Shown here: positions 1 to 64,000 of the stretch, piece after piece
Layout of the letters: every line of letters starts with the position of its first letter
Position numbering within the stretch: position 1 is the first letter of the stretch
Source: Gammaproteobacteria bacterium
GTDB lineage: Bacteria; Pseudomonadota; Gammaproteobacteria; Arenicellales; JAANXG01
Assembly (NCBI GenBank): GCA_024639325.1
Contig: JAHEIO010000002.1
Location: 24,132 to 88,131 of the forward strand
DNA: 64,000 nt
Reading direction: 5' to 3'
Position numbers and translations under genes: made by a program
The notes under the pieces: generated by a model
The model's database searches: none
What the model was told of the DNA's origin: nothing
Seen by the model: the letters and a program-made list of their open reading frames with translations, nothing else

Positions 1-1
1 C

Positions 2-337
2 GCTGGATGGTACCCACAGCCTTCGGTCATTCCGCAGGTGGATGCCGTGATCCATCATGGCGGCAACAACAGCTTCACGGAGTGCCTTTACTTTGGTAAA
101 CCCGCCATCATCATGCCGTACGTATGGGACGGACATGACAATGCAACCCGCGTTCAGGAAACCGGCCACGGTATCAAGATGGACCGCTATGCTTGGACCG
201 ACGACGACCTCGCCCACAGCATCGGGACAATGCTGACTGACCAGGATATGCAAGCCAGACTCTCTCAGACATCCAGCCATATGCGCGCCCAGGACGGTCC
301 GACCCGTGCCGCCGAGTTGCTGTGCAATTTGTTGTAG
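2..337 (+). CDS. Glycosyltransferase family 1 (MGT/UDP-glycosyltransferase-like), C-terminal fragment; 5' end is outside the window
   Basis: The frame is open from base 2. The translation ...PQVDAVIHHGGNNSFTECLYFGKPAIIMPYVWDGHDNA... matches the GT-B nucleotide-sugar binding signature (HHGG..S/T ... G.P). Confidence 0.7.
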   Translation, partial: AGWYPQPSVIPQVDAVIHHGGNNSFTECLYFGKPAIIMPYVWDGHDNATRVQETGHGIKMDRYAWTDDDLAHSIGTMLTDQDMQARLSQTSSHMRAQDGPTRAAELLCNLL

Positions 338-566
338 TGCCAAGGTGGAACATGTTAAAGATACAATGACAGAAGATGATTACCCTTGGGAGATGGGCAA
401 TTTCGATCGGATCGTCGGGGAAGGCTCGCGCGCTCGTACTGTTTCGCGGACGCAATGCAATCCGCAGAGTAACCCCGGTAGGAAGGGATCGTACGCGTAT
501 GCTGGTGGTGCTGGCCGATAACACGGAGCCGGGCACTTCACTCTCGGAGACGACCAGGATGACCTT

Positions 567-1490
567 TTGCGGATGGTTGGACTGACGACAATGGAAGGTT
601 TCAATCAGTGGACGGTGCCGTGGACGACACCTGAGTTGCCCGAACTGGATGAGATTCGGGCGGGGAATCTCGAACCGCCGGAGTTCCACATCGAGGACGA
701 GCAGATCGAAGCATACCAGCGCGACGGTGTGCTCTATCTCAACGGCGCATTCGAGGGCTGGGTCGAACCCCTGCGTGCAGGCCTTGCCCGGAATCTTTCA
801 GACCCAATGGCTTTCCGCTTCCCCGCGGAGAGTAACGCCGAGGGAGAACCCGGACGTTTTTTCGACAGCTACTGCAACTGGCCGCTGATTCCCGAGTATC
901 GCGATTTCGTGTTCAGATCGCCGGCTGCGTCGCTTGCGGGCAAAGTCATGCAGGGAAGCTACGCGCAATTCTTTCATGAACACGCATTCGTTAAAGAAGC
1001 GGGGACGCAGCGTGCCACGCCGTGGCATCAGGACATTCCCTATTATACGGTTCGCGGCGACCGGAGTGTTTCCATCTATGTTGCGCTGGACGATGTCGAA
1101 GAGGACGTGGCGGTCCGCTTCGTGCGGGGCTCGCACCGCTGGGGCGAGGTCTTCTACCCGAAAATGTGGCTCGATGGCGCCGATTTCAATGTGGGCGAAG
1201 ATGGATACGCTGGCACGGTTCCCGATATCGAGGCGAACCCGGGGAGCTACGATGTGGTTGGCAGGGCGCTGACAGCCGGCGATACGATCCTGTTCAGTTT
1301 CAAGACCCTTCACGGCACCACCGACGGCGTGATGCGTCGCAGAAGGCGTGCATTCTCAACGCGATGGCTGGGCGATGATATGCGCTATCTGGAGCGTGCA
1401 GGCGAATCATCCCCGCCCTTTCCGGATCCGGGAATGTCCACGGGCGACCGAATGCGGGAAGACTGGTTCCCGGTCCTGTGGCGGCACTGA
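567..1490 (+). CDS. Phytanoyl-CoA dioxygenase (PhyH) family Fe(II)/2-oxoglutarate oxygenase
   Basis: 307-aa ORF with ATPWHQDIPYY (HxD iron ligands) and RFVRGSHRWG motifs. The start is uncertain: TTG 567, ATG 573 or ATG 591. Confidence 0.75.
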   Translation: MRMVGLTTMEGFNQWTVPWTTPELPELDEIRAGNLEPPEFHIEDEQIEAYQRDGVLYLNGAFEGWVEPLRAGLARNLSDPMAFRFPAESNAEGEPGRFFDSYCNWPLIPEYRDFVFRSPAASLAGKVMQGSYAQFFHEHAFVKEAGTQRATPWHQDIPYYTVRGDRSVSIYVALDDVEEDVAVRFVRGSHRWGEVFYPKMWLDGADFNVGEDGYAGTVPDIEANPGSYDVVGRALTAGDTILFSFKTLHGTTDGVMRRRRRAFSTRWLGDDMRYLERAGESSPPFPDPGMSTGDRMREDWFPVLWRH

Positions 1491-1565
1491 CCGCAGGGCT
1501 TGAGGCCCGGACCTCGGATTGCGAGGGTATGGGCAGACGATTCGTCCGCAGCGGGAGGGAAAACA

Positions 1566-2597
1566 ATGCTAACCATCTATTCTGATGCCCACAAACTGAG
1601 GGATTCCAGGACCGAATTGTACGGTGGGGAGCTGGTTTACCCGCACGAGCGCCCGACACGCGCTCAATTCATCCTCGACCGCATTTTGAAGACCGGCCTG
1701 GGTGAAGTGAGGGGCCCGAACGAATACGGCACCGTCCCGATCCTGCGGGTGCACGATGCGGGTTTCGTGGCCTTTCTTGAGACGGCGTGGGATGAATGGA
1801 GCAAAACCGGCTACAACGGCGAAGCCATTCCCACGTGCTGGCCGGCGCGGCGGATGGCACTGAAAATACCGCATCACATCGAGGGCAAGCTTGGATACTA
1901 TGCATTGGCTTCGGAAACGTCGATCAGTCCCGGTACGTGGGAGGCCGCGTTGGCGGCCGTCAACGTGGCGTTGACCGGAGCGGAATCGATCGAAGCAGGT
2001 GAGCACGCAGTATTTTCCCTGTGCCGGCCGCCGGGGCATCATGCCGCCATGGACATGTACGGCGGCTATTGTTTCCTGAACAATGCCGCCATCTCGGCAC
2101 AGTACTTCATCGACCGCGGTGCGGCGCGCGTGGCAGTGCTGGACGTTGACTTCCACCATGGTAACGGCAGCCAGGATATCTTTTACCAGCGGGGCGATGT
2201 CGCATATCTTTCCCTTCATGGCGATCCGCTCGATGCATTTCCGCATTTTCTGGGCTACGCGGATGAGACCGGCATGGGCGAAGGAGAGGGCTTCAATTTC
2301 AACTACCCAATGAAACCGGGCACCGGGTATGACCTGTGGGGAAACGCCCTAAACGATGCACTTGAAAACATCCGAAAATTCGGGGCGGAAGTGCTGGTCG
2401 TGTCGCTTGGCGTGGATACCTTCGCGACGGATCCGATCAGTTTCTTCAAGCTCAAATCAGACGACTTCACGACCTATGGCGCCGCCATTGCCAGCCTGGG
2501 TCTGCCTACGCACTTCGTCATGGAAGGTGGCTATGACATCGACGAAATCGGTCTGAACACCGTCAACGTATTGCAGGGATTCGAAAACGGCGGATGA
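1566..2597 (+). CDS. Histone deacetylase-family amidohydrolase (acetylpolyamine/acetoin-utilisation type)
   Basis: Motifs CRPPGHHA, DVDFHHGNGSQDIF and MEGGY are present. ATG 1566 (MLTIYSD...) is preferred over the ORF-track start at 1500, whose first 22 codons are low-complexity. Confidence 0.85.
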   Translation: MLTIYSDAHKLRDSRTELYGGELVYPHERPTRAQFILDRILKTGLGEVRGPNEYGTVPILRVHDAGFVAFLETAWDEWSKTGYNGEAIPTCWPARRMALKIPHHIEGKLGYYALASETSISPGTWEAALAAVNVALTGAESIEAGEHAVFSLCRPPGHHAAMDMYGGYCFLNNAAISAQYFIDRGAARVAVLDVDFHHGNGSQDIFYQRGDVAYLSLHGDPLDAFPHFLGYADETGMGEGEGFNFNYPMKPGTGYDLWGNALNDALENIRKFGAEVLVVSLGVDTFATDPISFFKLKSDDFTTYGAAIASLGLPTHFVMEGGYDIDEIGLNTVNVLQGFENGG

Positions 2598-2649
2598 TCG
2601 GCGTGATATAAAACAATACCACCGGTCTCGTGCAACATGCTAATTAAAT

Positions 2650-2674
2650 AGGGGCTAGCCGATACCAAGCCCCT
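2650..2674. terminator. Candidate bidirectional hairpin between convergent genes
   Basis: AGGGGCT (2650-2656) pairs with AGCCCCT (2668-2674) as a 7-bp stem. It lies between the stop at 2597 (+) and the stop at 2770 (-). There is no clear U-tract. Confidence 0.3.
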
Positions 2675-2769
2675 CTTCCAAGCTCGTCCGCATCAGTTCC
2701 GTTGGCGAGAGTTCCCGTTCTCTTATCAAACGCGCCAGTCCGCGTGCCGGACAATAAATCAGTTCCGTG

Positions 2770-3654
2770 TCAAACATTCTTTTGCAACGAATCGATCAAT
2801 TCGGGAACCGGACTGTCACCCAGGCCCTGCGCCATTGCCTGATCGAACACCCGGTGGATGGCATTGGCGGCGACTGCAGGTACGCCGAGATGCGCGGCGA
2901 GACTGCGATAATAACCGGTGTCCTTGGCGCTGTTGGAGATTGAAAATCTAAAGCCTGCCGCGTCGCCGTCTCGGACAAACGGGCTGATCCGCTTCAGGGC
3001 CGTGCTGTCCCCGCCGCCGGTTGTCAACACCTCGATAAAGGTTTCGATATCCACGCAGCTTTTTCTGGCGGTGACCACGGCCTCCGCCAGCAGTACGCAG
3101 TTTCCGAGCGAGATGAAGTTGTGCAGCAACTTGAGCGTCGCCCCCGCTCCAGTCGGCCCCGCGTGATAGATGTTCTCGGAAAACGTTTCAAGTATCGGGC
3201 GCACGCGTTCAAGCAAGGCGGCGTCTCCACCAACCATCACGTTTGCCTGTCCGAGTTCAGCTTCCCTGGGCGTGCGTGTGAGAGGCGCGTCGACAAACAG
3301 CGCCCCTGTCTCATGCAATTGCGCGGCGACCGCCTTGCTGACGTGGGGCTCTACCGTCGAGCAGTCGATGACTATGGCCCCCGGCTCCAGGTCCCGCAGC
3401 AGTCCCTCGCCGCCCAACAGGATTTCCTCGACCTGGGCCGAGCCGGTCACACACATGACGATCACGTCGCTGTGCCTGGCAATAGTGGCGATGGAAGCGC
3501 TGGAGTTCGCACCCAGATCATAAAGATCTTGGACGGGCTGATTGCCGGGGTGTTCCAGGAACAGCAGAGGGTATCCGGCGCGGGCGATATTCTTTGCCAG
3601 CCCGTGTCCCATAACTCCAACGCCAATGAATCCAACATTATCTATTTCTTTCAT
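2770..3654 (-). CDS. NAD(P)-dependent 3-hydroxyisobutyrate / tartronate-semialdehyde reductase family dehydrogenase
   Basis: N-terminal Rossmann motif GFIGVGVMGHGLAKNI and overall beta-hydroxyacid dehydrogenase layout. A GGAGG Shine-Dalgarno site sits about 6 nt upstream of ATG 3654, so the second Met of the ORF was chosen. Confidence 0.8.
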   Translation of the reverse strand: MKEIDNVGFIGVGVMGHGLAKNIARAGYPLLFLEHPGNQPVQDLYDLGANSSASIATIARHSDVIVMCVTGSAQVEEILLGGEGLLRDLEPGAIVIDCSTVEPHVSKAVAAQLHETGALFVDAPLTRTPREAELGQANVMVGGDAALLERVRPILETFSENIYHAGPTGAGATLKLLHNFISLGNCVLLAEAVVTARKSCVDIETFIEVLTTGGGDSTALKRISPFVRDGDAAGFRFSISNSAKDTGYYRSLAAHLGVPAVAANAIHRVFDQAMAQGLGDSPVPELIDSLQKNV

Positions 3655-3813
3655 CTCAGCCTCCATAGTTTGCGCACCTGTTTTCGATACACGGCTTTCG
3701 CAAGAACCACTGGCAAGTCAATACTATCTCTATCCGTGTCATTGGCAAACAAAATGGTGTGCAATCCCCAGTTTTGATATTGTATTCGAGACAACCCAAT
3801 CGGGGCGCCTTCT

Positions 3814-5460
3814 ATGACGGATCCGTTCAAATCGGCAAGTGCCTACGACTACCCGTTGCTTATCAAGCATCTCCTGCATACACCGCTGGCAAATTATCCT
3901 GATAGGGAGATTGTGTACTCGAACCAGGGACGCTACGGCTATCGAATGTTTGGAGAACGGATTGCCCGTCTCGCCAATGTTTTGAAGGAACTGGGTGTCG
4001 GTCCCGGCGACACAGTGGCCGTAATGGACTGGGACAGTAATCGTTATCTCGAATGTTTCTTTGCGGTACCTATGATCGGGGCCGTGCTTCACACCGTAAA
4101 TGTAAGGCTCGCACCCGAGCAGATTCTTTACACGATCAATCACGCCGAAGACGATGTCCTGCTGGTTCACTCGGACTTTTCCACCATCGTTGATTCAATC
4201 GCCGATAGGTTCGAAAGGCCCGTCAAACTTGTCGAAATAGCGGATCGAGGTCAGTCTAGCTCGAATTTGGATTCAGCCGGCGAATTCGAACGGCTAATGG
4301 ACGGGGTCGGTGCGGTATATGATTTTCCGGATTTTGACGAGCACACCCGGGCAACCACGTTCTACACGACGGGTACCACAGGAGAGCCCAAAGGCGTCTA
4401 CTACAGCCACAGGCAGCTCGTACTGCATACGCTGGGCGTGGTCGCCGGCATGGCGCCCGCGGTTGATCAGGGGTGGTTCAGGCGCGATGATGTCTATATG
4501 CCCATCACTCCCATGTTTCACGTCCACGGCTGGGGTGTGCCTTACGTTGCGACGTTGATGGGCGTTAAACAGGTATATCCCGGGCGCTACGTTCCGCACA
4601 AGCTGCTTGAGTTGATCGACCGTGAGAAGGTGACGTTTTCTCACTGCGTGCCGACCATCCTTCACATGTTGTTGAACGAGCCTTTGGCAAAGGAGATCGA
4701 TCTTTCCAAATGGCGGGTAATCATTGGAGGCGCCGCGTTGCCCCGCGGACTGGCTGCCGCGGCGTTGGACCGGGGGATCGACGTGTTCAGCGCCTATGGT
4801 ATGTCGGAAACCTGTCCGTTTATTTGTTCGGCCCAGCTGGAAGCGGAGGTCATGGCACGAGATCGTGATGAGCAGCTTGACTATCGCTGCAAGACCGGCC
4901 GCGCAGCACCGTTGGTCCAGATGCGAATCGTTGATGGGAGTATGAACGATGTGCCCCATGACGGTAAAACTACCGGCGAAGTGGTTGTGCGTACACCCTG
5001 GCTGACCCAGGGTTACTTAAAGGATCCGGAAAAATCGGACGAGTTGTGGCGCGGTGGTTACCTGCACACCGGCGATATCGGAAACATGGACGGCGACGGC
5101 TATCTGAAGATTACCGATCGTGTCAAGGACGTCATCAAATCCGGCGGTGAATGGATATCGTCACTCATGCTCGAGGACATCGTATCGAGTCATCAAGCGG
5201 TCGGCGAGGTTGCGGCCATAGGATTCCCGGACGAAAAATGGGGTGAGCGGCCCATGCTCATCATAGTTCTGACTGAAGATGCCGGCAAAGGTGTGGACGC
5301 GGAATCTATCAGGCAACACGTCTCGGGATTCGTCGAGTCCGGTGCTGTTTCCAAATGGGCGATTCCGGAGCGAATAGTGTTCGTGGATTCGATCGCCAAG
5401 ACCAGTGTCGGAAAAATTGACAAGAAACTTCTGCGCCAGCGCTTCGTGCGGACTAATTAG
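3814..5460 (+). CDS. AMP-dependent acyl-CoA synthetase (medium/long-chain fatty-acid--CoA ligase type)
   Basis: 548 aa with the AMP-binding motif FYTTGTTGEPKGV and the later motifs YGMSE, GDIG..DGYLKITDRVKDVIKSGGEWIS. Confidence 0.85.
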   Translation: MTDPFKSASAYDYPLLIKHLLHTPLANYPDREIVYSNQGRYGYRMFGERIARLANVLKELGVGPGDTVAVMDWDSNRYLECFFAVPMIGAVLHTVNVRLAPEQILYTINHAEDDVLLVHSDFSTIVDSIADRFERPVKLVEIADRGQSSSNLDSAGEFERLMDGVGAVYDFPDFDEHTRATTFYTTGTTGEPKGVYYSHRQLVLHTLGVVAGMAPAVDQGWFRRDDVYMPITPMFHVHGWGVPYVATLMGVKQVYPGRYVPHKLLELIDREKVTFSHCVPTILHMLLNEPLAKEIDLSKWRVIIGGAALPRGLAAAALDRGIDVFSAYGMSETCPFICSAQLEAEVMARDRDEQLDYRCKTGRAAPLVQMRIVDGSMNDVPHDGKTTGEVVVRTPWLTQGYLKDPEKSDELWRGGYLHTGDIGNMDGDGYLKITDRVKDVIKSGGEWISSLMLEDIVSSHQAVGEVAAIGFPDEKWGERPMLIIVLTEDAGKGVDAESIRQHVSGFVESGAVSKWAIPERIVFVDSIAKTSVGKIDKKLLRQRFVRTN

Positions 5461-5485
5461 TTCCTGTCCAGAAAAAGCCTGAGTT

Positions 5486-5582
5486 CATTGCGTGCCGAAG
5501 CTGCGAGCGAAGCGTGGCAGGACGCGGCGTCAGAGTTTCTTGTATGATAACCATGCTGGATTGCTTCGCTTCATTCGCAATG
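5486..5582. repeat. Imperfect inverted-repeat (REP/MITE-like) element in an intergenic region
   Basis: CATTGCG..GAAGC..GCGAAGC (5486-5513) can pair with GCTTCGCTTCATTCGCAATG (5563-5582). The + frame reads ...LLRFIRNDE..., resembling small repeat-derived pseudo-ORFs I recall from other proteobacteria. Only one copy is present in this window. Confidence 0.3.
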
Positions 5583-5810
5583 ACGAAATGCTGAATCTGT
5601 CAGAGTTACCCCCAGTTTATTTGGTTTTGACTGAAAAACAGTCTGAATCGGCAACGCATATTCCGGCGTATAGGGTCAGGAGTACCGGGTAGGTAATTCA
5701 CAGCGACACGCGCCGTCGATCGGCTGCGAGGCAGCTGAGCCCGATGCCCAGGAAGCATGCCATCGAGGGGAGGTTCTTGCCGAGTTAGAGGGATCGCACG
5801 TGTATTGGAG

Positions 5811-6284
5811 TTAGAAAACCCCCGCCTCAAGACCCGCCGCCATGGTCATTCCCAGTTCCTCGCACTGGTCGAACCATACATTCTGAAAACTGCCGCGAAA
5901 GATGAGCGGTTCCTGTATCGGTCTCCATTTCAGCCCCGAGATGATTTTTGTCACCGCAATGCGGGTGCCGGTCCCGTCCATCCCGGCACGTATGTACAGC
6001 GCGTAGGGCATTCCTTGTGTTTGCTCCAGGCAGGGGTAGTAGATCCGGTCGAAAAAATCCTTGAGCGCACCGCTCATGTATCCAAAATTTTCAGTGGTCC
6101 CGAGAATGATGCCGTCGGCCTGAAGGACTTCCTTCGGCCCGGAGTCCAGGGGTTTGACATGCTCAACCTCCACATGCTCGATTTCCTCGTTGTGGGCACC
6201 GCGCAAGACGGCGTCGAGCAGTCGCTGGGTGTTTGAAGAGGGCACGTGGGAAACGACGAGCAGTTTTTTCTTTGCAGCGGGCAT
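5811..6284 (-). CDS. Flavodoxin-like fold NAD(P)H-dependent FMN reductase / quinone oxidoreductase family protein
   Basis: 157 aa. KKLLVVSHVPSSNTQRLL near the N-terminus and ADGIILGTTENFGYMSGALKDFFDR are typical of flavodoxin-like reductases. Confidence 0.6.
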   Translation of the reverse strand: MPAAKKKLLVVSHVPSSNTQRLLDAVLRGAHNEEIEHVEVEHVKPLDSGPKEVLQADGIILGTTENFGYMSGALKDFFDRIYYPCLEQTQGMPYALYIRAGMDGTGTRIAVTKIISGLKWRPIQEPLIFRGSFQNVWFDQCEELGMTMAAGLEAGVF

Positions 6285-6375
6285 GGGCGCATTCTACCTC
6301 CCGCTACTGCTTTTTACGTTAGTTGGGGAGTACAATAGCCCAGTCCACGGCTTGTTGCGCTCGAGGAGGAACGCG

Positions 6376-7092
6376 GTGATTATCTATCCCGATATAGAGA
6401 TTCAGGACGGCAGGTGCGTGAACCTGTCCCGGGGCGGAATAGACCAGCCAAATGTTTACGATATCCCCCCCATGGACGCCGCCCGGGATTTCCAGCGGGC
6501 TGGCGCGAAGTGGCTCCACGTGGTCGATATAGACGGTGTATTTCAAGGCGGGCGTCACAACGCGGACCTGATCTGCCGGATTATCGACCAAGCCGACATA
6601 CCGGTACAGGTGGCCGGCGGCATCCGCACCATAGACGCGGTGCACTGGTGGTTCGATCATGGTGCTGGGCGAATCGTTCTTGGCACGGCGGCAGTCAAGG
6701 ACCAGCACCTGGTTGCGGAGGCCTGTGCCCGCTATCCCGGCCGGGTGGTGGTCAGCGTAGATGCCCGCAGCGGTTTTGTCGTGATCGAGGGCTGGAGGAC
6801 CAAGACAGCCTTCACGGCGCTGGAACTGGCCAGGCACTTCGAAGAGACCGGCGTAGCCGCGATCATATTTACGGACATCGATCGCTACGAAAACGTGCCT
6901 GAAAGCAGCTTTGCGGCTACCGCTGAGATGGGCACCGAATTGAGCCTGCCGGTTATTTCCACCGGAACCGTGCATGCGCTGGATGACGTGTCGACGCTCA
7001 AATACCTGCCTAACATCTCGGGCGTAATAATCGGCAGGGCGTTGTTCAATGAGGTCTTCCGCCTGGAGGAGGCAATCGAGATCGCCAGTTAG
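6376..7092 (+). CDS. HisA-family (ProFAR isomerase-like) TIM-barrel protein, divergent stand-alone paralog
   Basis: From GTG 6376 the translation VIIYPDIEIQDGRCVNL...HVVDIDG...IPVQVAGGIRT...RIVLGTAAVK...VVSVDARSG...GW...AIIFTDIDR...IIGRAL aligns along its length with HisA. The upstream part of ORF 6154-7092 overlaps the opposite-strand flavodoxin gene and was discarded. Confidence 0.7.
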   Translation: MIIYPDIEIQDGRCVNLSRGGIDQPNVYDIPPMDAARDFQRAGAKWLHVVDIDGVFQGGRHNADLICRIIDQADIPVQVAGGIRTIDAVHWWFDHGAGRIVLGTAAVKDQHLVAEACARYPGRVVVSVDARSGFVVIEGWRTKTAFTALELARHFEETGVAAIIFTDIDRYENVPESSFAATAEMGTELSLPVISTGTVHALDDVSTLKYLPNISGVIIGRALFNEVFRLEEAIEIAS

Positions 7093-7137
7093 CCCGCATA
7101 TAGCGGCACTTCCGGCGGTTCTGATGTATTGCGTGGG

Positions 7138-7731
7138 TCAGGCTCTGGCGGTTTCCTCGCCGTACCGGGCAGTGTATTCGGAATCCTGAAGAGAGGGAGT
7201 CGAAAATACCTTCCGCAGTATCGGTTCGAAAAACTCAAGCTGTAAAGTATCGTAGTCGGGGTCGAAGCAGTTCTGGTCGTATTGCTCGCAGAATTGCACC
7301 GCGTCATCGAACCATTCGTGCTCCCTGAACATATCACGTGCATTGCGGTCTCCTCCCAGATGGTGAGCGTAGTAGTACATCTGAAACAAACCGTGGTGCT
7401 TGATGATCCAATAGGTCTTTTCAGACACATACGGCCTCAGCACCGCCGCGGCGAGTTCACTGTGGGAGCAGGGCGCCAGATCGTCACCGATATCATGCAG
7501 CAGGGCGGCAACCACCATTTCGTCGCTCTCGTCCGCCCGATAAGCACGGGTTGCCGACTGCAGCGAATGCTCCATCCTGGATACCCGCAAGCCACTCGGA
7601 AGATCGAGACGTTTGAGGGCCGCGATCAATCGATCCGGCAGTTCGGCGATGTATTGTTGTTCCAGCCCCTCGAGGAATTCATACTCTTCCTTTGTACCCT
7701 TGCCCATTTCGGTGAAAGCGACTGTATGCAT
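7138..7731 (-). CDS. HD-domain protein resembling PhnZ-type mixed-valent diiron oxygenases
   Basis: The 198 aa from ATG 7731 contain RMEHSLQSATRAYRADESDEMVVAALLHDIGD, then H..., IIKHHG. This parallels the PhnZ INQLEHSLQ...NEMVLAALLHDLGH layout. The longer ORF up to 8142 overlaps typA and was rejected. Confidence 0.55.
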   Translation of the reverse strand: MHTVAFTEMGKGTKEEYEFLEGLEQQYIAELPDRLIAALKRLDLPSGLRVSRMEHSLQSATRAYRADESDEMVVAALLHDIGDDLAPCSHSELAAAVLRPYVSEKTYWIIKHHGLFQMYYYAHHLGGDRNARDMFREHEWFDDAVQFCEQYDQNCFDPDYDTLQLEFFEPILRKVFSTPSLQDSEYTARYGEETARA

Positions 7732-7911
7732 GCTGCGGCTCCGATGACTTGAGCGCCTTGACTGCGCGTGAGGATGCAAGTTTATCTGAATTTGGCCAAA
7801 CAATAGAACACCAGAATGTGAACCAAAGATGTACATTGTGGAATAAGATCTGATAGATACCCAGGAGTCTGGCAGAATCCGCGCGGCTACTGATTCGGGA
7901 ATACGAACTTT

Positions 7912-9729
7912 ATGACCATCAATTTGCGAAATATCGCGATCATTGCTCATGTAGACCATGGCAAAACCACCCTCGTCGACAAACTGTTGGAACAGTCCGG
8001 CACGCTCGGCAGCCGGAACCGGGTCGAACGAGTGATGGATTCCAACGATCTGGAAAAGGAACGGGGCATTACGATTCTGTCCAAGAACACGGCGATCCAG
8101 TGGTGCGACTACCGGATCAACATAGTCGATACCCCGGGCCACTCGGATTTCGGCGGCGAGGTCGAGAGAATTCTTTCAATGGTGGATTCCGTACTGCTTC
8201 TGGTGGACGCGGTCGAGGGCCCCATGCCGCAGACCCGCTTCGTAACCAAAAAAGCCTTCGAACACGGATTGAGGCCCATCGTCGTAATCAACAAGATCGA
8301 CCGCGACGGGGCAAGACCCTACTGGGTGCTGGATCAGACTTTTGATCTGTTCGATAGGCTGGGCGCAACCGAGCAGCAATTGGACTTTCCGGTGATCTAT
8401 GCGTCTGCCTTACGGGGAATAGCGTCTTTGGATGCGGAAAGCCCCGGGTCGGATCTGACGGCTTTATTCGACGCTATTGTCCGGTATACGCCACCTCCGG
8501 ACGTGAACCTCGAGGGCGGTTTTCAAATGCAGATATCTTCCCTCGACTATTCGACTTACGTGGGTGCAATCGGCATCGGCCGCATTAAACGCGGTGAGAT
8601 AAGCAGCAACACCGCGATCAGTGTAGTCGATCGCAATGGCGTGCAAAGGACCGGCAGGGTATTGCAGATCTTCGGATTCATGGGTCTCGAACGCGTTGAG
8701 GTAGGATCCGCCCGCGCGGGCGACATCGTGGCCGTGACCGGTGTGGAAGGCCTGGATATCTCGGATACGCTGTGCGACGTGGATCAGGTGCAGGCACTGT
8801 CTCCACTCAAGGTCGACTCGCCTACGGTGCGCATGACGTTTCAGGTAAACAACTCGCCGTTCGCCGGAAGGGATGGAAAGTATGTGACCTCGCGCCAGCT
8901 AAAGGATCGACTGTTTCGCGAAACCGTGCACAACGTTGCTCTCGAGGTAAATGAAACGGAAGACAGTGAGAAGTTCGCCGTCGCCGGCCGGGGCGAGCTG
9001 CACCTGTCTATACTTCTCGAGACCATGCGGCGCGAAGGTTACGAGGTTGCCGTATCCCGTCCGGAGGTCATCTATCGTCAGCTGGATGGAGCGAGAGAAG
9101 AACCCTACGAACAGCTCGTGGTGGACGTGGAGGAGACCCACCAGGGCGGAGTCATGGAGGCGCTGGGCATGCGCCGGGGCGAGCTCCGGGACATGCAGCC
9201 GGACGGGCGCGGCAGGGTCAAGCTCGAATACATGATGCCGTCTCGAGGATTGATCGGTTTTCAGTCGGCATTCATGACCCTGACTTCGGGATCGGGGCTG
9301 CTCTACCATGTTTTCGATCACTATGGCCCGGCGTTCGGCGGAGTCATCAATCGCAGACCCAATGGCGTCCTCGTGTCTGCTAAAACCGGTAAAGCCCTGG
9401 CCTACGCACTGTTCAACCTGCAGGAGCGCGGGCGACTGCTCATCGGACCAGGGGACGAGGTCTACGAGGGGCAGGTCATCGGGATCCACAGCCGAGCCAA
9501 CGACCTTACGGTCAACCCGCTGAAAGCCAAACAGCTGACGAACATCCGTGCCGCCGGCAAGGACGACAACGTGCTGCTCAATCCGCCTTTGCGAATGACC
9601 CTGGAGCAGGGACTGGAATTCGTCGAGGACGATGAGCTGATGGAAATCACGCCATCACACATCCGCATCAGGAAGCGCCATCTGAGAGAGTTCGAACGCA
9701 AGCGCGCGACCAGGCAGAAGACCGCTTGA
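7912..9729 (+). CDS. typA: Translational GTPase TypA/BipA
   Basis: 605 aa with [22 protein letters not shown] (G1), DTPGH (G3) and NKID (G4); full-length EF-G-like domain order typical of BipA. Confidence 0.95.
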
Positions 9730-9848
9730 AAATGCGGATGACCGAATGGCCAGCACGAACTCGGTGCAATTTCGGTAATTGGGGTTGAACGGGTTTGACA
9801 ATACCGAATAACGCGGGTTGTGATGGCTGCGCGCCCGCGGTAACGTCG

Positions 9849-10958
9849 TCAGAAAGTGACTACGCTGCGGATCGATTCGCCCTTGTGCATGAGATCGAAC
9901 GCATTGTTGATGTCATCAAGCGGCATGGTGTGCGTTATCAGATCGTCGATATTGATCTTTCCTTCCATATACCAATCCACGATTTTTGGAACCTGGGTGC
10001 GTCCTTTGGCGCCACCGAAAGCGGTGCCGCGCCACACCCGGCCCGTTACCAGCTGAAAAGGCCGCGTGCTGATCTCCTGTCCCGCACCCGCGACACCGAT
10101 GATGACCGATTCACCCCAGCCCTTGTGGCAGCATTCCAGTGCCTGCCGCATCACTTCGACATTTCCAATGCATTCGAAACTGTAGTCCGCTCCGCCCTTG
10201 GTGACGTCGACGAGGTGGGCGACCAGATCTCCGTCCACGTCCTTCGGATTGACGAAATGCGTCATGCCGAAATTCCTTGCCAATGACTCCCTCGCAGGAT
10301 TGAGGTCGACGCCGACGATGATATCCGCGCCCACCAGGCGCAGTCCCTGGATGACGTTGAGTCCGATGCCCCCGAGTCCGAAAACCACGCAGTTGCTGCC
10401 GGGCTCCACACCTGCGGTGTTCATTACAGCGCCGATACCGGTGGTCACGCCGCAGCCTATATAACACACCTTGTCGAACGGTGCGTCCTGCCTGATTTTC
10501 GCAGCGGCGATCTCGGGCAGCACCGTGTAGTTTGAAAACGTGGACGTCCCCATGTAATGAAACACCGGGTCGTTGCCCAGTGAAAACCGGCTGGTGCCGT
10601 CGGGCATCAGACCCTGCCCCTGGGTCACCCGTATGGCCTGGCACAGATTTGTCTTGCCGCTGGTGCAATATTCACACTGGCGGCATTCCGGCGTGTACAG
10701 TGGGATGACGTGATCGCCCTTTTTGAGGCTGGTGACGTTGGGTCCGACATCCACCACAATGCCAGCGCCCTCGTGGCCGAGGACCGCGGGAAAAAGTCCC
10801 TCGGGGTCCGCGCCGGACAGAGTAAATTCATCGGTATGGCAAACTCCCGTCGCCTTGATTTCAACCAGAACCTCGCCATCTCTCGGGCCATCGAGCTGGA
10901 TCGTTTCAATGCTTAATGGGTCGCCGGCCTTGTGTGCCACCGCTGCTCTGGTTTCCAC
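9849..10958 (-). CDS. frmA: S-(hydroxymethyl)glutathione dehydrogenase / class III alcohol dehydrogenase
   Basis: 369 aa with [20 protein letters not shown] and [12 protein letters not shown] motifs and the zinc-ADH class III layout. GTG start with an AGGAG Shine-Dalgarno site about 7 nt upstream. Confidence 0.9.
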
Positions 10959-11296
10959 GCCTAGTCTCCTTCGGGGTTGATCTGTTGAGGGGCGGTCATT
11001 GTTTCAATCTCCCGAGTTGAACGCAAGGAAAAACACAGGCCAGGACAAAGCATGGTCGGATTGGCGGGTTGCATGGCCCTGGATGCCTGCGACAAGTGAT
11101 GAAAGGCCGGTCTTTGTGTATTTGATCCGGGACATGTGTGCCTCGTTGTCGGGACCGGAATCATTGATGATCGTGCCGATATCGGAAGTAACGGTGTAAT
11201 GGTGAGTTCAACGGAAAACGAATGCCCCTTGCTGGACGCCTGATTCATGGGGACAATGCGCCTGTGTAGCCCGACAATACCAACCGGAGAATACTG

Positions 11297-13744
11297 ATGA
11301 GCAATTCATTTCCAGCCAATGCGCAGGTAGTCATTATCGGCGGTGGAATCATAGGCTGCAGCGTCGCCTACCATCTGACCAAACTGGGCTGGAAGGACGT
11401 CGTGTTGCTCGAGCGCAAGTCCCTGACCTGCGGCACCACGTGGCACGCCGCGGGACTGGTAGCGCAATTGCGCGCCACCCACAATATGACCCTGCTTGCA
11501 AAGTATACGGCGGAACTTTACCGCGGGCTGGAGGAAGAGACCGGGCAGGCCACGGGATTCAGACAGGCGGGGTCGCTGACCGTGGCCTCTACCGCAGAGC
11601 GATTCGAGGAACTGAAGCGCAGCGCATCGATGGGCCGCTGTTTCGACGTCGATGTGAATGTGTTGACGCCGGAGGAAGCCAAGAAAATGTGGCCGCTGGT
11701 CAACATCGAAGACATTGTCGGCGCTATACACATCCCCAAAGACGGCATGTGCAATCCCATTGACACGACCACGGCGCTGGCCAAGGGCGCGAAGATGGGC
11801 GGTGCTTCCATTTTCGAAGACACCCGCGTAACCGCGGTGCACAATAACAACGGGCGGGTGACGGGTGTCGCCACCGACAAAGGGGAGATCGCGGCGGACA
11901 TCGTTGTGAACTGCGCCGGCATGTGGGCGCGTGAAGTGGCGCGGATGTGCGGTGTCAACGTACCGCTGCACGCCGCGGAACACTTCTATATCGTCACCGA
12001 ACCGATGGAAGGCATGACCAATGATCTTCCGGTCATGCGCGACCTGAACGGCCATGCCTACTACAAGGCCGATGCCGGCAAGTTGCTGCTGGGTGCTTTC
12101 GAACCCAACGCCAAACCCTGGGGAATGGACGGAATTCCCGAGGACTTCAGCTTCGACACGCTGCCGGAAGACTGGGATCATTTCGAGCCGGTCATGGAAA
12201 AAGCCATACACAGGCTGCCAGCGCTGGCGGAAGCGGGGATACAGCTGTTCTTCTGCGGTCCGGAGAGTTTTACTCCCGACGACCGCTATCTGCTGGGTGA
12301 AGCGCCCGAACTCAAGAACTTCTTCGTCGCGGCAGGTTTCAACTCCGTGGGGATTCAATCCGGTGGAGGCGTGGGCAAGGTGCTGGCCTCCTGGATCGTG
12401 GATGGGGCCCCGCCGATGGATCTGTGGGATGTGGATATACGGCGCATGGCACCGTTTCAGGGCAACAGCCGGTACCTGCACGACCGGACCATCGAGGCCC
12501 TGGGCTTGTTGTACGACATGCATTGGCCGTTCCGGCAATTCGAGAGTGCGCGCGGCATCAAGCGCTCGCCTCTGCACGACCGGTTGCTGGCAAAAGGCGC
12601 GTGTTTCGGGGAAAGCACGGGGTGGGAGCGCCCTAATTGGTATGCCCCACGGGGGATTGAACCCCGCTACGAATATTCGTTCGGTCGTCAGAACTGGTTC
12701 GACCACAACGCGGCCGAACACAGGGCCGTCAGGGAGCAGGTCGCGCTATTCGATCAAACGTCATTTGCCAAGTTCCTGGTGCAGGGGCCGGATGCCGAAA
12801 AGGTATTGAACCGCATCTGCGCCAACGATCTATCGGTGCCGGCCGACCGTATCGTATATACACAGTGGTTGAACGAGCGCGGCGGTATAGAAGCGGATCT
12901 GACGGTGACCCGCCTCGATGAAAACAAATATTTCGTGATTACGGCTTTTGCAACCGAGTACCGGGATTACAACTGGCTGCAAAAGAATGTCCGCGAAGAC
13001 GAACGCGCGGTCGTGACCAATGTGACTTCCGGTTATGCCGTTATCAGTATCATGGGACCAAACTCCCGGGATTTATTGTCTGGCTTGACCACTGCCGACC
13101 TGTCAAGTCAGGCGTTCCCTTTCGGTACGTCGCGTGAAATCGAACTGGGCTACGCACTGGTGCGGGCGACCCGGATCACCTTTGTTGGAGAACTCGGCTG
13201 GGAACTTTATATCCCGACCGAGTTTGCCGTTGCGGTCTACGATCTGATCGTGGATAGAGGGCATTCGTTCGGACTGACCCACGCCGGATATCACACGCTG
13301 AACTCCTGCCGCATCGAAAAAGCCTATCGGCACTGGGGGCACGACATCACCGATGAGGATACGCCCCTCGAAGCCGGCCTCGGTTTCGCCGTGGCGTTCG
13401 ACAAACCCGGTGGTTTCATCGGCCGCGAAGCTCTGTTGAAAATGAATGAAGCAGGGATGACACGGCGCCTGCTGACATTTGCCCTGGAGGACCCGCAGCC
13501 GTTGATGTACCACGAGGAACCTATCTACCGGGACGGCGTCAAGGTCGGCAGCACCACGTCGGGCATGTTCGGCCACACGATTGGTTCGTCTATCGCGCTG
13601 GGCTATATCAGCCACCAAGACGGAGTCAGCAAGGACTTTATCGAATCCGGAAATTTTGAGATCGAGGTGGCGGCTCAGCGCATTCCCGCCCGCGCTTCGA
13701 TGCGTTGTTTCTATGATCCACGGCACGAAAGAATAAAGATTTGA
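11297..13744 (+). CDS. Dimethylglycine/sarcosine dehydrogenase family protein (FAD oxidase domain + GcvT-like folate-binding domain)
   Basis: 815 aa. The N-terminal VVIIGGGIIGCSVAYHL dinucleotide fold (DAO family) is followed by a C-terminal aminomethyltransferase-like region (...FAKFLVQGPDAEKVL...GELGWELY...). Confidence 0.8.
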   Translation: MSNSFPANAQVVIIGGGIIGCSVAYHLTKLGWKDVVLLERKSLTCGTTWHAAGLVAQLRATHNMTLLAKYTAELYRGLEEETGQATGFRQAGSLTVASTAERFEELKRSASMGRCFDVDVNVLTPEEAKKMWPLVNIEDIVGAIHIPKDGMCNPIDTTTALAKGAKMGGASIFEDTRVTAVHNNNGRVTGVATDKGEIAADIVVNCAGMWAREVARMCGVNVPLHAAEHFYIVTEPMEGMTNDLPVMRDLNGHAYYKADAGKLLLGAFEPNAKPWGMDGIPEDFSFDTLPEDWDHFEPVMEKAIHRLPALAEAGIQLFFCGPESFTPDDRYLLGEAPELKNFFVAAGFNSVGIQSGGGVGKVLASWIVDGAPPMDLWDVDIRRMAPFQGNSRYLHDRTIEALGLLYDMHWPFRQFESARGIKRSPLHDRLLAKGACFGESTGWERPNWYAPRGIEPRYEYSFGRQNWFDHNAAEHRAVREQVALFDQTSFAKFLVQGPDAEKVLNRICANDLSVPADRIVYTQWLNERGGIEADLTVTRLDENKYFVITAFATEYRDYNWLQKNVREDERAVVTNVTSGYAVISIMGPNSRDLLSGLTTADLSSQAFPFGTSREIELGYALVRATRITFVGELGWELYIPTEFAVAVYDLIVDRGHSFGLTHAGYHTLNSCRIEKAYRHWGHDITDEDTPLEAGLGFAVAFDKPGGFIGREALLKMNEAGMTRRLLTFALEDPQPLMYHEEPIYRDGVKVGSTTSGMFGHTIGSSIALGYISHQDGVSKDFIESGNFEIEVAAQRIPARASMRCFYDPRHERIKI

Positions 13745-13849
13745 GCGAACGAAGTCGAAGCATCGATATTGGAATGATAGGCATCGCCGATCTTCGAAAC
13801 GTCAACGGTATACTTTTTATTCGGGATATGAGCGGATATTATCAAGAGC

Positions 13850-14656
13850 ATGATCAACGAGGACCAGATCGAGCAGTATCATCAGCACGGCGTCACCTGT
13901 CTTCGCGGCGTGTTCGCGCAGGAGTGGATCGATCTGGCCCGTAAGGGTATCGCTTGCAATATCTCTAATCCGGGTCCGTTTTTCAGAGACCATACCAGCG
14001 AGGGTTCGACGGGGCGTTACGTATTCGACTTCTGGAACTGGCGAGAAATCCCGGAATTCAGGGATCTGATATTTCGATCCCCCTTGGGAAAGCTGGGTGC
14101 GGAAGTTCTGGGCCGTGATCGCGTGCTCATGCTCATGGATAACTGGTTCATGCGTGAATCGGGCTCGGTGGACGGCGCGCCCTGGCACCACGACGAACCT
14201 TACTTCGATTTTATCGGACCCATGTGCATCGTTTGGATCCCGCTCGAGAAAGTAAGCGCAGCGCAAGGACTCACTTTCGTGCGCGGCTCTCATAACTGGG
14301 GCCGGTTGTACGCAGCGCCGCAATTCAGCGACAACGTTTCTTTCGACTGTGTCGGCGATGAGTATCATCCCATGCCGGATTTCGACAGCCGTCTTCACGA
14401 ATTCCTGAGCTGGGACCTGCAGCCCGGCGACTGTCTGGTGTTCGACATCCGGACGATTCATGCTGCCAGCGCCAAGCACAGTGCACCCCTCACCTCACAT
14501 CGAATGACGTTTCGACTCGGCGGTGACGATGTGATCTTCGAGCCACGGGGAGCGTGGACGAAGGAGATCAGCGACCACCTCATCAGCCTGGGGCAGGCGT
14601 CGGGCAAAGCGCTGGACAATCCTCTAACCCCGGTTGTTTTCGAGCGCCGATCCTGA
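13850..14656 (+). CDS. Phytanoyl-CoA dioxygenase (PhyH) family oxygenase, paralog of 567-1490
   Basis: 268 aa with APWHHDEPYF (HxD) and TFVRGSHNWG. It shares the extended block F..W.W.EIPEFRDLIFRSP with the first PhyH protein. Confidence 0.75.
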   Translation: MINEDQIEQYHQHGVTCLRGVFAQEWIDLARKGIACNISNPGPFFRDHTSEGSTGRYVFDFWNWREIPEFRDLIFRSPLGKLGAEVLGRDRVLMLMDNWFMRESGSVDGAPWHHDEPYFDFIGPMCIVWIPLEKVSAAQGLTFVRGSHNWGRLYAAPQFSDNVSFDCVGDEYHPMPDFDSRLHEFLSWDLQPGDCLVFDIRTIHAASAKHSAPLTSHRMTFRLGGDDVIFEPRGAWTKEISDHLISLGQASGKALDNPLTPVVFERRS

Positions 14657-14752
14657 CAACCGCCGGAATCAGAGGTCATGGGTCGGCTCGTCGGCAATGC
14701 GGCCGGGTAAGAGGCCCGGCACTGTGCTGGTATACAATATACAAAATTGGCG

Positions 14753-14764
14753 TTTAGGCCTAAA
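14753..14764. promoter_or_regulatory. Perfect 12-bp palindrome upstream of fdsB
   Basis: TTTAGGCCTAAA lies about 22 nt upstream of ATG 14786. It is a possible regulator site, with no further support. Confidence 0.15.
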
Positions 14765-14785
14765 CCCATTTAGAGTAGTGCGACT

Positions 14786-16474
14786 ATGAACAATCAGGTA
14801 CACCAACGCCGGCACCCGGGTTCCGGTCGTGGCAAATTCCACAAAACACCCAAAGGCCGACAGGTCGACGAAGAATCATTGGCCGAAGTCGGGGCGTTGT
14901 TGGGCGACGAATCACGCCAGCGCGATCTGCTGATCGAGCACCTGCATACCATACAGGACTACTACGGTTGCCTGAAACACCGCCATCTGGCGGCTCTGGC
15001 TCAGGAAATGAGGCTGGCCATGGCCGAGGTATTCGAGGTGGCCACGTTTTACGCCCATTTCGACGTGGTGTCCGATGACGCCGAGGTGCCCGAGCTGACC
15101 GTACGGGTGTGCGACAGCGTCGTATGTGAAATGAAGGGCGCCAACGAATTGCTCGCCGAACTTACGCAACGTGCACCCGACGGCGTCAGGATTGTGGCTG
15201 CACCCTGCATGGGACGCTGTGCTGCTGCGCCGACACTCGAGGTGGGGCATCGTCATGTCGATCATTGTGACGTGGAAAAAGCGATCGATTGCATCGCACG
15301 CAGAGACACGGAACCGGAGGTGCCGGACTACCCGGATCTGGACAGATATCAGAACGATCGCGGCTATGTGCTGCTTCGATCCTGCCTTTCAGGAGAGCAC
15401 AATATTGAATCCTTGGTCGAAACTTTGGACCGATCCGGACTGCGCGGGCTTGGTGGCGCGGGATTTCCTACCTCGAGAAAATGGACGTTCGTGCGCGGAT
15501 ACCCCGGCCCGAGACTGATGGCGGTCAACGCCGATGAGGGTGAACCCGGCACGTTCAAGGACCGTTATTACATGGAGAACGATCCGCACAGGGTGCTGGA
15601 AGGCACGCTGATCGCGGCGTGGGCGGTCGGTGCCGAAGCGGTTTACTTCTACCTCAGGGACGAGTACCCGGGGATAAGAAAGATTCTGCAAAAAGAGATC
15701 CACAGACTCGACGCCGCCGGCCTCACACAACACGCTCCTATTATCCTGCGACGGGGTGCCGGCGCATATATCTGCGGTGAGGAGTCGTCCATGATCGAAT
15801 CCATCGAAGGAAAACGCGGGCTCCCCCGGCACCGTCCGCCCTACGTCGCAGAGGTCGGAATTTTCGGCAAACCGACCCTGGTGCAAAATGTCGAAACCTT
15901 GTACTGGGTCAGGGACATTTTGGAAAAGGGCGCCGACTGGTTCGCCGATCAGGGTAAAGGGAACTCGAAGGGGCCGCGCAGCTATTCCGTCTCCGGTCGG
16001 GTTCGTGAGCCCGGTGTAAAAATAGCCCCGGCGGGTACGACAATCAGGGAACTGATCGAAGATTATTGCGGCGGCATGGAGGAGGGTCACGTCTTCAAGG
16101 GCTACCTGCCGGGTGGCGCTTCTGGGGGTATTCTCCCTGCGTCGATGGACGATCTGCCGCTGGACTTCGGCACCCTTCAAAAACATGGGTGTTTTATCGG
16201 ATCCGCCGCGATCGTGGTGTTCAGCGACAAGGACAGTGCCAAAGACGTTGCATTGAATCTGATGCGTTTTTTCGAGGACGAGAGTTGCGGCCAGTGTACG
16301 CCGTGCCGATCCGGCACGGAGAAGGCGGTGACGTTGATGTCTGAAAAGGACTGGGACGAACCGCTGCTTGCGGAGCTGGGCGCAACCATGACGGACGCTT
16401 CCATATGCGGTCTGGGGCAGGCGGCAGCCAATCCGCTGCATAGCATTTTCCGGTATTTTCGTGAGGAACTGTAG
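14786..16474 (+). CDS. fdsB: NAD-dependent formate dehydrogenase beta subunit with fused N-terminal NuoE/FdsG-like domain
   Basis: 562 aa. A NuoE-like thioredoxin-fold [2Fe-2S] region (VCDSVVCEMKG...APCMGRCAAAP) is followed by a NuoF-like NADH/FMN region (GLGGAGFPT, NADEGEPGTFKDR) and a 4Fe-4S motif (ESCGQCTPCR). Confidence 0.85.
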   Translation: MNNQVHQRRHPGSGRGKFHKTPKGRQVDEESLAEVGALLGDESRQRDLLIEHLHTIQDYYGCLKHRHLAALAQEMRLAMAEVFEVATFYAHFDVVSDDAEVPELTVRVCDSVVCEMKGANELLAELTQRAPDGVRIVAAPCMGRCAAAPTLEVGHRHVDHCDVEKAIDCIARRDTEPEVPDYPDLDRYQNDRGYVLLRSCLSGEHNIESLVETLDRSGLRGLGGAGFPTSRKWTFVRGYPGPRLMAVNADEGEPGTFKDRYYMENDPHRVLEGTLIAAWAVGAEAVYFYLRDEYPGIRKILQKEIHRLDAAGLTQHAPIILRRGAGAYICGEESSMIESIEGKRGLPRHRPPYVAEVGIFGKPTLVQNVETLYWVRDILEKGADWFADQGKGNSKGPRSYSVSGRVREPGVKIAPAGTTIRELIEDYCGGMEEGHVFKGYLPGGASGGILPASMDDLPLDFGTLQKHGCFIGSAAIVVFSDKDSAKDVALNLMRFFEDESCGQCTPCRSGTEKAVTLMSEKDWDEPLLAELGATMTDASICGLGQAAANPLHSIFRYFREEL

Positions 16475-19240
16475 ATGAACGAGAAATTTCAATCAGGGGC
16501 CGGAATCCAGTTTACTCTAGATGGCCGCTCGGTCGAGGCGCGCTCCGAGGAAACGATTTGGCAGGTTGCGCGGCGACTGGGCAATGAGTTGCCGCACCTG
16601 TGTTTCAAGGACTCGCACGGCTATCGTCCTGACGGCAATTGCCGGGCATGTATGGTCGAAGTCGAAGGTGAGGCCGCGCTGGCCGCATCGTGCCTCCGGA
16701 AACCTGCGCGGGGAATGGTGGTAAATACAGCCGGGAAGCGACCGGAAAGCGCTCGCCGCAGCGTAATCGAAATGTTGATCGCGGATCAACCCGAGCGCGA
16801 TAGCGGCCCCGAACACGATTCCCGTCTGTGGCAGTGGGCAGACCGCCTCGATGTCAGGAAAAGCCGGTATCCGGCTCGCGACTATGTTGAACATGATGCA
16901 TCGCATCCAGCCATGTGGGTGCGTCTCGATGCCTGCATACAGTGCAGTCTGTGCGTGCGTGCATGTCGCGAGGTCCAGGTCAATGACGTTATTGGCATGG
17001 CTTACAGAGGGCATCATTCTAAGATAGTTTTCGATTTCGATGACCAGATGGGGTCCAGCACCTGTGTTGCATGCGGGGAGTGCGTACAGGCATGTCCGAC
17101 GGGCGCTTTGATGGAAAAGTCGCTGGTGGACGAAACCGGCCGCGATCGGCGCATTCCGCTAACGGAAATCGACAGCATATGCCCTTATTGCGGGGTGGGT
17201 TGCCAGATCACTTATCAGGTAAACGACAATAACATCGTGGCGGTGCAGGGGCGGGACGGTCCGGCCAACCACAACAGACTGTGCATCAAGGGCCGGTTCG
17301 GCTTCGACTACATCAAGCACCCCCATCGATTGACCCGGCCGCTGATTCGCCTGGAAGGCGCGACCAAGAGCCCGGATTGCGAGGTGGATCCCGCCGATAC
17401 GTCCACGCATTTTCGTGAGGCGACATGGGAAGAGGCGCTCGATTTGGCCGCGCGCGGTCTGAAAAATATTCGCGACCATGAAGGATCGGACGCACTGTCC
17501 GGATTCGGCTCTGCCAAGGGTTCGAACGAGGAGGCGTACATGGTCCAGAAGCTGGTCAGGACCGGCTTCGGTACGAACAACGTTGACCACTGCACTCGCC
17601 TGTGCCATGCCTCGTCGGTGGCTGCGCTGCTCGAAGGGATTGGATCCGGCGCGGTGACCGCGCCGTTCACGGCCTGCCTCGATGCGGATGTGATCATTCT
17701 AATTGGCACCAATGCCGCCGATAACCACCCGGTAGCGGCGACGTTTTTCAAGCAGGCGGCAAAGATGGGTAAAACGCTGATCATCTGCGACCCGCGGGGC
17801 AATCCCCTGCGGCGCCACGCCGCCCATATGCTGCAATTCAAGGCGGGAACGGATGTAGCGCTGCTGAATGCCATGCTCAATGTCATCGTGACCGAGCAGC
17901 TGTACAACGAGCAATACATTTCCCGGTTCACCGGAGGATTCGAGCATCTTGTGCGGCACATCGCGGACTTCACGCCGGAGGCCATGGAAAAGATCTGCGG
18001 TATCGACGCCGATGTCATACGCACGGTGGCGCGCACCTATGCCACCGCTGACCGATCCATAATATTCTGGGGGATGGGGATCTCCCAGCACATCCACGGT
18101 ACGGACAATGCGCGCTGTCTTATCGCCCTGGCGCTGATCACGGGGCAGGTCGGGCGGCCGGGAACGGGGTTGCATCCCCTGCGCGGCCAGAACAACGTGC
18201 AGGGTGCATCCGACGCGGGTCTTATTCCCATGATGTTTCCCGACTACCAGTCGGTGGAATCGGCAGACATACGCAAGCGCTTCGAAGACGTTTGGGGTGC
18301 GCCGCTCGATTCAAACAAGGGCCTTACCGTGGTCGAGATCATGAATGCCGTTGTTGCCGGCCGGATCAAGGGCATGTACATAATGGGAGAAAACCCGGCG
18401 ATGTCCGATCCGGATTCCCAGCACGCCCGTGAAGCGCTTGCCAAGCTGGACCATCTGGTGGTCCAGGACCTGTTCCTGACGGAGACCGCTTTCCACGCCG
18501 ATGTCGTGCTGCCGGCATCCGCTTGGCCGGAGAAAAACGGCACCGTGACAAATTCGAACCGGCAGGTGCAGATAGGTCGTGCGGCGCTCGACCTGCCCGG
18601 GGATGCCCGCCAGGACTGGTGGATCATACAGGAGCTGGCCAGGCGCCTTGATCTTGGTTGGAACTATTCAGGCCCGGCCGACGTTTTTGCGGAAATGAAG
18701 CAGGTCATGCCTTCTCTTGACAATATCACCTGGGATCGTCTGCTTCGGGAAAGCGCGGTGACCTATCCCTGCCCGGATCCGGATGCGCCGGGTGAAGCTA
18801 TCGTATTCGGTGACGGCTTCCCGACCCCAACGAAGCGCGGGCGCGTGGTTCCAGCAAGCTACAATGCGCCTGGGGAACTGCCGGATGAGTCATATCCGTT
18901 CGTGTTGACCACCGGGCGACAGCTGGAACACTGGCATACCGGAACTATGACCCGCCGGTCGGCGGTCCTCGATGCCATAGAGCCGGAAGCCGTTGCCAGC
19001 CTGTCGCCGCGGGATATCGACCGCCTGGGGATCCGCGCCGGGGAACGCATCCGCGTGCAGACACGGCGCGGCGCCATCGAGATGAAAACGCGCCGGGATA
19101 CCGGCATTCCCGAAGGAATGATATTCATTCCTTTCTGTTTCGCCGAAGCGGCGGCGAACGTCCTGACGAGCCCAGAGCTCGATCCGATCGGGAAGATACC
19201 CGAGTTCAAATTCTGTGCGGCCAGGATAGAAGCCGTGTGA
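16475..19240 (+). CDS. fdsA: NAD-dependent formate dehydrogenase alpha subunit (molybdopterin, cysteine-type)
   Basis: 921 aa with N-terminal 2Fe-2S and 4Fe-4S cysteine clusters (CIQCSLCVRACRE, CVACGECVQACPTGAL) and CPYCGVGC. The Mo-ligand region reads VDHCTRLCHASS, with Cys and no in-frame UGA. ATG follows directly after the fdsB TAG. Confidence 0.9.
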   Translation: MNEKFQSGAGIQFTLDGRSVEARSEETIWQVARRLGNELPHLCFKDSHGYRPDGNCRACMVEVEGEAALAASCLRKPARGMVVNTAGKRPESARRSVIEMLIADQPERDSGPEHDSRLWQWADRLDVRKSRYPARDYVEHDASHPAMWVRLDACIQCSLCVRACREVQVNDVIGMAYRGHHSKIVFDFDDQMGSSTCVACGECVQACPTGALMEKSLVDETGRDRRIPLTEIDSICPYCGVGCQITYQVNDNNIVAVQGRDGPANHNRLCIKGRFGFDYIKHPHRLTRPLIRLEGATKSPDCEVDPADTSTHFREATWEEALDLAARGLKNIRDHEGSDALSGFGSAKGSNEEAYMVQKLVRTGFGTNNVDHCTRLCHASSVAALLEGIGSGAVTAPFTACLDADVIILIGTNAADNHPVAATFFKQAAKMGKTLIICDPRGNPLRRHAAHMLQFKAGTDVALLNAMLNVIVTEQLYNEQYISRFTGGFEHLVRHIADFTPEAMEKICGIDADVIRTVARTYATADRSIIFWGMGISQHIHGTDNARCLIALALITGQVGRPGTGLHPLRGQNNVQGASDAGLIPMMFPDYQSVESADIRKRFEDVWGAPLDSNKGLTVVEIMNAVVAGRIKGMYIMGENPAMSDPDSQHAREALAKLDHLVVQDLFLTETAFHADVVLPASAWPEKNGTVTNSNRQVQIGRAALDLPGDARQDWWIIQELARRLDLGWNYSGPADVFAEMKQVMPSLDNITWDRLLRESAVTYPCPDPDAPGEAIVFGDGFPTPTKRGRVVPASYNAPGELPDESYPFVLTTGRQLEHWHTGTMTRRSAVLDAIEPEAVASLSPRDIDRLGIRAGERIRVQTRRGAIEMKTRRDTGIPEGMIFIPFCFAEAAANVLTSPELDPIGKIPEFKFCAARIEAV

Positions 19241-19326
19241 ATTGCACGCACTCGGTATCACTGCCACCAGCGAAACGCCGTAATTAGCGCCGGCCACCAA
19301 GCCGGGCCATCCGTTGCCGATTCCGC

Positions 19327-19806
19327 TTACTGTACGCCGCTCGACATGTAATCAACCGCGGCTTTCACGGCGTCGTCGCTCAGGCTCATGTTGCCCCCTT
19401 TCGCGGGCATGGTGTTGAAGCCTTTTATTGCATGTTCGTACATGGTGTCGTCACCCTGCGCGATCCGTGGTTCCCACGCCGCCGCATCTCCGAATTTCGG
19501 GGCGCCGGCGATCCCCGCCGTATGACAGACCGCGCACGCGCTCTGATAGACCTGCTCGCCGGAAAGCGTCTCGGCAGAAGGCGCCGCGGCGGTTGTTCCC
19601 GCAACCTCGCCGACGGCTACGCTGCCCGCGGGCGTTGTTCTTGCCAGCGTCACCTCATCCTTGGCTTTTATTTTTACATCGGAATCAGCGATACCCCCCC
19701 CGACGATATGCGCGAGAATGATGAGAAAGATTGTCAGGACGACCATTCCGGCTAGGGTGGCGGCGAATACCTTGCCGAACTTGGCGTCGCTCATGTGTTC
19801 ACTCAT
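19327..19806 (-). CDS. Membrane-anchored cytochrome c5-type c-type cytochrome
   Basis: 159 aa with an N-terminal hydrophobic anchor and the haem motif CAVCHTAGIAGAPKFGD followed by ...MPAKGG. Confidence 0.85.
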   Translation of the reverse strand: MSEHMSDAKFGKVFAATLAGMVVLTIFLIILAHIVGGGIADSDVKIKAKDEVTLARTTPAGSVAVGEVAGTTAAAPSAETLSGEQVYQSACAVCHTAGIAGAPKFGDAAAWEPRIAQGDDTMYEHAIKGFNTMPAKGGNMSLSDDAVKAAVDYMSSGVQ

Positions 19807-19993
19807 TGCATGTTATCTCTTGAATAATTGACGGCTACGATTGGTGGTGGCCGAATCGTAAATTGATATTGGATAGGGTGGCGAGTATACCTCAAAATTA
19901 CCACTCGCTACACGGGCGGAGCGGGCCGAATCCGCGCCGGGTGAATTCGTTGTTGATCGGACTTACAATATCCCCGATCATGTTGCCCTCAGC

Positions 19994-20070
19994 GCGCCTG
20001 TAGCTCAGTTGGATAGAGTGTTGGCCTCCGAAGCCAAAGGTCACAGGTTCAAATCCTGTCAGGCGCGCCA
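19994..20070 (+). tRNA. tRNA-Arg (anticodon CCG)
   Basis: Hand-folded cloverleaf of 77 nt. Acceptor GCGCCTG/CAGGCGC, D-arm GCTC-AGTTGGATA-GAGT, anticodon arm TTGGC-CTCCGAA-GCCAA, T-arm ACAGG-TTCAAAT-CCTGT, encoded CCA. Confidence 0.9.
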
Positions 20071-20073
20071 GTT

Positions 20074-22503
20074 CTATTCCCAAGCCGCAGCCAGCATCGA
20101 ATCGTCCTTGCGATAGGGCAGCCAGGTCAGGCCGACCAGGTGGACCTGTATATTGGTGCTGGTGGCTTTTACCGCGACAGATTCCAGTTTTTCCGTCTGT
20201 GCGTCGAACGACAGCTCCAAATGGTCCACTTCGTTTTCGAACTGAAAATCCATTTCGTCCATAGTCAGTCGGGTTTCTGCCAACACTTCCTTTGCGTGGC
20301 GAAGATCATCCGAGTGCTGTCCCATTCGGCCGGCTTTCTTGATCGCGGTGCCGACACGGCTGGTACTGGTGGCGCTGATGCGTTTTCGCCCGAGAAACGC
20401 GCCCAGTATCGCCGAGCCGATGGATACGGCGGTATCGATTTTGCCCTGGTTGGACTGCGCCTGCTCCGTCTCCAGTCTTTGTTGAGCACGGAGCAGCTTC
20501 CGCTCCTGCACGGCCAGTTTGGCCTCGTACTTCTTTCTCAGCTTGCCGAGTGCGATATCCCTTTGCTCATGTGCGAGAACCTGCAGGCGGGCGCGAAAGT
20601 CTCCCTCACTCTCGCCGATGTTTGAGACGGTTTTGTACTTCTTGCTGTACAACAGCTGCAGCGGGTTGTCGGTTCGCACCCAGTGCTTGAAGGACTTTTC
20701 CCATTTGGAGTAGTTCTTCGCCGTGAACGCGGCCTTTGGAAGTTCGGCATATGACGCGCCATCAGCGGGGCCTGAGGCCAGATCGTCTATGCGCAAATCG
20801 ACGAGTTCGCTGTCCGACCAGTCTACGGGCACCGGCTCGTCGTTGATTTCGGTAAGCGCCATGAACTGTTTTTCAGCACGCACTTTGTACTTGGCGGACG
20901 AGTAGACGATGTCAGCCGCCCCGAGCAGGCGGGGGTAGTAGATCAGCCCGTCATCCGCTTTGGTGCCGCGGGCGACGGGATAATAGAACTGCGGTATGGC
21001 GGGCGGCAGCGCGGGCGGAGTGCCGGCTGACGGCTTTGTCCGCCTTGGCACATTTTTGGCGGGGGTTGCCTCGACACCGGCTTCGTCGGCGGTGATCTCA
21101 TATCCGGCGGAAAGGAGCTTGATCTGCTCACGCGTCAGGGGCCCGGCCAGGTAGGACAGCACCCAGCGGGTCTGAAATATCACCTGGCCGCTTTCGTGTA
21201 CGTTGTGCAGCAGAAAACGGCGCTTGCCGAGGCCGGCGAGCGTTTGCTCCATTTTTGACCGGTCGAATTCACCACTCGTCCCCGCACCTTCGAGTCCATC
21301 CATGACGCGGGCCTTGTCGCGTTCGGTCTGCAGGCGGCCTATGAACCAGGTTCCCGTATTGGACAATCCCTTATAGTCAAGGTCGACTGGATTCTGCGTG
21401 GCCAGTACCAGGCCCAACCCGTATGCACGCGCCTGCTTCAGCAGCGTAAGAAACAGCATCTTCGAGGGCGGGTTGGCGGTAGGAGGGATATAGCCGAAAA
21501 TCTCGTCCATGTAGAGTATCGCCCGCAACGTGCCGGTTCCCGGCTGACGACGCATCCAGCTCAGGACCTCGTTGAGCAGCATGGTAACGAAGAACATGCG
21601 TTCGGAATCCGACAGGTGCGCGATAGACATCACCGAAACGCGCGGTTTACCACCCGCCGTATGGAACAGGCGGCCGGCATCGAGGCTCTCGCCTTCCAGC
21701 CAGACCTCGAAACCCGGCGCCGCCAGCAAATTGTTCAAACGCATGGCCAGGGTAAAGCGGTCCTGCGGCGAGAAGAACGAATCCATATCCAGAATGCCGA
21801 CCTTTTCCATCGGTGGATTCTGAATGGCCGCGATCAGTCCGGGGATGTCGAGGTCGCCGCCCCGATCCCAGCTCGACTTCAGTATGTTGGAGATCAGTAT
21901 GTGTTCCCGGCTGGTAAGCGGATCGGCCTCGATGCCCAGCAGTGCCAGGATCCCCGTCGCCGTCGATGCTATCCTGTCGCGGTAGAGGTCGCTGTCGTCT
22001 CTCAATTCCGCCGCGGGCGCGTTGAACGATCTCAATACCGATACCGGAACCCCCGCCTGGCTCCCCGGTGTGTAAATCGCCATTTCTACGGTGTTTCGTA
22101 GGCGCTTGATGCGCTCCTTGCTCTGCCCCCAATCGGCAAGCCCTTTCTGCCACATGCGAGCCTGGTCAGCGGCAAACTCCGCTGTGCTGCGACCGCCGTC
22201 TGAGGCCGACCTGGGATCCACCCAGGGCTCGAAATCCTCCGGCAGAAGCTCGGGGAAGCTCAACAGTATATTTCCCAGGTCACCCTTGGGGTCGATGGCG
22301 ATCACCGGGATCTTGTCTAAGGCCGCTTCCTCAAGAAGGCCGATCCCTAGCCCGGTCTTGCCACTGCCGGTCATGCCGATGATGACGGCGTGGGTGGTCA
22401 GGTCCTTGGCATCGTATAAAACGACGTCGTCGCGCAGTTCGCTCCGGTCTGGATCCCAGGATTTACCCAGGTAGAATTTGCCGAGTTTCTCGAAGTCTTC
22501 CAT
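20074..22503 (-). CDS. HerA/FtsK-like P-loop ATPase (DUF87-type) with long coiled-coil C-terminal region
   Basis: 809 aa with Walker A HAVIIGMTGSGKTG, Walker B RAILYMDEIFGY and the HerA-like VLATQNPVDLD. The C-terminal 300 aa include the coiled coil LRKKYEAKLAVQERKLLRAQQRLETEQ. The stop lies 3 nt from the tRNA 3' end. Confidence 0.7.
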   Translation of the reverse strand: MEDFEKLGKFYLGKSWDPDRSELRDDVVLYDAKDLTTHAVIIGMTGSGKTGLGIGLLEEAALDKIPVIAIDPKGDLGNILLSFPELLPEDFEPWVDPRSASDGGRSTAEFAADQARMWQKGLADWGQSKERIKRLRNTVEMAIYTPGSQAGVPVSVLRSFNAPAAELRDDSDLYRDRIASTATGILALLGIEADPLTSREHILISNILKSSWDRGGDLDIPGLIAAIQNPPMEKVGILDMDSFFSPQDRFTLAMRLNNLLAAPGFEVWLEGESLDAGRLFHTAGGKPRVSVMSIAHLSDSERMFFVTMLLNEVLSWMRRQPGTGTLRAILYMDEIFGYIPPTANPPSKMLFLTLLKQARAYGLGLVLATQNPVDLDYKGLSNTGTWFIGRLQTERDKARVMDGLEGAGTSGEFDRSKMEQTLAGLGKRRFLLHNVHESGQVIFQTRWVLSYLAGPLTREQIKLLSAGYEITADEAGVEATPAKNVPRRTKPSAGTPPALPPAIPQFYYPVARGTKADDGLIYYPRLLGAADIVYSSAKYKVRAEKQFMALTEINDEPVPVDWSDSELVDLRIDDLASGPADGASYAELPKAAFTAKNYSKWEKSFKHWVRTDNPLQLLYSKKYKTVSNIGESEGDFRARLQVLAHEQRDIALGKLRKKYEAKLAVQERKLLRAQQRLETEQAQSNQGKIDTAVSIGSAILGAFLGRKRISATSTSRVGTAIKKAGRMGQHSDDLRHAKEVLAETRLTMDEMDFQFENEVDHLELSFDAQTEKLESVAVKATSTNIQVHLVGLTWLPYRKDDSMLAAAWE

Positions 22504-22657
22504 TGTCGTTTCCCTGTGTTAACGCGGTCAATCTATGCGAAATTAGCAGCGCGATCGCGAACTCTCTGAAGCGTTTGGATCGTGTCGGTGGGATATCGAA
22601 GACACAGGTGCCTGACACCTTTATGGATGTCTGGGAACCGGCCGTGCAGGCTTCAGA

Positions 22658-23071
22658 TCAATAGGAGACCGCGGGGTTCAGTTTTTTGGCCTGGGTGATC
22701 CAGTCGGACACCATTTTCTCACTGGGCAGCTGGCGGGCGAATGACCTTTTCCTGCTGACATTTGCTTTTTGCAGGGCTTGATGAAGGTTTTTCGCATTTC
22801 GGTTGCGCAACTCCTTTACCGTGTCTACACCCGCGGCCTCGAGCAATTCCGCGTACTGTGTAGCGACGCCTTTGATGCGGAACAGGTCAGCCATGTTAAC
22901 GCAACGCAGTACGATGGCCTCACTTATTCCCGCGGCCGCAGCAATCTTCTTGCGATTCCTGCGCGTGGCACCATCAGCCAGCAGCTTTATTGGATTGCTG
23001 CATCCGATTTTCCTCAGCTTGGCGCCGTATTTAGGGCCGATACCCTCGATTGTCTCTATAGATTTGGACAT
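22658..23071 (-). CDS. DUF4332-type helix-hairpin-helix protein
   Basis: 137 aa. IEGIGPKYGAKLRKIG and a second IKGVATQYAELLEAAGVDTVKEL repeat are typical of DUF4332/HhH proteins as I recall them. Confidence 0.6.
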   Translation of the reverse strand: MSKSIETIEGIGPKYGAKLRKIGCSNPIKLLADGATRRNRKKIAAAAGISEAIVLRCVNMADLFRIKGVATQYAELLEAAGVDTVKELRNRNAKNLHQALQKANVSRKRSFARQLPSEKMVSDWITQAKKLNPAVSY

Positions 23072-23186
23072 TGTGACCTCCCGGACTTGCGGTATTTATT
23101 CTGCTGTTGGCAGCATGAATACTATCGCTTTTTACACCGTGAAGCGATAGTCCGCAGCGCAAGCTCCGGACAACCCTTACGCCCCG

Positions 23187-23855
23187 TTATTGGCGCTCCG
23201 AGGCCGCTTTCTCGACCAGATAATTGGTGAGTTCCATGAGCTCTCTGTGACCACCCGCGGTTGATGCGGTAGCCCTGTATTTGCCGTCGATGATGATTGT
23301 CGGCACCCCGGTGGCCTGGAAGCGTTCGAACATCATCTGTGCGTGCTTGGTCTTGGTGTCGACCGCAAAAGAGTCGAAAGCCGCGGCAAAATCGGCTTCG
23401 GAGACGCCGTGTTTGTTCAGCAAGTTTCTCAGATCGGACAGTTCCCTGAATGGATTCTTACGCACATGTATCTCTTGGAACACATCGGCGTGCATCTGGT
23501 CCAGAACGCCGAGAGCCTCCAGCGTGTAGTACACCCTGGCATCAAAGATCGTAGACTTTCGAAATATCCCCGGCATTCTCAAATGCTCGGCATTGTCGGG
23601 TTTGGCTTTTTCCGCCCACTCGTCAAGCACCGGTTCGAGGGCGAAACAATGGGGACAGTGATACCAGAACAATTCCAGGACCTCGATCTGGTCGCCCGTC
23701 TGAACGGGCTGGGCCTGTGCCAGCGCCTGGTAGTGAACACCCTCTTCGAACCTCTGCGCTTGGGCGAGTGGGGCGTACGCCAGTATCAATGCGCTGGCCA
23801 GCGGTAATACTGTTCGGCCGATTGATGCCGAAACGTTTTCGGATAGTGTAGTCAT
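23187..23855 (-). CDS. dsbA: Thiol:disulfide interchange protein DsbA
   Basis: Signal peptide ...ILAYAPLAQA and active site FWYHCPHCF. An AGGAG Shine-Dalgarno site lies 6 nt upstream of ATG 23855, so the internal Met was chosen over ORF start 23888. Confidence 0.9.
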   Translation of the reverse strand: MTTLSENVSASIGRTVLPLASALILAYAPLAQAQRFEEGVHYQALAQAQPVQTGDQIEVLELFWYHCPHCFALEPVLDEWAEKAKPDNAEHLRMPGIFRKSTIFDARVYYTLEALGVLDQMHADVFQEIHVRKNPFRELSDLRNLLNKHGVSEADFAAAFDSFAVDTKTKHAQMMFERFQATGVPTIIIDGKYRATASTAGGHRELMELTNYLVEKAASERQ

Positions 23856-23894
23856 ATTGTCTCCTGCGGCCGCTTGAGCGGTGTTCAATAGGTT

Positions 23895-25253
23895 CTAGTC
23901 TGAGACACTCAATGCGTCGATTAGTTTTTGATGGATATTATCAAAACTTCCATTGCTCATGATCACAATCTGGTCGCCGTCCCTGGCATCATCTGCGAGC
24001 AATTGGACAATCTCCGGAACGGAGTCCGATATGGAAATTTTCCCATTCGCAATGGATAACAGGTCCCAGCGGGCGTCCCGCGGCCTCAACACGATCGCCC
24101 GATCCGCCTTGTCCAGGGATCGCGCCAGCGAATGTCGATGGCCGCCCAGCAACATGGTATTCGATCTCGGTTCCAGCACGCAGATGATTCGTCGATCGCC
24201 GGGTCGCTGCCTGAGCGCGGTCAGGGTCTGGTCAATGGCTGTCGGGTGATGGGCGAAATCGTCGTATACGCTGATACCCCGGATCGTCTTCAGAAGCTGG
24301 AGGCGTCGTTGAACCGAAGAAAACGCGGATACACCGCGGCAGGCATCGCCTGCCGCAACACCAGCATGGCTGACCGCCGCGACGGCTGCCAGGGTATTCG
24401 CCATGTTGAATGAACCGATCAGGGGTGATTCCACGGCGCCCTGGAATTCGCCTCGATCGTAAACATCGAATCTGGAGAAGTCTTCGGATTGCGCGTGCGC
24501 GGTCCAATCTGCCTTTTCTGTTATTGAGAACCTTTGCAATTGGGACCAGCAGCCGAGGCCGATCACATCTGCGAGGTTGTCGTCGTCCTGGTTCACCAGG
24601 ATCTGTCCCTGTCCAGGCACAATGCGCACGAGGTGGTGAAACTGTTTTTTGATCTCGTCCAGCGTGTCGAATATATCCGCGTGGTCGTATTCCAGGTTGT
24701 TGAGGACCAGCGTGTCGGGATGGTAATGAATGAATTTTGATCGTTTGTCGAAGAAAGCGGTATCATATTCGTCGGCTTCGATGACAAAGAATCGCCCGCT
24801 TCCCAGCCGGGCCGAGACACCAAAATTTTCAGGCACGCCGCCAATCAGGAATCCGGGCTCCAACCCGGCATGTTCGAGCAGCCAGCACACCAGGCTTGCG
24901 GTTGTAGTTTTGCCGTGGGTTCCGGCAATCGCCACCACCCATCGTTCCCGGAGCACTTCCTCGTAGATCCATTGCGGCCCGGACATGTATCGCGTGTTCC
25001 GGTTCAGCACCATTTCCACGCACGGGTTGCCTCTGGACAAGGCGTTGCCGATGACGATGAGTTCGGGATTCCAGCTTTCTATTTGCGCCGGGTCGTAGCC
25101 GTCGAATAAATCGACACCCAACTGGTGCAGTTGGGTGCTCATGGGGGGATACATATTCGCGTCGCAACCGCCGACCTGGTGCCCCAGTTCCGAGGCCAGT
25201 CGAGCCAGGCCTCCCATAAACGTGCCGCAAATTCCCAGGATATAGATACGCAT
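23895..25253 (-). CDS. mpl: UDP-N-acetylmuramate:L-alanyl-gamma-D-glutamyl-meso-diaminopimelate ligase (murein peptide ligase)
   Basis: About 452 aa with MRIYILGICGTFMGGLA... and AIAGTHGKTTT (Mur ligase P-loop). ATG 25253 overlaps the upstream gene's stop. Confidence 0.9.
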   Translation of the reverse strand: MRIYILGICGTFMGGLARLASELGHQVGGCDANMYPPMSTQLHQLGVDLFDGYDPAQIESWNPELIVIGNALSRGNPCVEMVLNRNTRYMSGPQWIYEEVLRERWVVAIAGTHGKTTTASLVCWLLEHAGLEPGFLIGGVPENFGVSARLGSGRFFVIEADEYDTAFFDKRSKFIHYHPDTLVLNNLEYDHADIFDTLDEIKKQFHHLVRIVPGQGQILVNQDDDNLADVIGLGCWSQLQRFSITEKADWTAHAQSEDFSRFDVYDRGEFQGAVESPLIGSFNMANTLAAVAAVSHAGVAAGDACRGVSAFSSVQRRLQLLKTIRGISVYDDFAHHPTAIDQTLTALRQRPGDRRIICVLEPRSNTMLLGGHRHSLARSLDKADRAIVLRPRDARWDLLSIANGKISISDSVPEIVQLLADDARDGDQIVIMSNGSFDNIHQKLIDALSVSD

Positions 25254-25786
25254 CAAAAGTTAACGTCGATCACCGTCAAAAGCAACATCGACGTGATTAC
25301 CTGGCTGACGATGGTGTACAGTAAGCCGTTACCAAAACGTGTCTCCAGGGTTTCTCGGAATACATGGGCGTACACCACCCAGATCCACAGCGACAGGCCG
25401 AACACCAACATACCGGCCAAACCGCTGCCTGACGATTCCTTGTCTGTGGCAAGCAGGCTTACAACCAGCCAGACGAGTATTCGGATGATGGTGCTGACAC
25501 CGAACATTGCTGTCATTGCCTGTACAAATCGCCCCGAATATCCGCGGATTTTTAAGATCACCCATACCGTCAGGGCAAAAAACGCATGCTCCGCAATCGA
25601 CATCACGACGATCGAATTTTGTGTCCCCAGGATCCGCGCAAGTTCGGGCGTAGCCGGCTTCAGTGCGAGTATGTAGGAAGCGATCGACGTGACCGCGGTG
25701 ATGGCCAGAAGGTGATAGGAATACGGAATATCCTGCGGTTTTGCCTTGAGCAGGCTGATATCCAGAAAAATTTTGAGGGCGTTCAT
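25253..25786 (-). CDS. Small polytopic inner-membrane protein (possibly Yip1-like), function unknown
   Basis: 177 aa with about 5 hydrophobic segments. Its stop overlaps the mpl start (TGATG), suggesting co-translation. I recognise no diagnostic motif. Confidence 0.5.
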   Translation of the reverse strand: MNALKIFLDISLLKAKPQDIPYSYHLLAITAVTSIASYILALKPATPELARILGTQNSIVVMSIAEHAFFALTVWVILKIRGYSGRFVQAMTAMFGVSTIIRILVWLVVSLLATDKESSGSGLAGMLVFGLSLWIWVVYAHVFRETLETRFGNGLLYTIVSQVITSMLLLTVIDVNF

Positions 25787-25877
25787 GCTTGTTCTGCAGA
25801 AAAGTATTATCGAATCATAGCAATGCGCAACCGTAAACTACAGCCTGGCGTAACGCCCGCACTGGTACAATGAATTC

Positions 25878-26975
25878 ATGCCCAATCACATCATAGACTC
25901 CCCGGATCTTCTCGAGTCGTTCTGCCGGGAGATGGGATCGGCTACATTGATGGCGATCGACACGGAATTCGTTCGCGTCAAGACCTACTACCCCAGATTC
26001 TGTCTGATGCAGGTGTCCTCTGGGGGTAACGTGTATTGCATCGACCCGCTGTACGAAAATCCTGATTGGGGATCCTTGGGTGGTGTCTTGTGTGCACCGG
26101 AAACGACGACGGTGTTTCACGCCGCGCGACAGGATATCGAAGTGCTTTACCAAACTTTCGACGATGTCCCCCGCAGGGTCTTCGACACGCAGGTCGCCGC
26201 GGCCATGGCCGGGCTCGGCGATCAGATCGGCTACGCAAACCTTGTCGAGATCGTGACGGGCAGGGCCCTGGCGAAGGCGCACACGCGTACTGACTGGTGC
26301 CAGCGGCCACTGAGCCGGGATCAGATCGCCTATGCTGTTGACGATGTTCGCTACCTGGAATCCATTTATGACCACCTTGGCTCCGAGCTGGACAAGCGTG
26401 GCCGATTGGCTTGGGTATTCGAGGAATGCAGGTCGCTTTCCGACGTCGAACTGTACCGTTCAGATCCCGAATCGGCTTACCGGCGTGTCGGGTTCGGGGA
26501 CAAACTCGACCCCGCCGCCCAGCGTGTCCTCAAGGAACTGGCCAACTGGAGAGAGCGGACTTCCCAGCTGATGGATTTGCCCCGGAACTGGATTGTAAAG
26601 GACAAAATACTGGCGTTGATCGCGCAAAATTTGCCGGACAGCCGGGAAAAGCTTGCGAAAGTCGAGGGGGTGCCGGAGAAATTCGCCAGGCGCCATGGGG
26701 AGCAACTGGTCCAACTCGTGCGGAAAGTGCTGCGCGAAGGCAGCCAAACCGTGGTATGGCACAGGAAGCCGCCCCTGAGTCCGGAACAGCGCGCGCTGCA
26801 AAAGCAGATCCTGAATTGCTTGAAACGGATTGCGAAGGAAAGCGGAATATCTCCGGGCTTGTTGGGGTCGCGCCACGATGTTGACAGGCTCGTCAGGGGC
26901 TCCCGCGACGTAAATCTTCTCAGCGGCTGGCGTGCGCAGCTGCTCGGAAGTGAGTTGAACAAATTGCTGGGCTAA
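25878..26975 (+). CDS. rnd: Ribonuclease D
   Basis: 365 aa. AIDTEFVRVKTYYPRFCLMQV and HAARQDIEVL (DEDD exonuclease motifs) plus the C-terminal HRDC region are collinear with E. coli Rnd. Confidence 0.9.
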   Translation: MPNHIIDSPDLLESFCREMGSATLMAIDTEFVRVKTYYPRFCLMQVSSGGNVYCIDPLYENPDWGSLGGVLCAPETTTVFHAARQDIEVLYQTFDDVPRRVFDTQVAAAMAGLGDQIGYANLVEIVTGRALAKAHTRTDWCQRPLSRDQIAYAVDDVRYLESIYDHLGSELDKRGRLAWVFEECRSLSDVELYRSDPESAYRRVGFGDKLDPAAQRVLKELANWRERTSQLMDLPRNWIVKDKILALIAQNLPDSREKLAKVEGVPEKFARRHGEQLVQLVRKVLREGSQTVVWHRKPPLSPEQRALQKQILNCLKRIAKESGISPGLLGSRHDVDRLVRGSRDVNLLSGWRAQLLGSELNKLLG

Positions 26976-26979
26976 CGCA

Positions 26980-27969
26980 ATGGCCGTCGCTCTGATTACC
27001 GGCGGGACCGGGTTCATTGGAAGCCATCTCGTGGAAGCCCTGTTGGCAAGGGGTGAGAAAGTGAGATGCCTCGTCCGGTCTCCCGACAAATTGCGCTGGT
27101 TGCGCGGCAGCGATGTTGAGATCGTTACGGGAGACTGTCTGCACCCTCAGAGCCTCGACGCTGCCGTCAGGGGCGTGGACCATGTTTATCACGCCGCTGG
27201 CGTGCTTTGGAGCGCAAATGAACAGGCATATCTTCGCGGTAATGTTCAGGGGACACGCAATCTGATCGAGGCATGTGACCGGGCCAGTCCGGGCCTGGCG
27301 AAGTTTGTGCTGGTATCCAGTCAGGCAGCGGCGGGGCCCGGAACCGGGGGGGGGCCCAGAATAGAGTCTGATGCGCCCGCGCCAATCACGACCTATGGCA
27401 AAAGCAAACTGCTGGCGGAGCAGATCGTTTTGGACTACAAAACCCGGATTTCTGGCGTCGTTGTCAGGCCGTGTGCGGTTTATGGGCCACGCGACACGGC
27501 TTTTTTGGCCTATTTCCGGATAGTTCATCGAGGATTCCTGATAGAATTCGGCGGTGGCGAGGATCGTATCGTCAGTTTGTGCCACGTAAGCGACGTCGTC
27601 GGCGGGATAATCCAGGCGGCGCATGCCGTTTCCGCAGCCAGCGGATCGGTATATTTTCTGGCGGATCCGAAACCTTACCCTTGGCGTGAGGTTGAATCTA
27701 TAATAGAGCAGGCGATGGGCATCAGGGCAAAGCGGCTACGCATTCCGGTTTGGTTTTTGTACGGGCTGGGGATGCTGGGTCAAGGGTATGGCCGCGCCAC
27801 GGGAAAATCTGTTATGTTAAACAGGTCGAGAGTTGCTGAAATGACGGCGCGCCGATGGGACTGTGATGCCGGCAAGGCAAGACGTGAACTGAAGTTCGCG
27901 CCGGTAATGAATCTAAACGACGGCTTACGTGACGTGGTTCGTTGGTATAAACAAGAACAATGGCTATGA
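26980..27969 (+). CDS. NAD-dependent epimerase/dehydratase-family SDR (candidate keto-sphingoid/ceramide reductase)
   Basis: 329 aa with ITGGTGFIGSHL (GxxGxxG) and catalytic YGKSK (YxxxK). Its stop overlaps the start of the next gene (ATGA at 27966-27969). Confidence 0.75.
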   Translation: MAVALITGGTGFIGSHLVEALLARGEKVRCLVRSPDKLRWLRGSDVEIVTGDCLHPQSLDAAVRGVDHVYHAAGVLWSANEQAYLRGNVQGTRNLIEACDRASPGLAKFVLVSSQAAAGPGTGGGPRIESDAPAPITTYGKSKLLAEQIVLDYKTRISGVVVRPCAVYGPRDTAFLAYFRIVHRGFLIEFGGGEDRIVSLCHVSDVVGGIIQAAHAVSAASGSVYFLADPKPYPWREVESIIEQAMGIRAKRLRIPVWFLYGLGMLGQGYGRATGKSVMLNRSRVAEMTARRWDCDAGKARRELKFAPVMNLNDGLRDVVRWYKQEQWL

Positions 27970-29219
27970 CAGACCGGCTATACGCAAAACAGGAATTCAT
28001 CGAAGAAACACCAGAGATTGGCCAGTCCGACACCCGTCCGACCATTTTTGACAAGTGCCGGAAGTATACGCGTGCCCGTGAGGCGATGGCCGCTGGGGTT
28101 TATCCTTACTTTCACCGGATAGATTCCGCCCAGGAACCCGATGTGATCTGTGACGGGAAGCCGATGATCATGATGAGTTCCAATGACTATCTTGGACTGA
28201 CCAGCCATCCCAGGGTGAAGGAAGCGGCAATCGACGCGGTGCGCAAGTTCGGAACCGGGTGCGCCGGGTCCAGATTTCTCAACGGCACGCTGGCAATGCA
28301 CGAGGAGATGGAGACTAGACTGGCGACATTCCTTGGCAAGGAGGCGGCGGCGGTGTTTCCCACCGGATTCCAGGCCAACCTCGGAGCGATTTCTGCTCTG
28401 GTAGGAAAAAGCGAGTACGTCATCATCGATCGTATGAACCACGCCAGCATCTATGACGGCTGCAGGCTCTCCTACGGACAAATCAAAAAATACCAGCACA
28501 ACGACATGGAGAATCTTGAGCGGATCCTCAAAAGCGTCGACGGACGGGGTGCGCTTGTCGTTGTCGACGGCGTGTTCAGCATGGAAGGCGATATCGTGAA
28601 TCTGCCGGGCGTCGTGGAGCTGTGCAAACGTTATGGTGCCGGATTGATGGTCGATGATGCACACAGCATTGGCGTCCTCGGCAAGAACGGTTGCGGCACT
28701 GGTGAACACTTCAATATGGTCGATGAAATCGATCTGATCATGGTCACCTACAGCAAATCGTTGGCAACGATCGGAGGATGCATCGCAGCGAGCGAGGAGA
28801 TGATCCACTATCTTAGGCATCACGCCCGTTCTCTCATGTTTTCTGCCAGCCTGCCGCCGGCCCCGGTGGGCGCCGCGTTGATGGCACTCAATATCATCGA
28901 GGAGGAGCCCGAGCGGCGGGAGCGACTCTGGGACAACGCCAGCTACTTGAGAAATGGCTATCAAAACCTTGGCTTCGATACCGGTGTCAGTGAGACCCCT
29001 GTGGTCCCGGTGGTGGTGGGAGACGAGGAAAAAGTGCTGAAGATGTGGCGGATGTTGTTCGATGCGGGCGTATTCGCCAGTCCCGTCATGTTTCCCGGCG
29101 TGCCACCCGGGATGGCCCTGCTCCGAACGAGCTGCATGGCGACCCACACCGAAGATCACCTGGACAAGGTTCTGGAAACATTTGCCAAAGTCGGGCGTCA
29201 GCTTGATTTGATTTCCTGA
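27960..29219 (+). CDS. Alpha-oxoamine synthase, serine palmitoyltransferase-like (PLP-dependent)
   Basis: 419 aa. SNDYLGL, GSRFLNGT, NHASIYDGC, DDAHSIG, the PLP-lysine TYSKSLATIGG and RERLWDNA are collinear with Sphingomonas SPT (SHASIYDGC, TFSKSVGTVGG, RERLWSNA) as I recall it. The start is 27960 or 27966. Confidence 0.75.
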   Translation: MAMTDRLYAKQEFIEETPEIGQSDTRPTIFDKCRKYTRAREAMAAGVYPYFHRIDSAQEPDVICDGKPMIMMSSNDYLGLTSHPRVKEAAIDAVRKFGTGCAGSRFLNGTLAMHEEMETRLATFLGKEAAAVFPTGFQANLGAISALVGKSEYVIIDRMNHASIYDGCRLSYGQIKKYQHNDMENLERILKSVDGRGALVVVDGVFSMEGDIVNLPGVVELCKRYGAGLMVDDAHSIGVLGKNGCGTGEHFNMVDEIDLIMVTYSKSLATIGGCIAASEEMIHYLRHHARSLMFSASLPPAPVGAALMALNIIEEEPERRERLWDNASYLRNGYQNLGFDTGVSETPVVPVVVGDEEKVLKMWRMLFDAGVFASPVMFPGVPPGMALLRTSCMATHTEDHLDKVLETFAKVGRQLDLIS

Positions 29220-29333
29220 CCCGATCAGGCGCCGGACGCAGAATCTTTTCTCACCTGGACTTTCGCGAGAACGGGTCGCCTCGCCAATTACCCTGTATGA
29301 TGGCTTCTCGACTTCTTACCGAAATCCACCCTG

Positions 29334-30440
29334 ATGCAGGCTAATTTTATCCGCGCCGGTTTACTGTTTTTTCTAGCGACCATCGCGTTCTGCTGTGCGG
29401 CGGATGAGAACGCCGGCGCCACCGACTTTCGCCCCAGTCTGCTCGAGGACGAGTGGTACAGCGAAGGGTGGGATCAGATTTTCTATTTCGAAGACGGAAC
29501 ATTACTCGTTTCCCAGATAACGATATTGAACATCGGATTTGGCAGCCATCATGCCGGTGTATTCACCATGCTCGTGGCCCCTGGCGGCGGCAAGACGATC
29601 ATCAAGCAGAGCCGTTCGAACCGGGACTGGGAATTCTCCGAAAGTTCACTTGATTTGGAAATAGCGAAACACCGCTTGCGCGGCCAATCGCCGGTTTATC
29701 GTGTACTGATTCGTCAGAAATCGGATGAGGTGGATGTCACATTCAACTCTATTACCGCGGCCTGGCCCCTGGGTAGAACGCTGGAAATCGAAGAAGCTTA
29801 TCAGTATGTGAGCTTCTATGCGCCGCTGGCCGAAGCCGAAGGCCGCTACAAGCTGGGGGCGGGCGATGAGTCAGAAGGCTCGGAATGGAACAAGCTGCAG
29901 GGCGGCCGCGGTTTTGCCGTGCGCTATGTAAACTCGACCGGCCTGCACGACCTTATACGCAGTTCAACGCGGATCGTCGACCTGGAGCATTCCGCTGTTA
30001 GCCCCGTTATATACACATCCGTGGACGTCGATGGCGGCGTGCAGGTCCATCTTGCGCTGTTCCAGAACGGTCAATTGTTGCACGAAAGCGGAGATTTCGA
30101 TCTGCAAACAAAGGGCAGGATAGAGACCGCGGACAAGGACACGCGGAACATTCCTGATGGGTTTGCAGTCAATATCGAGGAGGATGAATTCGCTCTAACG
30201 GGAACCGTAGAAATTGAAAGGTTCCTTGCCCGTGTGGATCCCGTTGATTCATTGAAACCTTTTGTACGGACGATTGTAAAACTGTTGAATACGCCAATTC
30301 AGTATAGATATCTGGCAAAGTATGACCTGGACTATACGCAGGGCGGCCGAAAGAGCAGACTCCAGGGGCGGGCCTTGATGGATCATATGGTGCTTAGATA
30401 CCAGAGAAAACCCGAAAACGGCACAAATAACACGCGATAA
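29334..30440 (+). CDS. Secreted protein of unknown function (signal peptide)
   Basis: 368 aa with an N-terminal MQANFIRAGLLFFLATIAFCCAADE signal-like sequence and no recognised catalytic motif. It lies immediately upstream of the MMPL gene. Confidence 0.6.
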   Translation: MQANFIRAGLLFFLATIAFCCAADENAGATDFRPSLLEDEWYSEGWDQIFYFEDGTLLVSQITILNIGFGSHHAGVFTMLVAPGGGKTIIKQSRSNRDWEFSESSLDLEIAKHRLRGQSPVYRVLIRQKSDEVDVTFNSITAAWPLGRTLEIEEAYQYVSFYAPLAEAEGRYKLGAGDESEGSEWNKLQGGRGFAVRYVNSTGLHDLIRSSTRIVDLEHSAVSPVIYTSVDVDGGVQVHLALFQNGQLLHESGDFDLQTKGRIETADKDTRNIPDGFAVNIEEDEFALTGTVEIERFLARVDPVDSLKPFVRTIVKLLNTPIQYRYLAKYDLDYTQGGRKSRLQGRALMDHMVLRYQRKPENGTNNTR

Positions 30441-30450
30441 ATGCGGGTGG

Positions 30451-32961
30451 ATGGCTGAAGCAGGCGCGGCAACGGTTTTGGAAGCGGGCGCGGACGACCC
30501 GCCCAAACCTCGTATTCCCGAAAAGCACGTCACCTTCCTCGATCACTGGATTTCATTCCTGATCGCTGCCTACATTCCCTTTCTGCTGGTCGCCGGTGTG
30601 CTCAGTTACTTCAGTTTTGAGATCGCTAAAGGTCTCAAGCTGGATGCTAACATCACATCGCTGATGCCCGACGGCGTGCCCAGTGTCGACAATCTTAAAA
30701 CCGTCATCGATAAAACCGGCGGGTACAACAACGCGATGATACTTGTGGAATCACCGGATCCGGAAATCGCGTTTCGCTATCTCGATGATCTGGGCGCAAG
30801 GATCAGGCAAGAGGACTGGGTTACCAGCGCCGAGTACTCAGAGAACACTGCGATATTCGAACGCAACAAGCTGATTTATGTCGATCAGGAGGATTTGCAG
30901 GAAATGGACCGGCGCCTGGCTGAGCGCATGGAATTCGAGAAAAAGAACCTCGACTTCAGTGTCGATGGGATCCCGGTGGAAGTCACTATCCGTGATGCAC
31001 CCAGAACCCGTCCGGCACTCGAGTTCGAGGACATCGAGTCGAAGTACCGGCGGAAGCAGGCGGGCAGCAGTACCACCAAGTTGTTCACCAGCGAATCTAA
31101 GGATCTGACTATCCTGGTTGTGTTTCCCCAAGGAGGCACCACCAATGTTAAGTACTCCAGAAAAATTATCCGGGATCTCGAGGCGATCATCGCAGAGTCC
31201 GACGCTCAGTCGTACCATCCGGAACTGCGCGTAACGATTGGTGGAAGGATCGCAAATCGCGTTGCCAGCTTCGACTCCATCATGAGCGATGTCAAAGATA
31301 GCGGCTTGTGGTCGATTCTCGCCATATTCCTGGTGGTCGTGCTGTTTTATCGCCGTCTCATGGCAATCTTCTACATCGGGTTGCCGCTCAGCGTCGGATT
31401 TCTGCTCACATTTGCATTGACCAAACTGGTACTGGGCGGGCTCAATCTGGTCACGGTTTTTCTGGTGCTAATTCTGTTCGGACTGGGCATCGACTTCGGA
31501 ATCCACAATCTGGCCCGGTATGACGAAGTTAGAAAGAGCGGCGCCAATATGAGGACCGCGCTCAGAACGATCTACGCGAAAACCGGCCAAGCCTCGCTGC
31601 TGGCGGGGATCACCACGACATGCGGTTTTTATTCCCTGATGTTGACCAACTTCAAGGCGTTCTCGGAGTTTGGCTTCATCGCGGGCAGCGGTATTGTGCT
31701 GACCTTGTTCACGATGTACGTGTTTTTTCCGGCGCTGATGATTTTCGCCGAGAAAATCAGATTGTATCGACCGCCTCGATTCAGTCAGATTCAAAAAAAA
31801 TTAAAGACGCGGCCGTTTCCGGGAGTGGGGCCGATCATGGGCCTTGGAACGGTTTTTGTCTTCGCCGCGTTCTATCTGGCGCCAAATATACAGTTCGAGG
31901 ACGATTTCGGAAAAATAAAGACGAAAGTGCCCGAAATTTCCGAGACCAACGACAAGATAAGGAAAGTGTTTCCCCTGCGCACCGACAAAGCCATGGTGTT
32001 CGTCGAGCAGCTTGAAGACGTGGCGCCGCTGGTGGATGAACTCGAAAAAATCAGGCTCTCCAGGAGCGGTGACGACGTTACCATCGAGAAAGTCAAGTCG
32101 ATCTACAGCGTGGTTCCAAAGTCGGAGGATCAGTACGAGCGTTTGGAGGCCATCGACAGCATTCAACAGAAACTGTTGGAAGCGAGGCGATTGCTCAATG
32201 ATTTCAGTACCGAGAACGATCCGCGAAAACAGGACATCGAAGAAGCACTTCAATATTTCGGCGTGTCGCCGCTGACCGCTCAAGACCTGCCGACCGCGGT
32301 CCAGCGGATGTATACGGGATCGCCGGAGTCGGGCGGATATCTCGTCTATATCTACAACAGCAAAGGCATGTCCAAGCTAGAGAATGCCGAAGCTTTTGTG
32401 AATGACATCCGCGAAATCGAGGCCAATGGTAAAAAGTTCTACCCCGCGACCGAGGCGATGATATTCGTCGACATGATCAACCTGATGAAGCAGGATGCGG
32501 CGCGTGCGATTGGTGTCGTGTTGGCCTCGGTTTTCATCGTTCTTCTGGTTGCGCTCAGGCGACTGAAGCACACCATCGTGGTTATGGTTCCCGTTGTAAT
32601 TGGTATGCTATGGATGCTAGGCCTGATGGTGGCCCTGGACATTCGGCTGAACATTTTCAATATGGTAGTACTGCCCACGGTGCTCGGCATAGGGATCGAT
32701 AACGGCATCCATATTTTTCATCGCTACCAGGAAGAAGGCGGCCGTGTTTTCCACGTTGTCAGAACCACGGGCGGCGCCGCTTTCCTGACCACGCTGACGA
32801 CTATGCTTGGTTTTGCCGGGACGTTGACCGCGTCGAATCAGGGTCTGCAGTCGCTTGGCCTGGTGGCGTGCCTGGGATTGACCTGCTGCATGGTCAGTTC
32901 ACTTACGGTTTTTCCCGCTATCCTGCAGTGGACGGATACTGTCCGTAACGCCAGATCATGA
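30451..32961 (+). CDS. MMPL/RND-superfamily lipid exporter
   Basis: 836 aa with two repeats of a periplasmic loop plus a 5-6 TM bundle (e.g. LILFGLGIDFGIH and VLGIGIDNGIHIFHR), the typical MMPL/HpnN-like architecture. Confidence 0.8.
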   Translation: MAEAGAATVLEAGADDPPKPRIPEKHVTFLDHWISFLIAAYIPFLLVAGVLSYFSFEIAKGLKLDANITSLMPDGVPSVDNLKTVIDKTGGYNNAMILVESPDPEIAFRYLDDLGARIRQEDWVTSAEYSENTAIFERNKLIYVDQEDLQEMDRRLAERMEFEKKNLDFSVDGIPVEVTIRDAPRTRPALEFEDIESKYRRKQAGSSTTKLFTSESKDLTILVVFPQGGTTNVKYSRKIIRDLEAIIAESDAQSYHPELRVTIGGRIANRVASFDSIMSDVKDSGLWSILAIFLVVVLFYRRLMAIFYIGLPLSVGFLLTFALTKLVLGGLNLVTVFLVLILFGLGIDFGIHNLARYDEVRKSGANMRTALRTIYAKTGQASLLAGITTTCGFYSLMLTNFKAFSEFGFIAGSGIVLTLFTMYVFFPALMIFAEKIRLYRPPRFSQIQKKLKTRPFPGVGPIMGLGTVFVFAAFYLAPNIQFEDDFGKIKTKVPEISETNDKIRKVFPLRTDKAMVFVEQLEDVAPLVDELEKIRLSRSGDDVTIEKVKSIYSVVPKSEDQYERLEAIDSIQQKLLEARRLLNDFSTENDPRKQDIEEALQYFGVSPLTAQDLPTAVQRMYTGSPESGGYLVYIYNSKGMSKLENAEAFVNDIREIEANGKKFYPATEAMIFVDMINLMKQDAARAIGVVLASVFIVLLVALRRLKHTIVVMVPVVIGMLWMLGLMVALDIRLNIFNMVVLPTVLGIGIDNGIHIFHRYQEEGGRVFHVVRTTGGAAFLTTLTTMLGFAGTLTASNQGLQSLGLVACLGLTCCMVSSLTVFPAILQWTDTVRNARS

Positions 32962-33765
32962 CGCGGTTTCGAAATCCCGCAGCGGGCGATTGCTGAACTT
33001 GTCCCACGCCGTCTCTTTGTCTGTTTCTCTGGCCAGAATGCTGCCGTCTGGGCGGCGCTCCAGGGTCGGATCGATATAGTATCGGCCGAGCTTTCGGCCG
33101 TCTGCCGGTTCGAACGTATCGCCCAGATATCCCTTTGCGTTCAGATTCAGGATCGTCGCGGGTTCGCCGTCCGCGCCAAACCAGTGCGCGTTGTCCGTAT
33201 ACTCGGTGGTTTTGAAATATTCGTAAGGTGCCAGGATCCGGTCACTGGTTTGCCTCACGGCGAGGGTTCGGTCGTCGATGCGCCGGATCCGCTCGTACTG
33301 CCGAACGTGGGCCTTGCCCTTCAACACGACCTGTGTCGAGACGAGGTTGTGGTGAGCATGCGGCGGCTGACAGGAGTTGGGGGCGACCCACCAGAGCTGC
33401 AGCCGCCAGAGCTTATCAGCGCCGGATCGCGTGATCAGTTTCACCCTTGGGCGGCCATCAGCGAGATCGATCATTCCCTCGTAGATGTCGCGATTGATGT
33501 CGATTTCCTGATAGTACTTGCCAAGCTCCTCTGAAAAGTGCTCGGCGGTGATCTGCTTCGCCTCCAGTCGATTGATCAACTCAACGACCTTTCGGTACAA
33601 CGCACTTTCCGCCGTCGCATCGTTGTCGATGTTCAATAGCTGAAGCAGCCTGGGAACGGCGAAAGGGGAGGCCGCCACCCCGATTCCAATTGCCGCAGAC
33701 AACAGTATGAAGTCACGGCGCTTTACACGATCCATTGCCGGGACGTGATGCACTTGTTCGGTCAT
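32956..33765 (-). CDS. Tat-exported hypothetical protein (possibly cupin-like)
   Basis: Twin-arginine motif MDRVKRRDFILLSAAIGIGVAA and the His-rich segment PPHAHHNLVSTQVVLKG. The start is uncertain: GTG 33801, ATG 33765 or ATG 33735. Confidence 0.55.
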   Translation of the reverse strand: MTEQVHHVPAMDRVKRRDFILLSAAIGIGVAASPFAVPRLLQLLNIDNDATAESALYRKVVELINRLEAKQITAEHFSEELGKYYQEIDINRDIYEGMIDLADGRPRVKLITRSGADKLWRLQLWWVAPNSCQPPHAHHNLVSTQVVLKGKAHVRQYERIRRIDDRTLAVRQTSDRILAPYEYFKTTEYTDNAHWFGADGEPATILNLNAKGYLGDTFEPADGRKLGRYYIDPTLERRPDGSILARETDKETAWDKFSNRPLRDFETAS

Positions 33766-33797
33766 AACGGGACTCTGGAATTCATATGAGCAGTATA

Positions 33798-35033
33798 TCA
33801 CCGCTCATGATTGACGACCGTAGAAACGTGTTTTCTCGAGATTGCCATGGCCATGGCAAAGTGGATACTGATGAACAATATTCCAGCCATGCTAATCCAG
33901 AACAACAGGTGATATCCAAATGGTGTGCCCGTGATCATGGGCGTAATTGACAGCAGAAACACGACGAATGAAAAAGAATCCCGTTTGCCGAGGATCTTCA
34001 GGCTGTCCAGCGCCTTGAACAGCCAGTTGGTCGGCGCTTCGCCCATTTTCTGGCCCAGATCCTGATGCACGGCCGTCATCGTCCCGGGCTGCCGGGTGTC
34101 CACGAGATACCAGGTCATGCCGCCAACCAGCACCAGCATCAACAGCACCATGCTGATGCCGAGCGGAAGCACCCATCCCGCAATCGCGTATTCGTGAGCC
34201 AGGGTGTAGCGTTCATATCCGATGATCAGGCAGACGGCGAACACCACGTATACCAGGTTGTCGCCCACCGTGTCGATCCAGGCGCCCAGCGGAGATGCGC
34301 GGAATGTGCTTCTGGCCAGCTCCCCATCGACCCGATCCAATGCCGCGCACAGTTGGAACAGCGTGCCGCCGATGGCCACGTCGGTCAGCCTGCCCCGGGA
34401 GACGAACCATGCGCTGATGAACCCCACGATGGTTGCCACCAGCGTCATCTGGTTGGGCGTGACGCCGAATTCGCAAAGCACTCGGCTGATAGGAATCGAG
34501 ATCCGCGAGTTCAGGTTGCGTGAAATCGGGCCGGATGTTGATTTGGTTACGTTGGCAAAAATGGCGTCTTTGGCGGCCTTGATATCTTGATGCTCGATCA
34601 CGGGGACGACATAGGCTCCCGTCGGCGAGTCCGGGCGCCAGAGGGGTTCCGGTGCCGAAGACCCGGTTCGTTCCATGCGTGGCGCCGCCGGCACGAATGC
34701 GGGATGTTCACATTCGGAAAGCAATTGCCATACCGGGTTTCCAACGACCACGTTGGCATCGACATGGATATCGGTTTTTTCAATCCGGGTTTGGGAAGTT
34801 TCCCAGCGAATGCCCCTGCCTTTCAGCCGCGGATCATCGCCACATCGGGATCGCGCCGTATCCGCATAGGATCCCGCAACCGAGATTTCGCCGGCGCCCG
34901 CCTGCATGGCGCCCAGGATCAATCGCGTCAGCACCATCACCCCGGCCACCTTCAGAAATGCCGGACTTTCTTCAGGCTCCACATCGGGGAGGTGGATGGT
35001 GACGGTGAACGCTTCCGGTTCAGCTCGATTCAT
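33798..35033 (-). CDS. CDP-alcohol phosphatidyltransferase with degenerate nucleotidyltransferase-like N-terminal domain
   Basis: 411 aa with an intact signature DRVDGELARSTFRASPLGAWIDTVGD (DGxxARx8Gx3Dx3D). The linker TKSTSGPISRNLNSRISIPISR resembles IPCT-DIPPS fusions. The N-domain lacks the GxGxR loop. Confidence 0.8.
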   Translation of the reverse strand: MNRAEPEAFTVTIHLPDVEPEESPAFLKVAGVMVLTRLILGAMQAGAGEISVAGSYADTARSRCGDDPRLKGRGIRWETSQTRIEKTDIHVDANVVVGNPVWQLLSECEHPAFVPAAPRMERTGSSAPEPLWRPDSPTGAYVVPVIEHQDIKAAKDAIFANVTKSTSGPISRNLNSRISIPISRVLCEFGVTPNQMTLVATIVGFISAWFVSRGRLTDVAIGGTLFQLCAALDRVDGELARSTFRASPLGAWIDTVGDNLVYVVFAVCLIIGYERYTLAHEYAIAGWVLPLGISMVLLMLVLVGGMTWYLVDTRQPGTMTAVHQDLGQKMGEAPTNWLFKALDSLKILGKRDSFSFVVFLLSITPMITGTPFGYHLLFWISMAGILFISIHFAMAMAISRKHVSTVVNHER

Positions 35034-36237
35034 ATTGATGCTTCTCGCCGCTCATGGGCAGGTATATGAACCTCATGAGATGGAATGCCAGAGTCAAAAC
35101 GTACCAGACGGTTATCAGTATCAATCCGATCTCCGCATCGCCGAGGATCAGCGCGATGAGCATGCACAACAGGAATGGATTCCGGCGTGCAATGAAGATC
35201 CGGACGGAATAATCGAGCCTGGTATAGTCGTGAAGTTCGTAACCGTACAACCGCTTGTACAGACCGGTGGCGATCTTGTCCGCAAGAAATGACGCTATCA
35301 GTAATGCGTGGATCTGCGCGATCTGATTGGACATATCGAGCAAGGCCCCGCCGCTCAGCGACCATCCGAGGCCGATGTACCATGCCAGCAGATACACGAA
35401 ATCGGAGACATGGTCCAGCAGATCCCCCGACCTGCTGGTCCTCATGGTTACCCTCGCCAGCTTGCCGTCTACGGTATCCAGAAACGCCATGGCAAACCCC
35501 ATGATCGTGGCGACCCAGTAATGACCGGTGAAAAACGGAACTATGGCCCCGAAGGACAAAAGCATGCTGAGCAGGGTGACCTGATTGGGTGTGATCGCAG
35601 TAGGGCTGATCATCCTTACCACCCACCGGGCCGGCAGGTAAAAAACATACTTGGTTATAAAATCGGTGGCGCCTTTGTAAACGGCTGCGAAAGTGATTTT
35701 TTCAGCAAGACGCAAATCTTCGCCGGAGTTCACGGCTATGACGAACGCGCTGACGCGTTTGCGGGTCGCCTGTATGTAGGTGCTGATGTCGGATTCGTGA
35801 ACCAGTTCTGCGGCGTTATCCAAATACCCTGCATGCGTTGTCGCGCCGACAAACCGATTGTCCATGTCGCAGCGGGTGTCCCGACCGGTTTCCTTGAGAT
35901 ACTCCAGAATACGGTTGTCGACCACGACGCCGGCATCGATGACCAGAGCGCGCCCATTGAATGCGGGAATTGAGCGTTCCGTCGAACCCTGGTCTATCTC
36001 CACCGTATCTACCCGTATCTTCGTCCATTTTGAAAAATCCCGCCGGACGAAGTCCTGCAACTGCAGGGGGGAACCACATATGACGCTAGCCTGATCGATG
36101 CCGATCTGAGAAAGCTGGCGCAGCAGCCGCTCCAACAGCGTCATGCCCCACAGGTTTGCCATGGCAAATCGGCCCGTGGCGATCACGTAGGCCCTGGAAA
36201 CACCTCTCGGAATTTCTGAGTTTGATTTGATTATCAT
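35020..36237 (-). CDS. CDP-alcohol phosphatidyltransferase with degenerate nucleotidyltransferase-like N-terminal domain (tandem paralog)
   Basis: Signature DTVDGKLARVTMRTSRSGDLLDHVSD. The start was set at ATG 36237 (MIIKSN...), which forms an ATGA overlap with the upstream flippase stop. The ORF-track extension to 36891 overlaps the flippase gene in another frame. Confidence 0.75.
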   Translation of the reverse strand: MIIKSNSEIPRGVSRAYVIATGRFAMANLWGMTLLERLLRQLSQIGIDQASVICGSPLQLQDFVRRDFSKWTKIRVDTVEIDQGSTERSIPAFNGRALVIDAGVVVDNRILEYLKETGRDTRCDMDNRFVGATTHAGYLDNAAELVHESDISTYIQATRKRVSAFVIAVNSGEDLRLAEKITFAAVYKGATDFITKYVFYLPARWVVRMISPTAITPNQVTLLSMLLSFGAIVPFFTGHYWVATIMGFAMAFLDTVDGKLARVTMRTSRSGDLLDHVSDFVYLLAWYIGLGWSLSGGALLDMSNQIAQIHALLIASFLADKIATGLYKRLYGYELHDYTRLDYSVRIFIARRNPFLLCMLIALILGDAEIGLILITVWYVLTLAFHLMRFIYLPMSGEKHQYESS

Positions 36238-37493
36238 TGGGCTGCCAGGATGCGCCGAACCACCGAACGGCCAAATAGATAAAGCAGTACGAAGTTTACC
36301 AACTGGCCCAGAGGGGCGCCAGTTTGGCCGATCCAGTAAATCATGATGACCGTCGTCGCCAGGCCGGCGATGCCCGCCATGCGCTCCCATATCAACGGCG
36401 CATCTGCCCCGCCTTTCACGACTATTACCGACAACTGGTATTCCGCGAGGCCGTTGAAAATGAACGCGATTGCCAAAATGGCCATTATCGGCCAGGCATC
36501 CGCGTAGGCGTCGCCACCGATCAACCGGACGAGCCACGGGCTGAGGCAAGCCGTTAACAACGGCAGCACGATCATGATCGAATAGTAGAGGCGCCGGTCT
36601 CGGCGGTAGCTCACTGCGTCGAGACCCGCGGCCAGCCTGACCGACAGCGGTCCGGCGAGTATCCTGGCGAGCTGGCTGAGTACCTGTGCCCCCTGCCGCG
36701 CGATGTGGTAACTGGCCATTTGAGCGAGCGGCAGCATGACGGCAATTACGACCCGGTCCAACTGGCGGAAGCCGCGACGGTAGAGCACCCGCTGATAGTC
36801 GGGAAAACAAGCCCTGAGTCGTTTTATCGCGCCGGCCGGGGACAGGGCTTGTAAACTGATGCGCATCAAGATGCTGCGAAGACTCCAGCACGCCAGCAAG
36901 AAGGTAATGAGTACGCCGATCATCAATCCTGCGAACAGGTAATCGACGCCCAGGGCCAGATACAGCAGGAAGGCAAACAGTTTTTCACTCGTTGCTGATC
37001 CCGAGTCGAGTAAAGAATCCAGCCAATACTGCTGCCGGGCGAAAAAAACCGGCGTCAGGATGTACTGGAAGTTTTTCAGCAGAACATGCGTGAAGACGAA
37101 CGGTAGGGCCATCTTAACGTTGATTTCAGGCGCGGCGGCCTGCAGTTCGTCCAGGAATAAATAGCCAAGAACCAGCAGCAGCGCAACAAATCCAATAGTT
37201 GCAGACAGCCGGATCAGCGTCGCCGGCCCGATGACCTTCTCCACGGCTTCTTCGCTCAGGCCCTGATCGATGAGTGGTGTGGCTTCCCGTATGACCTGAA
37301 AATGCAGGCCAAAGTCCAGCAACACCTTGGTCAGCATTACGATTGCGGCATGAACTCCGATCAGGCCCAGCACGGGTTTCGGCAGCTCGCGCGCGAAGTA
37401 AGCCAGAAACAGCAGCGACACCACCGCAACGGCGGCCCGGCTGATTACGATCTCGATAGCGGCGTGCAGTAGGCTTTTATGTTTGGCCTGCAT
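36234..37493 (-). CDS. MOP-superfamily (Wzx-like) polysaccharide/lipid flippase
   Basis: 419 aa, highly hydrophobic with about 12 predicted TM segments, and a general resemblance to polysaccharide biosynthesis (Wzx) transporters. Confidence 0.55.
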   Translation of the reverse strand: MQAKHKSLLHAAIEIVISRAAVAVVSLLFLAYFARELPKPVLGLIGVHAAIVMLTKVLLDFGLHFQVIREATPLIDQGLSEEAVEKVIGPATLIRLSATIGFVALLLVLGYLFLDELQAAAPEINVKMALPFVFTHVLLKNFQYILTPVFFARQQYWLDSLLDSGSATSEKLFAFLLYLALGVDYLFAGLMIGVLITFLLACWSLRSILMRISLQALSPAGAIKRLRACFPDYQRVLYRRGFRQLDRVVIAVMLPLAQMASYHIARQGAQVLSQLARILAGPLSVRLAAGLDAVSYRRDRRLYYSIMIVLPLLTACLSPWLVRLIGGDAYADAWPIMAILAIAFIFNGLAEYQLSVIVVKGGADAPLIWERMAGIAGLATTVIMIYWIGQTGAPLGQLVNFVLLYLFGRSVVRRILAAQ

Positions 37494-37565
37494 GGATCTA
37501 ACACACCCGACGGTCGCTGTGCCGGTCCGGATTCCGGCACCGTCCGAGTACAGAAAAGGTATCGC

Positions 37566-38351
37566 CTAGGAAGCGACCAGCGACAAATTTGAATTCGCCA
37601 GTTTTGAATTCGATTGGCGGACCCAGTTCGAAACCATGGTTTCGGCTTGTGTCCTGTCGACGGGAAAATCCACCTCACACCAGTCCAGTCCCTCGATCGA
37701 GCGAACCTCTACCCGGTTTGTCTGGGCGATGGCACCAATCGCGGACAGATACCAGATGTCAAGCGCGCCATCCGACCTCATCAGCTCGTTCAGCGTGTCG
37801 ACGAAAATACCGGGTCCTTTCCCGTGGAAATAGATCATTCCGATGGACTCGCCGCCGATCCGGTCTGTTGTCAGGTTTTTTCCGATCTCCAGAAGAGTGC
37901 TTCCATCGAGGTGGACCTTCATGTCGTCCTCATCGTAGTGGTCTTTCTTGTCGATGGCCAGAGTAATTGGTGCGGCGGGTTCGTTGAGCAGCCGCCTCAG
38001 TATGTGATAGTGGAAGATTGTGTCACCGTTGATCAACACGAAGTCCGCATCCATGACCCGTCGTGCCATCCAGCAGCTCACAAGATTGTCGGCTACCGCA
38101 TAGAACGGGTTGAATATAGCGTTGATCGTGCATCCTTTATAGACCAGCCTCAACTCGGCAATTTCGTCCTGCAGCACCCGCGCCTTGAATCCGGTGATTA
38201 CGTATATCTCGTTTATGCCGCACTTCGTGAGTTGAGATACCTGCCAGTCCAGCATGCTCCTGCCGGACAGCGCGATCGTCGATTTGGGCCGATCCGACGT
38301 CAACGGCAGCAGACGCTTGCCCTGACCGGCGCCTAGAATAATAGCTTTCAA
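37566..38351 (-). CDS. Nucleotidyltransferase (sugar/alcohol-phosphate cytidylyl- or nucleotidylyl-transferase)
   Basis: 261 aa with N-terminal MKAIILGAGQGKRLLPLTSDRPKSTIAL (GxGxR + PK motif) of the NTP_transferase fold. Confidence 0.8.
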   Translation of the reverse strand: MKAIILGAGQGKRLLPLTSDRPKSTIALSGRSMLDWQVSQLTKCGINEIYVITGFKARVLQDEIAELRLVYKGCTINAIFNPFYAVADNLVSCWMARRVMDADFVLINGDTIFHYHILRRLLNEPAAPITLAIDKKDHYDEDDMKVHLDGSTLLEIGKNLTTDRIGGESIGMIYFHGKGPGIFVDTLNELMRSDGALDIWYLSAIGAIAQTNRVEVRSIEGLDWCEVDFPVDRTQAETMVSNWVRQSNSKLANSNLSLVAS

Positions 38352-38487
38352 TATTCGTCCCCGAAATAGTAATAGTTATACGCCGTGCTTTATAGCAATT
38401 CACTCTGAAAGTTGCAAAGCGACGGCGCCGGTTCGCGCGGTATGACAAGCGATTGGCGTCAAAAGGCAATAAATTCGAGAATCCGGG

Positions 38488-39528
38488 TCATACCGGCCGG
38501 CTCGCCTGCCTGAGTTCGGTGTAAAGCTCATCCAGCGCGTCGCAAACATCGTCATCGCTGGTTCTGGATATCAATTCGTCATTGATGTGAAAGGATTTGT
38601 AGGTGAGGTTCATGCTGCCCAGGAATGCGCACCGGAATCGATGTTGTTGGGGACCAAGGGGCTCGACGAGCACGAACTTGCAATGCATGGGCAACAGCTC
38701 GGGATGGACGTAACGAAACGCACGAATACCGCTGTCAGATAGTTTGTTTACCGTCTTTTGCGGAAATCTCCGCTCACTGTCGTGGCCGATGACTTCGATA
38801 TGGCTTCCCGAGGCAGCGAGTCGCCGCAACAGGTTCAAGGCCCCTGCATCAGAGATATGGGACACCGCAACTCTGATTTTCAGTTCATTTCCGGGTATGA
38901 GCCCGCGGCGCAGGTAGTCGATCAACAGGTTATCGCGTCGCGAGGGAAGGAACTGCAGGTCGATGTTCCCAAAACTTTCCGGCGGTGATGAAAACCGCCG
39001 TCGGGGGTGGCTGAACAGGGTGGCGAGGTGCTGGCGAACATAGCGGTAGAGGAGAGCGTTTCCGTAAATCCGCAGTAGCAGATTGTATCCCGAATCCTGG
39101 TCGCCTATGACATCGAATACTTGCTGTTCGGCGACGTCGTTTCCGGAAGGATTGTAGGTGCCAAACAGGCATATATTGGATCGGCTTCCGGCCTTGGATG
39201 CCAGAAACAGCTTTAAATGCATCCGACGTTTGAGCAGGTTTGCAGGATGGCGAAAGGCCAGGGTCGACGAATCGAAGCCATGATCCTTCAGAAATTTCTC
39301 TGCTGCCAGGTTGCCGGGTTTATAGTAGGTGTTTCCGGACAGCAGCAGTTTCACTTTTACGCCCCGTCCATGTGCCTCGACCAGTGCCTTACAGAACCTC
39401 ATATTGCGCAGGTAGTAGGTTGCAATGAAAATTTCTTCACCTGAGGGTACGGAGTGGATCAGTTTCAACAGTGACTCGAGCAGTAGTGAGGGCGTGGTGG
39501 GGCGATTGACGAGCAGTGCGATGTCCAC
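38488..39528 (-). CDS. Phospholipase D superfamily protein (two HKD-like motifs)
   Basis: 346 aa with MHLKLFL...GTYNPS and MHCKFVLVE...GSMNLT, i.e. two HxK...G(S/T)xN motifs. The acidic position is non-canonical in the first motif. Confidence 0.7.
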   Translation of the reverse strand: MDIALLVNRPTTPSLLLESLLKLIHSVPSGEEIFIATYYLRNMRFCKALVEAHGRGVKVKLLLSGNTYYKPGNLAAEKFLKDHGFDSSTLAFRHPANLLKRRMHLKLFLASKAGSRSNICLFGTYNPSGNDVAEQQVFDVIGDQDSGYNLLLRIYGNALLYRYVRQHLATLFSHPRRRFSSPPESFGNIDLQFLPSRRDNLLIDYLRRGLIPGNELKIRVAVSHISDAGALNLLRRLAASGSHIEVIGHDSERRFPQKTVNKLSDSGIRAFRYVHPELLPMHCKFVLVEPLGPQQHRFRCAFLGSMNLTYKSFHINDELISRTSDDDVCDALDELYTELRQASRPV

Positions 39529-39597
39529 TGGTGCTGTATGCGGATTAGTCCAATTAGTACCACGCTCGGTACAGGGGTAGGCTACGCAATATGCGGT

Positions 39598-40629
39598 CTA
39601 CACGCCGGCAGGCGGGACCACCGGAAGTCCGGGATCGTTGGTGTCTTGTTTTCGCCAGCCATCGAGAGCGCTCATCTGGTGTACGCAACTCAGCGTGCAG
39701 TATGGCGCGCATTCTTTTCGGGTGTCGAACTCCCTCTCGATATCCCGTTGCGTGTACTGAGTTATCGGTATGCCCGGATAACCCCGGCGTTGGGAACACA
39801 GGTGCACGTTGCCATCTTCACAAATATACAGATACCTGGACCCGGCCCGGCACTTCCAGGAGTTTGGCTTTCCGCGCATCAGATTCTTTTGAAACAGCTT
39901 GTAGTTGACACTGTGTGATATGGAGTGAGAGAGCCCGGTGACTCGTTTGTACGTGTCGAACTGCAGCTCGCTGAAAGGTTTTATCTTCCCGGTATCGTCG
40001 TGTAGTACGCCCACGCTGTGGAAAAAACCGTACTTCCGAGCCGTTTTTGCGACGGCGAATGCATCTTCGGTTCTTTCGTCGCTTATGCCAAGAACGGAGT
40101 TGACATTGACTTTGAACTTGGCGTGCATCGACAGCAACTCTAGTTTGCTTTCGATGGCGTTGAGGCTTTTTTGGGAGACGTCATCCGGCTCCAGGTTGTC
40201 AATGCTGATCTGCATCTCCTGGAGGCCACAGTCATTCAATTCGCGGATACGTCTTTCGTTCAACCGGTACCCATTGGTGATCATGGTCGCGATCATGCCC
40301 TTGCCTCTTATCAGGCGGATGACCCTGGTCAGGTGGGGATTCATGAGGGGTTCTCCCCCGGTGCATGTAATCGCCGCCGTGTTGAGTCTGTAGAGTGCTT
40401 CCACCCGTTCCGCCAGTAGTTCGGCCGGTACCGGGGGCGAAAAATCATCGTATTCGTTGCAATATCCGCAGCTCAGATTGCATCTGCGAGTGACCACCAT
40501 CTGCGCGAGCAGCGGATTGTAGCGCGAGGACAATGCTTTCCATAAAAAACGCCCGATACCCGGGCCCATGCCGTTTCCGATTGATTCGTACGTCATTGAC
40601 ATGTTTGAATTGCGCTGTTTAGCCCCCAT
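39598..40629 (-). CDS. Radical SAM enzyme with C-terminal Cys-rich (SPASM-like) region
   Basis: 343 aa with the CNLSCGYC (CxxxCxxC) cluster motif, the GGEP SAM motif, and a C-terminal WKCRAG...YICEDGNVHLC...CAPYCTLSC region. The start is uncertain among N-terminal Mets. Confidence 0.75.
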   Translation of the reverse strand: MGAKQRNSNMSMTYESIGNGMGPGIGRFLWKALSSRYNPLLAQMVVTRRCNLSCGYCNEYDDFSPPVPAELLAERVEALYRLNTAAITCTGGEPLMNPHLTRVIRLIRGKGMIATMITNGYRLNERRIRELNDCGLQEMQISIDNLEPDDVSQKSLNAIESKLELLSMHAKFKVNVNSVLGISDERTEDAFAVAKTARKYGFFHSVGVLHDDTGKIKPFSELQFDTYKRVTGLSHSISHSVNYKLFQKNLMRGKPNSWKCRAGSRYLYICEDGNVHLCSQRRGYPGIPITQYTQRDIEREFDTRKECAPYCTLSCVHQMSALDGWRKQDTNDPGLPVVPPAGV

Positions 40630-40750
40630 TTATCGAATGAGTAGCGGTTTGACTTATATGCGGCTTCCGTTACCGAAACGCTCGATGTGAGTCGTTTCGG
40701 ATGTGGGGACGCAATATTACCTCATCTGGTCATCGGTTTGATGCATTGTT

Positions 40751-41416
40751 TTGAATAAGCGATTTATTGTTCGCTGCGCGCTGGTTGCGTTGCTGGCGGG
40801 AGACGGGCCGTTCGCCGTTGCCGAGGACCTTTGCGGTGAAATTCCTCCCGCGGCATTCAAGTCGCTGGAAGGCACGGCGTTCGAAAAGGTCAGGATCCAG
40901 GCGGATGAGATAGAATTTCCCGGCCGTAATGTCGTTATCCTGCGCGGTTACACCCAGTTGTTCAGGGGTGGACACCGGGTCAACTCGGATGCACTGGTTT
41001 ACTACAAGGCTAGGAACACGGTGGAGGCGAGGGGCTCCGTTACACTGCAGACCCGGAAAGGGGACGTCGTGAAGACGGACGTTCTGGCCTACGACATAAA
41101 AACCGGCATGGCCGTATCCGGCCCGGCGGAGTTTTCGATAGCAAACCGCCGGAGCGAGGTTCTTGGTTCGGCGGATAGTACCGTCAATGCCTTTGGAACA
41201 GCGGCGCGGGTCATGTTCGAGTCCGCCGATATCATGCTGCTGGAGGAAGCGGATGTTACGAGTTGTCTCGACGGTGAAAAAGACATTACTTTCCATGCCG
41301 TAAAGCTGCGGGTCGATCTAAACGAAGGCGTGCGCACCGGGACCCGTGTGAAGATCAGGATCGAAAATCCCGGTAAACACCGAAAACTGAGTGAACTCCA
41401 GAGGCTTATAGAGTGA
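40751..41416 (+). CDS. LptD N-terminal (OstA/beta-jellyroll) domain protein; truncated relative to full-length LptD
   Basis: 221 aa with a signal peptide. ...VRIQADEIEF..NVVILRGYTQLFRGGHRVNSDALVYY...EARGSV... and DVTSCLDGEKDITFHAVKLRVDLNEGV..TRVKI parallel E. coli LptD residues up to ...[26 protein letters not shown]..ARFKV. The ORF then stops where the LptD beta-barrel would begin. Confidence 0.65.
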   Translation: MNKRFIVRCALVALLAGDGPFAVAEDLCGEIPPAAFKSLEGTAFEKVRIQADEIEFPGRNVVILRGYTQLFRGGHRVNSDALVYYKARNTVEARGSVTLQTRKGDVVKTDVLAYDIKTGMAVSGPAEFSIANRRSEVLGSADSTVNAFGTAARVMFESADIMLLEEADVTSCLDGEKDITFHAVKLRVDLNEGVRTGTRVKIRIENPGKHRKLSELQRLIE

Positions 41417-41467
41417 GTAATATCTCGCGCAGGCACACCGCCTCAGCGAGATCCGGTCAGCGTTCGC

Positions 41468-42298
41468 TCAGGTCGCAGTTCGATCTGCCGTTCCGTCGGC
41501 ATAGTTCAACAAGGCATCCCGAAGATTTCTGTTGGTGCGACGTTGAGTTCTTCGCAACCAGATCAGCAGGCCGTTCAGCAGTATTATCTCGTAGAGAAAA
41601 AAAAGAATCGGTATTTTCGCCATACAGGATAGCGACAAGGCGATTGTCCTTTTATTGGAGCTCAACAATGTCCACAGACGGACGCTGCGCAGTGAGTGCG
41701 CCTGGTATGTTTTGCCGAATGTCCCCCGATCCGGGTGGCCACGCAGTTCTCTTTCGGCACTGATCAACTCATTGTCCGGCTCGGAAACCAGGTGCTGCAA
41801 TCTGACATACACACAATGACCCGCACGGAGCAGCGTGGCAGCGACCCCTGATCTGAAATCCAGTTCTATCGGATCTAGTGTTTGTGAGCATTTTCCGGTG
41901 TTACCATGCACCCAGCAGTCGTAATTATCCCGGTGAAATTCCAGGGCACCGGCCTGCAGTGCATGGCTCAGGCCCGCTGCAATTGCCAACAACCATATCG
42001 ACGTCCCGTATTGGGGTTGAAGCGCCAGAGCCAGGGCAACATAGACCATGCCGAAGCCCAGGTGGTCGCACAGGCCGTCGATAACTTTTCCAAACTCCGA
42101 TGTCGTTCCGGTCAATCGCGCCAGTTGCCCATCTGCGCCGTCGAGGACGTGCCACCCCGTCATGAAGACCAATCCCAGCATGGACATCGTGATGCTCTGG
42201 TAGTTATAGAAGCACCATGAAGCGATTAGTGCACTTGCCATGCCGAGTAGCGAAACAGTGTTCGGACTCCAGCCCCATAGCGCAAAAAGGCGGGTCAA
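41468..42298 (-). CDS. CDP-alcohol phosphatidyltransferase (stand-alone)
   Basis: 276 aa with the signature DGADGQLARLTGTTSEFGKVIDGLCD and multiple TM segments. Confidence 0.8.
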   Translation of the reverse strand: MTRLFALWGWSPNTVSLLGMASALIASWCFYNYQSITMSMLGLVFMTGWHVLDGADGQLARLTGTTSEFGKVIDGLCDHLGFGMVYVALALALQPQYGTSIWLLAIAAGLSHALQAGALEFHRDNYDCWVHGNTGKCSQTLDPIELDFRSGVAATLLRAGHCVYVRLQHLVSEPDNELISAERELRGHPDRGTFGKTYQAHSLRSVRLWTLLSSNKRTIALSLSCMAKIPILFFLYEIILLNGLLIWLRRTQRRTNRNLRDALLNYADGTADRTAT

Positions 42299-42442
42299 CG
42301 CGGCACTGGCGGGATGAATGAGATAGAGGTTGGAATATTCTTCTATCTCTCTTGTGCGCCAGTTTGACCGGATTTTGGATTCTTTGATTGCGTCGACCCT
42401 GTCTAATGAGTGTTGATTCGCTCCGCCGGGTTTGATGCTGGA

Positions 42443-43630
42443 TCAATCGGCAGGTTGGTGTTTGCTGTCTTTGGGTTGCAGTACATACAGCCGCCCGGTC
42501 TGTTTCATCAATCCAGCCATGCGTTCCGCTCTTTCTCCCCGTCCCCAGAAAACGTCGGCACGTATGTGTCCCTTTATCGCTCCACCCGTGTCTTGGGCCA
42601 GCATGACTCGCCGGTAGGGTTCCTTGCTATGCGGGAAAGTAGTTTCCAGCCAGATAGGTGTTCCCAGAGTTATGACGCCGGGATCCACCGCGATGCTGCG
42701 TTCCGCAACCAGCGGCACGTTCAGGGAACCATAGGGACCAACCTCTGGGGTGATTCGTTCCGAAAAAAACACGTAGCTCGGATTGCGCCGAAACAGAGCA
42801 TCGACCCGTGACGGATTGTTGCGCAACCATTCACGTATACTGAACAGATTTACATCATCCTCGTGCAACTCGTCCAGCGCAATCAACTCCCTTCCGATCG
42901 ATTGGTAGGGGTGGCCGTTCTGGTCCGCATAACCCACGCCTAGTACGGTGCCATCGGGCAGCATCACCCGGCCGGAGCCCTGGATATGGAGGAAGAACAA
43001 GGCGATCGGATCATCTACCCACACCAGTTCATTGCCCTTGAGAAGATCCGGGTTTTCGTCCAGAGACGAGCGGCTGTAATAAGGAACGACTTTGTTTCCA
43101 CTGAGTCGCCCTCGCAGACGCTTGCCCTCGAGTTCCGGATAAAGATCCGACAGCTCGACGGTGATGAGGTCGCGCGGACGCTTGTATATCGGGTAGCGAT
43201 AGCGCCCGTTTCGCTGCAGGCTGCCTGAAAGCAGCGGCTCATAGTAGCCGGTGATGAGCCCGGAGCGTTTACCGCCGACGCCGTAAAGTGCGTGCGGAAC
43301 GAACCATTGTTCGTAGAAGGTGCGAGCCTGTAGGTCCGTCGGATTCGACAATTCGACTGCGGCATGGCACAGGGCGAACCATTGGGACTCATTATTGAGT
43401 TTCGAACAGCTCCTCAGCAGGGCGCCCCAGGATTCGGCATGCCGGTCGTCTTTCCAGCCGTCGAGCTGCGACCACTTTACGGCTTCCCCGATCCCGGGGT
43501 CGGGAGTGGTCGTGCACCCCCAGAGAAGTGCTGCGCAACAGAAAAGATAAACGGATCTTTGCAGAGGCATAAGAGATTGGAATGATGTCGGGACCATGGG
43601 ATAGTATACATAAAACGTAACTGTCCTCAT
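42443..43630 (-). CDS. mltA: Membrane-bound lytic murein transglycosylase A
   Basis: About 375-395 aa with a lipoprotein-like signal ...LFCCAALLWGCTT. MltA-specific and 3D-domain blocks are present (GYYEP, RYPIY, IDFFWG-like RADVFWGRG). The start is uncertain (43630, 43597 or 43570). Confidence 0.85.
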   Translation of the reverse strand: MRTVTFYVYYPMVPTSFQSLMPLQRSVYLFCCAALLWGCTTTPDPGIGEAVKWSQLDGWKDDRHAESWGALLRSCSKLNNESQWFALCHAAVELSNPTDLQARTFYEQWFVPHALYGVGGKRSGLITGYYEPLLSGSLQRNGRYRYPIYKRPRDLITVELSDLYPELEGKRLRGRLSGNKVVPYYSRSSLDENPDLLKGNELVWVDDPIALFFLHIQGSGRVMLPDGTVLGVGYADQNGHPYQSIGRELIALDELHEDDVNLFSIREWLRNNPSRVDALFRRNPSYVFFSERITPEVGPYGSLNVPLVAERSIAVDPGVITLGTPIWLETTFPHSKEPYRRVMLAQDTGGAIKGHIRADVFWGRGERAERMAGLMKQTGRLYVLQPKDSKHQPAD

Positions 43631-43642
43631 GAGGAGTGCGCA

Positions 43643-44488
43643 TTGAAATTTGAAGGTACGGATCGGTACGTCGCCACTGCGGATCTGATGATGGCTGTAA
43701 ACGCAGCCGTGGTTCTGCAGCGTCCGCTATTGGTAAAAGGAGAACCGGGCACCGGTAAGACCCAATTGGCAATCGAGGTGGCGCGGGCGCTGCAAAGACC
43801 GCTGATAGAGTGGCATATCAAATCGACTACGAGGGCGCAGCAGGGATTGTACGAGTACGACGCGGTGGCAAGGCTGCGGGATTCCCAGCTCGGCGAAGAG
43901 CGTGTGCACGATATCTCGAACTACATAAAAAAAGGCAAACTATGGCGGGCTTTCGAAAGTGAGGAACAGCCGGTATTGCTGATCGATGAGATCGACAAGG
44001 CCGATATCGAGTTCCCCAATGATCTGCTGCTGGAGCTGGATCGCATGGAGTTCTTTGTGTACGAAACGAGCCAACGTGTCAAAGCCCGCAATCGACCGGT
44101 GGTGGTGATTACCAGCAACAACGAGAAGGAGCTTCCGGATGCGTTCCTGCGCCGCTGTTTTTTTCACTATATCCAGTTTCCCGACCGAACAACCATGCAG
44201 TCCATCATCGATGTCCACTACCCCGGTCTCAAAAAGGAATTGTTGAGGGAATCTCTGGAGGTGTTTTTCGACCTGCGCGAAGTGCCGGGTCTGAAAAAGA
44301 AACCTTCTACTTCCGAGCTGCTGGACTGGATCAAACTTCTCGTGGCGGAGGACATTCCCCTTGAAGCATTGCGGTCGGAGGAACCGCGTACCGTAATCCC
44401 GCCCCTGTACGGCGCACTGCTGAAGAACGAGCAGGATGTCCACCTGTTCGAACGGCTGGTTTTCCTGAATCGGCGCGATGCTCGTTGA
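43643..44488 (+). CDS. MoxR-family AAA+ ATPase
   Basis: 281 aa with Walker A LVKGEPGTGKTQLA and Walker B VLLIDEIDKA. TTG start is preceded by a GAGGAG Shine-Dalgarno site at 43631-43636. Confidence 0.85.
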   Translation: MKFEGTDRYVATADLMMAVNAAVVLQRPLLVKGEPGTGKTQLAIEVARALQRPLIEWHIKSTTRAQQGLYEYDAVARLRDSQLGEERVHDISNYIKKGKLWRAFESEEQPVLLIDEIDKADIEFPNDLLLELDRMEFFVYETSQRVKARNRPVVVITSNNEKELPDAFLRRCFFHYIQFPDRTTMQSIIDVHYPGLKKELLRESLEVFFDLREVPGLKKKPSTSELLDWIKLLVAEDIPLEALRSEEPRTVIPPLYGALLKNEQDVHLFERLVFLNRRDAR

Positions 44489-45716
44489 GTTCTTCGAAAA
44501 ACTTCGCTGCGCGCGCATTCCGGTGTCCGTTACCGAGTTTCTGACTCTGTTGCGGGCACTGCGGAAACGTGTGTGCGGATTCGATGTCGAGGAGTTTTAT
44601 TTCCTGGCCAGGGCAACGCTGGTCAAGGACGAACGCCACTTCGATCGGTTCGACGTCGTATTCGGGGCACACTTCAAGGGTTCTGGAGAATTATTCGATC
44701 GAATTGTCGGCGAACTGCCGGAAGAGTGGCTGCGCAAACAGGCCGAACTTCTGCTGAACGAAAGCGAGAAACGGGACATCGAGGCCCTGGGCGGATGGGA
44801 CAGGCTCATGGAAACGCTGCGTCAACGTCTGCAGGAGCAGGAAAAGCGCCACCAGGGCGGCAGGAAATGGATCGGGACCGCCGGTACCTCGGCTTTCGGT
44901 GCGTACGGATTCAATCCCGAGGGCGTTCGCATTGGACAGGATAGATCCCGCAATCGGCGAGCGATAAAGGCATGGGATCGCCGGGAGTTCAGGAACCTGG
45001 ACGATGATCTGACTCTGGGCACCAGGAATTTGCAGATTGCGCTGCGGAAATTGCGTAAGTTCGCAAGAGAGGGTGCGGAAGAAGAACTGGATCTCGACGA
45101 CACGATTCGATCCACGGCGCGCAATGCCGGATTTCTGGACATAAAGCTCGTTCCGGAGCGCCGCAACGCGGCCAAGATATTGTTGTTCCTCGATGTCGGT
45201 GGATCCATGTATCCCTATGTCAAGGGCTGCGAAGAGCTGTTTTCCGCGGCACGCAGCGAATTCAAGCACCTGGAGTATTTCTATTTCCATAATTTTTTCT
45301 ATGATCATGTCTGGCGTGACAATCGGCGCCGCCATAGCGAAAAACTGCCCCTCCTCGATGTGCTCAGAACTTACGGCAAGGATTACAAGGTGATCATAGT
45401 CGGTGATGCAACCATGAGCCCCTACGAGATCACCGTGCCGGGCGGCAGCGTCGAATACTGGAACGAGGAACCGGGCGAGGTGTGGATGAAGCGACTGCTG
45501 GCCGCCTACTCGAGGGTGGCCTGGCTCAATCCGGTCCCGGTGAACCACTGGCCCCATACGATGTCCCTGCAGCGGATCAATGAGATGCTTGAAGGCCGGA
45601 TGTTTCCTTTATCGGTAGACGGTCTGGAACGCTGCATTCAGAGCCTGAAGGGTCAGCGGATAAGCAGCGATACTGTTGATCCGGCGGAAATCAGCGGCAA
45701 TTCGTACAGGCAATGA
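44478..45716 (+). CDS. VWA-domain (CoxE-like) partner of the MoxR ATPase
   Basis: 412 aa with the C-terminal VWA/MIDAS-like ILLFLDVGGSMYPY...VIIVGDATM. It overlaps the MoxR stop by 11 nt. Confidence 0.7.
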   Translation: MLVEFFEKLRCARIPVSVTEFLTLLRALRKRVCGFDVEEFYFLARATLVKDERHFDRFDVVFGAHFKGSGELFDRIVGELPEEWLRKQAELLLNESEKRDIEALGGWDRLMETLRQRLQEQEKRHQGGRKWIGTAGTSAFGAYGFNPEGVRIGQDRSRNRRAIKAWDRREFRNLDDDLTLGTRNLQIALRKLRKFAREGAEEELDLDDTIRSTARNAGFLDIKLVPERRNAAKILLFLDVGGSMYPYVKGCEELFSAARSEFKHLEYFYFHNFFYDHVWRDNRRRHSEKLPLLDVLRTYGKDYKVIIVGDATMSPYEITVPGGSVEYWNEEPGEVWMKRLLAAYSRVAWLNPVPVNHWPHTMSLQRINEMLEGRMFPLSVDGLERCIQSLKGQRISSDTVDPAEISGNSYRQ

Positions 45717-45860
45717 CACGTGATTCGGGATCGGCATCCTGTCTTTCTTGGCAAGGGATGAAGAGCTGTCCGACGGTGGGGCATACATCAACGGTCGAAA
45801 TATCAGGGTCGACGGAGGTATAAGCCGGTTGATGTAAAGCGAACCGGATGTGTTGGCCAG

Positions 45861-46988
45861 TTAATAAAACAGGACTTCGAGATTTGCGATTTGTTCGTCG
45901 TGTGCACATGATGCCCTCAGCTTTTCGGCGGTATCCTTGGCCTGCTCCAATGATTCGAACTCGCTCAAAGCAACCCAGGCTTCGATCTGAATTCGGCCGT
46001 CGATGTAGTGCAGGACGATTCGCTCGATGCTGTCCGCGCCATGAATATCCTGCCAGGACTCCCGCAGCTGCGCCGTAATTTCCGATCGCAAAGGCAGGTG
46101 CGACGATCTTTGATACGCGGCATCGTCCTCCGAATCGACATGAATAGTTATATCCGTGATGTTCTCGAATCCGCTTTTGAGGCTGTAAAACACGGCGTCG
46201 CCGATCCGATGGCCTTCGGAAACACTGATTTTCGAGTCGACCAGTACATGGCCATCCACGAACACGTCAGATCCCATTCGCCTTGTTCTCAAATCGTGGA
46301 TATCGGTGACACCCTCTATTTTTTTGGCTGCTTCGCGGATTGCAGCCAGCTGCTCCGCATCAACGCCGGTGTCGATTAGTTCGCGAACGCCCTGCCGGAT
46401 CATTCCCGCGGCAACATATACGATCATCACGGCAACCAGTACAGCCGCCGCCGCATCCAGCCAGGAAATACCGATCATGCTGCCGCCCACGCCGATTATG
46501 ACGACGATCGATGAAAGTGCATCGCTGCGGCTGTGCCAGGCGTTGCTGCGCAGGAGATCCGAACGAATGCGCTTTGCGACCCGCATCGTGTACTGGTAGA
46601 TGATTTCCTTGCTCAGAACAGACACCGAGGCGACCACCAGTGCCCAGAAAGTTGGGGTCTGAATAGGCACCCTGCTGAGAAGGTCATTGGCGGCGTCTAG
46701 AGCGATTGCTCCCGCGACAGTGACGAGCAGCAGACCGAGTACGATGGTTGCCACCGTTTCAATTCTCTGGTGGCCGTAGGGGTGATCGGCATCGGGTTCC
46801 CGGCTTGCCTGCTTGGCGGCCCAGATGACGAGCACGTCCGTGACCAGATCTGAGAGCGAGTGTACGCCGTCCGCGACGAGAGATTGTGAATAGGATAGCT
46901 TGCCGACAGCTATTTTCAGAATTCCAAGCGCGAGATCCAGCGCGCCACCGATAAGTGTAATGCGTCTGGTTTCCTTATATCGCTGCAT
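45861..46988 (-). CDS. Cation diffusion facilitator (FieF-like) metal efflux transporter with extended C-terminal domain
   Basis: 375 aa with ADGVHSLSDLVTD and DADHPYGHQRIE motifs, six TM segments and a cytoplasmic C-terminal domain plus an extra tail of about 80 aa. Confidence 0.85.
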   Translation of the reverse strand: MQRYKETRRITLIGGALDLALGILKIAVGKLSYSQSLVADGVHSLSDLVTDVLVIWAAKQASREPDADHPYGHQRIETVATIVLGLLLVTVAGAIALDAANDLLSRVPIQTPTFWALVVASVSVLSKEIIYQYTMRVAKRIRSDLLRSNAWHSRSDALSSIVVIIGVGGSMIGISWLDAAAAVLVAVMIVYVAAGMIRQGVRELIDTGVDAEQLAAIREAAKKIEGVTDIHDLRTRRMGSDVFVDGHVLVDSKISVSEGHRIGDAVFYSLKSGFENITDITIHVDSEDDAAYQRSSHLPLRSEITAQLRESWQDIHGADSIERIVLHYIDGRIQIEAWVALSEFESLEQAKDTAEKLRASCAHDEQIANLEVLFY

Positions 46989-47027
46989 ATTGGCAAAACC
47001 AGCCGGCCGCCCGATGGGGACGGGAAA

Positions 47028-48503
47028 CTAGTTGGAAACTGCGGGATTGGTGTCGATTCCACCCATACACAAGTACTTGAGTTCGAGGAACTCGTCGATT
47101 CCGTATTTGGATCCCTCCCGACCAATGCCTGATTCTTTGACACCGCCGAAGGGCGCCACCTCATTGGATATAATTCCCTCATTGATACCGACGATGCCGT
47201 ATTCCAGCGCTTCGGCTACTCGCCATATACGTCCAATGTCCCGGCTGTAGAAATAAGCGGCCAGGCCAAACTCGGTGTCGTTGGAAATGCTTATCGCCTC
47301 GTCTTCCTCGTTGAATCGTATGATTGGAGCAACCGGTCCGAATGTCTCCTCGCGATTGATCAGCATGCTCGGGCTGACGTTGGTCAACACGGTCGGCTTG
47401 AAGAAGCTTCCGCCCAATTCATGGCGTTCGCCGCCGACTGCGATAGCGGCTCCTTCGGAGACCGCGTTGTGAATATGCTGCTCCACTTTCTCTATCGCCG
47501 CCATGTCGATGAGCGGACCTTGCTGAACACCGGGCTCGAGGCCGTTGCCCACCCGCAGTTCGGATGCTGCACCGGCGAGCTTCTCCGAAAACTCATCGTA
47601 GACAGAATCCTGCACCAGGAAACGGTTCGTGCACACGCAGGTCTGACCGGTATTGCGGTATTTGGAAGCAATTGCGCCGTCTACGGCTGCATCGATATCT
47701 GCATCGTCAAAAACCACGAATGGAGCGTTGCCACCGAGTTCGAGCGAAATTTTTTTGACGGTCTGCGCACATTGCGCCATCAACAGTTTCCCTATCTCGG
47801 TCGATCCCGTGAAACTGAGTTTCCGTACATGCGGGCTGGACGTCACCTCGTTGCCGATTTCGGTAGCCGAACCGGTAATAACGTTCACGGTACCCGGCGG
47901 CAGTCCGGCGCGATCTGCGAGTTCAGCCAGAGCCAGGGCCGTAAACGGCGTCTGTTTTGCCGGTTTTACGACCACGGGACAGCCGGCTGCCAGGGCCGGG
48001 CCGCATTTTCTGGTTATCATCGCGGCAGGGAAATTCCAAGGGGTAATCGCGGCCGTGACGCCTATCCCCTGCTTGATTACCAGGATGCGTTTACCCGGAA
48101 GCGGGTGGTCTATGGTGTCACCGTATATGCGCTTGGCTTCTTCAGCGAACCACTCCAGGAAGGAAGCGGCGTAAACCGTCTCACCCCGTGCCTCGGCCAA
48201 GGGCTTACCCTGCTCGGAAGTCATCAGGGTGGCGATGTCATCCTGGTGCTGAATTATCAGATCATGCCATGCACGTAACCGGGCGGCGCGTTCCTTGCCC
48301 GTGAACTGGCGCCATGACCCCCACGCTCGATGAGCGGCATCGATCGCTTCACGGACCTCGTCTATGTTCAAACTGGGAATAGTGCCGATGATGTCGCCTG
48401 ACGCGGGATTGTTGACCTCGATTTCCTTGCCACTGACAGAATTGCGCCACTCACCGTTGATAAAACAACTTTGCTTGAACAAATCCGGATCGTTTAGTTT
48501 CAT
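47028..48503 (-). CDS. gabD: Succinate-semialdehyde dehydrogenase
   Basis: 491 aa, near-collinear with E. coli GabD (MKLND..LF...INGEW, ITPWNFPAAMITRK, LELGGNAPF, FRNTGQTCVC, EETFGP). Confidence 0.93.
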   Translation of the reverse strand: MKLNDPDLFKQSCFINGEWRNSVSGKEIEVNNPASGDIIGTIPSLNIDEVREAIDAAHRAWGSWRQFTGKERAARLRAWHDLIIQHQDDIATLMTSEQGKPLAEARGETVYAASFLEWFAEEAKRIYGDTIDHPLPGKRILVIKQGIGVTAAITPWNFPAAMITRKCGPALAAGCPVVVKPAKQTPFTALALAELADRAGLPPGTVNVITGSATEIGNEVTSSPHVRKLSFTGSTEIGKLLMAQCAQTVKKISLELGGNAPFVVFDDADIDAAVDGAIASKYRNTGQTCVCTNRFLVQDSVYDEFSEKLAGAASELRVGNGLEPGVQQGPLIDMAAIEKVEQHIHNAVSEGAAIAVGGERHELGGSFFKPTVLTNVSPSMLINREETFGPVAPIIRFNEEDEAISISNDTEFGLAAYFYSRDIGRIWRVAEALEYGIVGINEGIISNEVAPFGGVKESGIGREGSKYGIDEFLELKYLCMGGIDTNPAVSN

Positions 48504-48527
48504 GCTGTTACTCTTGTACTCTTGTCG

Positions 48528-51176
48528 TTAATTTAGATTTTGGACACCGAGGGCGTTCAAATTGTCCCGGGCGACTTTGTCGCCTTGCTCTGCGGCAAGT
48601 TTTAGCCATTTTACGGCCTCGATTCTATTCTGAGCTACGCCTTTGCCGTCCGCATACATGGCGCCAAGGTTGGTCTGGGCACCCGCGTAGCCCTGTTCCG
48701 CCGCCGCGCGATACCAGCGCACGGCTTCCTTGTCGTTTTTTGTAACCAGCAGGCCGGTCTGATACAAGGAGCCGAGATCAGCCTGTGCCCAGGCGGCGCC
48801 GGCCACTGCGGCATTCTGGATTTGGGGAAATGCCTTTTTGATCAAGTTTGTTCCCGCGTCCAGGTTCTGGTCCACACCACGGCCCCGGAGATACATCACC
48901 CCGAGTCGAAACTGTGCCCGGGTACTCCCTTGCTCGGCCAGGGGTTTGAGGAGCGTGTATGCTGTTTCGTATCGACCGCTGTAGTAAGCGTCGATCCCCT
49001 TTGCCACCTGTTGTTCGTCGATCTTAACTTTCTGTACCGGGGGTTTTTTCTTTTTGTCAACTCGCGATGTGTCTGCGCGCTGCTGCTGTCGCGCGCTGGC
49101 CAGGGCCGATTGACGCAGTTTCATCTGCTCGCGCAAAAGATTCAGCGTCTCACTTTCCGGGTCGATCGATGCGGCGAGTGTCAAGTTTCTCTCCACTTCA
49201 TCGAAGCGGTCGATCGCCAGCGCTTTGTTGGCCTGGTCGACATAATATCGGTATATGCCGGAGATGCCCGCCAGCGCTTCCTCGTTTTCGGGGTCGATGC
49301 TCAACGCTTCTCTCAAGTAGGGCAGAGCATTCGCTGCGGATGAACGTGTCAGCGCTTTCCCGCCGTACGCGTCTTTTGCCTGAAGCAGCAGGGAACGAAT
49401 ACGGCTGGCGTTCTCGGATTGTCGGATTGTCTCCTGCTCCGCCGGCTGCTGTTCCTCGAGCCGTTGTTGCTCGGCGAGTTTTTCCAGCCTGATCCTTTCC
49501 TGTTCCACCCGCTGCTGTTCTTCGAGTCGCTGTTGTTCGGTGAGTCTTATCTGCCTGCTGCGCTCCTCTGCCGCTGATCTAGTTTGTATCTGCTCATCCA
49601 GTTGCTTGCGCAGTGCCGCCATGCTTTCAATTTCGATATCGGAGTCTTCGAGATCATCGAGAATCGTCATCGCCGTGTCCAGTTCTCCCCTCTCGAGGTT
49701 GTCTTTGGCGCGCGTTATCAGCGCCGTAACGATTTCGTCGATTCCTTGCCGCGCATCGATATTGCCTTCATCCAGTAACAGTACAGCCCGGAAGCTCGCA
49801 AGCGCATTCTCGTTTGCGGGTTTAATCATCTCCCCACGCTCCATCTTCTCCCTTGCGGTATCGAGGAGGGCGCGTATCCCCTTGGTTTTCTGGTCCAGGT
49901 TGCGGTATTGCTCCATACGAAAATCGTCGGCCTTGCGCGTAAACTTCACGGATTCAGGAAGGTCGGGGGGGGCGTCGCCCGGCAAAGGACGTTGCAGTAT
50001 GTCCTGCGGGATTTTTGTACCCTCGATGTTCGACGGCGCCTCGGTGACCTCACGCTCCGGCGGCGAAATGAATGGTTTTATCTGGGGCCAGAAGGTAAAG
50101 ATCCCGACAGCTATCAGAAATCCCAGCGAAATGATCCAAAACAGGGGATTCGATCCGCTTGGGACCCGTTTCGGCGGGACCCGGGTCCTCGGGTCAGCGT
50201 AGAGCCTGGGCGCGTCGAGCTTGATTTCTTTTTGCGCAACTTTCGGCGGTTGGATTTGTTGCTGCTCTTCCGGATCTGCCTCGCCGTGGTTTTCGGTCTC
50301 GGCAAAAGCTGGCATGATTTCATCAACGGATTGCGGGCGATCCTGCGGGGCCGGTCGCATCAGACGGTCGACTGCGTCGAGTATCCGGGAGCCATAGCCA
50401 CTGCGGTAGGTTTCTGCAGCGGATGGCAGCGGGTCTGGATTGCCGCGGGTCAGTTCTGATACCCGCGTGTTTGCAGCCACGGGGACGCGACCGGAAATGC
50501 ACCGGTACATCACCGCCCCCATTGCGTAAAGATCCGTCCACGGGCCCAGTTTGCCCTGGTCATTGTATTGTTCGATCGCGCTGTATCCCGGCGTGACCCG
50601 CGATTCCAGCTCGGCATTCCAGATTGGCAAGGTTCGGTGCGTACTGCCAAACCCAAGTAGCAGGGGCAGCCCGCCGTCGCGAATGAAGATATTTTCGGGA
50701 TTGACATCACGATGGAGCAGTCCGTGGGAATGGACTACCCGCAGCCCCTTCAGCAGTGGAACGAACAGATCACACAGCTCGGTTTGCGCCAGTTCTCCAT
50801 GCTGTTCCAGGTGGGCATTCAGTGTGATCCCGGATTCCAGATCCATCGACAGAAAAGCGGTTCCACCTGCTTCTGCATATTCCCTGACTCGGGTGAGATA
50901 GGGTTCCTGTATTTGTGAGAGGATGCGCGCCTCCTGGAGGAACAATGTGAGGCCTTCCTCGAATCTGCTTTCCTGGCCTGGCAACGGTTGTACGGCGGTG
51001 CTGCCCGGATGGCGTTCCGCAAGCTCCCGGGGAAAATACTCCTGTAACCAGAACTCCTGCTCCGTATCCTCGAGTCGAGCGCGATAGATCACGCTGTGGC
51101 TGTTGGTGTCCACGACCTCGACGATCGCGTACTTGCCTACGCGCGTGTTGGCTTTCAGTGCACGGGGTGGGGCCAT
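48528..51176 (-). CDS. Transmembrane Ser/Thr-kinase-like protein (degenerate catalytic motifs) with coiled-coil and TPR/Sel1-repeat extracytoplasmic region
   Basis: 882 aa with kinase-like LLHRDVNPENIFI, LLLGFGS (in place of DFG) and TPGYSAIEQ. One TM segment (LFWIISLGFLIAVGIFTFW), an EQQRLEEQQ coiled coil, and C-terminal Sel1-like repeats (A.F.LG.MY..G.GV..N...A..W...AA). Confidence 0.75.
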   Translation of the reverse strand: MAPPRALKANTRVGKYAIVEVVDTNSHSVIYRARLEDTEQEFWLQEYFPRELAERHPGSTAVQPLPGQESRFEEGLTLFLQEARILSQIQEPYLTRVREYAEAGGTAFLSMDLESGITLNAHLEQHGELAQTELCDLFVPLLKGLRVVHSHGLLHRDVNPENIFIRDGGLPLLLGFGSTHRTLPIWNAELESRVTPGYSAIEQYNDQGKLGPWTDLYAMGAVMYRCISGRVPVAANTRVSELTRGNPDPLPSAAETYRSGYGSRILDAVDRLMRPAPQDRPQSVDEIMPAFAETENHGEADPEEQQQIQPPKVAQKEIKLDAPRLYADPRTRVPPKRVPSGSNPLFWIISLGFLIAVGIFTFWPQIKPFISPPEREVTEAPSNIEGTKIPQDILQRPLPGDAPPDLPESVKFTRKADDFRMEQYRNLDQKTKGIRALLDTAREKMERGEMIKPANENALASFRAVLLLDEGNIDARQGIDEIVTALITRAKDNLERGELDTAMTILDDLEDSDIEIESMAALRKQLDEQIQTRSAAEERSRQIRLTEQQRLEEQQRVEQERIRLEKLAEQQRLEEQQPAEQETIRQSENASRIRSLLLQAKDAYGGKALTRSSAANALPYLREALSIDPENEEALAGISGIYRYYVDQANKALAIDRFDEVERNLTLAASIDPESETLNLLREQMKLRQSALASARQQQRADTSRVDKKKKPPVQKVKIDEQQVAKGIDAYYSGRYETAYTLLKPLAEQGSTRAQFRLGVMYLRGRGVDQNLDAGTNLIKKAFPQIQNAAVAGAAWAQADLGSLYQTGLLVTKNDKEAVRWYRAAAEQGYAGAQTNLGAMYADGKGVAQNRIEAVKWLKLAAEQGDKVARDNLNALGVQNLN
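49446..49544. repeat. Intragenic 33-nt near-duplicate with 66-nt period (encodes EQQRLEEQQ coiled-coil units)
   Basis: CTGCTGTTCCTCGAGCCGTTGTTGCTCGGCGAG (49446-49478) versus CTGCTGTTCTTCGAGTCGCTGTTGTTCGGTGAG (49512-49544). Confidence 0.7.
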
Positions 51177-51447
51177 CTGGGGAACTGGTTAAGTGTAACT
51201 CTCTATTTTGCAATGGTTTTTGATCTCTGGTCCAGCCAAAGAAGCTGCAAATTCGATGGTTTTTACCGAATACCGACGGTGTTCAGTGTTTTTCGCCCTT
51301 GCCCGCGCATGCCGCCGCAGCGGCCGGGCTAGCACCGGTCCTGAAAAGATAGATAATCGCGACTCCCCAGTCCGGCGTTCATCGGCACCTGCCCTGCGCA
51401 AGCGCTCGGGATCCTGGTGAGAAATGCGGGCTAGAAATTCCTCAAAG

Positions 51448-51467
51448 AGCCGTATTCAGCAACGGCT
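51448..51467 (-). terminator. Candidate rho-independent terminator after the prpE-like gene
   Basis: AGCCGT (51448-51453) pairs with ACGGCT (51462-51467) just downstream (minus strand) of the stop at 51474. The following minus-strand tract CTTTGAGGAATTTCT is only weakly U-rich. Confidence 0.4.
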
Positions 51468-51473
51468 GATTTT

Positions 51474-53372
51474 CTATTCTTTTTTTGCGTAGCCGATTGA
51501 CTTCAATACTTCCGTGATTTCGTCCAGAATGACCGGGTCATCAATAGTGGCGGGCATCTTCCACGGCGCAACGTCCGCGATCTTCTGCATGGTGCCGCGC
51601 AGGATCTTGCCGGAACGCGTCTTCGGCAGGCGTTTGACGACGACCGCCTGTTTGAAGGCCGCGACCGGCCCAATTCGATCGCGCACCATTTTAATCACTT
51701 CTTTGGCTATGTCTTCGTGGCTCCGCTCACATCCGGCGTTGAGAACGATGAAACCAAGCGGAACCTGCCCCTTGAGCTTGTCCGCAACACCGGTCACCGC
51801 GCACTCGGCAACATCGGGATGCGCCGACAGCACTTCTTCCATCGCCCCCGTGGACAACCGGTGTCCCGCCACGTTGATGATGTCGTCGGTTCTGGACATC
51901 ACGAACACGTACCCGTCTTCGTCTATGAAACCCGCGTCCGCGGTTTTGTAATAGCCAGGATAATCGGCCAGGTATGCCTCGTGGTGTCTTTCTTTCGCGT
52001 TCCACAGTGTGGGGAATGTTCCTGGCGGCAACGGCAGTTTGACCACCAGCGCACCGATTTCGCCCGCCTTTATTTCCTGTAAGTCTTCGCCGAGCACCCT
52101 GAGATCCCAGCCGGGTACGGCCTTGGAGGGCGACCCTTCCTTAACCGGCAGGAGTTCGATCCCGGTGCAGTTTGCACAGATGGCCCAGCCGGTCTCCGTT
52201 TGCCACCAGTGGTCGATCACGGGGACCTTGAGTTTTTCCTGCGCCCAAACCAGCGTGGCCGGGTCGCAGCGCTCGCCCGCGAGAAACAGGCTGTCAAGGC
52301 ACGTCAGATCGTAATCCGCAACCAGTTTTCCGTCGGGGTCTTCCTTCTTGATAGCTCGGAACGCGGTTGGCGCCGTAAACAGGCATCTGACTTCGTGCTC
52401 GGAGATGACTCGCCAGAACGCGCCCGCATCCGGTGTTCCCACCGGCTTTCCTTCATAGAGAATGGTGGTGTTGCCGTTGAACAGCGGCGCGTAGACTATG
52501 TACGAGTGACCAACTACCCATCCAACGTCCGAGGCAGCCCAGTAAACGTCCCCGGGGTCGATGTCGTAAATGCTCTTCATCGACCATTTAAGCGCGACCG
52601 CGTGCCCGCCGTTGTCACGCACGATGCCTTTAGGCTGCCCCGTGGTGCCTGAGGTGTACAGAATGTAGAGTGGATCCGTCGCCGCCACGGACACGCAATC
52701 GTGGGCTTCAGCCGATGCCATCAGTTCCTTCATGTCGTAGTCGCGCCCTTCCACCAGCGCAGCGATGGCCTGCTCGCGCTGCAGGATGATGCAAGCGTCG
52801 GGCTTATGAGTGGCGGTATCGATTGCCTCGTCCAGGAGCGGCTTGTATTCCACGATTCTGCCGGGTTCTATACCGCAGGAAGCCGTGACGATCACCTTGG
52901 GCTGTGCGTCGTCAATGCGAACCGCCAGTTCATTGGCGGCAAACCCGCCGAATACAACGGAGTGGACGGCACCCAACCTGGCGCACGCCAACATCGAGAT
53001 TGCGGCCTCGGCGATCATGGGCATGTAGATGATGACCCGCTCACCCTTTACGACGCCTTTTTCGGCCAGCATCCCCGCGAAACGGGCAACCTCGTCCCGC
53101 AGTTCACGGTAGGTGTACGTGCGCTGACTATCCGTGATGGGGCTGTCGTAGATCAGGGCGGCCTGGTCGGCCCTGCCATTTTCCACGTGGACGTCCAGCG
53201 CGTTGTAACAGGTATTGAGTTCGCCGCCCGTAAACCATCGATAATACGGCGCATCGCTGTCATCGAGTACCTTGTCCCATTTCTTATACCAGTGTATGTG
53301 CTCCGCGGCGCTGCCCCAGAACTTTTCCGGATTGTTCAGTGATTCCTGATAGATTTCATCGTACGCGCTCAT
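51474..53372 (-). CDS. prpE: Propionate--CoA ligase / acetyl-CoA synthetase family (PrpE-like)
   Basis: 632 aa. The N-terminus MSAYDEIYQESLNNPEKFWG...RWFTGGELNTCYNALD parallels E. coli PrpE. AMP-binding motif YTSGTTGQPKG. Confidence 0.75.
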   Translation of the reverse strand: MSAYDEIYQESLNNPEKFWGSAAEHIHWYKKWDKVLDDSDAPYYRWFTGGELNTCYNALDVHVENGRADQAALIYDSPITDSQRTYTYRELRDEVARFAGMLAEKGVVKGERVIIYMPMIAEAAISMLACARLGAVHSVVFGGFAANELAVRIDDAQPKVIVTASCGIEPGRIVEYKPLLDEAIDTATHKPDACIILQREQAIAALVEGRDYDMKELMASAEAHDCVSVAATDPLYILYTSGTTGQPKGIVRDNGGHAVALKWSMKSIYDIDPGDVYWAASDVGWVVGHSYIVYAPLFNGNTTILYEGKPVGTPDAGAFWRVISEHEVRCLFTAPTAFRAIKKEDPDGKLVADYDLTCLDSLFLAGERCDPATLVWAQEKLKVPVIDHWWQTETGWAICANCTGIELLPVKEGSPSKAVPGWDLRVLGEDLQEIKAGEIGALVVKLPLPPGTFPTLWNAKERHHEAYLADYPGYYKTADAGFIDEDGYVFVMSRTDDIINVAGHRLSTGAMEEVLSAHPDVAECAVTGVADKLKGQVPLGFIVLNAGCERSHEDIAKEVIKMVRDRIGPVAAFKQAVVVKRLPKTRSGKILRGTMQKIADVAPWKMPATIDDPVILDEITEVLKSIGYAKKE

Positions 53373-53420
53373 AGGTGGTATTCCGATTGTTGTGTGCTAT
53401 GTCAGTTGTGGCCGTAAATG

Positions 53421-53804
53421 TTACAACGAACATGATCCGCAATTTCTTGACTTGAGGCAACATTCTCGTTCACTGGAAACCGCTTCTCCCTCGATCTCGA
53501 CCAGCGGGCCGGGGTGGGCGAGCGCCTTGTTGACGAGATAGGTCGCGGCGAGTATGGCGAATATGTGGTTCCAGCAGCGTCTCATCTGGGCATCGAGTCT
53601 CTCGACAATGCTGCCGTCCGTATCGACACCGATCTGACCGGCGATGATCAGACGCCGCGCATTCGCTGGTACGTCCACACACTGGCCGTAGTTCGACGCC
53701 GGTCGAGTGTTATCCTCTGGTTTTAGCAGCTTCACGACCGTTTTCTCCGGGTCTGGCCCATGGGGCGCCGGGCCGGGTGCCGATCGTTCCCGATTGTGCT
53801 CCAT
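53421..53804 (-). CDS. RidA/YjgF-like protein, apparently shortened (possible gene remnant)
   Basis: LIIAGQIGVDTDGSIV..LDAQMRRCWNHIFAILAA and PGPLVEIEGEAV match the start and end of the RidA fold. The roughly 35-40 aa normally between them seem to be missing. Confidence 0.35.
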   Translation of the reverse strand: MEHNRERSAPGPAPHGPDPEKTVVKLLKPEDNTRPASNYGQCVDVPANARRLIIAGQIGVDTDGSIVERLDAQMRRCWNHIFAILAATYLVNKALAHPGPLVEIEGEAVSSERECCLKSRNCGSCSL

Positions 53805-53997
53805 GGGTGCAACTCGAGTCCGGCGCCCCGAACAGGTTCGTGGGTACGCATTCTCCCGAAATCGAGCCCAATTTGCGCTGAAATTGACCTCGACCGCATA
53901 TTTTTGATGATATGATCGTGGAGAAGTCATGAGGGGATGGATTAGCTGATCTTCTGGGTCACTGCAATCGAAATTACAAAATCGGAGTAATCAAGGT

Positions 53998-55113
53998 ATG
54001 TTAGATATTCACAAACCACTGAGGAATAGTCTTGCCGGTGCGGTCGCACTTGGCCTTGCACTTGCCGCGGGTTCGTCCCTTGCCGCAGGTGAATTGAAGG
54101 TCTACAACTGGGCGGAATACATCGGCGAGGAAACCATCGCTAATTTCGAAAAGGAATTCGACGTCAAGGTCACCTACGACAACTACGACTCGGTGGAGAC
54201 CGCCGATGCGAAACTTTTGGCAGGCGGCTCGGGCTACGATGTAGTGAGCCATTCGGGCAGCGCGATAGGTCGCCTGATCCCCGCCGGCATCCTGATGGAA
54301 CTCGACAAATCGAAGCTGCCCAATCTTAAGCACATGCGCGACGATGTGATGGGACAGCTGTCCAAGAACTGGGATCCGGGCAACAAGTACATCATTCCGT
54401 TCATGTGGGGCACCCACGGCGTGACCTATAACGCAGAACTGGTCAAGAGCGTGGCGCCGGACGTGCCGATCGGGTCGATGGACATGATCTTCGACCCGGT
54501 GCACATGGAAAAGCTGGCCAAGTGCGGGGTGGCGTTCCTTGATTCACCCACCGACGTCATCCCCATGGCGCTGGCTTATATGGGCCTCGACCCGTCTTCC
54601 AACGACAAGGAAGACTACAAGAAGGTCGAGGAGATGCTCCTCAAGATCAGGCCTTACATCAAGACGTTCGACAACTATGCGTATCAGAAGATGCCTGAAA
54701 AGGAGTTCTGCGTGGCGGTAACCTGGGGTCCGGACGGCCTGCTGGCGGTTTCCGGCGCCGAGGAAGCGGGTGCCAACGTGACGTTGGACTTCTTCTCGCC
54801 CCCCGGGCCGGGTAAGGCCAACATCTGGGTCGACGGCTGGATCGTCCCCAGTGACGCCCAGAATGTCGAGAATGCCTACCTTTTCCTGAACTACATGATG
54901 CGCCCCGAAGTCGGTGCCGCGGACAGCAACTTCACCTGGTACGCGACCGCCAACAAGGATGCCATTCCTCTGATCGACGAGGCGGTTACCAGCAGTCAGG
55001 CGGCCTTCCCGCCGGCGGAAATGGTGCAGGACATGTACCCGTTAGCCGTGATTCCACCCAAAGTCGAGCGTGTGCGCACGCGGACCTGGACCAACTTCAA
55101 GTCGGGTGGCTAG
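53998..55113 (+). CDS. potF: Putrescine/polyamine ABC transporter periplasmic binding protein
   Basis: 371 aa with a signal peptide. LKVYNWAEYIGEETIANFEKEFDVKVTYD... and the C-terminal RVRTRTWTNFKSG are collinear with E. coli PotF. Confidence 0.9.
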   Translation: MLDIHKPLRNSLAGAVALGLALAAGSSLAAGELKVYNWAEYIGEETIANFEKEFDVKVTYDNYDSVETADAKLLAGGSGYDVVSHSGSAIGRLIPAGILMELDKSKLPNLKHMRDDVMGQLSKNWDPGNKYIIPFMWGTHGVTYNAELVKSVAPDVPIGSMDMIFDPVHMEKLAKCGVAFLDSPTDVIPMALAYMGLDPSSNDKEDYKKVEEMLLKIRPYIKTFDNYAYQKMPEKEFCVAVTWGPDGLLAVSGAEEAGANVTLDFFSPPGPGKANIWVDGWIVPSDAQNVENAYLFLNYMMRPEVGAADSNFTWYATANKDAIPLIDEAVTSSQAAFPPAEMVQDMYPLAVIPPKVERVRTRTWTNFKSGG

Positions 55114-55191
55114 ATTCGATCTGGCGGCGCTGCCATTTCCGGCGGCGCCGCACGCCCCGGAATTCATACAGTTGTAGCGGGATCCGTCCCG

Positions 55192-56337
55192 GTGTCTGAA
55201 CAAACGCAGTTCGACGACCGTCCATGGTTGGACCCTGAAGCCGAACCCTTTATCCAGGTGAGCGGTGTCACAAAACGGTTTGGTACATTTACCGCCGTCG
55301 ACAACGTTGATCTGCAGATCTATCAGGGAGAATTATTCTGCATGCTCGGTGGATCGGGCTGCGGCAAAACGACGCTGCTGCGCATGCTGGCCGGATTCGA
55401 TAATCCAACCTCCGGCAGCATCTATATCGATGGTGCCGACATGACCGATGTTCCGCCCTACGAGCGACCGGTCAATATGATGTTCCAGTCCTACGCGTTG
55501 TTCCCGCACATGACCGTCGAACAAAATGTCGCCTACGGACTGAAGCGGGACGGCGTCGACAAGCAGGAAATCCTCCAGCGCGTCGAGGAAATGCTGAAGA
55601 TGGTGGAGTTGTCGCAGTTTGCGAAGCGCAAACCGCACCAGCTGTCGGGAGGGCAACGCCAACGGGTCGCTCTGGCGCGCGCGTTGGTAAAAAGACCCAA
55701 GGCCTTGCTGCTCGACGAACCGCTCGGCGCGCTGGACAAGCGTCTGCGTGCGCAGACGCAGTACGAATTGATGAATATTCAGGATCAGCTGGGCGTTACC
55801 TTCGTCGTGGTGACGCATGACCAGGAGGAGGCAATGATCCTGTCGACGCGGATCGCCGTAATGGATGCGGGGAAGTTTGCGCAGATCGGCACGCCAACCG
55901 AGATTTATGAGTCTCCGGAGACCCGATTCGTTGCAAATTTCATCGGTTCGGCGAACATGTTCGAAGGTCGCATCACCGAAGACAGCGCCGATCACGTCGT
56001 GGTCCGGTCCTCCGACCCTGCATGCGAGTTCTATATCGACCACGGCGTGTCCATTAAGGAAGGCAGCAAGGTGTGGGTCGCGGTAAGACCCGAAAAAATT
56101 CGAGTATCCGTGTCGGCACCGGAAAATGCGGCGGCAAATCAACTGAGCGGAACCGTTCGGGACGTGGGTTATCTAGGCAACACCTCGACCTATCGCGTGC
56201 AGGTTGCAGATGGACAGATCGTTGAGGTGACCCATCCTAATCAGAGCCGCCCCCGTGGCGGCAAGCATGCGGTCGATTGGGACGACGTGGTTCATCTGAG
56301 CTGGGAGCCATCCAGTGCGGTGGTGCTGACGGAATGA
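55192..56337 (+). CDS. potG: Polyamine ABC transporter ATP-binding protein
   Basis: 381 aa with Walker A GGSGCGKTT, signature LSGGQRQRVALARAL, Walker B LLLDEP and a C-terminal TOBE-like domain. GTG start. Confidence 0.9.
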   Translation: MSEQTQFDDRPWLDPEAEPFIQVSGVTKRFGTFTAVDNVDLQIYQGELFCMLGGSGCGKTTLLRMLAGFDNPTSGSIYIDGADMTDVPPYERPVNMMFQSYALFPHMTVEQNVAYGLKRDGVDKQEILQRVEEMLKMVELSQFAKRKPHQLSGGQRQRVALARALVKRPKALLLDEPLGALDKRLRAQTQYELMNIQDQLGVTFVVVTHDQEEAMILSTRIAVMDAGKFAQIGTPTEIYESPETRFVANFIGSANMFEGRITEDSADHVVVRSSDPACEFYIDHGVSIKEGSKVWVAVRPEKIRVSVSAPENAAANQLSGTVRDVGYLGNTSTYRVQVADGQIVEVTHPNQSRPRGGKHAVDWDDVVHLSWEPSSAVVLTE

Positions 56338-57311
56338 CCGGACCGGTCTCCGGCTCATCAAATGGTGCGATGGAGACCCGTGATATGAGCTCGATTCTGT
56401 CCGCCTATGCGGCGCAGCTTCAGCACCGGGCGCAGTCCGGCTGGCGCAGTATCGTCGTTTTCGTTCCCTATATCTGGCTGTTTGTTTTCTTCCTGGCTCC
56501 CTTTCTCATTGTTCTGAAGATCAGTCTGGCGGAGTCGCTCATCGCCAGCCCGCCGTTTTCACCGTTGTTCGAATGGACGGAGGAGGGTGTGCTGACCTTG
56601 CAGCTGGTCTTCGACAATTACAGCTACCTTTGGGAAGACGACCTGTACGTCAAGACCTACCTGAATTCGATCAAGATATCGACCATTTCCACCATGCTGT
56701 GCCTGATTCTCGGCTATCCCATCGCCTATGCGATTGTTCGGTCTTCACCGACGACGAAGAACATCCTGTTGATGATGATCATATTACCGTTCTGGACGTC
56801 GTTCCTACTGCGCGTCTACGCGTGGATGGGGCTGCTGGCTGATCAGGGCACGATCAACAGTTTTCTGGTGTGGCTCGGCGTCATCGATGCACCCATCCGG
56901 ATGATGTATTCGGAGTTCGCGGTATACGTCGGGATCGTATACACCTACGTGCCGTTCATGATCCTTCCGCTGTATGCCAACATGGAGAAGCTCGACATCA
57001 CCTTGCACGAGGCCGCCGCGGATCTGGGGGCCAGACCTGTTACCACGTTTCTCACCATCACCCTGCCCTTGACATCGCCCGGCATCCTCGCCGGCTCGCT
57101 GCTGGTGTTCATCCCGGCAACCGGCGAATTCGTCATACCCGACCTGCTTGGCGGCGGCAATGTGCTGATGATCGGCCGCGTTCTCTACAACGAGTTCAAT
57201 TCCAATCACGACTGGCCCGTGGCGGCGGCGGTGGCGATCGTTCTGCTCTTCGTGCTGGTGATCCCGATGATGATTTATCAGCACGTACAGTCGAGGGAAT
57301 CTGAGGGCTGA
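56334..57311 (+). CDS. potH: Polyamine ABC transporter permease
   Basis: ATG 56334 forms an ATGA overlap with the potG stop. Six TM segments and the EAA-loop HEAAADLGARP. Confidence 0.85.
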   Translation: MTGPVSGSSNGAMETRDMSSILSAYAAQLQHRAQSGWRSIVVFVPYIWLFVFFLAPFLIVLKISLAESLIASPPFSPLFEWTEEGVLTLQLVFDNYSYLWEDDLYVKTYLNSIKISTISTMLCLILGYPIAYAIVRSSPTTKNILLMMIILPFWTSFLLRVYAWMGLLADQGTINSFLVWLGVIDAPIRMMYSEFAVYVGIVYTYVPFMILPLYANMEKLDITLHEAAADLGARPVTTFLTITLPLTSPGILAGSLLVFIPATGEFVIPDLLGGGNVLMIGRVLYNEFNSNHDWPVAAAVAIVLLFVLVIPMMIYQHVQSRESEG

Positions 57312-57313
57312 TC

Positions 57314-58168
57314 GTGGGGAAAAAGCGCTCCACATTTCTGTTTTCGGTGCTGTGTTTCGGCATGGCTTTCCTGTACGTGCCGATGATATTTTTGATTATC
57401 TACTCTTTCAATTACTCGAAGATCGTCGCCGTCTGGGGGGGGTGGTCGTTGCGCTGGTATGCGGAACTGTTCCGCAGCCAGGAGATCTGGGATGCGCTTG
57501 TTCTCAGTCTTAAGATCGCGCTGATGAATGCCACTTTCGCGACCCTGCTGGGTACGCTGGCGGGACTTGCCCTGGTGCGCTTCGGCCGATTCAAGGGCCG
57601 CACGTTGTTTACCGGGATGATCACCGCGCCGCTGGTCATGCCCGAGGTAATAACGGGGCTTTCACTGCTGCTGTTGTTCATTACGCTGGGCGACCTGATC
57701 GGGTGGCCCGGCGAGCGCGGAATCACAACGATTACCATTGCGCACATCACATTCTCCATGGCTTATGTCGCGGTAATCATCCAATCCAGGCTTGCGGGCA
57801 TGGCTCAGGATCTGGAGGAAGCCGCCATGGATCTTGGCGGCAAGCCGTTTCGGGTGCTGGTGGATATCACCTTGCCGCTGCTTGCACCGGGTATGGTCTC
57901 GGGCTGGCTGCTGTCGTTTACCCTGTCGCTGGATGATCTGGTGATCGCGAGCTTCGTTTCAGGCCCAGGGGCGAATACCCTGCCCATGTTGATTTATTCC
58001 CGTGTTCGACTGGGCCTGAAGCCTGATATCAATGCGCTGGCCACCATTATCATCGTGGTGGTGGCGGTTGGTGTCATTGCCGCCGGCTACCTGATGTTGA
58101 GACAGCAGAAACAGCGCGAAAGGGACATGCAGATGGCGGCGACCGACACGGTGAAGGTGACTGCGTAG
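57314..58168 (+). CDS. potI: Polyamine ABC transporter permease
   Basis: 284 aa with six TM segments and the EAA-loop EEAAMDLGGKP. GTG start 2 nt after the potH stop. Confidence 0.85.
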   Translation: MGKKRSTFLFSVLCFGMAFLYVPMIFLIIYSFNYSKIVAVWGGWSLRWYAELFRSQEIWDALVLSLKIALMNATFATLLGTLAGLALVRFGRFKGRTLFTGMITAPLVMPEVITGLSLLLLFITLGDLIGWPGERGITTITIAHITFSMAYVAVIIQSRLAGMAQDLEEAAMDLGGKPFRVLVDITLPLLAPGMVSGWLLSFTLSLDDLVIASFVSGPGANTLPMLIYSRVRLGLKPDINALATIIIVVVAVGVIAAGYLMLRQQKQRERDMQMAATDTVKVTA

Positions 58169-58264
58169 TATTTAAGTTGCAGTTCGCAGCAGGCTAATGG
58201 TGCAGTATGCCCGATGCCAAGCGAAGGTTTGTAGGAGCGGCGCCGCGCCGGGACTGTAACTCGT

Positions 58265-60100
58265 TTACAAGAGCGACAGGGAATCGTTTATCTTTGCCAC
58301 CGTACCCGCGCCCGGTTCTTTTTCCAATTTTCCCACTGGCAGCCTATTCTGGATCTGCCGGTGGAACGCGCTTACCCCCCATTCGGCACTGCTCAACGTG
58401 CCTTCAGGGAACGCACTGGAATTCATGCCTTCCTGGATCCAGTTCACGAAGCTCTCGTCCTCGAATGAGGTCTGCCTGTTGATTCTCATGTTCAGGTATC
58501 GGGCCGCGCGGGCTTCCCGGCGCGAGTCGGGCAGTGCGAAGCTGCGGCCGGTGTACATCGTTTTCCCTGGTGCCACGGGCAGCGTCATATAGTATTCCAT
58601 GCTGTCTGGGTACAGAGCGAAGACCAGATTGGGAAATAGCGCGAAGTAAAACCAACGCCGCTGGTTTTCGTCCGGCAAATGGGCGTAGTGCGGCAGGCAC
58701 TTTTGATAGTTGGCCACGCTCCACAGCTTCCCCGGTTTATCCTGGATCCGACCATAGGACCACGGCAGGCCGTCCTCCTCGAGGTCCTCGTATTCACGGC
58801 CAAACAGCTGGTGCAGGGATGGATGACCGACGGGTACATGGTAGCCTTCGTTGTCGATATCGTGAATGACTTTCCAGTTGACCGACCGTGTCTGCCTGAA
58901 TTCGGGGATGATCGGCTGCATGTTCTGCAGTTGATAAGGAGCGACTTTCTCCTCTATCCGTTCAAGTGTGGATGCAACACTCGAATCGGTACGCCGAAAT
59001 GCGACGAACACAAAACCGTTCCACACCTCCAGATCGATAGGCACCAGGCCGAGCGTGCGCTTGTCCAGATCAGTAAAGGTGGTCGCCGCAGGAACGCTTT
59101 TCAGGCTGCCGTCCAGGTTGTAGGACCAGCCGTGAAACGGGCAAACCATCGCGCGTTTGCAGCTGCCCTTTTGATCACGTACCACACGGCCACCACGATG
59201 GCGGCAGACGTTGTGAAATGCCTGCAATTCATTATCGGTGCCTCGAATTACGATGGCGCGTTCTCCCAGGCCGTCGAAGGTGACGAAGTCGCCCGCTTCG
59301 CGAAGTTCGCTGAGGTGTCCGGCAAGCAGCCAGTTGTGCTTGAATAGATGCTCGACCTCGAGATCAAAAAACTCGTCGTTGGCATAGGTCCAGGGGGCCA
59401 TGAGCGTCCGAAACGGCGGACTGTCCGGGATGCTGCGGGGTTTGACATCGTCGAAACGCCCGGGAAACAGGTTCATCAGATAGCCTATGCAGGTAGCCTT
59501 GGCCTTGCCGCAATCGAAAACGTCCGGTTCACGCAGAAGGTCCTCCCAGTAGCCGTCGAGCAGGCCTTCGAAGCCGCGGGCCGCAGCATGGGTGTCGAAC
59601 CGGGAATGGGCGCCCTGCCGGCATAGCTGCGAGAAAGACCGGTGGATGACGTCATATCGTGCGGAATCTTTGGCACCGCATATAGCCAGGTAGTCTGATC
59701 GGGCCTGACTTTCGCCCCAGTATGCCGACCATACTGCCGCCTTGTGGCTGTTGAAAATCCGAGGATCGAAGAAGGCGTCGATGAGTCGCAGCAGAACGAG
59801 GTCCGGCTCCGCGTCGTGTTCGACCGCGGACTGCACCTGGGCATCGAACTCGTTTGCCATCTCTTGCAGCGTTTCGAGGAGCAGCTGTGTCTTGCTTTTG
59901 AAGTAAAAATTGACGATGCCGGGAGACAATTTCGCCGCACTTGCGACCTTTGCCAGGGTGACGCGTGACAGGCCGTGTTCAGCAATAGTCAGTATCGTTG
60001 CATCGATGAGCTGACGTCGGCGTTGGTTGCGGGCGAAATTATTGGACAGGGATGCCTTGCCAGTGGGTGTTGCGGTAGCCATGGATGGTCCGGATTGCAT
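58265..60100 (-). CDS. Fusion protein: TetR-family HTH regulator (N-terminal ~215 aa) + Rieske [2Fe-2S] non-haem-iron oxygenase alpha subunit
   Basis: A single uninterrupted 611-aa ORF. The TetR HTH is ILTIAEHGLSRVTLAKVASAAKLSPGIVNFYFKSK. The Rieske motif is CRHRGGRV...CPFHGWSY. The mononuclear iron motif is DNEGYHVPVGH. The start is 60100 or 60082. Confidence 0.75.
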   Translation of the reverse strand: MQSGPSMATATPTGKASLSNNFARNQRRRQLIDATILTIAEHGLSRVTLAKVASAAKLSPGIVNFYFKSKTQLLLETLQEMANEFDAQVQSAVEHDAEPDLVLLRLIDAFFDPRIFNSHKAAVWSAYWGESQARSDYLAICGAKDSARYDVIHRSFSQLCRQGAHSRFDTHAAARGFEGLLDGYWEDLLREPDVFDCGKAKATCIGYLMNLFPGRFDDVKPRSIPDSPPFRTLMAPWTYANDEFFDLEVEHLFKHNWLLAGHLSELREAGDFVTFDGLGERAIVIRGTDNELQAFHNVCRHRGGRVVRDQKGSCKRAMVCPFHGWSYNLDGSLKSVPAATTFTDLDKRTLGLVPIDLEVWNGFVFVAFRRTDSSVASTLERIEEKVAPYQLQNMQPIIPEFRQTRSVNWKVIHDIDNEGYHVPVGHPSLHQLFGREYEDLEEDGLPWSYGRIQDKPGKLWSVANYQKCLPHYAHLPDENQRRWFYFALFPNLVFALYPDSMEYYMTLPVAPGKTMYTGRSFALPDSRREARAARYLNMRINRQTSFEDESFVNWIQEGMNSSAFPEGTLSSAEWGVSAFHRQIQNRLPVGKLEKEPGAGTVAKINDSLSLL

Positions 60101-60114
60101 CGGAAATGGTCAAA

Positions 60115-60150
60115 TTATACAATCGTTCAAAATATTAAACAATTGTATAA
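60115..60150. promoter_or_regulatory. Candidate operator: 9-bp perfect inverted repeat in a divergent promoter region
   Basis: TTATACAAT (60115-60123) and ATTGTATAA (60142-60150) are separated by 18 nt. They lie in the AT-rich 55-bp gap between the TetR-Rieske gene and the amine oxidase gene. Confidence 0.4.
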
Positions 60151-60155
60151 GTTTT

Positions 60156-61445
60156 ATGGATGTGGATTTGGTGATTGTCGGAGCTGGGGCGGCGGGTATC
60201 GGCGCGGCCAAGGCGGCGCGTCGGCTGGATCTTGATCACGTCGTGGTCGAGGCCTCCCACCGGATCGGGGGCAGGGCATATACGGAGCATCCTGCGCCCG
60301 GGATTTGGTTCGATCTGGGATGCCACTGGCTGCACAGCGCCAGCCGCAACCCGCTGACCCGCTTGCTCGTGCCTTACGGGATGGACGTCCAGAAAACCTG
60401 GCACTGGCGGTCGGGTATTTTTCGTAACAAACGATGGCTGGATGGCAAAAAAGCCAGGGAATTCGAGATAAAAGCGCTCGACGCCGCGGCCGAGCTGGCC
60501 GGCCAGGGCGAGGATATCGCGGTGTGCGATGCCTATGATCGTGACAGCGAGTGGGCGCCCCTCATGGACTACTGGATTTCGCTCAACCACTCGACCGATT
60601 CCGACCAGGTTTCCATCAGGGATATGTGTGCCTATGAGGCCACTGGCGAGAACCAGGACTGGCCCGTCAAGCAGGGGCTCGGCACCCTAATTGCCAGATT
60701 CGGTGCGGATGTGCCGGTTCTGCTCAATGCAGCGGTTACCCGTATCGATTACAGTGGCGGTGTAATTCTGGTCCATACGAAGGGCGGCGATATACGGGCG
60801 TCGCGAGTGCTGCTAACGGTATCCACGGGCGTGCTGAACGCGGGCGACGTCAAATTCACACCCGCGTTGCCCGCCTGGAAGCAGGATGCTATCAACGATC
60901 TGCCGCTTGGAAATCACAACCGGATCTGCCTGGTATTCGACCGTGATGTCTTCGGGGTTTACCGGCGGGACACGGCGACGTTCTTTGATGACGATGATCC
61001 CCCGATGAATTTTTGCATAAGCCCGTTCGGATCGAACTGTGCGGTTGCGGTCACGGGAGGCCGGTTCGCCGACTGGCTTGAGCGGGCGGGGCAGCAGGCG
61101 TCGATCGACTACGCGCGCGAGAGGCTGGTGAAAATGTTTGGTAGCGAGGCGGGACGGCACATCGAAAATGCCACGGTAAGCGCATGGCGCGGAGATCCCT
61201 GGATACGCGGTGCCTATTCCGCAACCAGACCGGGTGCATATGGGGCAAGACATATGCTGGCTGAGCCTGTCGATGAGAAGATATACTTTGCCGGCGAGGC
61301 AACTTCTGAAAATTTCATGGACACCGCACACGGTGCATATATTTCAGGCGTTCGTGAAACACTGCGCGTAGCGAATACCATTTCATCTAACGACCGCAAT
61401 CCTGTTCATCCTGAAGCAATGGCGCGGGAACTCGCATCCTGTTGA
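60156..61445 (+). CDS. Flavin-containing amine oxidase family protein
   Basis: From ATG 60156: MDVDLVIVGAGAAGIGAAKAA (FAD GxGxxG), ...EASHRIGGR..., and C-terminal YFAGEATS. The upstream extension of the ORF (60027) overlaps the divergent gene. Confidence 0.8.
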   Translation: MDVDLVIVGAGAAGIGAAKAARRLDLDHVVVEASHRIGGRAYTEHPAPGIWFDLGCHWLHSASRNPLTRLLVPYGMDVQKTWHWRSGIFRNKRWLDGKKAREFEIKALDAAAELAGQGEDIAVCDAYDRDSEWAPLMDYWISLNHSTDSDQVSIRDMCAYEATGENQDWPVKQGLGTLIARFGADVPVLLNAAVTRIDYSGGVILVHTKGGDIRASRVLLTVSTGVLNAGDVKFTPALPAWKQDAINDLPLGNHNRICLVFDRDVFGVYRRDTATFFDDDDPPMNFCISPFGSNCAVAVTGGRFADWLERAGQQASIDYARERLVKMFGSEAGRHIENATVSAWRGDPWIRGAYSATRPGAYGARHMLAEPVDEKIYFAGEATSENFMDTAHGAYISGVRETLRVANTISSNDRNPVHPEAMARELASC

Positions 61446-61493
61446 ATCGTTTCGGCTGGCAGGCCCACTGGGGTCGAAGCGTTATTCGCGCAG

Positions 61494-62396
61494 TCAATAA
61501 ATTCTTGACGGCGTCCACGGCAGACGAGTCACGATCATCCCGCCCAGTACGAATATGAGCGCGATCCAGCTTGCCTTTGTCGGGACCTCGTTCAAAAACA
61601 GCCAGCCCCAGAACAAACCGAATACCGGGATCAGCAGGCTCACCTGGGACAAGAATGTCGTGCCCACCTGCTGTATGATTTGTATGCGCAGCAAATAGGC
61701 GAAAGCGGTGGGCACGAGACCGAGATAAATCAATGCCGCGACCGACGTCCAATCGGGTTGCTTGGGCAGGGGATCGTCGAACAGAAACATGAGCGGGCCC
61801 ATGTAGGCGCTCGAAGTCAGCAGCACGCCCGCGCTGATCACCAGCGTGGGCACTCCCGTGATACGCCGAATGATCAGGGACGACAGGATATACAGCGTCA
61901 CCGCGGCGACGATGGCGACCTGGCCCGCCACTGCAGTGGGGCTTCCATCCAGCGCCTCCGCACCTATGAGAACGACTACGCCGGAAAACCCGATCGCGAC
62001 GCCGGTGAATTTGGGTATGCTGAATCGATCGTCGTGGGTAAGGTAATGCGATAGAAGGAGCGAGATGAAGGTGCCGCTGGCAATGACGATAGAGGTAGTG
62101 CCGCTGGAAATGAACTGCTGCCCCCAGCTGATCAGTGTGAAGGGGAACGCGTTGTACAACAATCCGGTAGCGGTAAACAGCGCCCATGTTTTTATATCGC
62201 GGGGAAAATTCAGCTGCATTATCAGAACGACGGGCGCGAGCGACAGTGCCGCGATCACGATGCGCCAGGATGCAATGGCAAAGGGCGAGAAGTCACCCAG
62301 GGCGACCTCGATGCACATGAATGCCGAAGACCAGATTGCACCCAGTAAAACGAGCTTGATGGAGTCTTCGAGCGCGGGCGGCCTGATAGTCTGCAC
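61494..62396 (-). CDS. EamA/DMT-family transporter
   Basis: 300 aa with ten hydrophobic segments arranged as two EamA-like halves. Confidence 0.75.
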   Translation of the reverse strand: MQTIRPPALEDSIKLVLLGAIWSSAFMCIEVALGDFSPFAIASWRIVIAALSLAPVVLIMQLNFPRDIKTWALFTATGLLYNAFPFTLISWGQQFISSGTTSIVIASGTFISLLLSHYLTHDDRFSIPKFTGVAIGFSGVVVLIGAEALDGSPTAVAGQVAIVAAVTLYILSSLIIRRITGVPTLVISAGVLLTSSAYMGPLMFLFDDPLPKQPDWTSVAALIYLGLVPTAFAYLLRIQIIQQVGTTFLSQVSLLIPVFGLFWGWLFLNEVPTKASWIALIFVLGGMIVTRLPWTPSRIY

Positions 62397-62552
62397 TCAG
62401 GCTGAAAGCTCCATCGGCGAGGACCCAGGCATTTCTTCCAGTGATTCAGTATCCCCGGCAGCGAAATTATCAGCTTGCCGCGGCAGCTCGATCAGCGGCT
62501 TCTCACCATGGTGATCGGCCTGATTGTCGGAGTTCACGTATTCTTTTTCGCC

Positions 62553-63182
62553 CTATCGGTCGGTTGTAATCAGCTTCAACGCAAGTGCCGCGAAGACCGT
62601 TCCCGCTATCCAGTTTATGATTCGCTGTGCCCGAGGCGACCGGTTTAGCCACTCCCCAAGTGAACCACCGAGGACAGCAATGCCGCTAAATACCAGCAGG
62701 GTCGCAATGATGAAGACTCCTCCCAGAGCCATGAGTTGCAGGGTCAGTCTGCCGCGGTCGGGGCTTACGAACTGGGGCAGAAAGGCCAGGAAAAAAATCG
62801 ACACCTTCGGATTGGTGATGTTCATGATGATGCCTCTGGCATACAGTCGCCTGTTGTTCAACTTTGAATTTTGATCGGTATGCAGCTCCCGGGCCGAGGC
62901 GCGAAAAGCGCCCCAGGCCAGATACAGAAGGTACGCGCCGCCGATGAGTTTCAGCGCCGTAAACGCTGCTGCCGACGCCTGGAATATTGCGGCGACGCCG
63001 AACGACACCGCCGTGGTGTGAACAAGCAGGCCCGTGCACAGACCCATGACGACTATCAGTCCTGCACTGCGGCCGTGTAGTGCCGACTGAGTGAGCACAA
63101 AAATATTGTCAGGGCCCGGCGCCAGACCGAGCAGGACCGAGGCGAGGAAGAATGCTGCAATTGTCTCGGTTGGAATCAACAC
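62553..63182 (-). CDS. LysE/RhtB-family amino-acid exporter
   Basis: About 209 aa with an N-terminal FFLASVLLGLAPGPDNIFVL motif and six TM segments. The start is probably GTG/TTG near 63182; the Pro-rich ORF extension to 63242 is unlikely to be translated. Confidence 0.75.
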   Translation of the reverse strand: MLIPTETIAAFFLASVLLGLAPGPDNIFVLTQSALHGRSAGLIVVMGLCTGLLVHTTAVSFGVAAIFQASAAAFTALKLIGGAYLLYLAWGAFRASARELHTDQNSKLNNRRLYARGIIMNITNPKVSIFFLAFLPQFVSPDRGRLTLQLMALGGVFIIATLLVFSGIAVLGGSLGEWLNRSPRAQRIINWIAGTVFAALALKLITTDR

Positions 63183-63500
63183 GTTTTCTGATCTCCGGCG
63201 TGGTGGTCCTGGTGGAGGGGGCGGGCTACCGAACAAGTACAATGTTATATCAATAAATTCATATGCTTACAAAAGTACGAGCTGGGTATCCGCCGCCCAG
63301 GATCCAAGTGGCGGATCGAAGACGCTTGAGGATTCATTGCAGCGATGTTCAGTGGTAAGGTGATTAAAAAGTCAATAAATGCTACATACACGCAGGAAAA
63401 ATGATCGCCACGGCGTTTCAGCGATTCGGAATTGGGGCTTCAGCTGTGTCAAACTGAGAGGTCGAGCTCAATACGTCATTCCACAATCAGGCGCTTCACC

Positions 63501-64000
63501 ATGAATGATCAAGCACTCACGCGGTGCGTACTATTCGACAACCTCACCCGGCAAGAACTTGACCTGCTGTCCGGAGAAGGCAAAAAGTACCACGTGCCGG
63601 AGCAGCACGTTTTCTTCGACATGGGCGCGTCCAATGATTCAATGTTCGTCATTTTGTCGGGTTCCGTATTGATCGAGATACCGAGTGCCGAGGTTGATGT
63701 GGAACTTGCCGTGCTCGGAAGTGGCGCGATTTTTGGTGAGATGTCCTTCATTGATAGCAGCAAGACCACCGCAAAAGTCAGTACGGTCGCACCCACAGAA
63801 GTGCTCGAACTTCGAAAGAGCGATTTTGACCGGATCCTCAATGATCGACCCGAGCTGGCCATCAAGTTTTGGCAGAACCTTACACTCGAGTTCAAAAGAC
63901 GATTGGCGAGCACGGATGAACTCGTCGAACACTACGCAGACCTCAGTCAGGTGCTGCGCGACAAACCCGCGGTTGCCAACCTGCTTACCGATGCAATAGA
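63501..64000 (+). CDS. Cyclic-nucleotide-binding domain protein (3' end outside window)
   Basis: Not in the ORF track because there is no stop before the window end. My translation from ATG 63501 is MNDQALTRCVLFDNLTRQELDLLSGEGKKYHVPEQHVFFDMGASNDSMFVILSGSVLIEI...GSGAIFGEMSFID...TAKVSTVAPTEVLELRKSDFDRIL, which shows the cNMP-binding beta-barrel FGE motif. Confidence 0.7.
   Translation, partial: MNDQALTRCVLFDNLTRQELDLLSGEGKKYHVPEQHVFFDMGASNDSMFVILSGSVLIEIPSAEVDVELAVLGSGAIFGEMSFIDSSKTTAKVSTVAPTEVLELRKSDFDRILNDRPELAIKFWQNLTLEFKRRLASTDELVEHYADLSQVLRDKPAVANLLTDAI

Follow-up and report, generated by a model that had tools for sequence, protein, structure and literature searches.

Which product do the genes between rnd and mltA of this uncultured marine gammaproteobacterium form, and do they act as one pathway? 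In the 64-kb stretch of DNA analysed here (the window), the genes for RNase D and MltA (Pfam/NCBIfam) enclose 13 genes over ~15 kb, as evident from the ORF list and from the Pfam and NCBIfam profile searches on which the gene assignments are based; motifs were located by regular expression. All ORFs proposed for this interval by a preceding sequence-only reading are present, each catalytic motif claimed there was recovered, and the junctions are indeed overlapping (10, 4, 14 and 7 nt) or closely spaced (gaps of 10–144 nt). The profile annotation likewise supports the proposed lipid-related accessory island. The island is real, but it represents a modular envelope-lipid island of three modules rather than one co-conserved unit. 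Thus, the lipid island, its SPT-like enzyme and its CDP-alcohol chemistry stand, while the single 13-gene unit does not.

The first module comprises four genes:

26980–27969, plus strand: extended SDR (Pfam Epimerase 2e-40, 3Beta_HSD 5e-29)
27960–29219, plus strand: SPT-like alpha-oxoamine synthase, AOS (NCBIfam SPT, PDB SPT, TYSKS)
29334–30440, plus strand: exported Svf1-like tandem-lipocalin protein (signal-like helix, family Svf1_C matches, AF2/Foldseek)
30451–32961, plus strand: MMPL/HAE3-type RND lipid exporter, HpnN/BstA-like (Pfam MMPL 4e-39, Sterol-sensing 4e-7)

The AOS, carrying the PLP-Lys motif TYSKS, scores 528 bits with the NCBIfam SPT (CFB type) model (cut-off 640; the protein stays below every NCBIfam SPT cut-off), versus 405 bits with bioF (cut-off 426) and 395 bits with Kbl. 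Its closest solved structure is the SPT of Sphingobacterium multivorum (3a2b/8guh; 419 bits, 48 % identity), as compared to 314 bits for BioF/KBL. Placed by scores against Spt, BioF, Kbl and CqsA, the enzyme is therefore SPT-like, as had been suggested, and neither BioF nor Kbl. The SDR (YGKSK and GGTGFIG motifs), which ends 10 nt into the AOS gene, has its best NCBIfam matches with HpnA and the 3-oxo-lipid reductase OleD, both far below their cut-offs; judged from sequence, it is a candidate 3-keto reductase of a long-chain base or oxo-ceramide in a CerR/KDSR-like role. The coupled SDR-AOS pair is found from Nitrospirota to Gammaproteobacteria, including Arenicellales loci, and is followed by a GNAT gene in Nitrospirota. 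Within the 64-kb window, no bCerS-type GNAT (ceramide synthase), ACP or acyl-ACP synthetase was found; therefore, the lipid anchor may be a free long-chain base or a ceramide.

A role of AOS and SDR outside sphingolipid synthesis, i.e., in BioF (biotin), Kbl (threonine catabolism), CqsA-type autoinducer, capnine-type sulfonolipid or HpnA/HpnN/HpnH-like hopanoid side-chain pathways, is very improbable. The AOS scores below the SPT cut-offs and close to that of bioF, 275 bits for cysteate acyltransferase, and the occurrence of HpnA, HpnN and HpnH among the named matches of SDR, MMPL and radical SAM proteins would agree with such a role. However, the AOS scores over 100 bits higher with SPT models and structures than with those of BioF, Kbl, CqsA or cysteate acyltransferase, the Hpn scores are 2–6 fold below their cut-offs, neither squalene-hopene cyclase nor any other hpn gene was found in the window, bio genes are not nearby, and the adjacent lipocalin belongs to the ceramide-binding Svf1 family.

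This protein, previously described merely as secreted, is indeed likely exported (hydrophobic signal-like N-terminal helix) and can now be identified as a Svf1-like tandem lipocalin. While the protein alone has no Pfam match, Svf1_C was matched in 15 of 51 family members (best 8e-20) and the Svf1 N-terminal lipocalin domain in two of the 51. Its AF2 model (pLDDT 91.6) retrieved the double-lipocalin proteins Fsa2/CghA, AttH (2ich), kievitone hydratase and 25-phosphosteroid lyase with Foldseek (TM 0.5–0.6). In yeast Svf1, the ceramide-binding site lies between the two lipocalin domains (PMC10038888). Sequence family and model together mark the protein as a candidate periplasmic carrier of a sphingoid lipid or ceramide. 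The MMPL protein (~12 hydrophobic segments) scores 299 bits with HpnN (cut-off 752) and 3e-51 with BstA, and its gene adjoins the SPT gene in every Arenicellales-like locus examined.

The second module is located before mltA:

39598–40629, minus strand: radical SAM enzyme (Pfam Radical_SAM, CNLSCGYC)
40751–41416, plus strand: exported Lpt-type beta-jellyroll protein, LptA/LptC/LptD_N-like (signal-like N-terminus, family Pfam matches)
41468–42358, minus strand: CPT_C, short CDP-alcohol phosphotransferase (Pfam 8e-13)

In case of the radical SAM enzyme, the Radical_SAM domain of the former radical SAM/SPASM label holds, whereas Pfam detects no SPASM domain; five invariant C-terminal cysteines nevertheless represent an auxiliary Cys cluster. 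With 62–76 % identity across Gamma- and Alphaproteobacteria, the enzyme appears by sequence to be a member of an uncharacterised, highly conserved family. The closest folds of its AF2 model (pLDDT 75) are BlsE, viperin, SkfB, MoaA, DesII and AbmM, which we take to act mostly on nucleotide-linked substrates. The gene described as encoding a stand-alone LptD N-terminal domain lies on the plus strand and is Lpt-type at family level (LptD_N in 4/5 members, best 1.3e-4; LptC in 3/5, best 1.1e-6; OstA_2 in 2/5), while its own matches are sub-threshold (OstA_2 0.018, LptD_N 0.037) and its sole PDB match is LptH (E 0.09). Outside the strains near-identical to the window, six loci, among them L022, keep it next to the radical SAM gene. 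Export to the outer membrane, as originally proposed, is hence plausible and better supported by the MMPL, Svf1-like and Lpt-type proteins. The listed ORF of CPT_C begins at 42298, but homology and open frame extend to ~42358 (start codon in doubt).

Six further genes are placed between these two modules:

32956–33801, minus strand: Tat-signal protein (RRDFIL twin-arginine motif, sub-threshold cupin)
33798–35033, minus strand: CPT_A, DIPPS/AF2299-class phosphotransferase with degenerate N-terminal nucleotidyltransferase-like domain (Pfam CDP-OH_P_transf 1e-9)
35020–36240, minus strand: CPT_B, second DIPPS-class phosphotransferase with degenerate N-terminal domain (Pfam 4e-12)
36234–37493, minus strand: polytopic membrane protein, probably MOP/Wzx-like (weak co-linear signals)
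37566–38351, minus strand: LicC/IPCT-like cytidylyltransferase (Pfam NTP_transferase 9e-12)
38488–39528, minus strand: soluble PLD-superfamily enzyme with two HxK motifs (Pfam PLDc_2 4e-23, two stretches)

A 623-aa ORF (35020–36891) was rejected as a spurious extension of CPT_B, the true start being the ATG at 36240. The Tat-signal protein contains a RRDFILLSAAIGIGVAA motif, matches PCO_ADO and Cupin_1 only below threshold (E 0.04–0.18), retrieved no PDB match and is shared with L005 only. The best PDB matches of CPT_A are IPCT-DIPPS (4mnd, 7e-15) and AF2299 (4o6m, 3e-14), both of which are also matched by CPT_B. The DxxDGxxARx8Gx3Dx3D motif is complete in CPT_A and likewise present in CPT_B and CPT_C, confirming the three copies reported earlier; GxGxR is absent from its expected N-terminal position in CPT_A. 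The cytidylyltransferase, carrying a GQGKR motif, matches the NCBIfam IPCT domain (1e-17, residues 1–241), LicC as best structure (1jyk, 9e-11) and also PntC-type 6pd1, suggesting an alcohol-phosphate or phosphonate as substrate class; identity to MIPS-linked NTP transferases is just 24–27 %. The initial assignment of CDP-alcohol enzymes plus a cytidylyltransferase is consistent with these DIPPS/AF2299-class and LicC/IPCT-like matches, soluble CDP-alcohols being the substrates of the DIPPS/AF2299 class. The label MOP flippase proved weaker than initially given, with Polysacc_synt at E 1.5e-3 (residues 15–276, under gathering score), TuaB at 2.8e-5 (residues 8–70), hhalign against five MOP flippases at E 0.002 (residues 239–378, probability 14 %) and at least seven hydrophobic segments. 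The PLD motifs HLKLFLAS and HCKFVLVE retain HxK of the supposed HKD-like signature, but lack Asp in each second motif position. This family is very rare (49 relatives among 5.8 billion proteins), and the enzyme is a candidate head-group transphosphatidylase.

Since CPT_A, CPT_B and the NTP transferase match best, among solved structures and NCBIfam models, the IPCT/DIPPS enzymes of an osmolyte pathway and the host is marine, these proteins could form a soluble phosphodiester osmolyte (di-inositol-phosphate, glycero-phospho-inositol or diglycerol-phosphate type) instead of a lipid head group. This osmolyte reading is very improbable, considering that CPT_A and CPT_B both have a degenerate N-terminal cytidylyltransferase domain, the lack of MIPS nearby (in the 64-kb window, neither MIPS nor pepM, ppd or an alcohol kinase was found) and the position amid MMPL, lipocalin, Lpt-like, PLD, Tat-exported and polytopic membrane proteins. 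Moreover, the orthologous CPT_B/PLD pair of Spirochaetota locus L096 is linked to phosphonate tailoring, a cell-surface process (PMC6697681). There, the PLD orthologue (48 % identity) sits between two long phosphotransferases, the adjacent one sharing 39 % identity with CPT_B over full length (E 3e-104), in a cluster with a Fom1-like CyTase-PepM, three phosphotransferases and a MOP flippase that is predicted from sequence to make CMP-hydroxyethylphosphonate. Accordingly, the small head groups with which the pair operates are cytidylyl-activated (PMC6697681). No SPT was found within 10 kb of the pair.

The assumption that all 13 genes are conserved as one unit is contradicted by synteny, which reveals a conserved core and a hypervariable slot. 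All Arenicellales-like relatives examined possess module 1, reduced to SDR-AOS-MMPL in L003 and L004. In L001/L006, L002, L007 and L008, SDR-AOS-lipocalin-MMPL follow rnd, and a long CPT, radical SAM and Lpt-like genes precede mltA, with 7 kb of unrelated genes between the MMPL and the CPT plus radical SAM genes in L008. The six-gene insert (Tat protein to PLD) is restricted to near-identical strains and absent from all other relatives, where the slot holds genes for LpxO-like hydroxylase, fatty-acid desaturase or MOP flippases. Due to this variability between the MMPL and radical SAM genes, head-group chemistry probably differs between strains.

Alternatively, two unrelated systems may adjoin: a sphingolipid core (26980–32961) and a surface-decoration or polymer module (32956–42358) building a teichoic acid-like, lipid-linked poly- or oligo-(phospho-alcohol) chain flipped by the MOP protein, or decorating LPS or capsule. 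Though rather unlikely, this would agree with the strain-limited insert, modules separable in L008 and L003, the CPT_B/PLD pair recurring in the SPT-free phosphonate cluster, and MOP flippases plus glycosyltransferases around radical SAM relatives in L013, L014 and L016. On the other hand, in five independent MAG lineages the rnd–mltA interval that carries the SPT core also retains the genes for a long CPT, a radical SAM enzyme and an Lpt-like protein, the neighbouring accessory genes encode lipid modifiers, and glycosyltransferase and Und-P priming enzyme are absent from the window. In L018, relatives of radical SAM and CPT_C are moreover a few kb away from an SPT exceeding its NCBIfam cut-off, and in L023 they occur with FAAL and SDR. 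Such relatives occur beside MIPS, NTP transferase, glycosyltransferases and LptFG in L013, L016 and L023; CPT_C shares 36–37 % identity with phosphotransferases whose genes accompany those for MIPS and NTP transferase in L013 (Lichenicola) and L023 or are close to an SPT gene in L018. More distant radical SAM relatives are located beside LolA/LolCDE-like genes or alone.

With slightly more confidence than doubt, we favour a sphingoid lipid that is synthesised, exported via MMPL, lipocalin and Lpt-like proteins, and provided with a variable, cytidine-nucleotide-activated head group. The SPT-like enzyme would condense serine with an acyl thioester in the cytoplasm, a step well supported by homology, and the coupled SDR would reduce the 3-keto group to yield a sphingoid base (or dihydroceramide, if an unlinked N-acyltransferase exists). 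By protein family and gene location, the HpnN-like MMPL protein would extract the lipid from the inner membrane and hand it to the Svf1-like double lipocalin and/or the Lpt-type jellyroll for outer-membrane passage. A small alcohol phosphate may be activated with CTP by the LicC/IPCT-like enzyme, possibly remodelled by the radical SAM enzyme, and transferred as one or several phospho-alcohol units by CPT_A, CPT_B and CPT_C; the PLD-type enzyme may shift head groups between lipid acceptors, and flipping of the product may fall to the MOP-like protein. Modules 1 and 3 would then act on the same lipid. The SPT/SDR/lipocalin/MMPL synteny, the Lpt domain, the DIPPS and LicC/IPCT classes and the radical SAM/CPT_C neighbourhoods count for this sphingoid-lipid reading. 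Counting against it are the genes missing from the window (bCerS/ACP; MIPS/pepM/ppd/alcohol kinase), the sub-cut-off AOS, the strain-limited insert, the gap in L008, L003/L004 devoid of CPT, the weak MOP signals, the SPT-free L096 pair and the LolA/LolCDE-associated or solitary radical SAM relatives.

A description of this gene set was not found in the literature searched, in line with the earlier claim that no characterised pathway has it. In Caulobacter, sphingolipids are carried by Lpt paralogues, and the periplasmic components of their transport have been called unknown, while in Myxococcus an mmpL gene adjoins spt (10.64898/2026.04.12.717747). The present island combines sphingolipid-base synthesis, candidate periplasmic carriers and rare, swappable head-group enzymes, and thereby provides testable candidates for the route of bacterial sphingolipids to the outer membrane.

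In different genomes, different genes fill the stretch between the MMPL pump gene and the radical SAM gene; the thirteen-gene island between rnd and mltA (26980-42358) thus consists of a conserved core and a hypervariable slot, and synteny across relatives does not support the single co-conserved unit proposed in the sequence-only reading of this DNA. All thirteen open reading frames were found where that reading had placed them, every catalytic motif it had named was recovered by pattern search, and profile searches agree with its assignment of the SDR, the alpha-oxoamine synthase (AOS), the MMPL pump, the three CDP-alcohol phosphotransferases, the NTP transferase, the two-domain PLD and the radical SAM enzyme. 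The genes discussed by position are:

25878-26975, RNase D (rnd), flank
26980-27969 (+), extended SDR
27960-29219 (+), SPT-like AOS
29334-30440 (+), exported 368-aa protein, predicted lipocalin
30451-32961 (+), MMPL pump
33798-35033 (-), CDP-alcohol phosphotransferase CPT_A
35020-36240 (-), CDP-alcohol phosphotransferase CPT_B
40751-41416 (+), Lpt-like protein
41468-42358 (-), CDP-alcohol phosphotransferase CPT_C
42443-43630, MltA, flank

The first four island genes are referred to as module 1, the radical SAM, Lpt-like and CPT_C genes as module 2, and the six-gene insert from the Tat protein to the PLD as module 3.

The mechanical open reading frame 35020-36891 (-) is a spurious extension of CPT_B by 217 codons upstream of its true start (36240); it overlaps the MOP-like gene in another frame, and automatic annotation could miscall it as a 623-aa protein. 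Beyond the listed TTG start (42298-42442, -), the CPT_C frame continues for a further 48 codons before it closes, none of them ATG, GTG or TTG, and homology to the Lichenicola phosphotransferase reaches 42358, suggesting a non-canonical start codon; the gene probably begins about 20 codons upstream of that TTG. In GC and GC3 the island resembles its flanks, with no clear foreign-DNA signal; promoter and terminator scans did not outperform shuffled sequences, and Rfam and tRNA scans of the window revealed no riboswitch or other Rfam family near the island. A tRNA-Arg(CCG) outside the island (19994-20070, +) was the sole RNA gene that these scans detected in the window. Also outside the island, a DAO+GCV_T dehydrogenase encoded upstream (11297-13744, +) and an open reading frame joining a TetR/BetI-type regulator to a Rieske ring-hydroxylating oxygenase (58265-60100, -; possibly two genes) suggest glycine-betaine and dimethylglycine catabolism.

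An exact look-up of the window's SPT gave no match, and the sequences most similar to it are MAG proteins that carry the label Arenicellales or uncultured Gammaproteobacteria. The related loci from other genomes (L numbers) are organized as follows:

L001/L006, L002, L007, L008: rnd, then SDR, AOS, exported protein and MMPL pump; ahead of mltA, on contigs that extend that far, one or two long phosphotransferases, radical SAM enzyme and Lpt-like protein
L003, L004: SDR, AOS and MMPL pump only
Shared by the window and L005 alone: six genes, Tat protein through PLD

The 13-kb contig L005 carries the same genes as the window at ~96% amino-acid identity; an apparent break in its radical SAM gene (9931-10062) is a run of 130 N, i.e., a scaffold gap or mask and no frameshift. 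In the first group of loci, the radical SAM proteins are 67-76% identical to that of the window, whilst the long phosphotransferases of the loci other than L005 include only remote paralogues of CPT_B (24-31% identical). Outside the window and L005, the slot is occupied by other long phosphotransferases, a second radical SAM/SPASM protein, a MOP flippase and an LpxO-like hydroxylase; in L008 it holds 7 kb of unrelated genes, and in L006 the Lpt-like gene has a gene for a fatty-acid desaturase just beyond it. Some 6 kb downstream of the island, a gene (48528-51176, -) encodes a Ser/Thr protein kinase that contains Sel1 repeats; homologues adjoin the Lpt-like and radical SAM genes in L022 (5752-8352; full length, 30% identical) and the radical SAM gene in L037 (2387-4093; partial).

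The AOS resembles characterised SPTs more than it does BioF, Kbl, ALAS, CqsA or cysteate acyltransferase. Its PLP-lysine lies in TYSKS (residue 263), and its HASI and DDAHS motifs align with the SPT of Sphingobacterium multivorum, which is also its best solved relative (3a2b/8guh; 419 bits, 48% identity). Other structures score lower (BioF/KBL 314 bits, Kbl 277, cysteate acyltransferase 275), with the Sphingomonas SPT falling within 275-314. Among the NCBIfam models, the CFB-type SPT leads (528 bits) over bioF (405) and Kbl (395), all curated SPT cut-offs being higher than the respective score (NF047600, 528 vs 640; NF047599, 399 vs 500; NF047603, 329 vs 670). The BioF, Kbl and CqsA readings are discarded on scores and context, as is a hopanoid (Hpn) reading. 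Translation of the AOS is coupled to that of the extended SDR, a candidate counterpart of CerR, which the literature on the Caulobacter pathway describes as an NDUFA9-like reductase.

In two Nitrospirota loci (L011, 9020-12441; L012, 9045-12321) an SDR, an AOS 64% identical to that of the window, and a 371-375-aa GNAT-like protein are encoded in tight succession. By analogy to the published pathway, this triad probably represents a CerR-Spt-bCerS ceramide operon. We know of no sphingolipid report for this phylum. Neither the window nor the Arenicellales loci contain a homologue of this GNAT, and the lipocalin gene takes its position there; the exported 368-aa protein shows no similarity to the Nitrospirota GNAT and is thus not a bCerS-type GNAT.

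Based on its predicted structure and on family-level profile matches, the exported protein is assigned as a Svf1-like tandem lipocalin. Its AF2 model (pLDDT 91.6) consists of a signal-like helix followed by two beta-barrels and matches structures of tandem lipocalins whose ligands are polyketides, isoprenoids and steroids. An exhaustive HMMER search yielded 148 family representatives; Pfam Svf1_C is matched by 15 of 51 members (best 8e-20) and the Svf1 N-terminal lipocalin domain by 2 of 51. The window's own protein has no Pfam match, so that the assignment holds at family level, and the lipocalin profile found nothing among PDB sequences. In yeast Svf1, and known for this protein only, ceramide is bound between the two lipocalin domains (PMC10038888). 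The gene that follows is assigned to an HpnN/BstA-like MMPL pump (Pfam MMPL, 4e-39), which scores far below the cut-offs of the HpnN models (299 vs 752; 146 vs 1100); no hopanoid genes were found in the window.

In case of module 2, the gene previously read as a stand-alone LptD N-terminal domain is retained as Lpt-like and lies on the plus strand, the single protein remaining below the gathering thresholds of PF03968, PF06835 and PF13100 (E 0.018-0.037). Across its family the matches are stronger (LptC, 3 of 5 members, 1.1e-6; LptD_N, 4 of 5, 1.3e-4; OstA_2, 2 of 5, 2.2e-4), and LptH (E 0.09) was the sole match of the family profile among PDB sequences. Similarly, only the first half of the earlier radical SAM/SPASM label is recovered by Pfam: the core is detected (Radical_SAM, 8e-19; CNLSCGYC) and SPASM is not, though five C-terminal cysteines are invariant in 14 sequences. 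The family is 62-69% identical between Gamma- and Alphaproteobacteria and matches no curated family. The predicted model is nearest to BlsE, viperin, SkfB, MoaA, DesII and AbmM, which, with the exception of the peptide maturase SkfB, we take to act on nucleotides or nucleotide-linked sugars.

Close relatives of the radical SAM gene are found in the following contexts:

L013 (Lichenicola): LptF, LptG, CDP-alcohol phosphotransferase, NTP transferase, MIPS, Sur1-like glycosyltransferase, GT4, MOP flippase
L014 (Chromatiales): GT4, PIG-L, MOP, Sur1-like glycosyltransferases
L016: as L013, plus MIPS and NTP transferase
L018: PIG-L, an SPT 2.7 kb away, CPT_C-type gene
L023: ClsB-like PLD, GT4, NTP transferase, MIPS, CPT_C-type gene, fatty acyl-AMP ligase (FAAL), SDR

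The loci L018 and L023 were first linked to the window by clustering into the AOS and SDR families, at an actual identity of 39% and 30%. The link to L018 was kept since NCBIfam places its AOS-cluster protein as a bona fide SPT (677 vs a cut-off of 500); that to L023 consists of the FAAL and SDR context only. CPT_C is 36-37% identical to the phosphotransferases of these radical SAM loci, and MIPS is encoded beside CPT_C-type genes (L013, L023) and close to the radical SAM gene (L013, L016, L023). In L013 (2567-15888), LptF/LptG abut an operon of phosphotransferase, NTP transferase, MIPS and Sur1-like glycosyltransferase, followed by GT4, radical SAM, MOP flippase and GT4; by analogy with Caulobacter LptF2G2, it looks like a glycosyl-inositol-phospho-lipid locus that has LptFG genes of its own. 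More distant radical SAM relatives (48-53%) are encoded downstream of LolCDE-like and LolA-like genes. Several soil-metagenome loci (among them L067, L071, L073 and L092) share a conserved block around position 10000, comprising a MacB/LolCDE-like ABC transporter, a 120-aa unknown protein, a LolA-like protein and the radical SAM enzyme, and then pyruvate kinase and a PEMT-like methyltransferase. One close relative stands alone. As judged from gene content, these contexts share two themes, outer-membrane trafficking and the head groups of envelope lipids or glycolipids, which are often based on inositol.

All three phosphotransferases of the island carry the motif D(x)2DG(x)2AR(x)8G(x)3D(x)3D and exceed the gathering cut-off of PF01066 (39.2, 46-47 and 49.5 bits vs 22). 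The nearest relatives of CPT_A and CPT_B are IPCT-DIPPS (4mnd) and AF2299 (4o6m), a resemblance that takes in the juxtamembrane region. At the expected N-terminal position, the GxGxR loop is absent in both and in the long phosphotransferases of all relatives, and the bifunctional IPCT/DIPPS model NF041135 scores 96 and 54 bits (cut-off 580). The loop is intact in the stand-alone NTP transferase, whose nearest relative is LicC and which also matches the IPCT domain. Inositol was considered as its substrate; the enzyme clusters with MIPS-linked enzymes but is only 24-27% identical to them, and no assignment is made. No MIPS homologue was found in the 64-kb window or the Arenicellales loci, and searches of the window for PepM, Ppd and Fe-ADH were negative. 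The PLD (PLDc_2 in two stretches; H104/K106 and H282/K284, with Ser and Glu replacing the motif Asp) belongs to a family of 49 proteins among 5.8 billion. The MOP flippase label of the sequence-only reading now stands on three weak co-linear signals (Polysacc_synt, 18.5 bits vs a cut-off of 28.2; TuaB, 2.8e-5, N-terminus only; MOP flippases by hhalign, probability 14%, E 0.002), and the protein has no BLAST similarity to the MOP genes of L007 and L096. The Tat protein carries KRRDFILLSAAIGIGVAASPFAV, a motif of the S/T-R-R-x-F-L-K type, and a hydrophobic stretch; Pfam and PDB searches gave no assignment.

A Spirochaetota MAG (L096) encodes orthologues of the PLD (48% identity) and of CPT_B (39% over full length). 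Its locus (8568-19158) contains three long CDP-alcohol phosphotransferases, the rare PLD, a MOP flippase, a cytidylyltransferase-PEP mutase fusion, phosphonopyruvate decarboxylase and Fe-ADH, the last three constituting the Fom1-type route to CMP-2-hydroxyethylphosphonate (PMC6697681). This locus may encode a pathway that couples 2-hydroxyethylphosphonate to an acceptor in the membrane or at the surface, and the presence of the Fom1-type route argues that the CPT_B-PLD pair works with cytidylyl-activated small head groups. Module 3 may be viewed in two ways. The main rival holds that it is a separate surface phospho-alcohol decoration system merely neighbouring the sphingolipid core; in its favour, the six genes accompany the core only in the window and L005. 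On the other side stands the recurrence of long phosphotransferases in the same slot beside SDR, AOS and MMPL genes of other genomes. That modules 1 and 3 would act on one molecule is the weakest link of the scheme proposed here.

Enzyme classes, intact catalytic motifs, export signals and conserved pairing can be read from the sequences. In the proposed scheme, SPT and SDR would form a sphingoid base, or a ceramide with the aid of an unlinked acyltransferase, and MMPL pump, lipocalin and Lpt-like protein would carry the sphingoid lipid outward. The cytidylyltransferase would provide a CDP-alcohol, the radical SAM enzyme may remodel this donor, the phosphotransferases would add one or more phospho-alcohol units, and the PLD may swap head groups between glycerolipid and sphingolipid. 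A more specific version, which we put forward tentatively and consider rather unlikely, is an unrecognised periplasmic sphingolipid route (MMPL to exported, ceramide-binding Svf1-type lipocalin and LptA/LptC-like jellyroll) coupled to a strain-variable cassette that would place new phospho-alcohol or phosphono head groups on a sphingoid anchor, in which cytidylyl-activated donors would be remodelled by a nucleotide-substrate radical SAM enzyme. If true, this would make the island a hypervariable, O-antigen-like locus for the head groups of sphingolipids.

The component families and bacterial sphingolipid synthesis are already known. Paper-library searches retrieved no description of this gene set, in agreement with the earlier remark that no characterised bacterial pathway with these genes is known. 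We believe the novelty to lie in the SPT-lipocalin-MMPL-Lpt-like arrangement, in its occurrence together with phosphotransferases of the DIPPS class, a rare PLD and a radical SAM enzyme from a widespread, uncharacterised family, and in the variable head-group slot. Sphingolipid transport from the inner to the outer membrane of Gram-negative bacteria is an acknowledged open question, and the island is of interest because it offers testable candidates for the periplasmic part: the MMPL pump, Svf1-like lipocalin and Lpt-type jellyroll protein next to the SPT are amenable to binding assays and deletions. It also ties three uncharacterised enzyme families, i.e., the very widespread radical SAM enzymes, the very rare PLD and the DIPPS-class phosphotransferases with dead N-domains, to envelope-lipid head-group chemistry. 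Since gene sets differ between strains, marine bacteria may make undescribed sphingolipid or phospholipid head groups, which would matter for lipid biomarker work.

Among known systems, the Caulobacter crescentus locus (Spt, ACP, bCerS, CerR, LptF2/G2/C2, Cpg enzymes) shares with the island an SPT with adjacent extended-SDR reductase and, as predicted for the island, an Lpt-machinery paralogue inside a lipid locus and anionic phospho head groups bound for the outer membrane. The island differs in lacking bCerS, ACP, acyl-ACP synthetase and LptF/G paralogues, having a soluble LptA/C/D_N-like jellyroll protein instead; its export would involve MMPL pump and lipocalin, and its head-group enzymes are CDP-alcohol phosphotransferases rather than of the ceramide kinase/Cpg type. 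In Caulobacter, Lpt paralogues move sphingolipids, whereas the periplasmic and outer-membrane components are reported as unknown, no LptA/LptD duplicates having been found in sphingolipid loci (2026 preprint, 10.64898/2026.04.12.717747). The same preprint describes an MmpL gene directly downstream of spt in Myxococcus xanthus as a hypothesised alternative exporter; the likeness is one of gene order, and in the island a Svf1-like lipocalin lies between spt and MMPL, with Lpt-type and head-group genes following.

The putative, unconfirmed 'alternative' Kennedy-type inositol-lipid cluster of Bacteroides vulgatus and Prevotella (MIPS, NTP transferase, CDP-alcohol phosphatidyltransferase, HAD hydrolase; PMC9246714) likewise combines an NTP transferase with a CDP-alcohol phosphotransferase, in a sphingolipid producer. 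The route proposed there proceeds via a CDP-alcohol and head-group transfer to ceramide, and the exchange proposed here for the PLD would have an outcome like that of IPC synthase and of the proposed HAD step (PMC9246714). In contrast, the island lacks MIPS and HAD hydrolase and has three phosphotransferases (two DIPPS-class with degenerate N-domains), a PLD and a radical SAM enzyme. CPT_A and CPT_B share the juxtamembrane region and the N-terminal nucleotidyltransferase-fold domain with archaeal and Thermotoga IPCT-DIPPS and AF2299, but their N-domains lack the GxGxR loop, the cytidylyltransferase is separate, and the context is envelope lipid and not osmolyte. The same logic of cytidylyl activation followed by transfer applies to Fom1/PntC-type phosphonate activation for surface tailoring (PMC6697681), in place of which the window, devoid of C-P bond genes, encodes a LicC-like stand-alone enzyme. 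Finally, the hopanoid (HpnN) and sterol (BstA/B/C) shuttles combine an HAE3/MMPL pump with soluble periplasmic lipid-binding partners so that a bulky lipid reaches the outer membrane, as is proposed for the island, where equivalog scores are far below the cut-offs, the partner is a Svf1-type double lipocalin and the cargo would be sphingoid.

Follow-up and report, generated by a model that had tools for sequence, protein, structure and literature searches.

Introduction

Homologues of the reductase CerR and of the acyltransferase bCerS cluster with Spt-like genes in bacteria (PMC11334938); the three ceramide genes of Bacteroidota lie apart from one another (PMC11334938). The serine palmitoyltransferases (SPTs) themselves differ in acyl donor: the Bacteroidota type uses acyl-CoA, and only the alpha/beta/gamma 'Rhodobacteria'-type enzymes use a dedicated AcpR (PMC11324152). 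Caulobacter-type SPT clusters are carried by two Gammaproteobacteria, Azotobacter vinelandii and Pseudomonas luteola (PMC11324152). The CerR of Caulobacter is reported to be periplasmic, its own export signal being undefined (PMC11087976), and papers of 2024 describe the route of bacterial sphingolipids across the inner membrane to the outer membrane as not known (PMC11087976, PMC11324152).

Here we describe a locus in a 64-kb stretch of DNA from a marine gammaproteobacterium of the order Arenicellales (hereafter, the window) in which an SDR gene and an SPT-like gene head an operon. With moderate confidence, we read this pair as the first two enzymes of a Bacteroidota/Nitrospirota-type sphingolipid pathway that an Arenicellales lineage acquired and remodelled into an operon for both synthesis and export. 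The original prediction had called an SPT-like enzyme in Gammaproteobacteria unusual; this stands for an SPT of this type in Arenicellales, but not for the class as a whole, from which SPTs were already known (PMC11324152). What is new is a Bacteroidota-type SPT in Arenicellales, joined to putative export genes; a link between Arenicellales and sphingolipids appears in no paper of the literature searched. That prediction covered the DNA only up to position 29219, and the four-gene operon and the head-group and transport island that lie beyond it are the more informative context.

Results

Architecture and conservation of the operon

Two overlapping open reading frames are present, at 26980-27969 (+, 329 aa) and 27960-29219 (+, 419 aa). 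Their junction reads caATGGCTATGAcag, with ATG codons at 27960 and 27966 and the SDR stop codon TGA at 27967-27969; a direct reading of the sequence therefore upholds the proposed ATGA overlap of the SDR stop with the synthase start at 27966-27969. Since the nearest SPT homologues are called at 417 aa, 27966 is the fitting start of the SPT gene (27966..29219, +; alternative start 27960). The identical 4-nt overlap recurs in four related loci (L052, L054, L056 and L058) in which the SPTs are just 63-73% identical. A 4-nt overlap is, by itself, common in operons; it is the conservation across diverged loci that exceeds chance.

The pair is followed by genes for an AttH-fold protein and for an MMPL-type transporter, the successive junctions of this SDR-SPT-AttH-fold-MMPL operon being the 4-nt overlap, then 114 nt, then 10 nt. 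The order SDR-SPT-(X)-MMPL, in which X is the intervening gene, is kept in nine gammaproteobacterial loci, and the four-gene operon reappears in another gammaproteobacterial lineage, with different genomic surroundings. In L058, which has an unrelated neighbourhood beside ccm genes, identity to the window is 63% for SPT, 50% for MMPL, 40% for SDR and 28% for X.

Upstream, rnd (RNase D; 25878..26975, +; TIGR01388 at 343.7 bits, above cutoff) has its stop 4 nt ahead of the SDR start and may be co-transcribed with SDR in the window; L052 and L054 have 116-176 nt at this junction. L001-L004, L052, L054 and L056 share the synteny DsbA-Mpl-U177 / Rnd-SDR-AOS: in Arenicellales, the module is consistently bordered upstream by rnd. 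The SPT of L001, which comes from an 'uncultured Gammaproteobacteria' MAG, is 99% identical to the window protein, and the next relatives are Arenicellales MAGs; judged by sequence, the genomic background is gammaproteobacterial. Base composition gave no sign of recent transfer, an Rfam search returned only a tRNA, and an exact-sequence lookup found no identical database entry for the SPT. A promoter and terminator scan found fewer sites than in shuffled controls and was uninformative on operon boundaries.

The synthase and its substrate

The top NCBIfam model for the alpha-oxoamine synthase is NF047600 SPT-CFB (528 bits), 104 bits above the next, TIGR01825 BioF/Kbl (424), and 123 bits above bioF (405); Kbl (395), alpha-type SPT (329) and CqsA (229) follow. 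As 528 bits falls under the equivalog cutoff of 640, the protein would be a divergent member of SPT-CFB. The protein scores below the BioF and Kbl cutoffs (bioF 405 vs 426, Kbl 395 vs 460, TIGR01825 424 vs 535). A PDB search ranked the SPT of Sphingobacterium multivorum first (8guh/3a2b, 419 bits, 48% identity), followed by Thermus BioF/Kbl (314 bits), Sphingomonas SPT (283) and cysteate-C-fatty acyltransferase (275).

In the active site, 21 of the 22 active-site and acyl-pocket residues named in PMC10196870 are identical to those of S. multivorum SPT, the sole change being F338 to L. K266 (the PLP lysine), H161, D232 and H235 align with K244, H138, D210 and H213, respectively, and the identical serine-contact and acyl-pocket residues include N75, G103, S104, F106, L107, S265, M293 and Y50. 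All three motifs quoted in the original prediction (NHASIYDGC, TYSKS..GG and RERLWDNA) are found in the synthase. In an NJ tree, the gammaproteobacterial SPTs form a clade with 100% bootstrap support, which nests with Nitrospirota and Thermodesulfobacteriota (100%), so that the synthase groups with SPT, outside the Kbl and BioF outgroups. Profile scores, PDB ranking, active-site residues and tree all agree with its earlier description as SPT-like rather than BioF, Kbl or CqsA, and homology argues strongly that this is a serine palmitoyltransferase of the Bacteroidota/Nitrospirota type.

Two doubts that had been raised about the enzyme lose their force. Its substrate had been suggested to be perhaps other than serine; because every residue reported to contact L-serine is identical to S. 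multivorum SPT, we judge this unlikely. The missing ACP had been treated as an anomaly; the SPT lineage is Bacteroidota-type and acyl-CoA-using (PMC11324152), and hence an ACP would not be needed.

A candidate 3-keto reductase

The SDR (26980..27969, +) belongs to the extended, NAD-dependent epimerase / 3-beta-HSD family (Pfam Epimerase 139 bits, 3Beta_HSD 102 bits); its best NCBIfam match is HpnA (162 bits, below the cutoff of 368). It carries a GxxGxxG NAD(P) site (GGTGFIGSHL, residues 8-17) and a YxxxK motif (Y139-GKS-K143). Since the Rossmann motif begins at residue 8, there is no N-terminal signal peptide. BT_0972 is, unlike this protein, a classical SDR. The SDRs that flank SPT in Nitrospirota, Elusimicrobiota, Ignavibacteria and Bacteroidota loci are 30-40% identical to the window SDR, and linkage of SDR to SPT extends across at least five phyla. 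The Pfam matches and this linkage bear out the placing of an SDR of the epimerase/dehydratase (CerR) class beside the synthase, and family and conserved linkage together suggest a CerR-like 3-keto reductase of the sphingoid pathway.

The missing acyltransferase

At about 40 loci in Nitrospirota, Elusimicrobiota, Ignavibacteria and Bacteroidota, SDR-SPT is directly followed by a gene for a double-GNAT acyltransferase of about 375 aa. This family is probably bCerS-like, and the SDR-SPT-GNAT block agrees with the published clustering of CerR and bCerS beside Spt-like genes (PMC11334938). An HMM built from 40 of the SPT-adjacent double-GNAT proteins, searched at E<=10 with filters off, matched neither the window nor any of the nine gammaproteobacterial loci. 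Neither Pfam nor NCBIfam detected an acyltransferase domain, GNAT or ACP among window ORFs of at least 150 aa, and no ACP-like GxDS motif or unassigned intergenic ORF was found in the window. Domain scans, family HMM and motif search thus sustain the earlier statement that the window holds no GNAT-like bCerS or ACP gene. A PDB search with the double-GNAT protein gave no useful match. The 368-aa gene after SPT was considered as the missing ceramide synthase and rejected: the protein does not resemble the Nitrospirota GNAT, and an all-beta, AttH-like fold is predicted for it.

Absence from the locus does not equal absence from the genome, given the dispersal of the Bacteroidota ceramide genes (PMC11334938). 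The locus represents a natural variant of the SDR-Spt-GNAT module, the acyltransferase having been lost from the cluster; this is relevant to the debate over whether reduction or acylation comes first.

An AttH-fold protein and an RND pump

The third gene of the operon (29334..30440, +) encodes a 368-aa protein with an N-terminal hydrophobic signal, no Pfam or NCBIfam match and a family of only 31 proteins. Its AF2 model (pLDDT 85.6, pTM 0.84) is predicted to adopt the two-domain, all-beta lipocalin-type double barrel of AttH/CrtC: the best Foldseek matches are AttH (2ich), Fsa2/Phm7 and a 25-phosphosteroid lyase (E 3e-11 to 8e-07, TM about 0.55), with a probability of 1.0 for 2ich, 7e5t and 9g2i. 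Homologues occupy the same position in L001, L003, L004, L054 and L058; L052 and L056 have no AttH-like gene, so it is dispensable. We suggest that the protein is a periplasmic lipid-binding or lipid-processing partner of the pump.

That pump, an MMPL/HAE3-type RND transporter, is encoded 10 nt further on (30451..32961, +; Pfam MMPL 135 bits, Sterol-sensing 31 bits). Its NCBIfam scores are 299 bits for TIGR03480 HpnN (cutoff 752) and 146 bits for NF052374 (cutoff 1100), and its closest solved structures are those of HpnN (6wu0/5khn); as it scores below the HpnN cutoff, its sequence assigns it to the MMPL/HAE3 RND superfamily only. An MMPL gene comes after SPT in every gammaproteobacterial locus whose sequence extends far enough, and gene order by itself suggests that the transporter exports the operon's lipid. 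A hopanoid role, to which the best named matches of SDR and pump (HpnA and HpnN) might point, was rejected: no hopanoid gene, squalene-hopene cyclase included, is present in the window or in related loci.

A putative head-group and transport island downstream

The island opens, mostly on the minus strand, with a 281-aa protein (32956..33801, -) that has a twin-arginine-like signal (RRDFIL) and sub-threshold cupin/PCO_ADO matches; no homologue occurs in any related locus, and its membership of the system is uncertain. Next to it lie two CDP-alcohol phosphotransferase genes. The first (33798..35033, -) is DIPP-synthase-like (Pfam CDP-OH_P_transf 39 bits; NF041135 IPCT/DIPPS 96 bits; PDB 4mnd, 4o6m); the second (35020..36237, -) has homologues in L004, L054 and L056, and its listed ORF (to 36891) is over-extended: the gene probably starts at ATG 36237, where ATGA joins it to the flippase-like gene upstream. 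The latter (36234..37493, -) encodes a polytopic membrane protein and candidate lipid flippase, with weak MOP/Wzx resemblance (Polysacc_synt E 0.0015, below threshold); Polysacc_synt genes accompany MMPL homologues in L056, L058, L059 and L062.

A nucleotidyltransferase resembling inositol-1-phosphate cytidylyltransferase (37566..38351, -; Pfam NTP_transferase 46 bits; NF041135 IPCT domain 64 bits) would make a CDP-alcohol; it is 29% identical to the NTP transferase of a Robiginitomaculum MIPS cluster. Beyond it are a PLD-family phosphatidyltransferase-like protein (38488..39528, -; Pfam PLDc_2 82 bits, in two stretches) and a radical-SAM enzyme (39598..40629, -; Pfam Radical_SAM 69 bits) that resembles MoaA and Tes in the core domain only and whose orthologues in L004, L054 and L056 are 65-76% identical: this enzyme is conserved with the module in Arenicellales.

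On the plus strand, a gene at 40751..41416 encodes a secreted, stand-alone 221-aa protein that resembles the N-terminal domain of LptD, and LptA. Orthologues are found in L004, L054 and L056 (E 1e-47 to 1e-52), of which that of L056 passes the LptD_N and LptC Pfam cutoffs, the window copy lying below them; distant matches are true LptD proteins, over their N-terminal domain. Together with the AF2 model (pLDDT 84.2; best Foldseek matches LptD, LptA/LptH and LptC), this predicts a secreted OstA-type beta-jellyroll. A minus-strand ORF of 188 aa at 40730-41296 was rejected as spurious, since homology puts the real gene on the plus strand.

A third, PIP-synthase-like CDP-alcohol phosphotransferase (41468..42298, -; Pfam 49.5 bits) is 34-35% identical to the CDP-OH transferases that lie beside inositol-1-phosphate synthase and an MMPL homologue in Robiginitomaculum and Kordiimonas. 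In these two and in a sponge MAG, MMPL homologues share a cluster with genes for inositol-1-phosphate synthase, a CDP-OH transferase, an NTP transferase and a flippase; the window has homologues of three of these four components, inositol-1-phosphate synthase being absent from its 64 kb.

Discussion

In the pathway that we favour, the PLP enzyme would condense L-serine with a long-chain acyl-CoA, with no ACP, to 3-ketodihydrosphingosine, and the translationally coupled SDR, presumably cytoplasmic, would use NAD(P)H to reduce the 3-keto group, acting on the free base or on its N-acylated form. N-acylation would most likely fall to a putative unlinked acyltransferase. From their context, the nucleotidyltransferase and CDP-alcohol phosphotransferases may then add a phospho-alcohol head group, possibly phospho-inositol; the flippase-like protein may carry the lipid across the inner membrane; and the HpnN-like RND pump may extract it, for the secreted AttH-fold and LptD-N-like proteins to receive or ferry toward the outer membrane. 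SPT and reductase share an operon with an RND pump and a protein of lipid-binding fold, beside Lpt-fold and flippase-like genes, which offers concrete candidates for sphingolipid transport. The pathway of Bacteroidota/Nitrospirota type would also be added to Arenicellales, whose members include marine and sponge-associated lineages.

Alternatively, the lineage may have no ceramide synthase at all, and a long-chain base that is not N-acylated or is modified unconventionally, or a phospho-alcohol derivative of this base, would be exported by the pump and periplasmic carriers as a surface or secreted amphiphile. We hold this to be unlikely, while recognizing what speaks for it: the GNAT is absent from nine gammaproteobacterial loci and the 64-kb window, vs about 40 loci elsewhere that have it; export components take its position; and a conserved radical-SAM enzyme accompanies the module. 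However, the dispersed Bacteroidota genes indicate that such absence may be local (PMC11334938), and single-chain bases are toxic and poor as membrane lipids. We give similarly little credence to the corresponding claim that the ceramide synthase was dispensed with and the sphingoid base (or phospho-alcohol derivative) is passed straight to an envelope route of RND pump, AttH-fold and LptD-N-like proteins; if true, this would be the first sphingolipid transport system to be identified in bacteria.

It is about as doubtful that SPT and reductase make a sphingolipid while the MMPL pump, AttH-like and Lpt-like proteins serve another lipid, such as an inositol glycerophospholipid, their adjacency being accidental. 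Alphaproteobacterial MMPL homologues are indeed tied to inositol-phosphate head-group genes with no SPT nearby, and the homologue in L061 has no lipid context; yet two gammaproteobacterial lineages whose flanking genes differ both keep a tightly spaced SDR-SPT-X-MMPL operon, and ceramide could just as well be the substrate of the head-group enzymes. The alphaproteobacterial carriers with a name in their source records (Sphingomonadales, Robiginitomaculum), moreover, come from groups known for making sphingolipids.

Use of a different amino acid, be it cysteate, for capnine or a sulfonolipid, or alanine or glycine, for 1-deoxy bases, is more improbable still. A solved cysteate-C-fatty acyltransferase is clearly homologous at 275 bits, and SPTs take alanine and glycine at low efficiency (PMC10196870), but the cysteate enzyme trails S. 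multivorum SPT by 144 bits, the reported L-serine contacts are all identical, and cysteate synthase is absent from the window. Finally, we find it scarcely credible that the synthase is a housekeeping BioF or Kbl of biotin or threonine metabolism beside an unrelated sugar epimerase: its bioF score does come near a permissive cutoff (405 vs 426), with TIGR01825 at 424, but no BioF/Kbl cutoff is passed, SPT-CFB leads bioF by 123 bits, SPT-specific residues are conserved, no bio or tdh genes lie nearby, the linkage with SDR and GNAT holds across phyla, and the tree groups the synthase with SPT.

Comparison with known systems

Set against HpnN (5KHN/6WU0) and the sterol transporter BstA, the pump shares the MMPL/HAE3 RND architecture and a sterol-sensing-like region; like hpnN, its gene lies beside genes that make its presumed lipid, and the best named match of the SDR is the hopanoid-associated HpnA. 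It differs in its score (299 vs the cutoff of 752) and in its partners, which are SPT and head-group genes, with no hopanoid genes. The island resembles the putative CDP-inositol ('alternative') inositol-lipid pathway of Bacteroides and Prevotella (Heaver et al. 2022, PMC9246714) in setting an NTP-transferase and a CDP-alcohol phosphotransferase beside sphingolipid genes, and relatives of the pump are clustered with inositol-1-phosphate synthase. Unlike that pathway, it is without inositol-1-phosphate synthase and the HAD hydrolase, and has three CDP-OH transferases and a PLD-family protein.

The ceramide cluster of Caulobacter crescentus (spt, acpR, aasR, cerR, bcerS, head-group genes and LptC2/F2/G2) likewise combines SPT with an epimerase-family reductase; in both, the neighbours include a head-group enzyme of CDP-alcohol type, a nucleotidyltransferase, a candidate flippase and paralogues of Lpt fold. 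In contrast, the window SPT is of another lineage (alpha-type model 329 vs CFB-type 528 bits), AcpR, AasR and bCerS are lacking, the reductase lacks an N-terminal export signal (CerR is reportedly periplasmic; PMC11087976), and the transport candidates are an RND pump, an AttH-like and an LptD_N-like protein rather than LptF/G/C paralogues.

The enzyme itself is closest to the SPT of S. multivorum and Bacteroidota (3A2B, 8GUH, NF047600), with which it shares the fold, 48% identity, the PLP lysine and the His/Asp/His triad, and it looks soluble; it differs in an N-terminal extension of about 25 residues, and in being found in a gammaproteobacterium, translationally coupled to an SDR, whereas the Bacteroidota pathway genes are dispersed (PMC11334938). 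The locus as a whole has a counterpart in the SDR-Spt-GNAT block of Nitrospirota, Elusimicrobiota, Ignavibacteria and some Bacteroidota, which corresponds to the context of 'Spt-like clade B' in Ding et al. 2024 (PMC11334938). Both have SDR ahead of SPT, with identities of 45-64% between the SPTs and 30-40% between the SDRs, and in the tree the window clade nests inside this group; in place of the double-GNAT protein of about 375 aa, the window has an AttH-fold protein and an RND pump.

Identity of the synthase and its putative reductase partner

The synthase gene (27960–29219, plus strand; 419 aa as the longest ORF) encodes an alpha-oxoamine synthase of the Pfam family Aminotran_1_2. Its top NCBIfam model is the Bacteroidota-type serine palmitoyltransferase (SPT) NF047600, at 528 bits; lower scores are obtained for the BioF/Kbl subfamily (424), BioF (405), beta-proteobacterial SPT (399) and Kbl (395), and the lowest-ranked are alpha-proteobacterial SPT (329), HemA (254) and CqsA-type enzymes (229). 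The protein reaches no curated NCBIfam cutoff (that of NF047600 is 640), and so we regard it as a divergent SPT member. The best match to a solved structure is S. multivorum SPT (419 bits), followed by Thermus BioF/Kbl (314), Kbl (288), Sphingomonas SPT (283) and cysteate acyltransferase (275 bits). When the residues described for S. multivorum SPT complexes by Ikushiro et al. (PMC10196870) were transferred through an alignment, 21 of the 22 proved identical in the synthase. Conserved catalytic and PLP residues are the PLP lysine K266, H161, D232 and H235; the serine-contacting residues N75, G103, S104, S265 and M293 are identical, as are acyl-pocket residues that include Y50 and F106. In a neighbour-joining tree, the gammaproteobacterial synthases form a single clade (100% bootstrap). 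Its closest company is that of Nitrospirota and Thermodesulfobacteriota synthases (100%), and relative to the Kbl and BioF/Kbl outgroups it falls on the SPT side; the clustering with Kbl or BioF that would have spoken against the original prediction of an SPT-like enzyme is not seen. Synthesis of 3-ketodihydrosphingosine from L-serine and long-chain acyl-CoA is a strongly supported prediction from the sequence comparisons.

[quoted passage not shown] It is therefore an extended SDR, the class to which CerR had been assigned in the original prediction, and a putative CerR. We found no signal peptide in the protein. Its best named NCBIfam match is the hopanoid-associated HpnA, far under cutoff; among solved structures it is nearest to a putative oxidoreductase and to the sterol 3-dehydrogenase NSDHL. 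In contrast, the 3-ketosphinganine reductase of Bacteroides, BT_0972, is a classical SDR (PMC9278070).

Organization and conservation of the module

The SDR and synthase genes meet at the junction ATGGCTATGA, in which the second synthase ATG (27966) does share an ATGA with the SDR stop codon, as had been proposed; this start fits the 417 aa annotated for close homologues. Overlaps of 4 nt are frequent in operons, and a single case says little; the same overlap is present in the Arenicellales-type loci L052, L054 and L056, and in L058, which belongs to another gammaproteobacterial lineage, with synthases only 63–73% identical to that of the window. Translational coupling of reductase to synthase would prevent a reactive keto-base from building up. 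Further downstream, 114 nt separate the synthase from an AttH-like gene, which is in turn 10 nt from an RND transporter gene. The interval from the RNase D stop to the SDR start is 4 nt in the window (26973–26982) and 7 nt in the Arenicellales-type locus L001; since it is 116–176 nt in L052 and L054, transcription of rnd may run on into the lipid operon in this genome.

The order SDR–SPT–(AttH-like)–MMPL is kept in eight Arenicellales-type loci (L001–L004, L052–L054 and L056), flanked each time by rnd and mltA; the AttH-like gene is missing from two loci. L058 also has SDR–SPT–AttH-like–MMPL, there beside cytochrome c maturation genes, with identities to the window of 40% (SDR), 63% (SPT), 28% (AttH-like) and 50% (MMPL). 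Base composition gave no sign of recent transfer. A 177-aa polytopic protein without a family match (25253–25786), whose gene overlaps the start of mpl and is divergent from rnd, occupies the same position in all of the Arenicellales-type loci. At the other end, a gene convergent with the MMPL gene, and sharing 6 nt with the end of it, encodes a 281-aa protein (32956–33801, minus strand). This protein carries a twin-arginine-like signal (RRDFIL), resembles cupins below threshold and has no homologue in any related locus.

Absence of a linked acyltransferase

A search of one genome per species for relatives of the synthase yielded 51 loci. An SDR adjoins the synthase in Elusimicrobiota/Endomicrobia, Ignavibacteria/Melioribacteraceae, Bacteroidota MAGs and Nitrospirota, at 30–40% identity to the SDR of the window. 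Directly 3′ of the synthase, about 40 of these loci encode a protein of ~375 aa; these proteins are 39–56% identical among themselves, and Pfam places them in the GNAT family (Acetyltransf_1, 22–37 bits, above cutoff), with the match falling in the N-terminal half of some and the C-terminal half of others. Bearing in mind that CerR and bCerS homologues group with Spt-like genes (Ding et al., PMC11334938), we infer that this double-GNAT protein is a bCerS-type N-acyltransferase.

An HMM built from 40 of these proteins (filters off, E ≤ 10) had zero matches in the 64-kb window, in the eight Arenicellales-type loci or in L058. Among all sizeable ORFs of the window, Pfam and NCBIfam revealed no acyltransferase or ACP; neither an ACP motif nor an unassigned intergenic ORF was found there. 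These searches uphold the original remark that no GNAT-type ceramide synthase or ACP is seen: as far as the locus goes, the absence of the acyltransferase is genuine, and it is specific to this lineage. The missing ACP is, however, no anomaly, as acyl-CoA is the substrate of Bacteroidota-type SPTs (PMC11324152) and an ACP is not to be expected. The most likely answer is a mundane one: the acyltransferase is encoded elsewhere in the genome, unlinked. Ceramide-pathway genes are scattered in Bacteroidota genomes (PMC11334938).

The position of ACYLTRANSFERASE after the synthase is now taken by the AttH-like gene and the MMPL/RND pump. The AttH-like gene (29334–30440, plus strand), the first 3′ of the synthase, encodes a protein with a signal-like N-terminal helix and no Pfam or NCBIfam family match; its family numbers only 31 proteins, and in sequence comparison it is unrelated to the double-GNAT. 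A confident AlphaFold model (pLDDT 85.6, pTM 0.84) matches AttH (2ICH), the Fsa2/Phm7 pericyclases and 25-phosphosteroid lyase, all of them two-barrel proteins with hydrophobic ligands. Because many polar residues are invariant across the family, the protein may be a head-group binder or an enzyme rather than a passive carrier. The pump (30451–32961, plus strand) is an MMPL/HAE3 RND transporter for which the hopanoid transporter HpnN provides both the best model and the best solved relatives; yet its score falls well short of the HpnN cutoff, and hopanoid genes are lacking around it.

A neighbouring island with putative head-group and Lpt-like genes

Downstream of the pump lies an island, mostly on the minus strand, that encodes three CDP-alcohol phosphotransferases (NCBIfam, Pfam and PDB matches), a nucleotidyltransferase resembling inositol-1-phosphate cytidylyltransferase, a polytopic, weakly Wzx-like flippase-like protein, a PLD-family protein (Pfam) and a radical-SAM enzyme (39598–40629; Pfam). 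Within 35020–37493, the 623-aa ORF listed for the second phosphotransferase is over-extended, overlapping the flippase-like gene by ~650 nt. The gene probably starts at ATG 36237 (405 aa), where an ATGA overlap with the upstream flippase-like stop would arise; given that start, these genes are likely a second translationally coupled pair.

Also encoded here is a stand-alone, secreted protein of 221 aa resembling LptA and the LptD N-terminus (40751–41416, plus strand, TTG start), a jellyroll whose distant relatives are true LptD proteins, aligned over their N-terminal jellyroll, and whose model matches LptD, LptA/LptH and LptC. Homology shows this to be the real gene, and a 188-aa minus-strand ORF (40730–41296) to be spurious. 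Both this gene and the radical-SAM gene accompany the module in L004, L054 and L056. The radical-SAM orthologues in these loci are 65–76% identical and always near the SPT–MMPL module; with MoaA, Tes and viperin the enzyme shares only the core domain. To our knowledge, no current model of sphingolipid synthesis requires a radical-SAM enzyme.

We also examined three loci containing distant relatives of the pump (35–42% identical): L059 (Robiginitomaculum), L060 (Kordiimonas sp. SCSIO 12603) and L062 (a sponge-metagenome contig). In all three the pump is beside an inositol-1-phosphate synthase, a CDP-alcohol phosphotransferase and a nucleotidyltransferase; L059 and L062 also have a flippase-type gene there, and L060 a similarly sized protein without an assignment. 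These clusters look like an undescribed cassette for inositol-lipid synthesis and export. The third CDP-alcohol phosphotransferase of the window is 34–35% identical to those near these pumps; the window contains no inositol-1-phosphate synthase. The resemblance of the island to the CDP-inositol route proposed, unconfirmed, for Bacteroides/Prevotella (PMC9246714) suggests that the lipid may carry a phospho-alcohol head group, possibly phospho-inositol.

We propose the following pathway. The coupled SDR would reduce the keto-base in the cytoplasm, using NAD(P)H; N-acylation would fall to an enzyme encoded outside this locus, and the head group would be transferred from a CDP-alcohol. The lipid would then be flipped across the inner membrane, extracted by the proton-driven RND pump and, in the periplasm, passed to the AttH-like protein and the LptD-N-like one.

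Other features of the window

The region 567–19240 has a methylated-amine and one-carbon flavour: two PhyH-family dioxygenases (567–1490 and 13850–14656), a dimethylglycine/sarcosine-dehydrogenase-like FAD plus GCV_T protein (11297–13744) and an NAD-linked formate-dehydrogenase-like pair (14786–19240). A tRNA-Arg (CCG; 19994–20070) is the sole RNA gene found in the window, across which there are no Rfam regulatory elements. In an 882-aa protein (48528–51176), Sel1 repeats come after a Ser/Thr protein-kinase domain. TetR N- and C-terminal, Rieske and ring-hydroxylating-oxygenase alpha domains occur together in a 611-aa ORF (58265–60100); the ORF caller has probably joined two neighbouring genes here, or the fusion may be real.

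Comparison with known systems

The enzymes of the locus are members of known families, but our literature search retrieved no paper that relevantly joins SPT with HpnN or MMPL, and none connecting Arenicellales to sphingolipids. On these grounds we rate the locus, as read from its sequence, as a putative Bacteroidota/Nitrospirota-type SPT module in Gammaproteobacteria that has lost its linked acyltransferase and is combined with a putative RND-based export set. Sphingolipid transport to the outer membrane is described as unknown in two recent papers (PMC11087976, PMC11324152). The sphingolipid clusters of Caulobacter contain Lpt paralogues, a flippase and CDP-alcohol-type enzymes, and those of Azotobacter and Pseudomonas luteola are similar; in contrast to the locus described here, all of these use an alpha-type SPT with AcpR, AasR and bCerS (PMC11324152).

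Follow-up and report, generated by a model that had tools for sequence, protein, structure and literature searches.

How does a membrane enzyme obtain its activated substrate when the nucleotidyltransferase (NT) domain fused to it appears to have lost its active site? This question is raised by two adjacent genes, here called A and B, in a 64-kb stretch of a gammaproteobacterial MAG (hereafter the window). The sequence-only reading had described them as tandem paralogues whose NT-like N-domains have become non-catalytic, with the CDP-alcohol supplied in trans. The two genes are:

35020-36237, minus strand: gene A, 405 aa, predicted CpgA-family CDP-alcohol phosphotransferase in which a linker joins a pseudo-NT N-domain to a six-TM catalytic domain
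33798-35033, minus strand: gene B, 411 aa, predicted DIPPS/AF2299-like CDP-alcohol phosphotransferase in which an IPCT-DIPPS-type linker connects a pseudo-NT N-domain with a six-TM domain

Database searches returned 376 homologues of A (best E 1e-257) and 156 of B (best E 3e-262). Together with the conserved synteny, these figures indicate that both are real genes and not chance ORFs. The overlaps reported earlier were recovered: B starts at 35033, inside A, whose stop codon ends at 35020, giving an overlap of 14 nt, and the start of A forms an ATGA overlap with the upstream gene for a 419-aa membrane protein (ATG 36237-36235, TGA 36236-36234, reading ccaATGAtaa). The claim of tandem paralogy held in part. 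A and B are paralogous, but with an identity of only 29% over 189 aa and separate orthologue families across phyla they do not result from a recent tandem duplication. By sequence they are ancient paralogues from different subfamilies, and they probably catalyse different reaction steps.

Pfam detected a single family in A and B, PF01066, in the C-terminal half (A, 47 bits, residues 215-318; B, 39.2 bits, residues 192-299; both above the gathering cut-off of 22 bits), and none over the N-terminal 165-190 aa. The class I signature D-x2-DG-x2-AR-x8-G-x3-D-x3-D is intact in both proteins:

35401-35478, minus strand: signature of A, D254-D279, DTVDGKLARVTMRTSRSGDLLDHVSD
34260-34337, minus strand: signature of B, D233-D258, DRVDGELARSTFRASPLGAWIDTVGD

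In an alignment of 74 homologues of A, residues D254, D257, G258, A261 and R262 are invariant, and G271, D275 and D279 are kept in at least 90% of the sequences. Among 46 homologues of B, D233, D236, G237, A240, G250, D254 and D258 are invariant. The AF2 models (pLDDT 91.9 for A and 89.8 for B) have six long helices after the linker in either protein, in line with six predicted TM segments, and Foldseek matched this core to 4O6M, 4MND, 5D92 and 6H59. Pfam score, signature and six-TM core thus agree with the intact CDP-OH-PT membrane domain previously read from both genes, and on these grounds A and B are class-I CDP-alcohol phosphotransferases with predicted activity.

The N-terminal parts are a different matter:

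35683-36237, minus strand: N-domain of A (aa 1-185), an NT (Rossmann-like) fold that is truncated and lacks catalytic residues
34539-35033, minus strand: N-domain of B (aa 1-165), an NT fold that is likewise truncated and lacks catalytic residues

An NT fold had been proposed for both, and structure prediction points to the same fold. The model of A has a beta/alpha pattern (E15-19, H34-44, E49-54 and onward), hhalign against active NT domains gave probabilities of 97.9% for A and 97.0% for B, and the full-length models matched 4MND and AF2299 (4O6M) with TMt 0.70-0.76, followed by RmlA, IspD, MurU, CobY and IPCT. An HMM of the A-type N-domain was found in 111 of 111 A-type ORFs; it also picks up stand-alone NTs.

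The peptides VIATGRFAM and VTIHLPD, where the Gly-rich loop had been called degraded or missing, form strand beta-1 and the following loop in the predicted N-domains, which is the G-x-G-x-R site of active enzymes. This loss is genuine: both proteins lack the catalytic Arg/Lys loop and the Mg-binding Asp, and neither feature is conserved in the A or the B family. Loop 20-28 of A is variable, without GxGxR or Lys in the family column frequencies, and the Asp position is occupied by G103 (D in just 35% of the family). In the B family, L-P-x7-P-A-F is seen where GxGxR...K would be, and the Asp position holds N94 (N in 62% of the family, D in 24%).

One could suppose that the N-domains are nevertheless active cytidylyltransferases with non-canonical motifs, which would make A and B truly bifunctional. 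They retain the NT fold together with a shared G-x-x-L-L-E/x-R helix and a D-x-R motif, and among mid-range orthologues the N-domain and the TM domain of B are conserved to a similar degree. We regard such activity as very improbable: a 19-residue GxGxR...PK loop is replaced by 8-12 variable or acidic residues, the Mg-binding Asp is unconserved, the domains are 60-80 aa shorter than active NTs and lack the substrate lobe, and an intact NT is encoded alongside. The corresponding domain of AF2299 has likewise been described just as 'cytidylyltransferase-like' (PMC4634129).

The combination of a pseudo-NT with a CDP-alcohol phosphotransferase is in fact already known from this Archaeoglobus fulgidus protein, the 'cytidylyltransferase-like domain' of which was solved in 2014 and then served as a crystallisation chaperone (PMC4634129). 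It packs against the TM2-TM3 loop (PMC4634129) and covers part of the substrate pocket (PMC8633023). AfDIPPS, too, has a cytidylyltransferase-like domain at its N-terminus. With an NT-fold N-domain fused to the membrane domain and the NT catalytic motif lost, A and B are of the AF2299 type as judged from sequences and models. The most likely role of their pseudo-NT domains would be a structural one, capping the TM domain on its cytoplasmic side and providing an interface there. The docking or regulatory modules proposed earlier are putative, and the domains may dock the stand-alone NT.

The linker had also been likened to the junction of bifunctional IPCT-DIPPS enzymes, and the alignments of A and B to 4MND (phmmer, E 1.5e-7 and 7.2e-15, respectively) and to NF041135 do start there. 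The NF041135 scores (A, 56.5 bits from residue 162; B, 96.1 bits from residue 143) span only the linker and the TM part and lie below the equivalog cut-off of 580 bits. With the active-IPCT motifs gone and the domain short, we rejected A and B as bifunctional IPCT-DIPPS.

A likely source of activated donor is encoded two genes upstream of A:

37566-38351, minus strand: stand-alone, predicted CpgD-type cytidylyltransferase (LicC/IPCT superfamily), 261 aa, TTG start (PF00483, PF12804)

This is the separate intact NT that had been noticed in the same operon, and GAGQGKR, K23 and NGD are indeed present. Its nearest solved relatives are LicC (1JYK, 8.8e-11) and IMPCT (4JD0). NTs at the CC_1152 position in Caulobacterales and Rhodospirillales match it with 199-248 bits and 44-50% identity, and the orthologue in locus L031 shares 47.6% global identity. 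Using the L031 orthologue instead of the C. crescentus sequence to map residues, with the numbering offset inferred, R13, K23 and D110 correspond to the catalytic R16, K26 and D112 of CpgD, and N89, N108, M144, K158 and S169 to its glycerate contacts N90, N110, M147, K161 and S170. By these residues the NT is CpgD-type and predicted to be active. CpgD is a CTP:phosphoglycerate cytidylyltransferase that makes CDP-glycerate, the proposed donor of CpgA, and genetic evidence shows that Caulobacter CpgA is required for the conversion of CPG to CPG2 (PMC9393093, PMC12275187, PMC13228409).

A itself matches the gene at the cpgA position of Caulobacter sp. AP07 with its N-domain included (33% identity, 387 aa, E 3e-47); downstream of that gene come cpgB and cpgC, then spt, cerR and aasR on the opposite strand. 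In addition to this full-length homology, A carries the CpgA-family motifs WGMT..ER, YKGxTD and DTVDGKLAR, which places it in the CpgA family at the sequence level. B was also considered for this family and rejected (26% identity over only 125 aa); its sequence belongs to a different, DIPPS-like subfamily. With A in the CpgA family and an NT of the CpgD type, CDP-glycerate is the most likely donor, and not CDP-inositol, CDP-glycerol, CDP-choline or CDP-ethanolamine, which had been put forward as candidates.

The acceptor is suggested by the surrounding genes:

26980-27969, plus strand: CerR-like NAD-dependent epimerase-family reductase (PF01370, 2.1e-40), overlapping the start of the next gene
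27960-29219, plus strand: serine palmitoyltransferase, SPT (NF047600, E 9.9e-159)
29334-30440, plus strand: conserved 368-aa protein with a signal peptide
30451-32961, plus strand: MMPL/RND-type lipid transporter (PF03176, 4e-39)
36234-37493, minus strand: polytopic membrane protein of 419 aa with weak similarity to MOP/Wzx flippases, its gene translationally coupled to A
38488-39528, minus strand: PLD-like (two-HKD) protein, a variable accessory gene (PLDc_2, 3.7e-23)
39598-40629, minus strand: radical SAM enzyme (PF04055, 7.8e-19)
41468-42298, minus strand: third CDP-alcohol phosphotransferase, 276 aa, without N-domain (PF01066, 8e-13)

The lipid context of SPT, CerR-like, MMPL and MOP-like genes is shared with two syntenic loci, L001 and L002. 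L001 keeps the SPT (92% identity), the MMPL transporter (84%), the third phosphotransferase (69-71%) and the 368-aa protein (67-68%), which had no match in Pfam or NCBIfam. The radical SAM enzyme shows 83-84% identity in L001 and L002. The PLD-like gene is absent from both; its homologues in Myxococcota (L048, L035; 32-33%) are neighbours of SPT or CpgA-like genes. MMPL homologues also occur near distant B-like genes (L094, L098), and the CerR-like reductase is 25-35% identical to genes at the CerR position. The lipid acceptor would probably be ceramide made through the adjacent SPT and CerR-like genes.

In Bdellovibrionota (L005) and Bacteroidota (L006, L023), A-like genes have a homologue of the 419-aa protein (33-38% identity) next to them. 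The coupling of the 419-aa protein to A would suit a processive A and/or B that builds a teichoic-acid-like poly(phospho-X) on a lipid anchor, to be flipped by a Wzx-like protein. Some loci have two CpgA-like paralogues, the CpgD authors drew an analogy to TagD-TagF, and the data of Zik et al. leave room for phosphoglycerate polymers of higher order (PMC9393093). However, Caulobacter shows only CPG and CPG2, no polymer-length or ligase genes were recognised, and the MOP assignment is weak (Polysacc_synt E 0.0015, which fails the cut-off, and weak TuaB/MOP matches). We therefore find a polymer unlikely.

Linkage elsewhere ties the CpgD-type NT to both kinds of phosphotransferase. A CpgD-clade NT was found within 10 kb in 51 of 80 A-family loci; of these 80 loci, 55 carry CpgC and 40 carry CpgB. 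B gave only two weak matches in the same 80 loci (24% and 29%), and the latter overlaps an A-like gene. CpgD-clade NTs occur together with A-like and with B-like genes in a number of phyla, and they adjoin B-like genes in L003, L088, L091, L092 and L174. A bare A-NT-B module with unrelated flanks is present in two Gemmatimonadota orders; no SPT was found within 10 kb of these modules, which leaves room for an acceptor other than a sphingolipid. The B-like genes of L088 and L089 adjoin myo-inositol-1-phosphate synthase (MIPS) and an IPCT-type NT, from which it follows that some B-family members probably use CDP-inositol.

This last observation raises the question of whether B in the window is itself a CDP-inositol transferase that yields ceramide-phosphoinositol or phosphatidylinositol-type lipids, with MIPS and IPCT encoded elsewhere and A alone using the product of the CpgD-type NT. 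Active bifunctional IPCT-DIPPS proteins are the closest relatives of the B family (35-38% identity to P0158, P0161 and P0163), B shares their linker and their GKRD motif, the B-like gene of L089 is paired only with MIPS and an IPCT-type NT, and a CDP-inositol route has been proposed in Bacteroidetes (PMC9246714). Set against this, neither MIPS nor an IPCT-type NT was found in the window, the CpgD-type enzyme is the sole NT adjoining the B-like gene in L003, L091, L092 and L174, and in L088 it is a CpgD-type and not the IPCT-type NT that lies directly upstream of the B-like gene. On balance, an inositol-specific B seems rather unlikely here.

The same loci bear on whether lipids are involved at all. 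B, and possibly A, could make soluble phosphodiesters of the DIP, glycero-phospho-inositol or diglycerol-phosphate type, the link to lipid genes being coincidental. AfDIPPS does so and AF2299 may, the best named matches of B are to IPCT-DIPPS (NF041135, 96 bits; 4MND, 7e-15), and the characterised six-TM CDP-alcohol phosphotransferases use soluble acceptors, so that this architecture is typical of such enzymes (PMC4634129). MIPS and an NT beside the B-like genes of L088 and L089, and the Gemmatimonadota modules without lipid genes nearby, point the same way. We consider soluble products improbable because A belongs to a family whose genetic role concerns a sphingolipid, A is coupled to a polytopic MOP-like protein kept beside A-like genes in three phyla, synteny of the SPT, CerR-like and MMPL genes extends to L001 and L002, sphingolipid or cpg genes are found in 35-55 of the 80 A-family loci, and the NT of the window is CpgD-type rather than IPCT-type.

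We favour, with moderate confidence, a lipid pathway with structural N-domains, in which CDP-glycerate would be produced in trans and both B and A would transfer phospho-headgroups, probably phosphoglycerate, to a lipid. The stand-alone NT would supply the donor. A would be the counterpart of Caulobacter CpgA, which puts phosphoglycerate on ceramide-phosphoglycerate, and B would perform a second, different phospho-headgroup transfer. We infer that the transfer by B is the one that primes the lipid, since the Caulobacter priming enzymes, the CpgB kinase and CpgC, are missing from the window: searches of the 64 kb for CpgB, CpgC and the CofC-like NT (tblastn; profile HMMs, E<=100) found none. 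The window covers only 64 kb of a MAG, and genes for CpgB, CpgC, a ceramide synthase or MIPS could be located outside it. The coupled MOP-like protein and the MMPL transporter may then move the product outward.

A more specific version of this lipid pathway is tentative and, taken as a whole, doubtful. In it, B is a one-step CDP-glycerate:lipid transferase that, with ceramide as acceptor, would stand in for the two-enzyme CpgB kinase/CpgC route of Caulobacter. A and B may form a two-step, possibly heterodimeric machine, as suggested by their translational coupling and by the obligate dimers formed by the solved enzymes of this class. The dead NT domains would recruit the CpgD-type NT, which would hand CDP-glycerate directly to the membrane active sites. 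If so, the Gemmatimonadota A-NT-B module would be a portable three-gene cassette for di-phosphoglycerate lipids.

Anionic ceramide-phosphoglycerate lipids enable Caulobacter to survive without lipid A, and in an insect model they determine virulence; they also set polymyxin sensitivity. Genes like cpgA and cpgD are present far beyond Alphaproteobacteria, among other neighbours. As the whole CpgA family carries the AF2299-type dead NT domain, the solved AF2299 structure can be used as a template for CpgA. The compact A-NT-B module, without CpgB and CpgC, could serve to define donor, acceptor, step order and the role of the pseudo-enzyme. The locus is also a clear case in which an enzyme domain has decayed within a fusion and the chemistry is retained by a free-standing paralogue.

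Four known systems can be compared with the window. The Bacteroides vulgatus/Prevotella cluster (Heaver et al. 2022) likewise serves a lipid head group in a sphingolipid producer by a putative route, with a separate NT proposed to supply the CDP-alcohol to a membrane phosphotransferase; at its core are MIPS and a HAD hydrolase, both absent from the window, and no pseudo-NT domain is reported for it (PMC9246714). IPCT-DIPPS (AF0263, PDB 4MND, NF041135) shares with A and B the domain order, the TM domain and the linker K-x-T-x-G-P-I/V-S-R-x-x-N-x-x-I-S, and 4MND is the best PDB sequence match of B and the top Foldseek match of both. Its N-domain (~230 aa) is an active CTP:inositol-1-phosphate cytidylyltransferase with the GxGxR, Lys and Asp that A and B lack, and its product DIPP is soluble.

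AF2299 (4O6M, 4O6N, 4Q7C) resembles A and B in its NT-like domain without catalytic loop, its juxtamembrane helices and its six-TM domain. It matches A in Foldseek (4O6M, TMt 0.76), has a profile match of E 1.9e-18 and contains a helix motif, G-x-T-L-x-E-R, that is also seen in the A family. In contrast to A and B it is archaeal, with only 14-17% identity in structural alignment, it has a shorter N-domain and was crystallised with CDP-glycerol, and neither a stand-alone CpgD-type NT nor a sphingolipid context is known for it.

The C. crescentus pair CpgA (CCNA_01217/CC_1159) and CpgD (CCNA_01210/CC_1152) follows the same logic of a soluble NT followed by a membrane phosphotransferase, and is likewise linked to spt and cerR. 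CpgB (ceramide kinase), CpgC, a CofC-like NT (CC_1153), ACP/AasR and LptF/G-type genes are part of the Caulobacter system and not of the window, which instead has a second pseudo-NT phosphotransferase (B), a third small one, the MOP-like protein, the radical SAM enzyme, the PLD-like protein and the MMPL transporter, along with an SPT of the Myxococcota/Bacteroidota and not the Caulobacter type. Taken together, the system in the window is most likely a variant of the recently described CpgA/CpgD system of Caulobacter rather than a new kind of enzyme.

The two fusion genes each encode a pseudo-nucleotidyltransferase (pseudo-NT) domain joined to a CDP-alcohol phosphotransferase (CDP-AP) domain:

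35020-36237, minus strand, gene A, 405 aa
33798-35033, minus strand, gene B, 411 aa

The overlaps noticed in the sequence-only reading were confirmed. The ATG of A lies over the TGA of the upstream gene encoding a 419-aa MOP-like membrane protein (36234-37493, minus strand; ccaATGAtaa), and the ATG of B sits 14 nt inside A. Database searches returned hundreds of relatives for each gene, with best E-values of 1e-257 and 3e-262, and we thus regard both as real genes. The sole Pfam match is PF01066 in the C-terminal half (47 bits for A and 39.2 bits for B, cut-off 22); no Pfam family was found in the first 165-190 residues of either protein. The CDP-AP domain had been described as intact, and indeed all eight signature residues are present in A and B and invariant in 74 A-type and 46 B-type homologues. 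The description of the genes as tandem paralogues is accurate, with the correction that they are old ones: they share only 29% identity over 189 aa and each has its own orthologues, found on the same contigs in several lineages, which rules out a recent tandem duplication.

AlphaFold2 models built on family alignments (pLDDT 91.9 and pTM 0.89 for A; 89.8 and 0.86 for B) predict one layout for both proteins: an N-domain in which beta strands and alpha helices alternate, then a linker that includes juxtamembrane helices, then six long transmembrane (TM) helices. The top full-length Foldseek matches in the PDB were IPCT-DIPPS (4MND) and AF2299 (4O6M/4O6N), with TM-scores of 0.70-0.76 normalised to the target, followed by AF2299-domain/PIPS chimeras and, at lower ranks, the NT-fold enzymes RmlA, IspD, MurU, CobY, HddC and AfIPCT (2XMH). 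Profile-profile comparison matched the N-domains to active NT domains (the stand-alone NT of the window and the N-halves of four genuinely bifunctional relatives) with probabilities of 97.9% and 97.0%, and HMMs made from the N-domains alone picked up the stand-alone NTs of related loci. On these three lines of evidence the NT fold proposed for the N-domains is upheld.

The catalytic apparatus is absent from both N-domains, as judged from the family alignments, in line with the earlier description of the GxGxR loop as missing or degraded. In active relatives, beta-1 is followed by ~19 residues of the form G-A-G-x-G-x-R-L...P-K. The corresponding loop has 8 residues in A (TGRFAMAN, variable across the family) and 12 in B, where it follows the pattern L-P-x7-P-A-F and contains no Gly, Arg or Lys. 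At the position of the Mg-binding Asp in (N/S)-G-D, A has G103 (D in only 35% of the family) and B has N94 (N in 62%, D in 24%). Relative to active NTs, both N-domains are short by 60-80 residues and have lost most of the substrate lobe. Residual NT activity of the fused domains would be an unlikely rival reading. The structural core is retained: the first helix carries G-x-x-L-L-E/x-R, and the central strand is followed by D-x-R. A metagenome scan with the B alignment, used only to gauge active versus degenerate N-domains, listed 80 distant relatives (≤35% identity, no close B orthologues among them), at least 20 of which have a canonical GxGxR in the fused region. It is absent from most of the others, suggesting that degenerate fusions are common. 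All 111 A-type ORFs sampled carry the A-type N-domain. In A this domain diverges faster than the TM domain (50-56% vs 76-83% identity between close orthologues); in B the two domains are conserved to about the same degree.

A separate, intact NTP-transferase had been noted in the same operon, and this stand-alone NT (37566-38351, minus strand) has indeed lost none of its catalytic residues. Among solved structures it is closest to LicC (1JYK, 8.8e-11) and Thermotoga IMPCT (4JD0). IMPCT is also the top structural homologue reported for Caulobacter CpgD, and a 2026 preprint relates CpgD by homology to the LicC class, choline-phosphate cytidylyltransferase. CpgD itself (CCNA_01210/CC_1152) depends on Mg and acts as a CTP:phosphoglycerate cytidylyltransferase; its product, CDP-glycerate, is the proposed donor for CpgA (PMC12275187, PMC13228409). 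Several Caulobacterales, Brevundimonas and Phenylobacterium among them, have an NT with 44-46% identity to that of the window, oriented divergently from a CofC-like NT, which is the CC_1152/CC_1153 arrangement. All-against-all scores separate the NTs into two clades. The CpgD-type clade (120-313 bits) holds the window NT, those of Caulobacterales and Rhodospirillales, and NTs adjoining A/B-like genes in Gemmatimonadota, Bacteroidota and three further homologous loci (L088, L091 and L092); the IPCT-type clade holds NTs adjacent to myo-inositol-1-phosphate synthase (MIPS) genes and the fused domains of active bifunctional proteins. One candidate CpgD, the NT at 3200-4228 of the Caulobacter sp. 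AP07 locus L046, was rejected as it matches the window NT weakly and is of the CofC-like CC_1153 type; true CpgD-type NTs were located in other Caulobacterales loci. We aligned the window NT to CpgD via a Caulobacterales orthologue in which the numbering of R16, K26 and N90 agrees with the published one. On this alignment the window NT retains all three catalytic residues (Arg, Lys and Asp), and the reported glycerate contacts N90, N110, M147, K161 and S170 correspond to its N89, N108, M144, K158 and S169. By homology, CDP-glycerate is thus its most likely product.

Gene A belongs to the CpgA family. When species-representative genomes were scanned with the A alignment, at least 584 relatives were found. 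The Caulobacter sp. AP07 homologue (33% identity over 387 aa, N-domain included, E 3e-47) occupies the exact position of cpgA in C. crescentus and is followed by genes at the cpgB and cpgC positions, with spt, cerR and acyl-ACP synthetase on the other strand. Within 10 kb in 80 A-family loci, we found genes for a CofC-like NT (56 loci), CpgC-like protein (55), NT of the window type (51), LptF/G (45), CpgB-like protein (40), serine palmitoyltransferase (SPT; 35) and the reductase CerR (33). Four loci from Rhodospirillales, Binatia and Myxococcota (L009, L015, L035 and L048) carry two CpgA-like paralogues along with CpgB, CpgC and both NT types; such doubling suggests that their phosphoglycerate head groups may be longer or branched. 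Processive polymer synthesis by A and/or B is a less likely rival reading. In C. crescentus, CpgA is needed for the conversion of ceramide-phosphoglycerate (CPG) to CPG2 (PMC9393093).

By sequence, B is not CpgA-like. It shares 26% identity over 125 aa with the protein at the CpgA position and is closest to IPCT-DIPPS (7e-15 to PDB 4MND). Active bifunctional proteins from metagenomes, at 35-38% identity, share the linker and a GKRD motif with it. B-like genes consistently adjoin a stand-alone NT. This is CpgD-type in L003, L174, L088, L091 and L092; the one in L090 scores lower against that clade (79-107 bits). A CDP-inositol-dependent B is a less likely rival here: the NT is IPCT-type and accompanied by MIPS in L089, and an IPCT-type NT also occurs in L088, so that some B-family members probably use CDP-inositol. 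The only NT type in the window is CpgD-type. In L088 a single row of genes (5145-10173) comprises MIPS, an IPCT-type NT, a 143-aa ORF, a CpgD-type NT that shares 59% identity with the one in the window, and a B-like transferase; here two differently activated donors may feed a single pseudo-NT transferase.

The surroundings of A and B include the following features:

27960-29219, plus strand, SPT; best NCBIfam model the 'CFB' SPT, below cut-off
32956-33801, minus strand, 281-aa ORF directly after B, possible GTGA overlap, twin-arginine export signal (VKRRDFILLSAAIGIGVAASPFA)
38488-39528, minus strand, PLD-like gene with two HKD motifs
39598-40629, minus strand, radical SAM enzyme; best weak matches MoaA, tetraether synthase Tes and viperin
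40751-41416, plus strand, 221-aa protein with signal peptide, on the opposite strand amid the minus-strand operon

The closest syntenic loci, L001 and L002 (68-92% protein identity), keep a small CDP-AP, the radical SAM enzyme (83-84% conserved), the NT, the MOP-like protein, A, B, MMPL, a 365-aa secreted protein (368 aa in the window), SPT and a CerR-like reductase; they are without the PLD-like and 281-aa genes. The 281-aa ORF has no match in Pfam or NCBIfam, and the 221-aa protein matches no family and is 69% identical in L001. In Myxococcota, PLD-like homologues with 32-33% identity neighbour SPT or are flanked by two CpgA-like genes (L048 2343-3302 and L035 5161-6072), and the protein may be an optional head-group-remodelling enzyme. 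Bdellovibrionota and Bacteroidota also have the MOP-like protein next to A-like genes. For the SPT, identity is 53-57% with Myxococcota/Binatia SPTs vs only 38-40% with the Caulobacter type. Beyond the lipid cluster lie a MoxR-type AAA ATPase and VWA (CoxE-like) pair (43643-45716, plus strand) and an 882-aa Ser/Thr protein kinase with Sel1/TPR repeats (48528-51176, minus strand). The AT skew is strongly negative at 48001-54000 and 56001-58000, down to -0.25, relative to the rest of the window.

Searches of the 64-kb window with tblastn and profile HMMs detected no MIPS, CpgB, CpgC, ACP, CofC-like NT or 383-aa protein at the bCerS position; acyl-ACP synthetase and Caulobacter-type ceramide synthase were likewise not found there. 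Conversely, across the 80 A-family loci, where CpgB/CpgC are frequent, B has just two weak matches (24% and 29% identity, the latter overlapping an A-like gene). From this complementary pattern, seen in few B-containing loci with 10-kb flanks, we propose that B supplies the priming transfer. The CpgD-type NT would, by orthology, convert CTP and phosphoglycerate to CDP-glycerate. From its context, B would then attach phosphoglycerate (or a different phospho-alcohol) to the hydroxyl of a lipid, probably ceramide, and A, given its family, would add a second unit as CpgA does. The product might be exported by the coupled MOP-like protein and MMPL transporter. Soluble phosphodiester solutes are a rival to such a lipid product. 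Bare three-gene A-NT-B modules with unrelated flanks occur in Gemmatimonadales (L003 10001-13657) and Longimicrobiales (L174 10001-13403), with no SPT within 10 kb; the window and its syntenic loci do carry SPT.

Taken together, fold, motif and gene-linkage evidence support the proposal of a dead NT domain served by a live NT in trans. New are the recognition of a pseudo-enzyme domain across the whole CpgA family, a cpg-like cluster without CpgB/CpgC and with a second, DIPPS-like pseudo-NT transferase, and a portable A-NT-B module. The idea itself is not new in kind. CpgA/CpgD, in which the NT acts in trans, is the functional precedent, and AF2299, a solved pseudo-NT and CDP-AP architecture, is the structural one. 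Its cytidylyltransferase-like domain packs on the TM2-TM3 loop and has served as a crystallisation chaperone when grafted onto PIP synthases (PMC4634129), and it partly covers the substrate pocket (PMC8633023). By analogy, the pseudo-NT domains of A and B would sit permanently on the cytoplasmic side of the TM domain as a cap and interface, possibly also docking the stand-alone NT. The A-family profile weakly matches the AF2299 helix motif (LLGLTLRERIEKTL vs lwGmTLlERllRqL).
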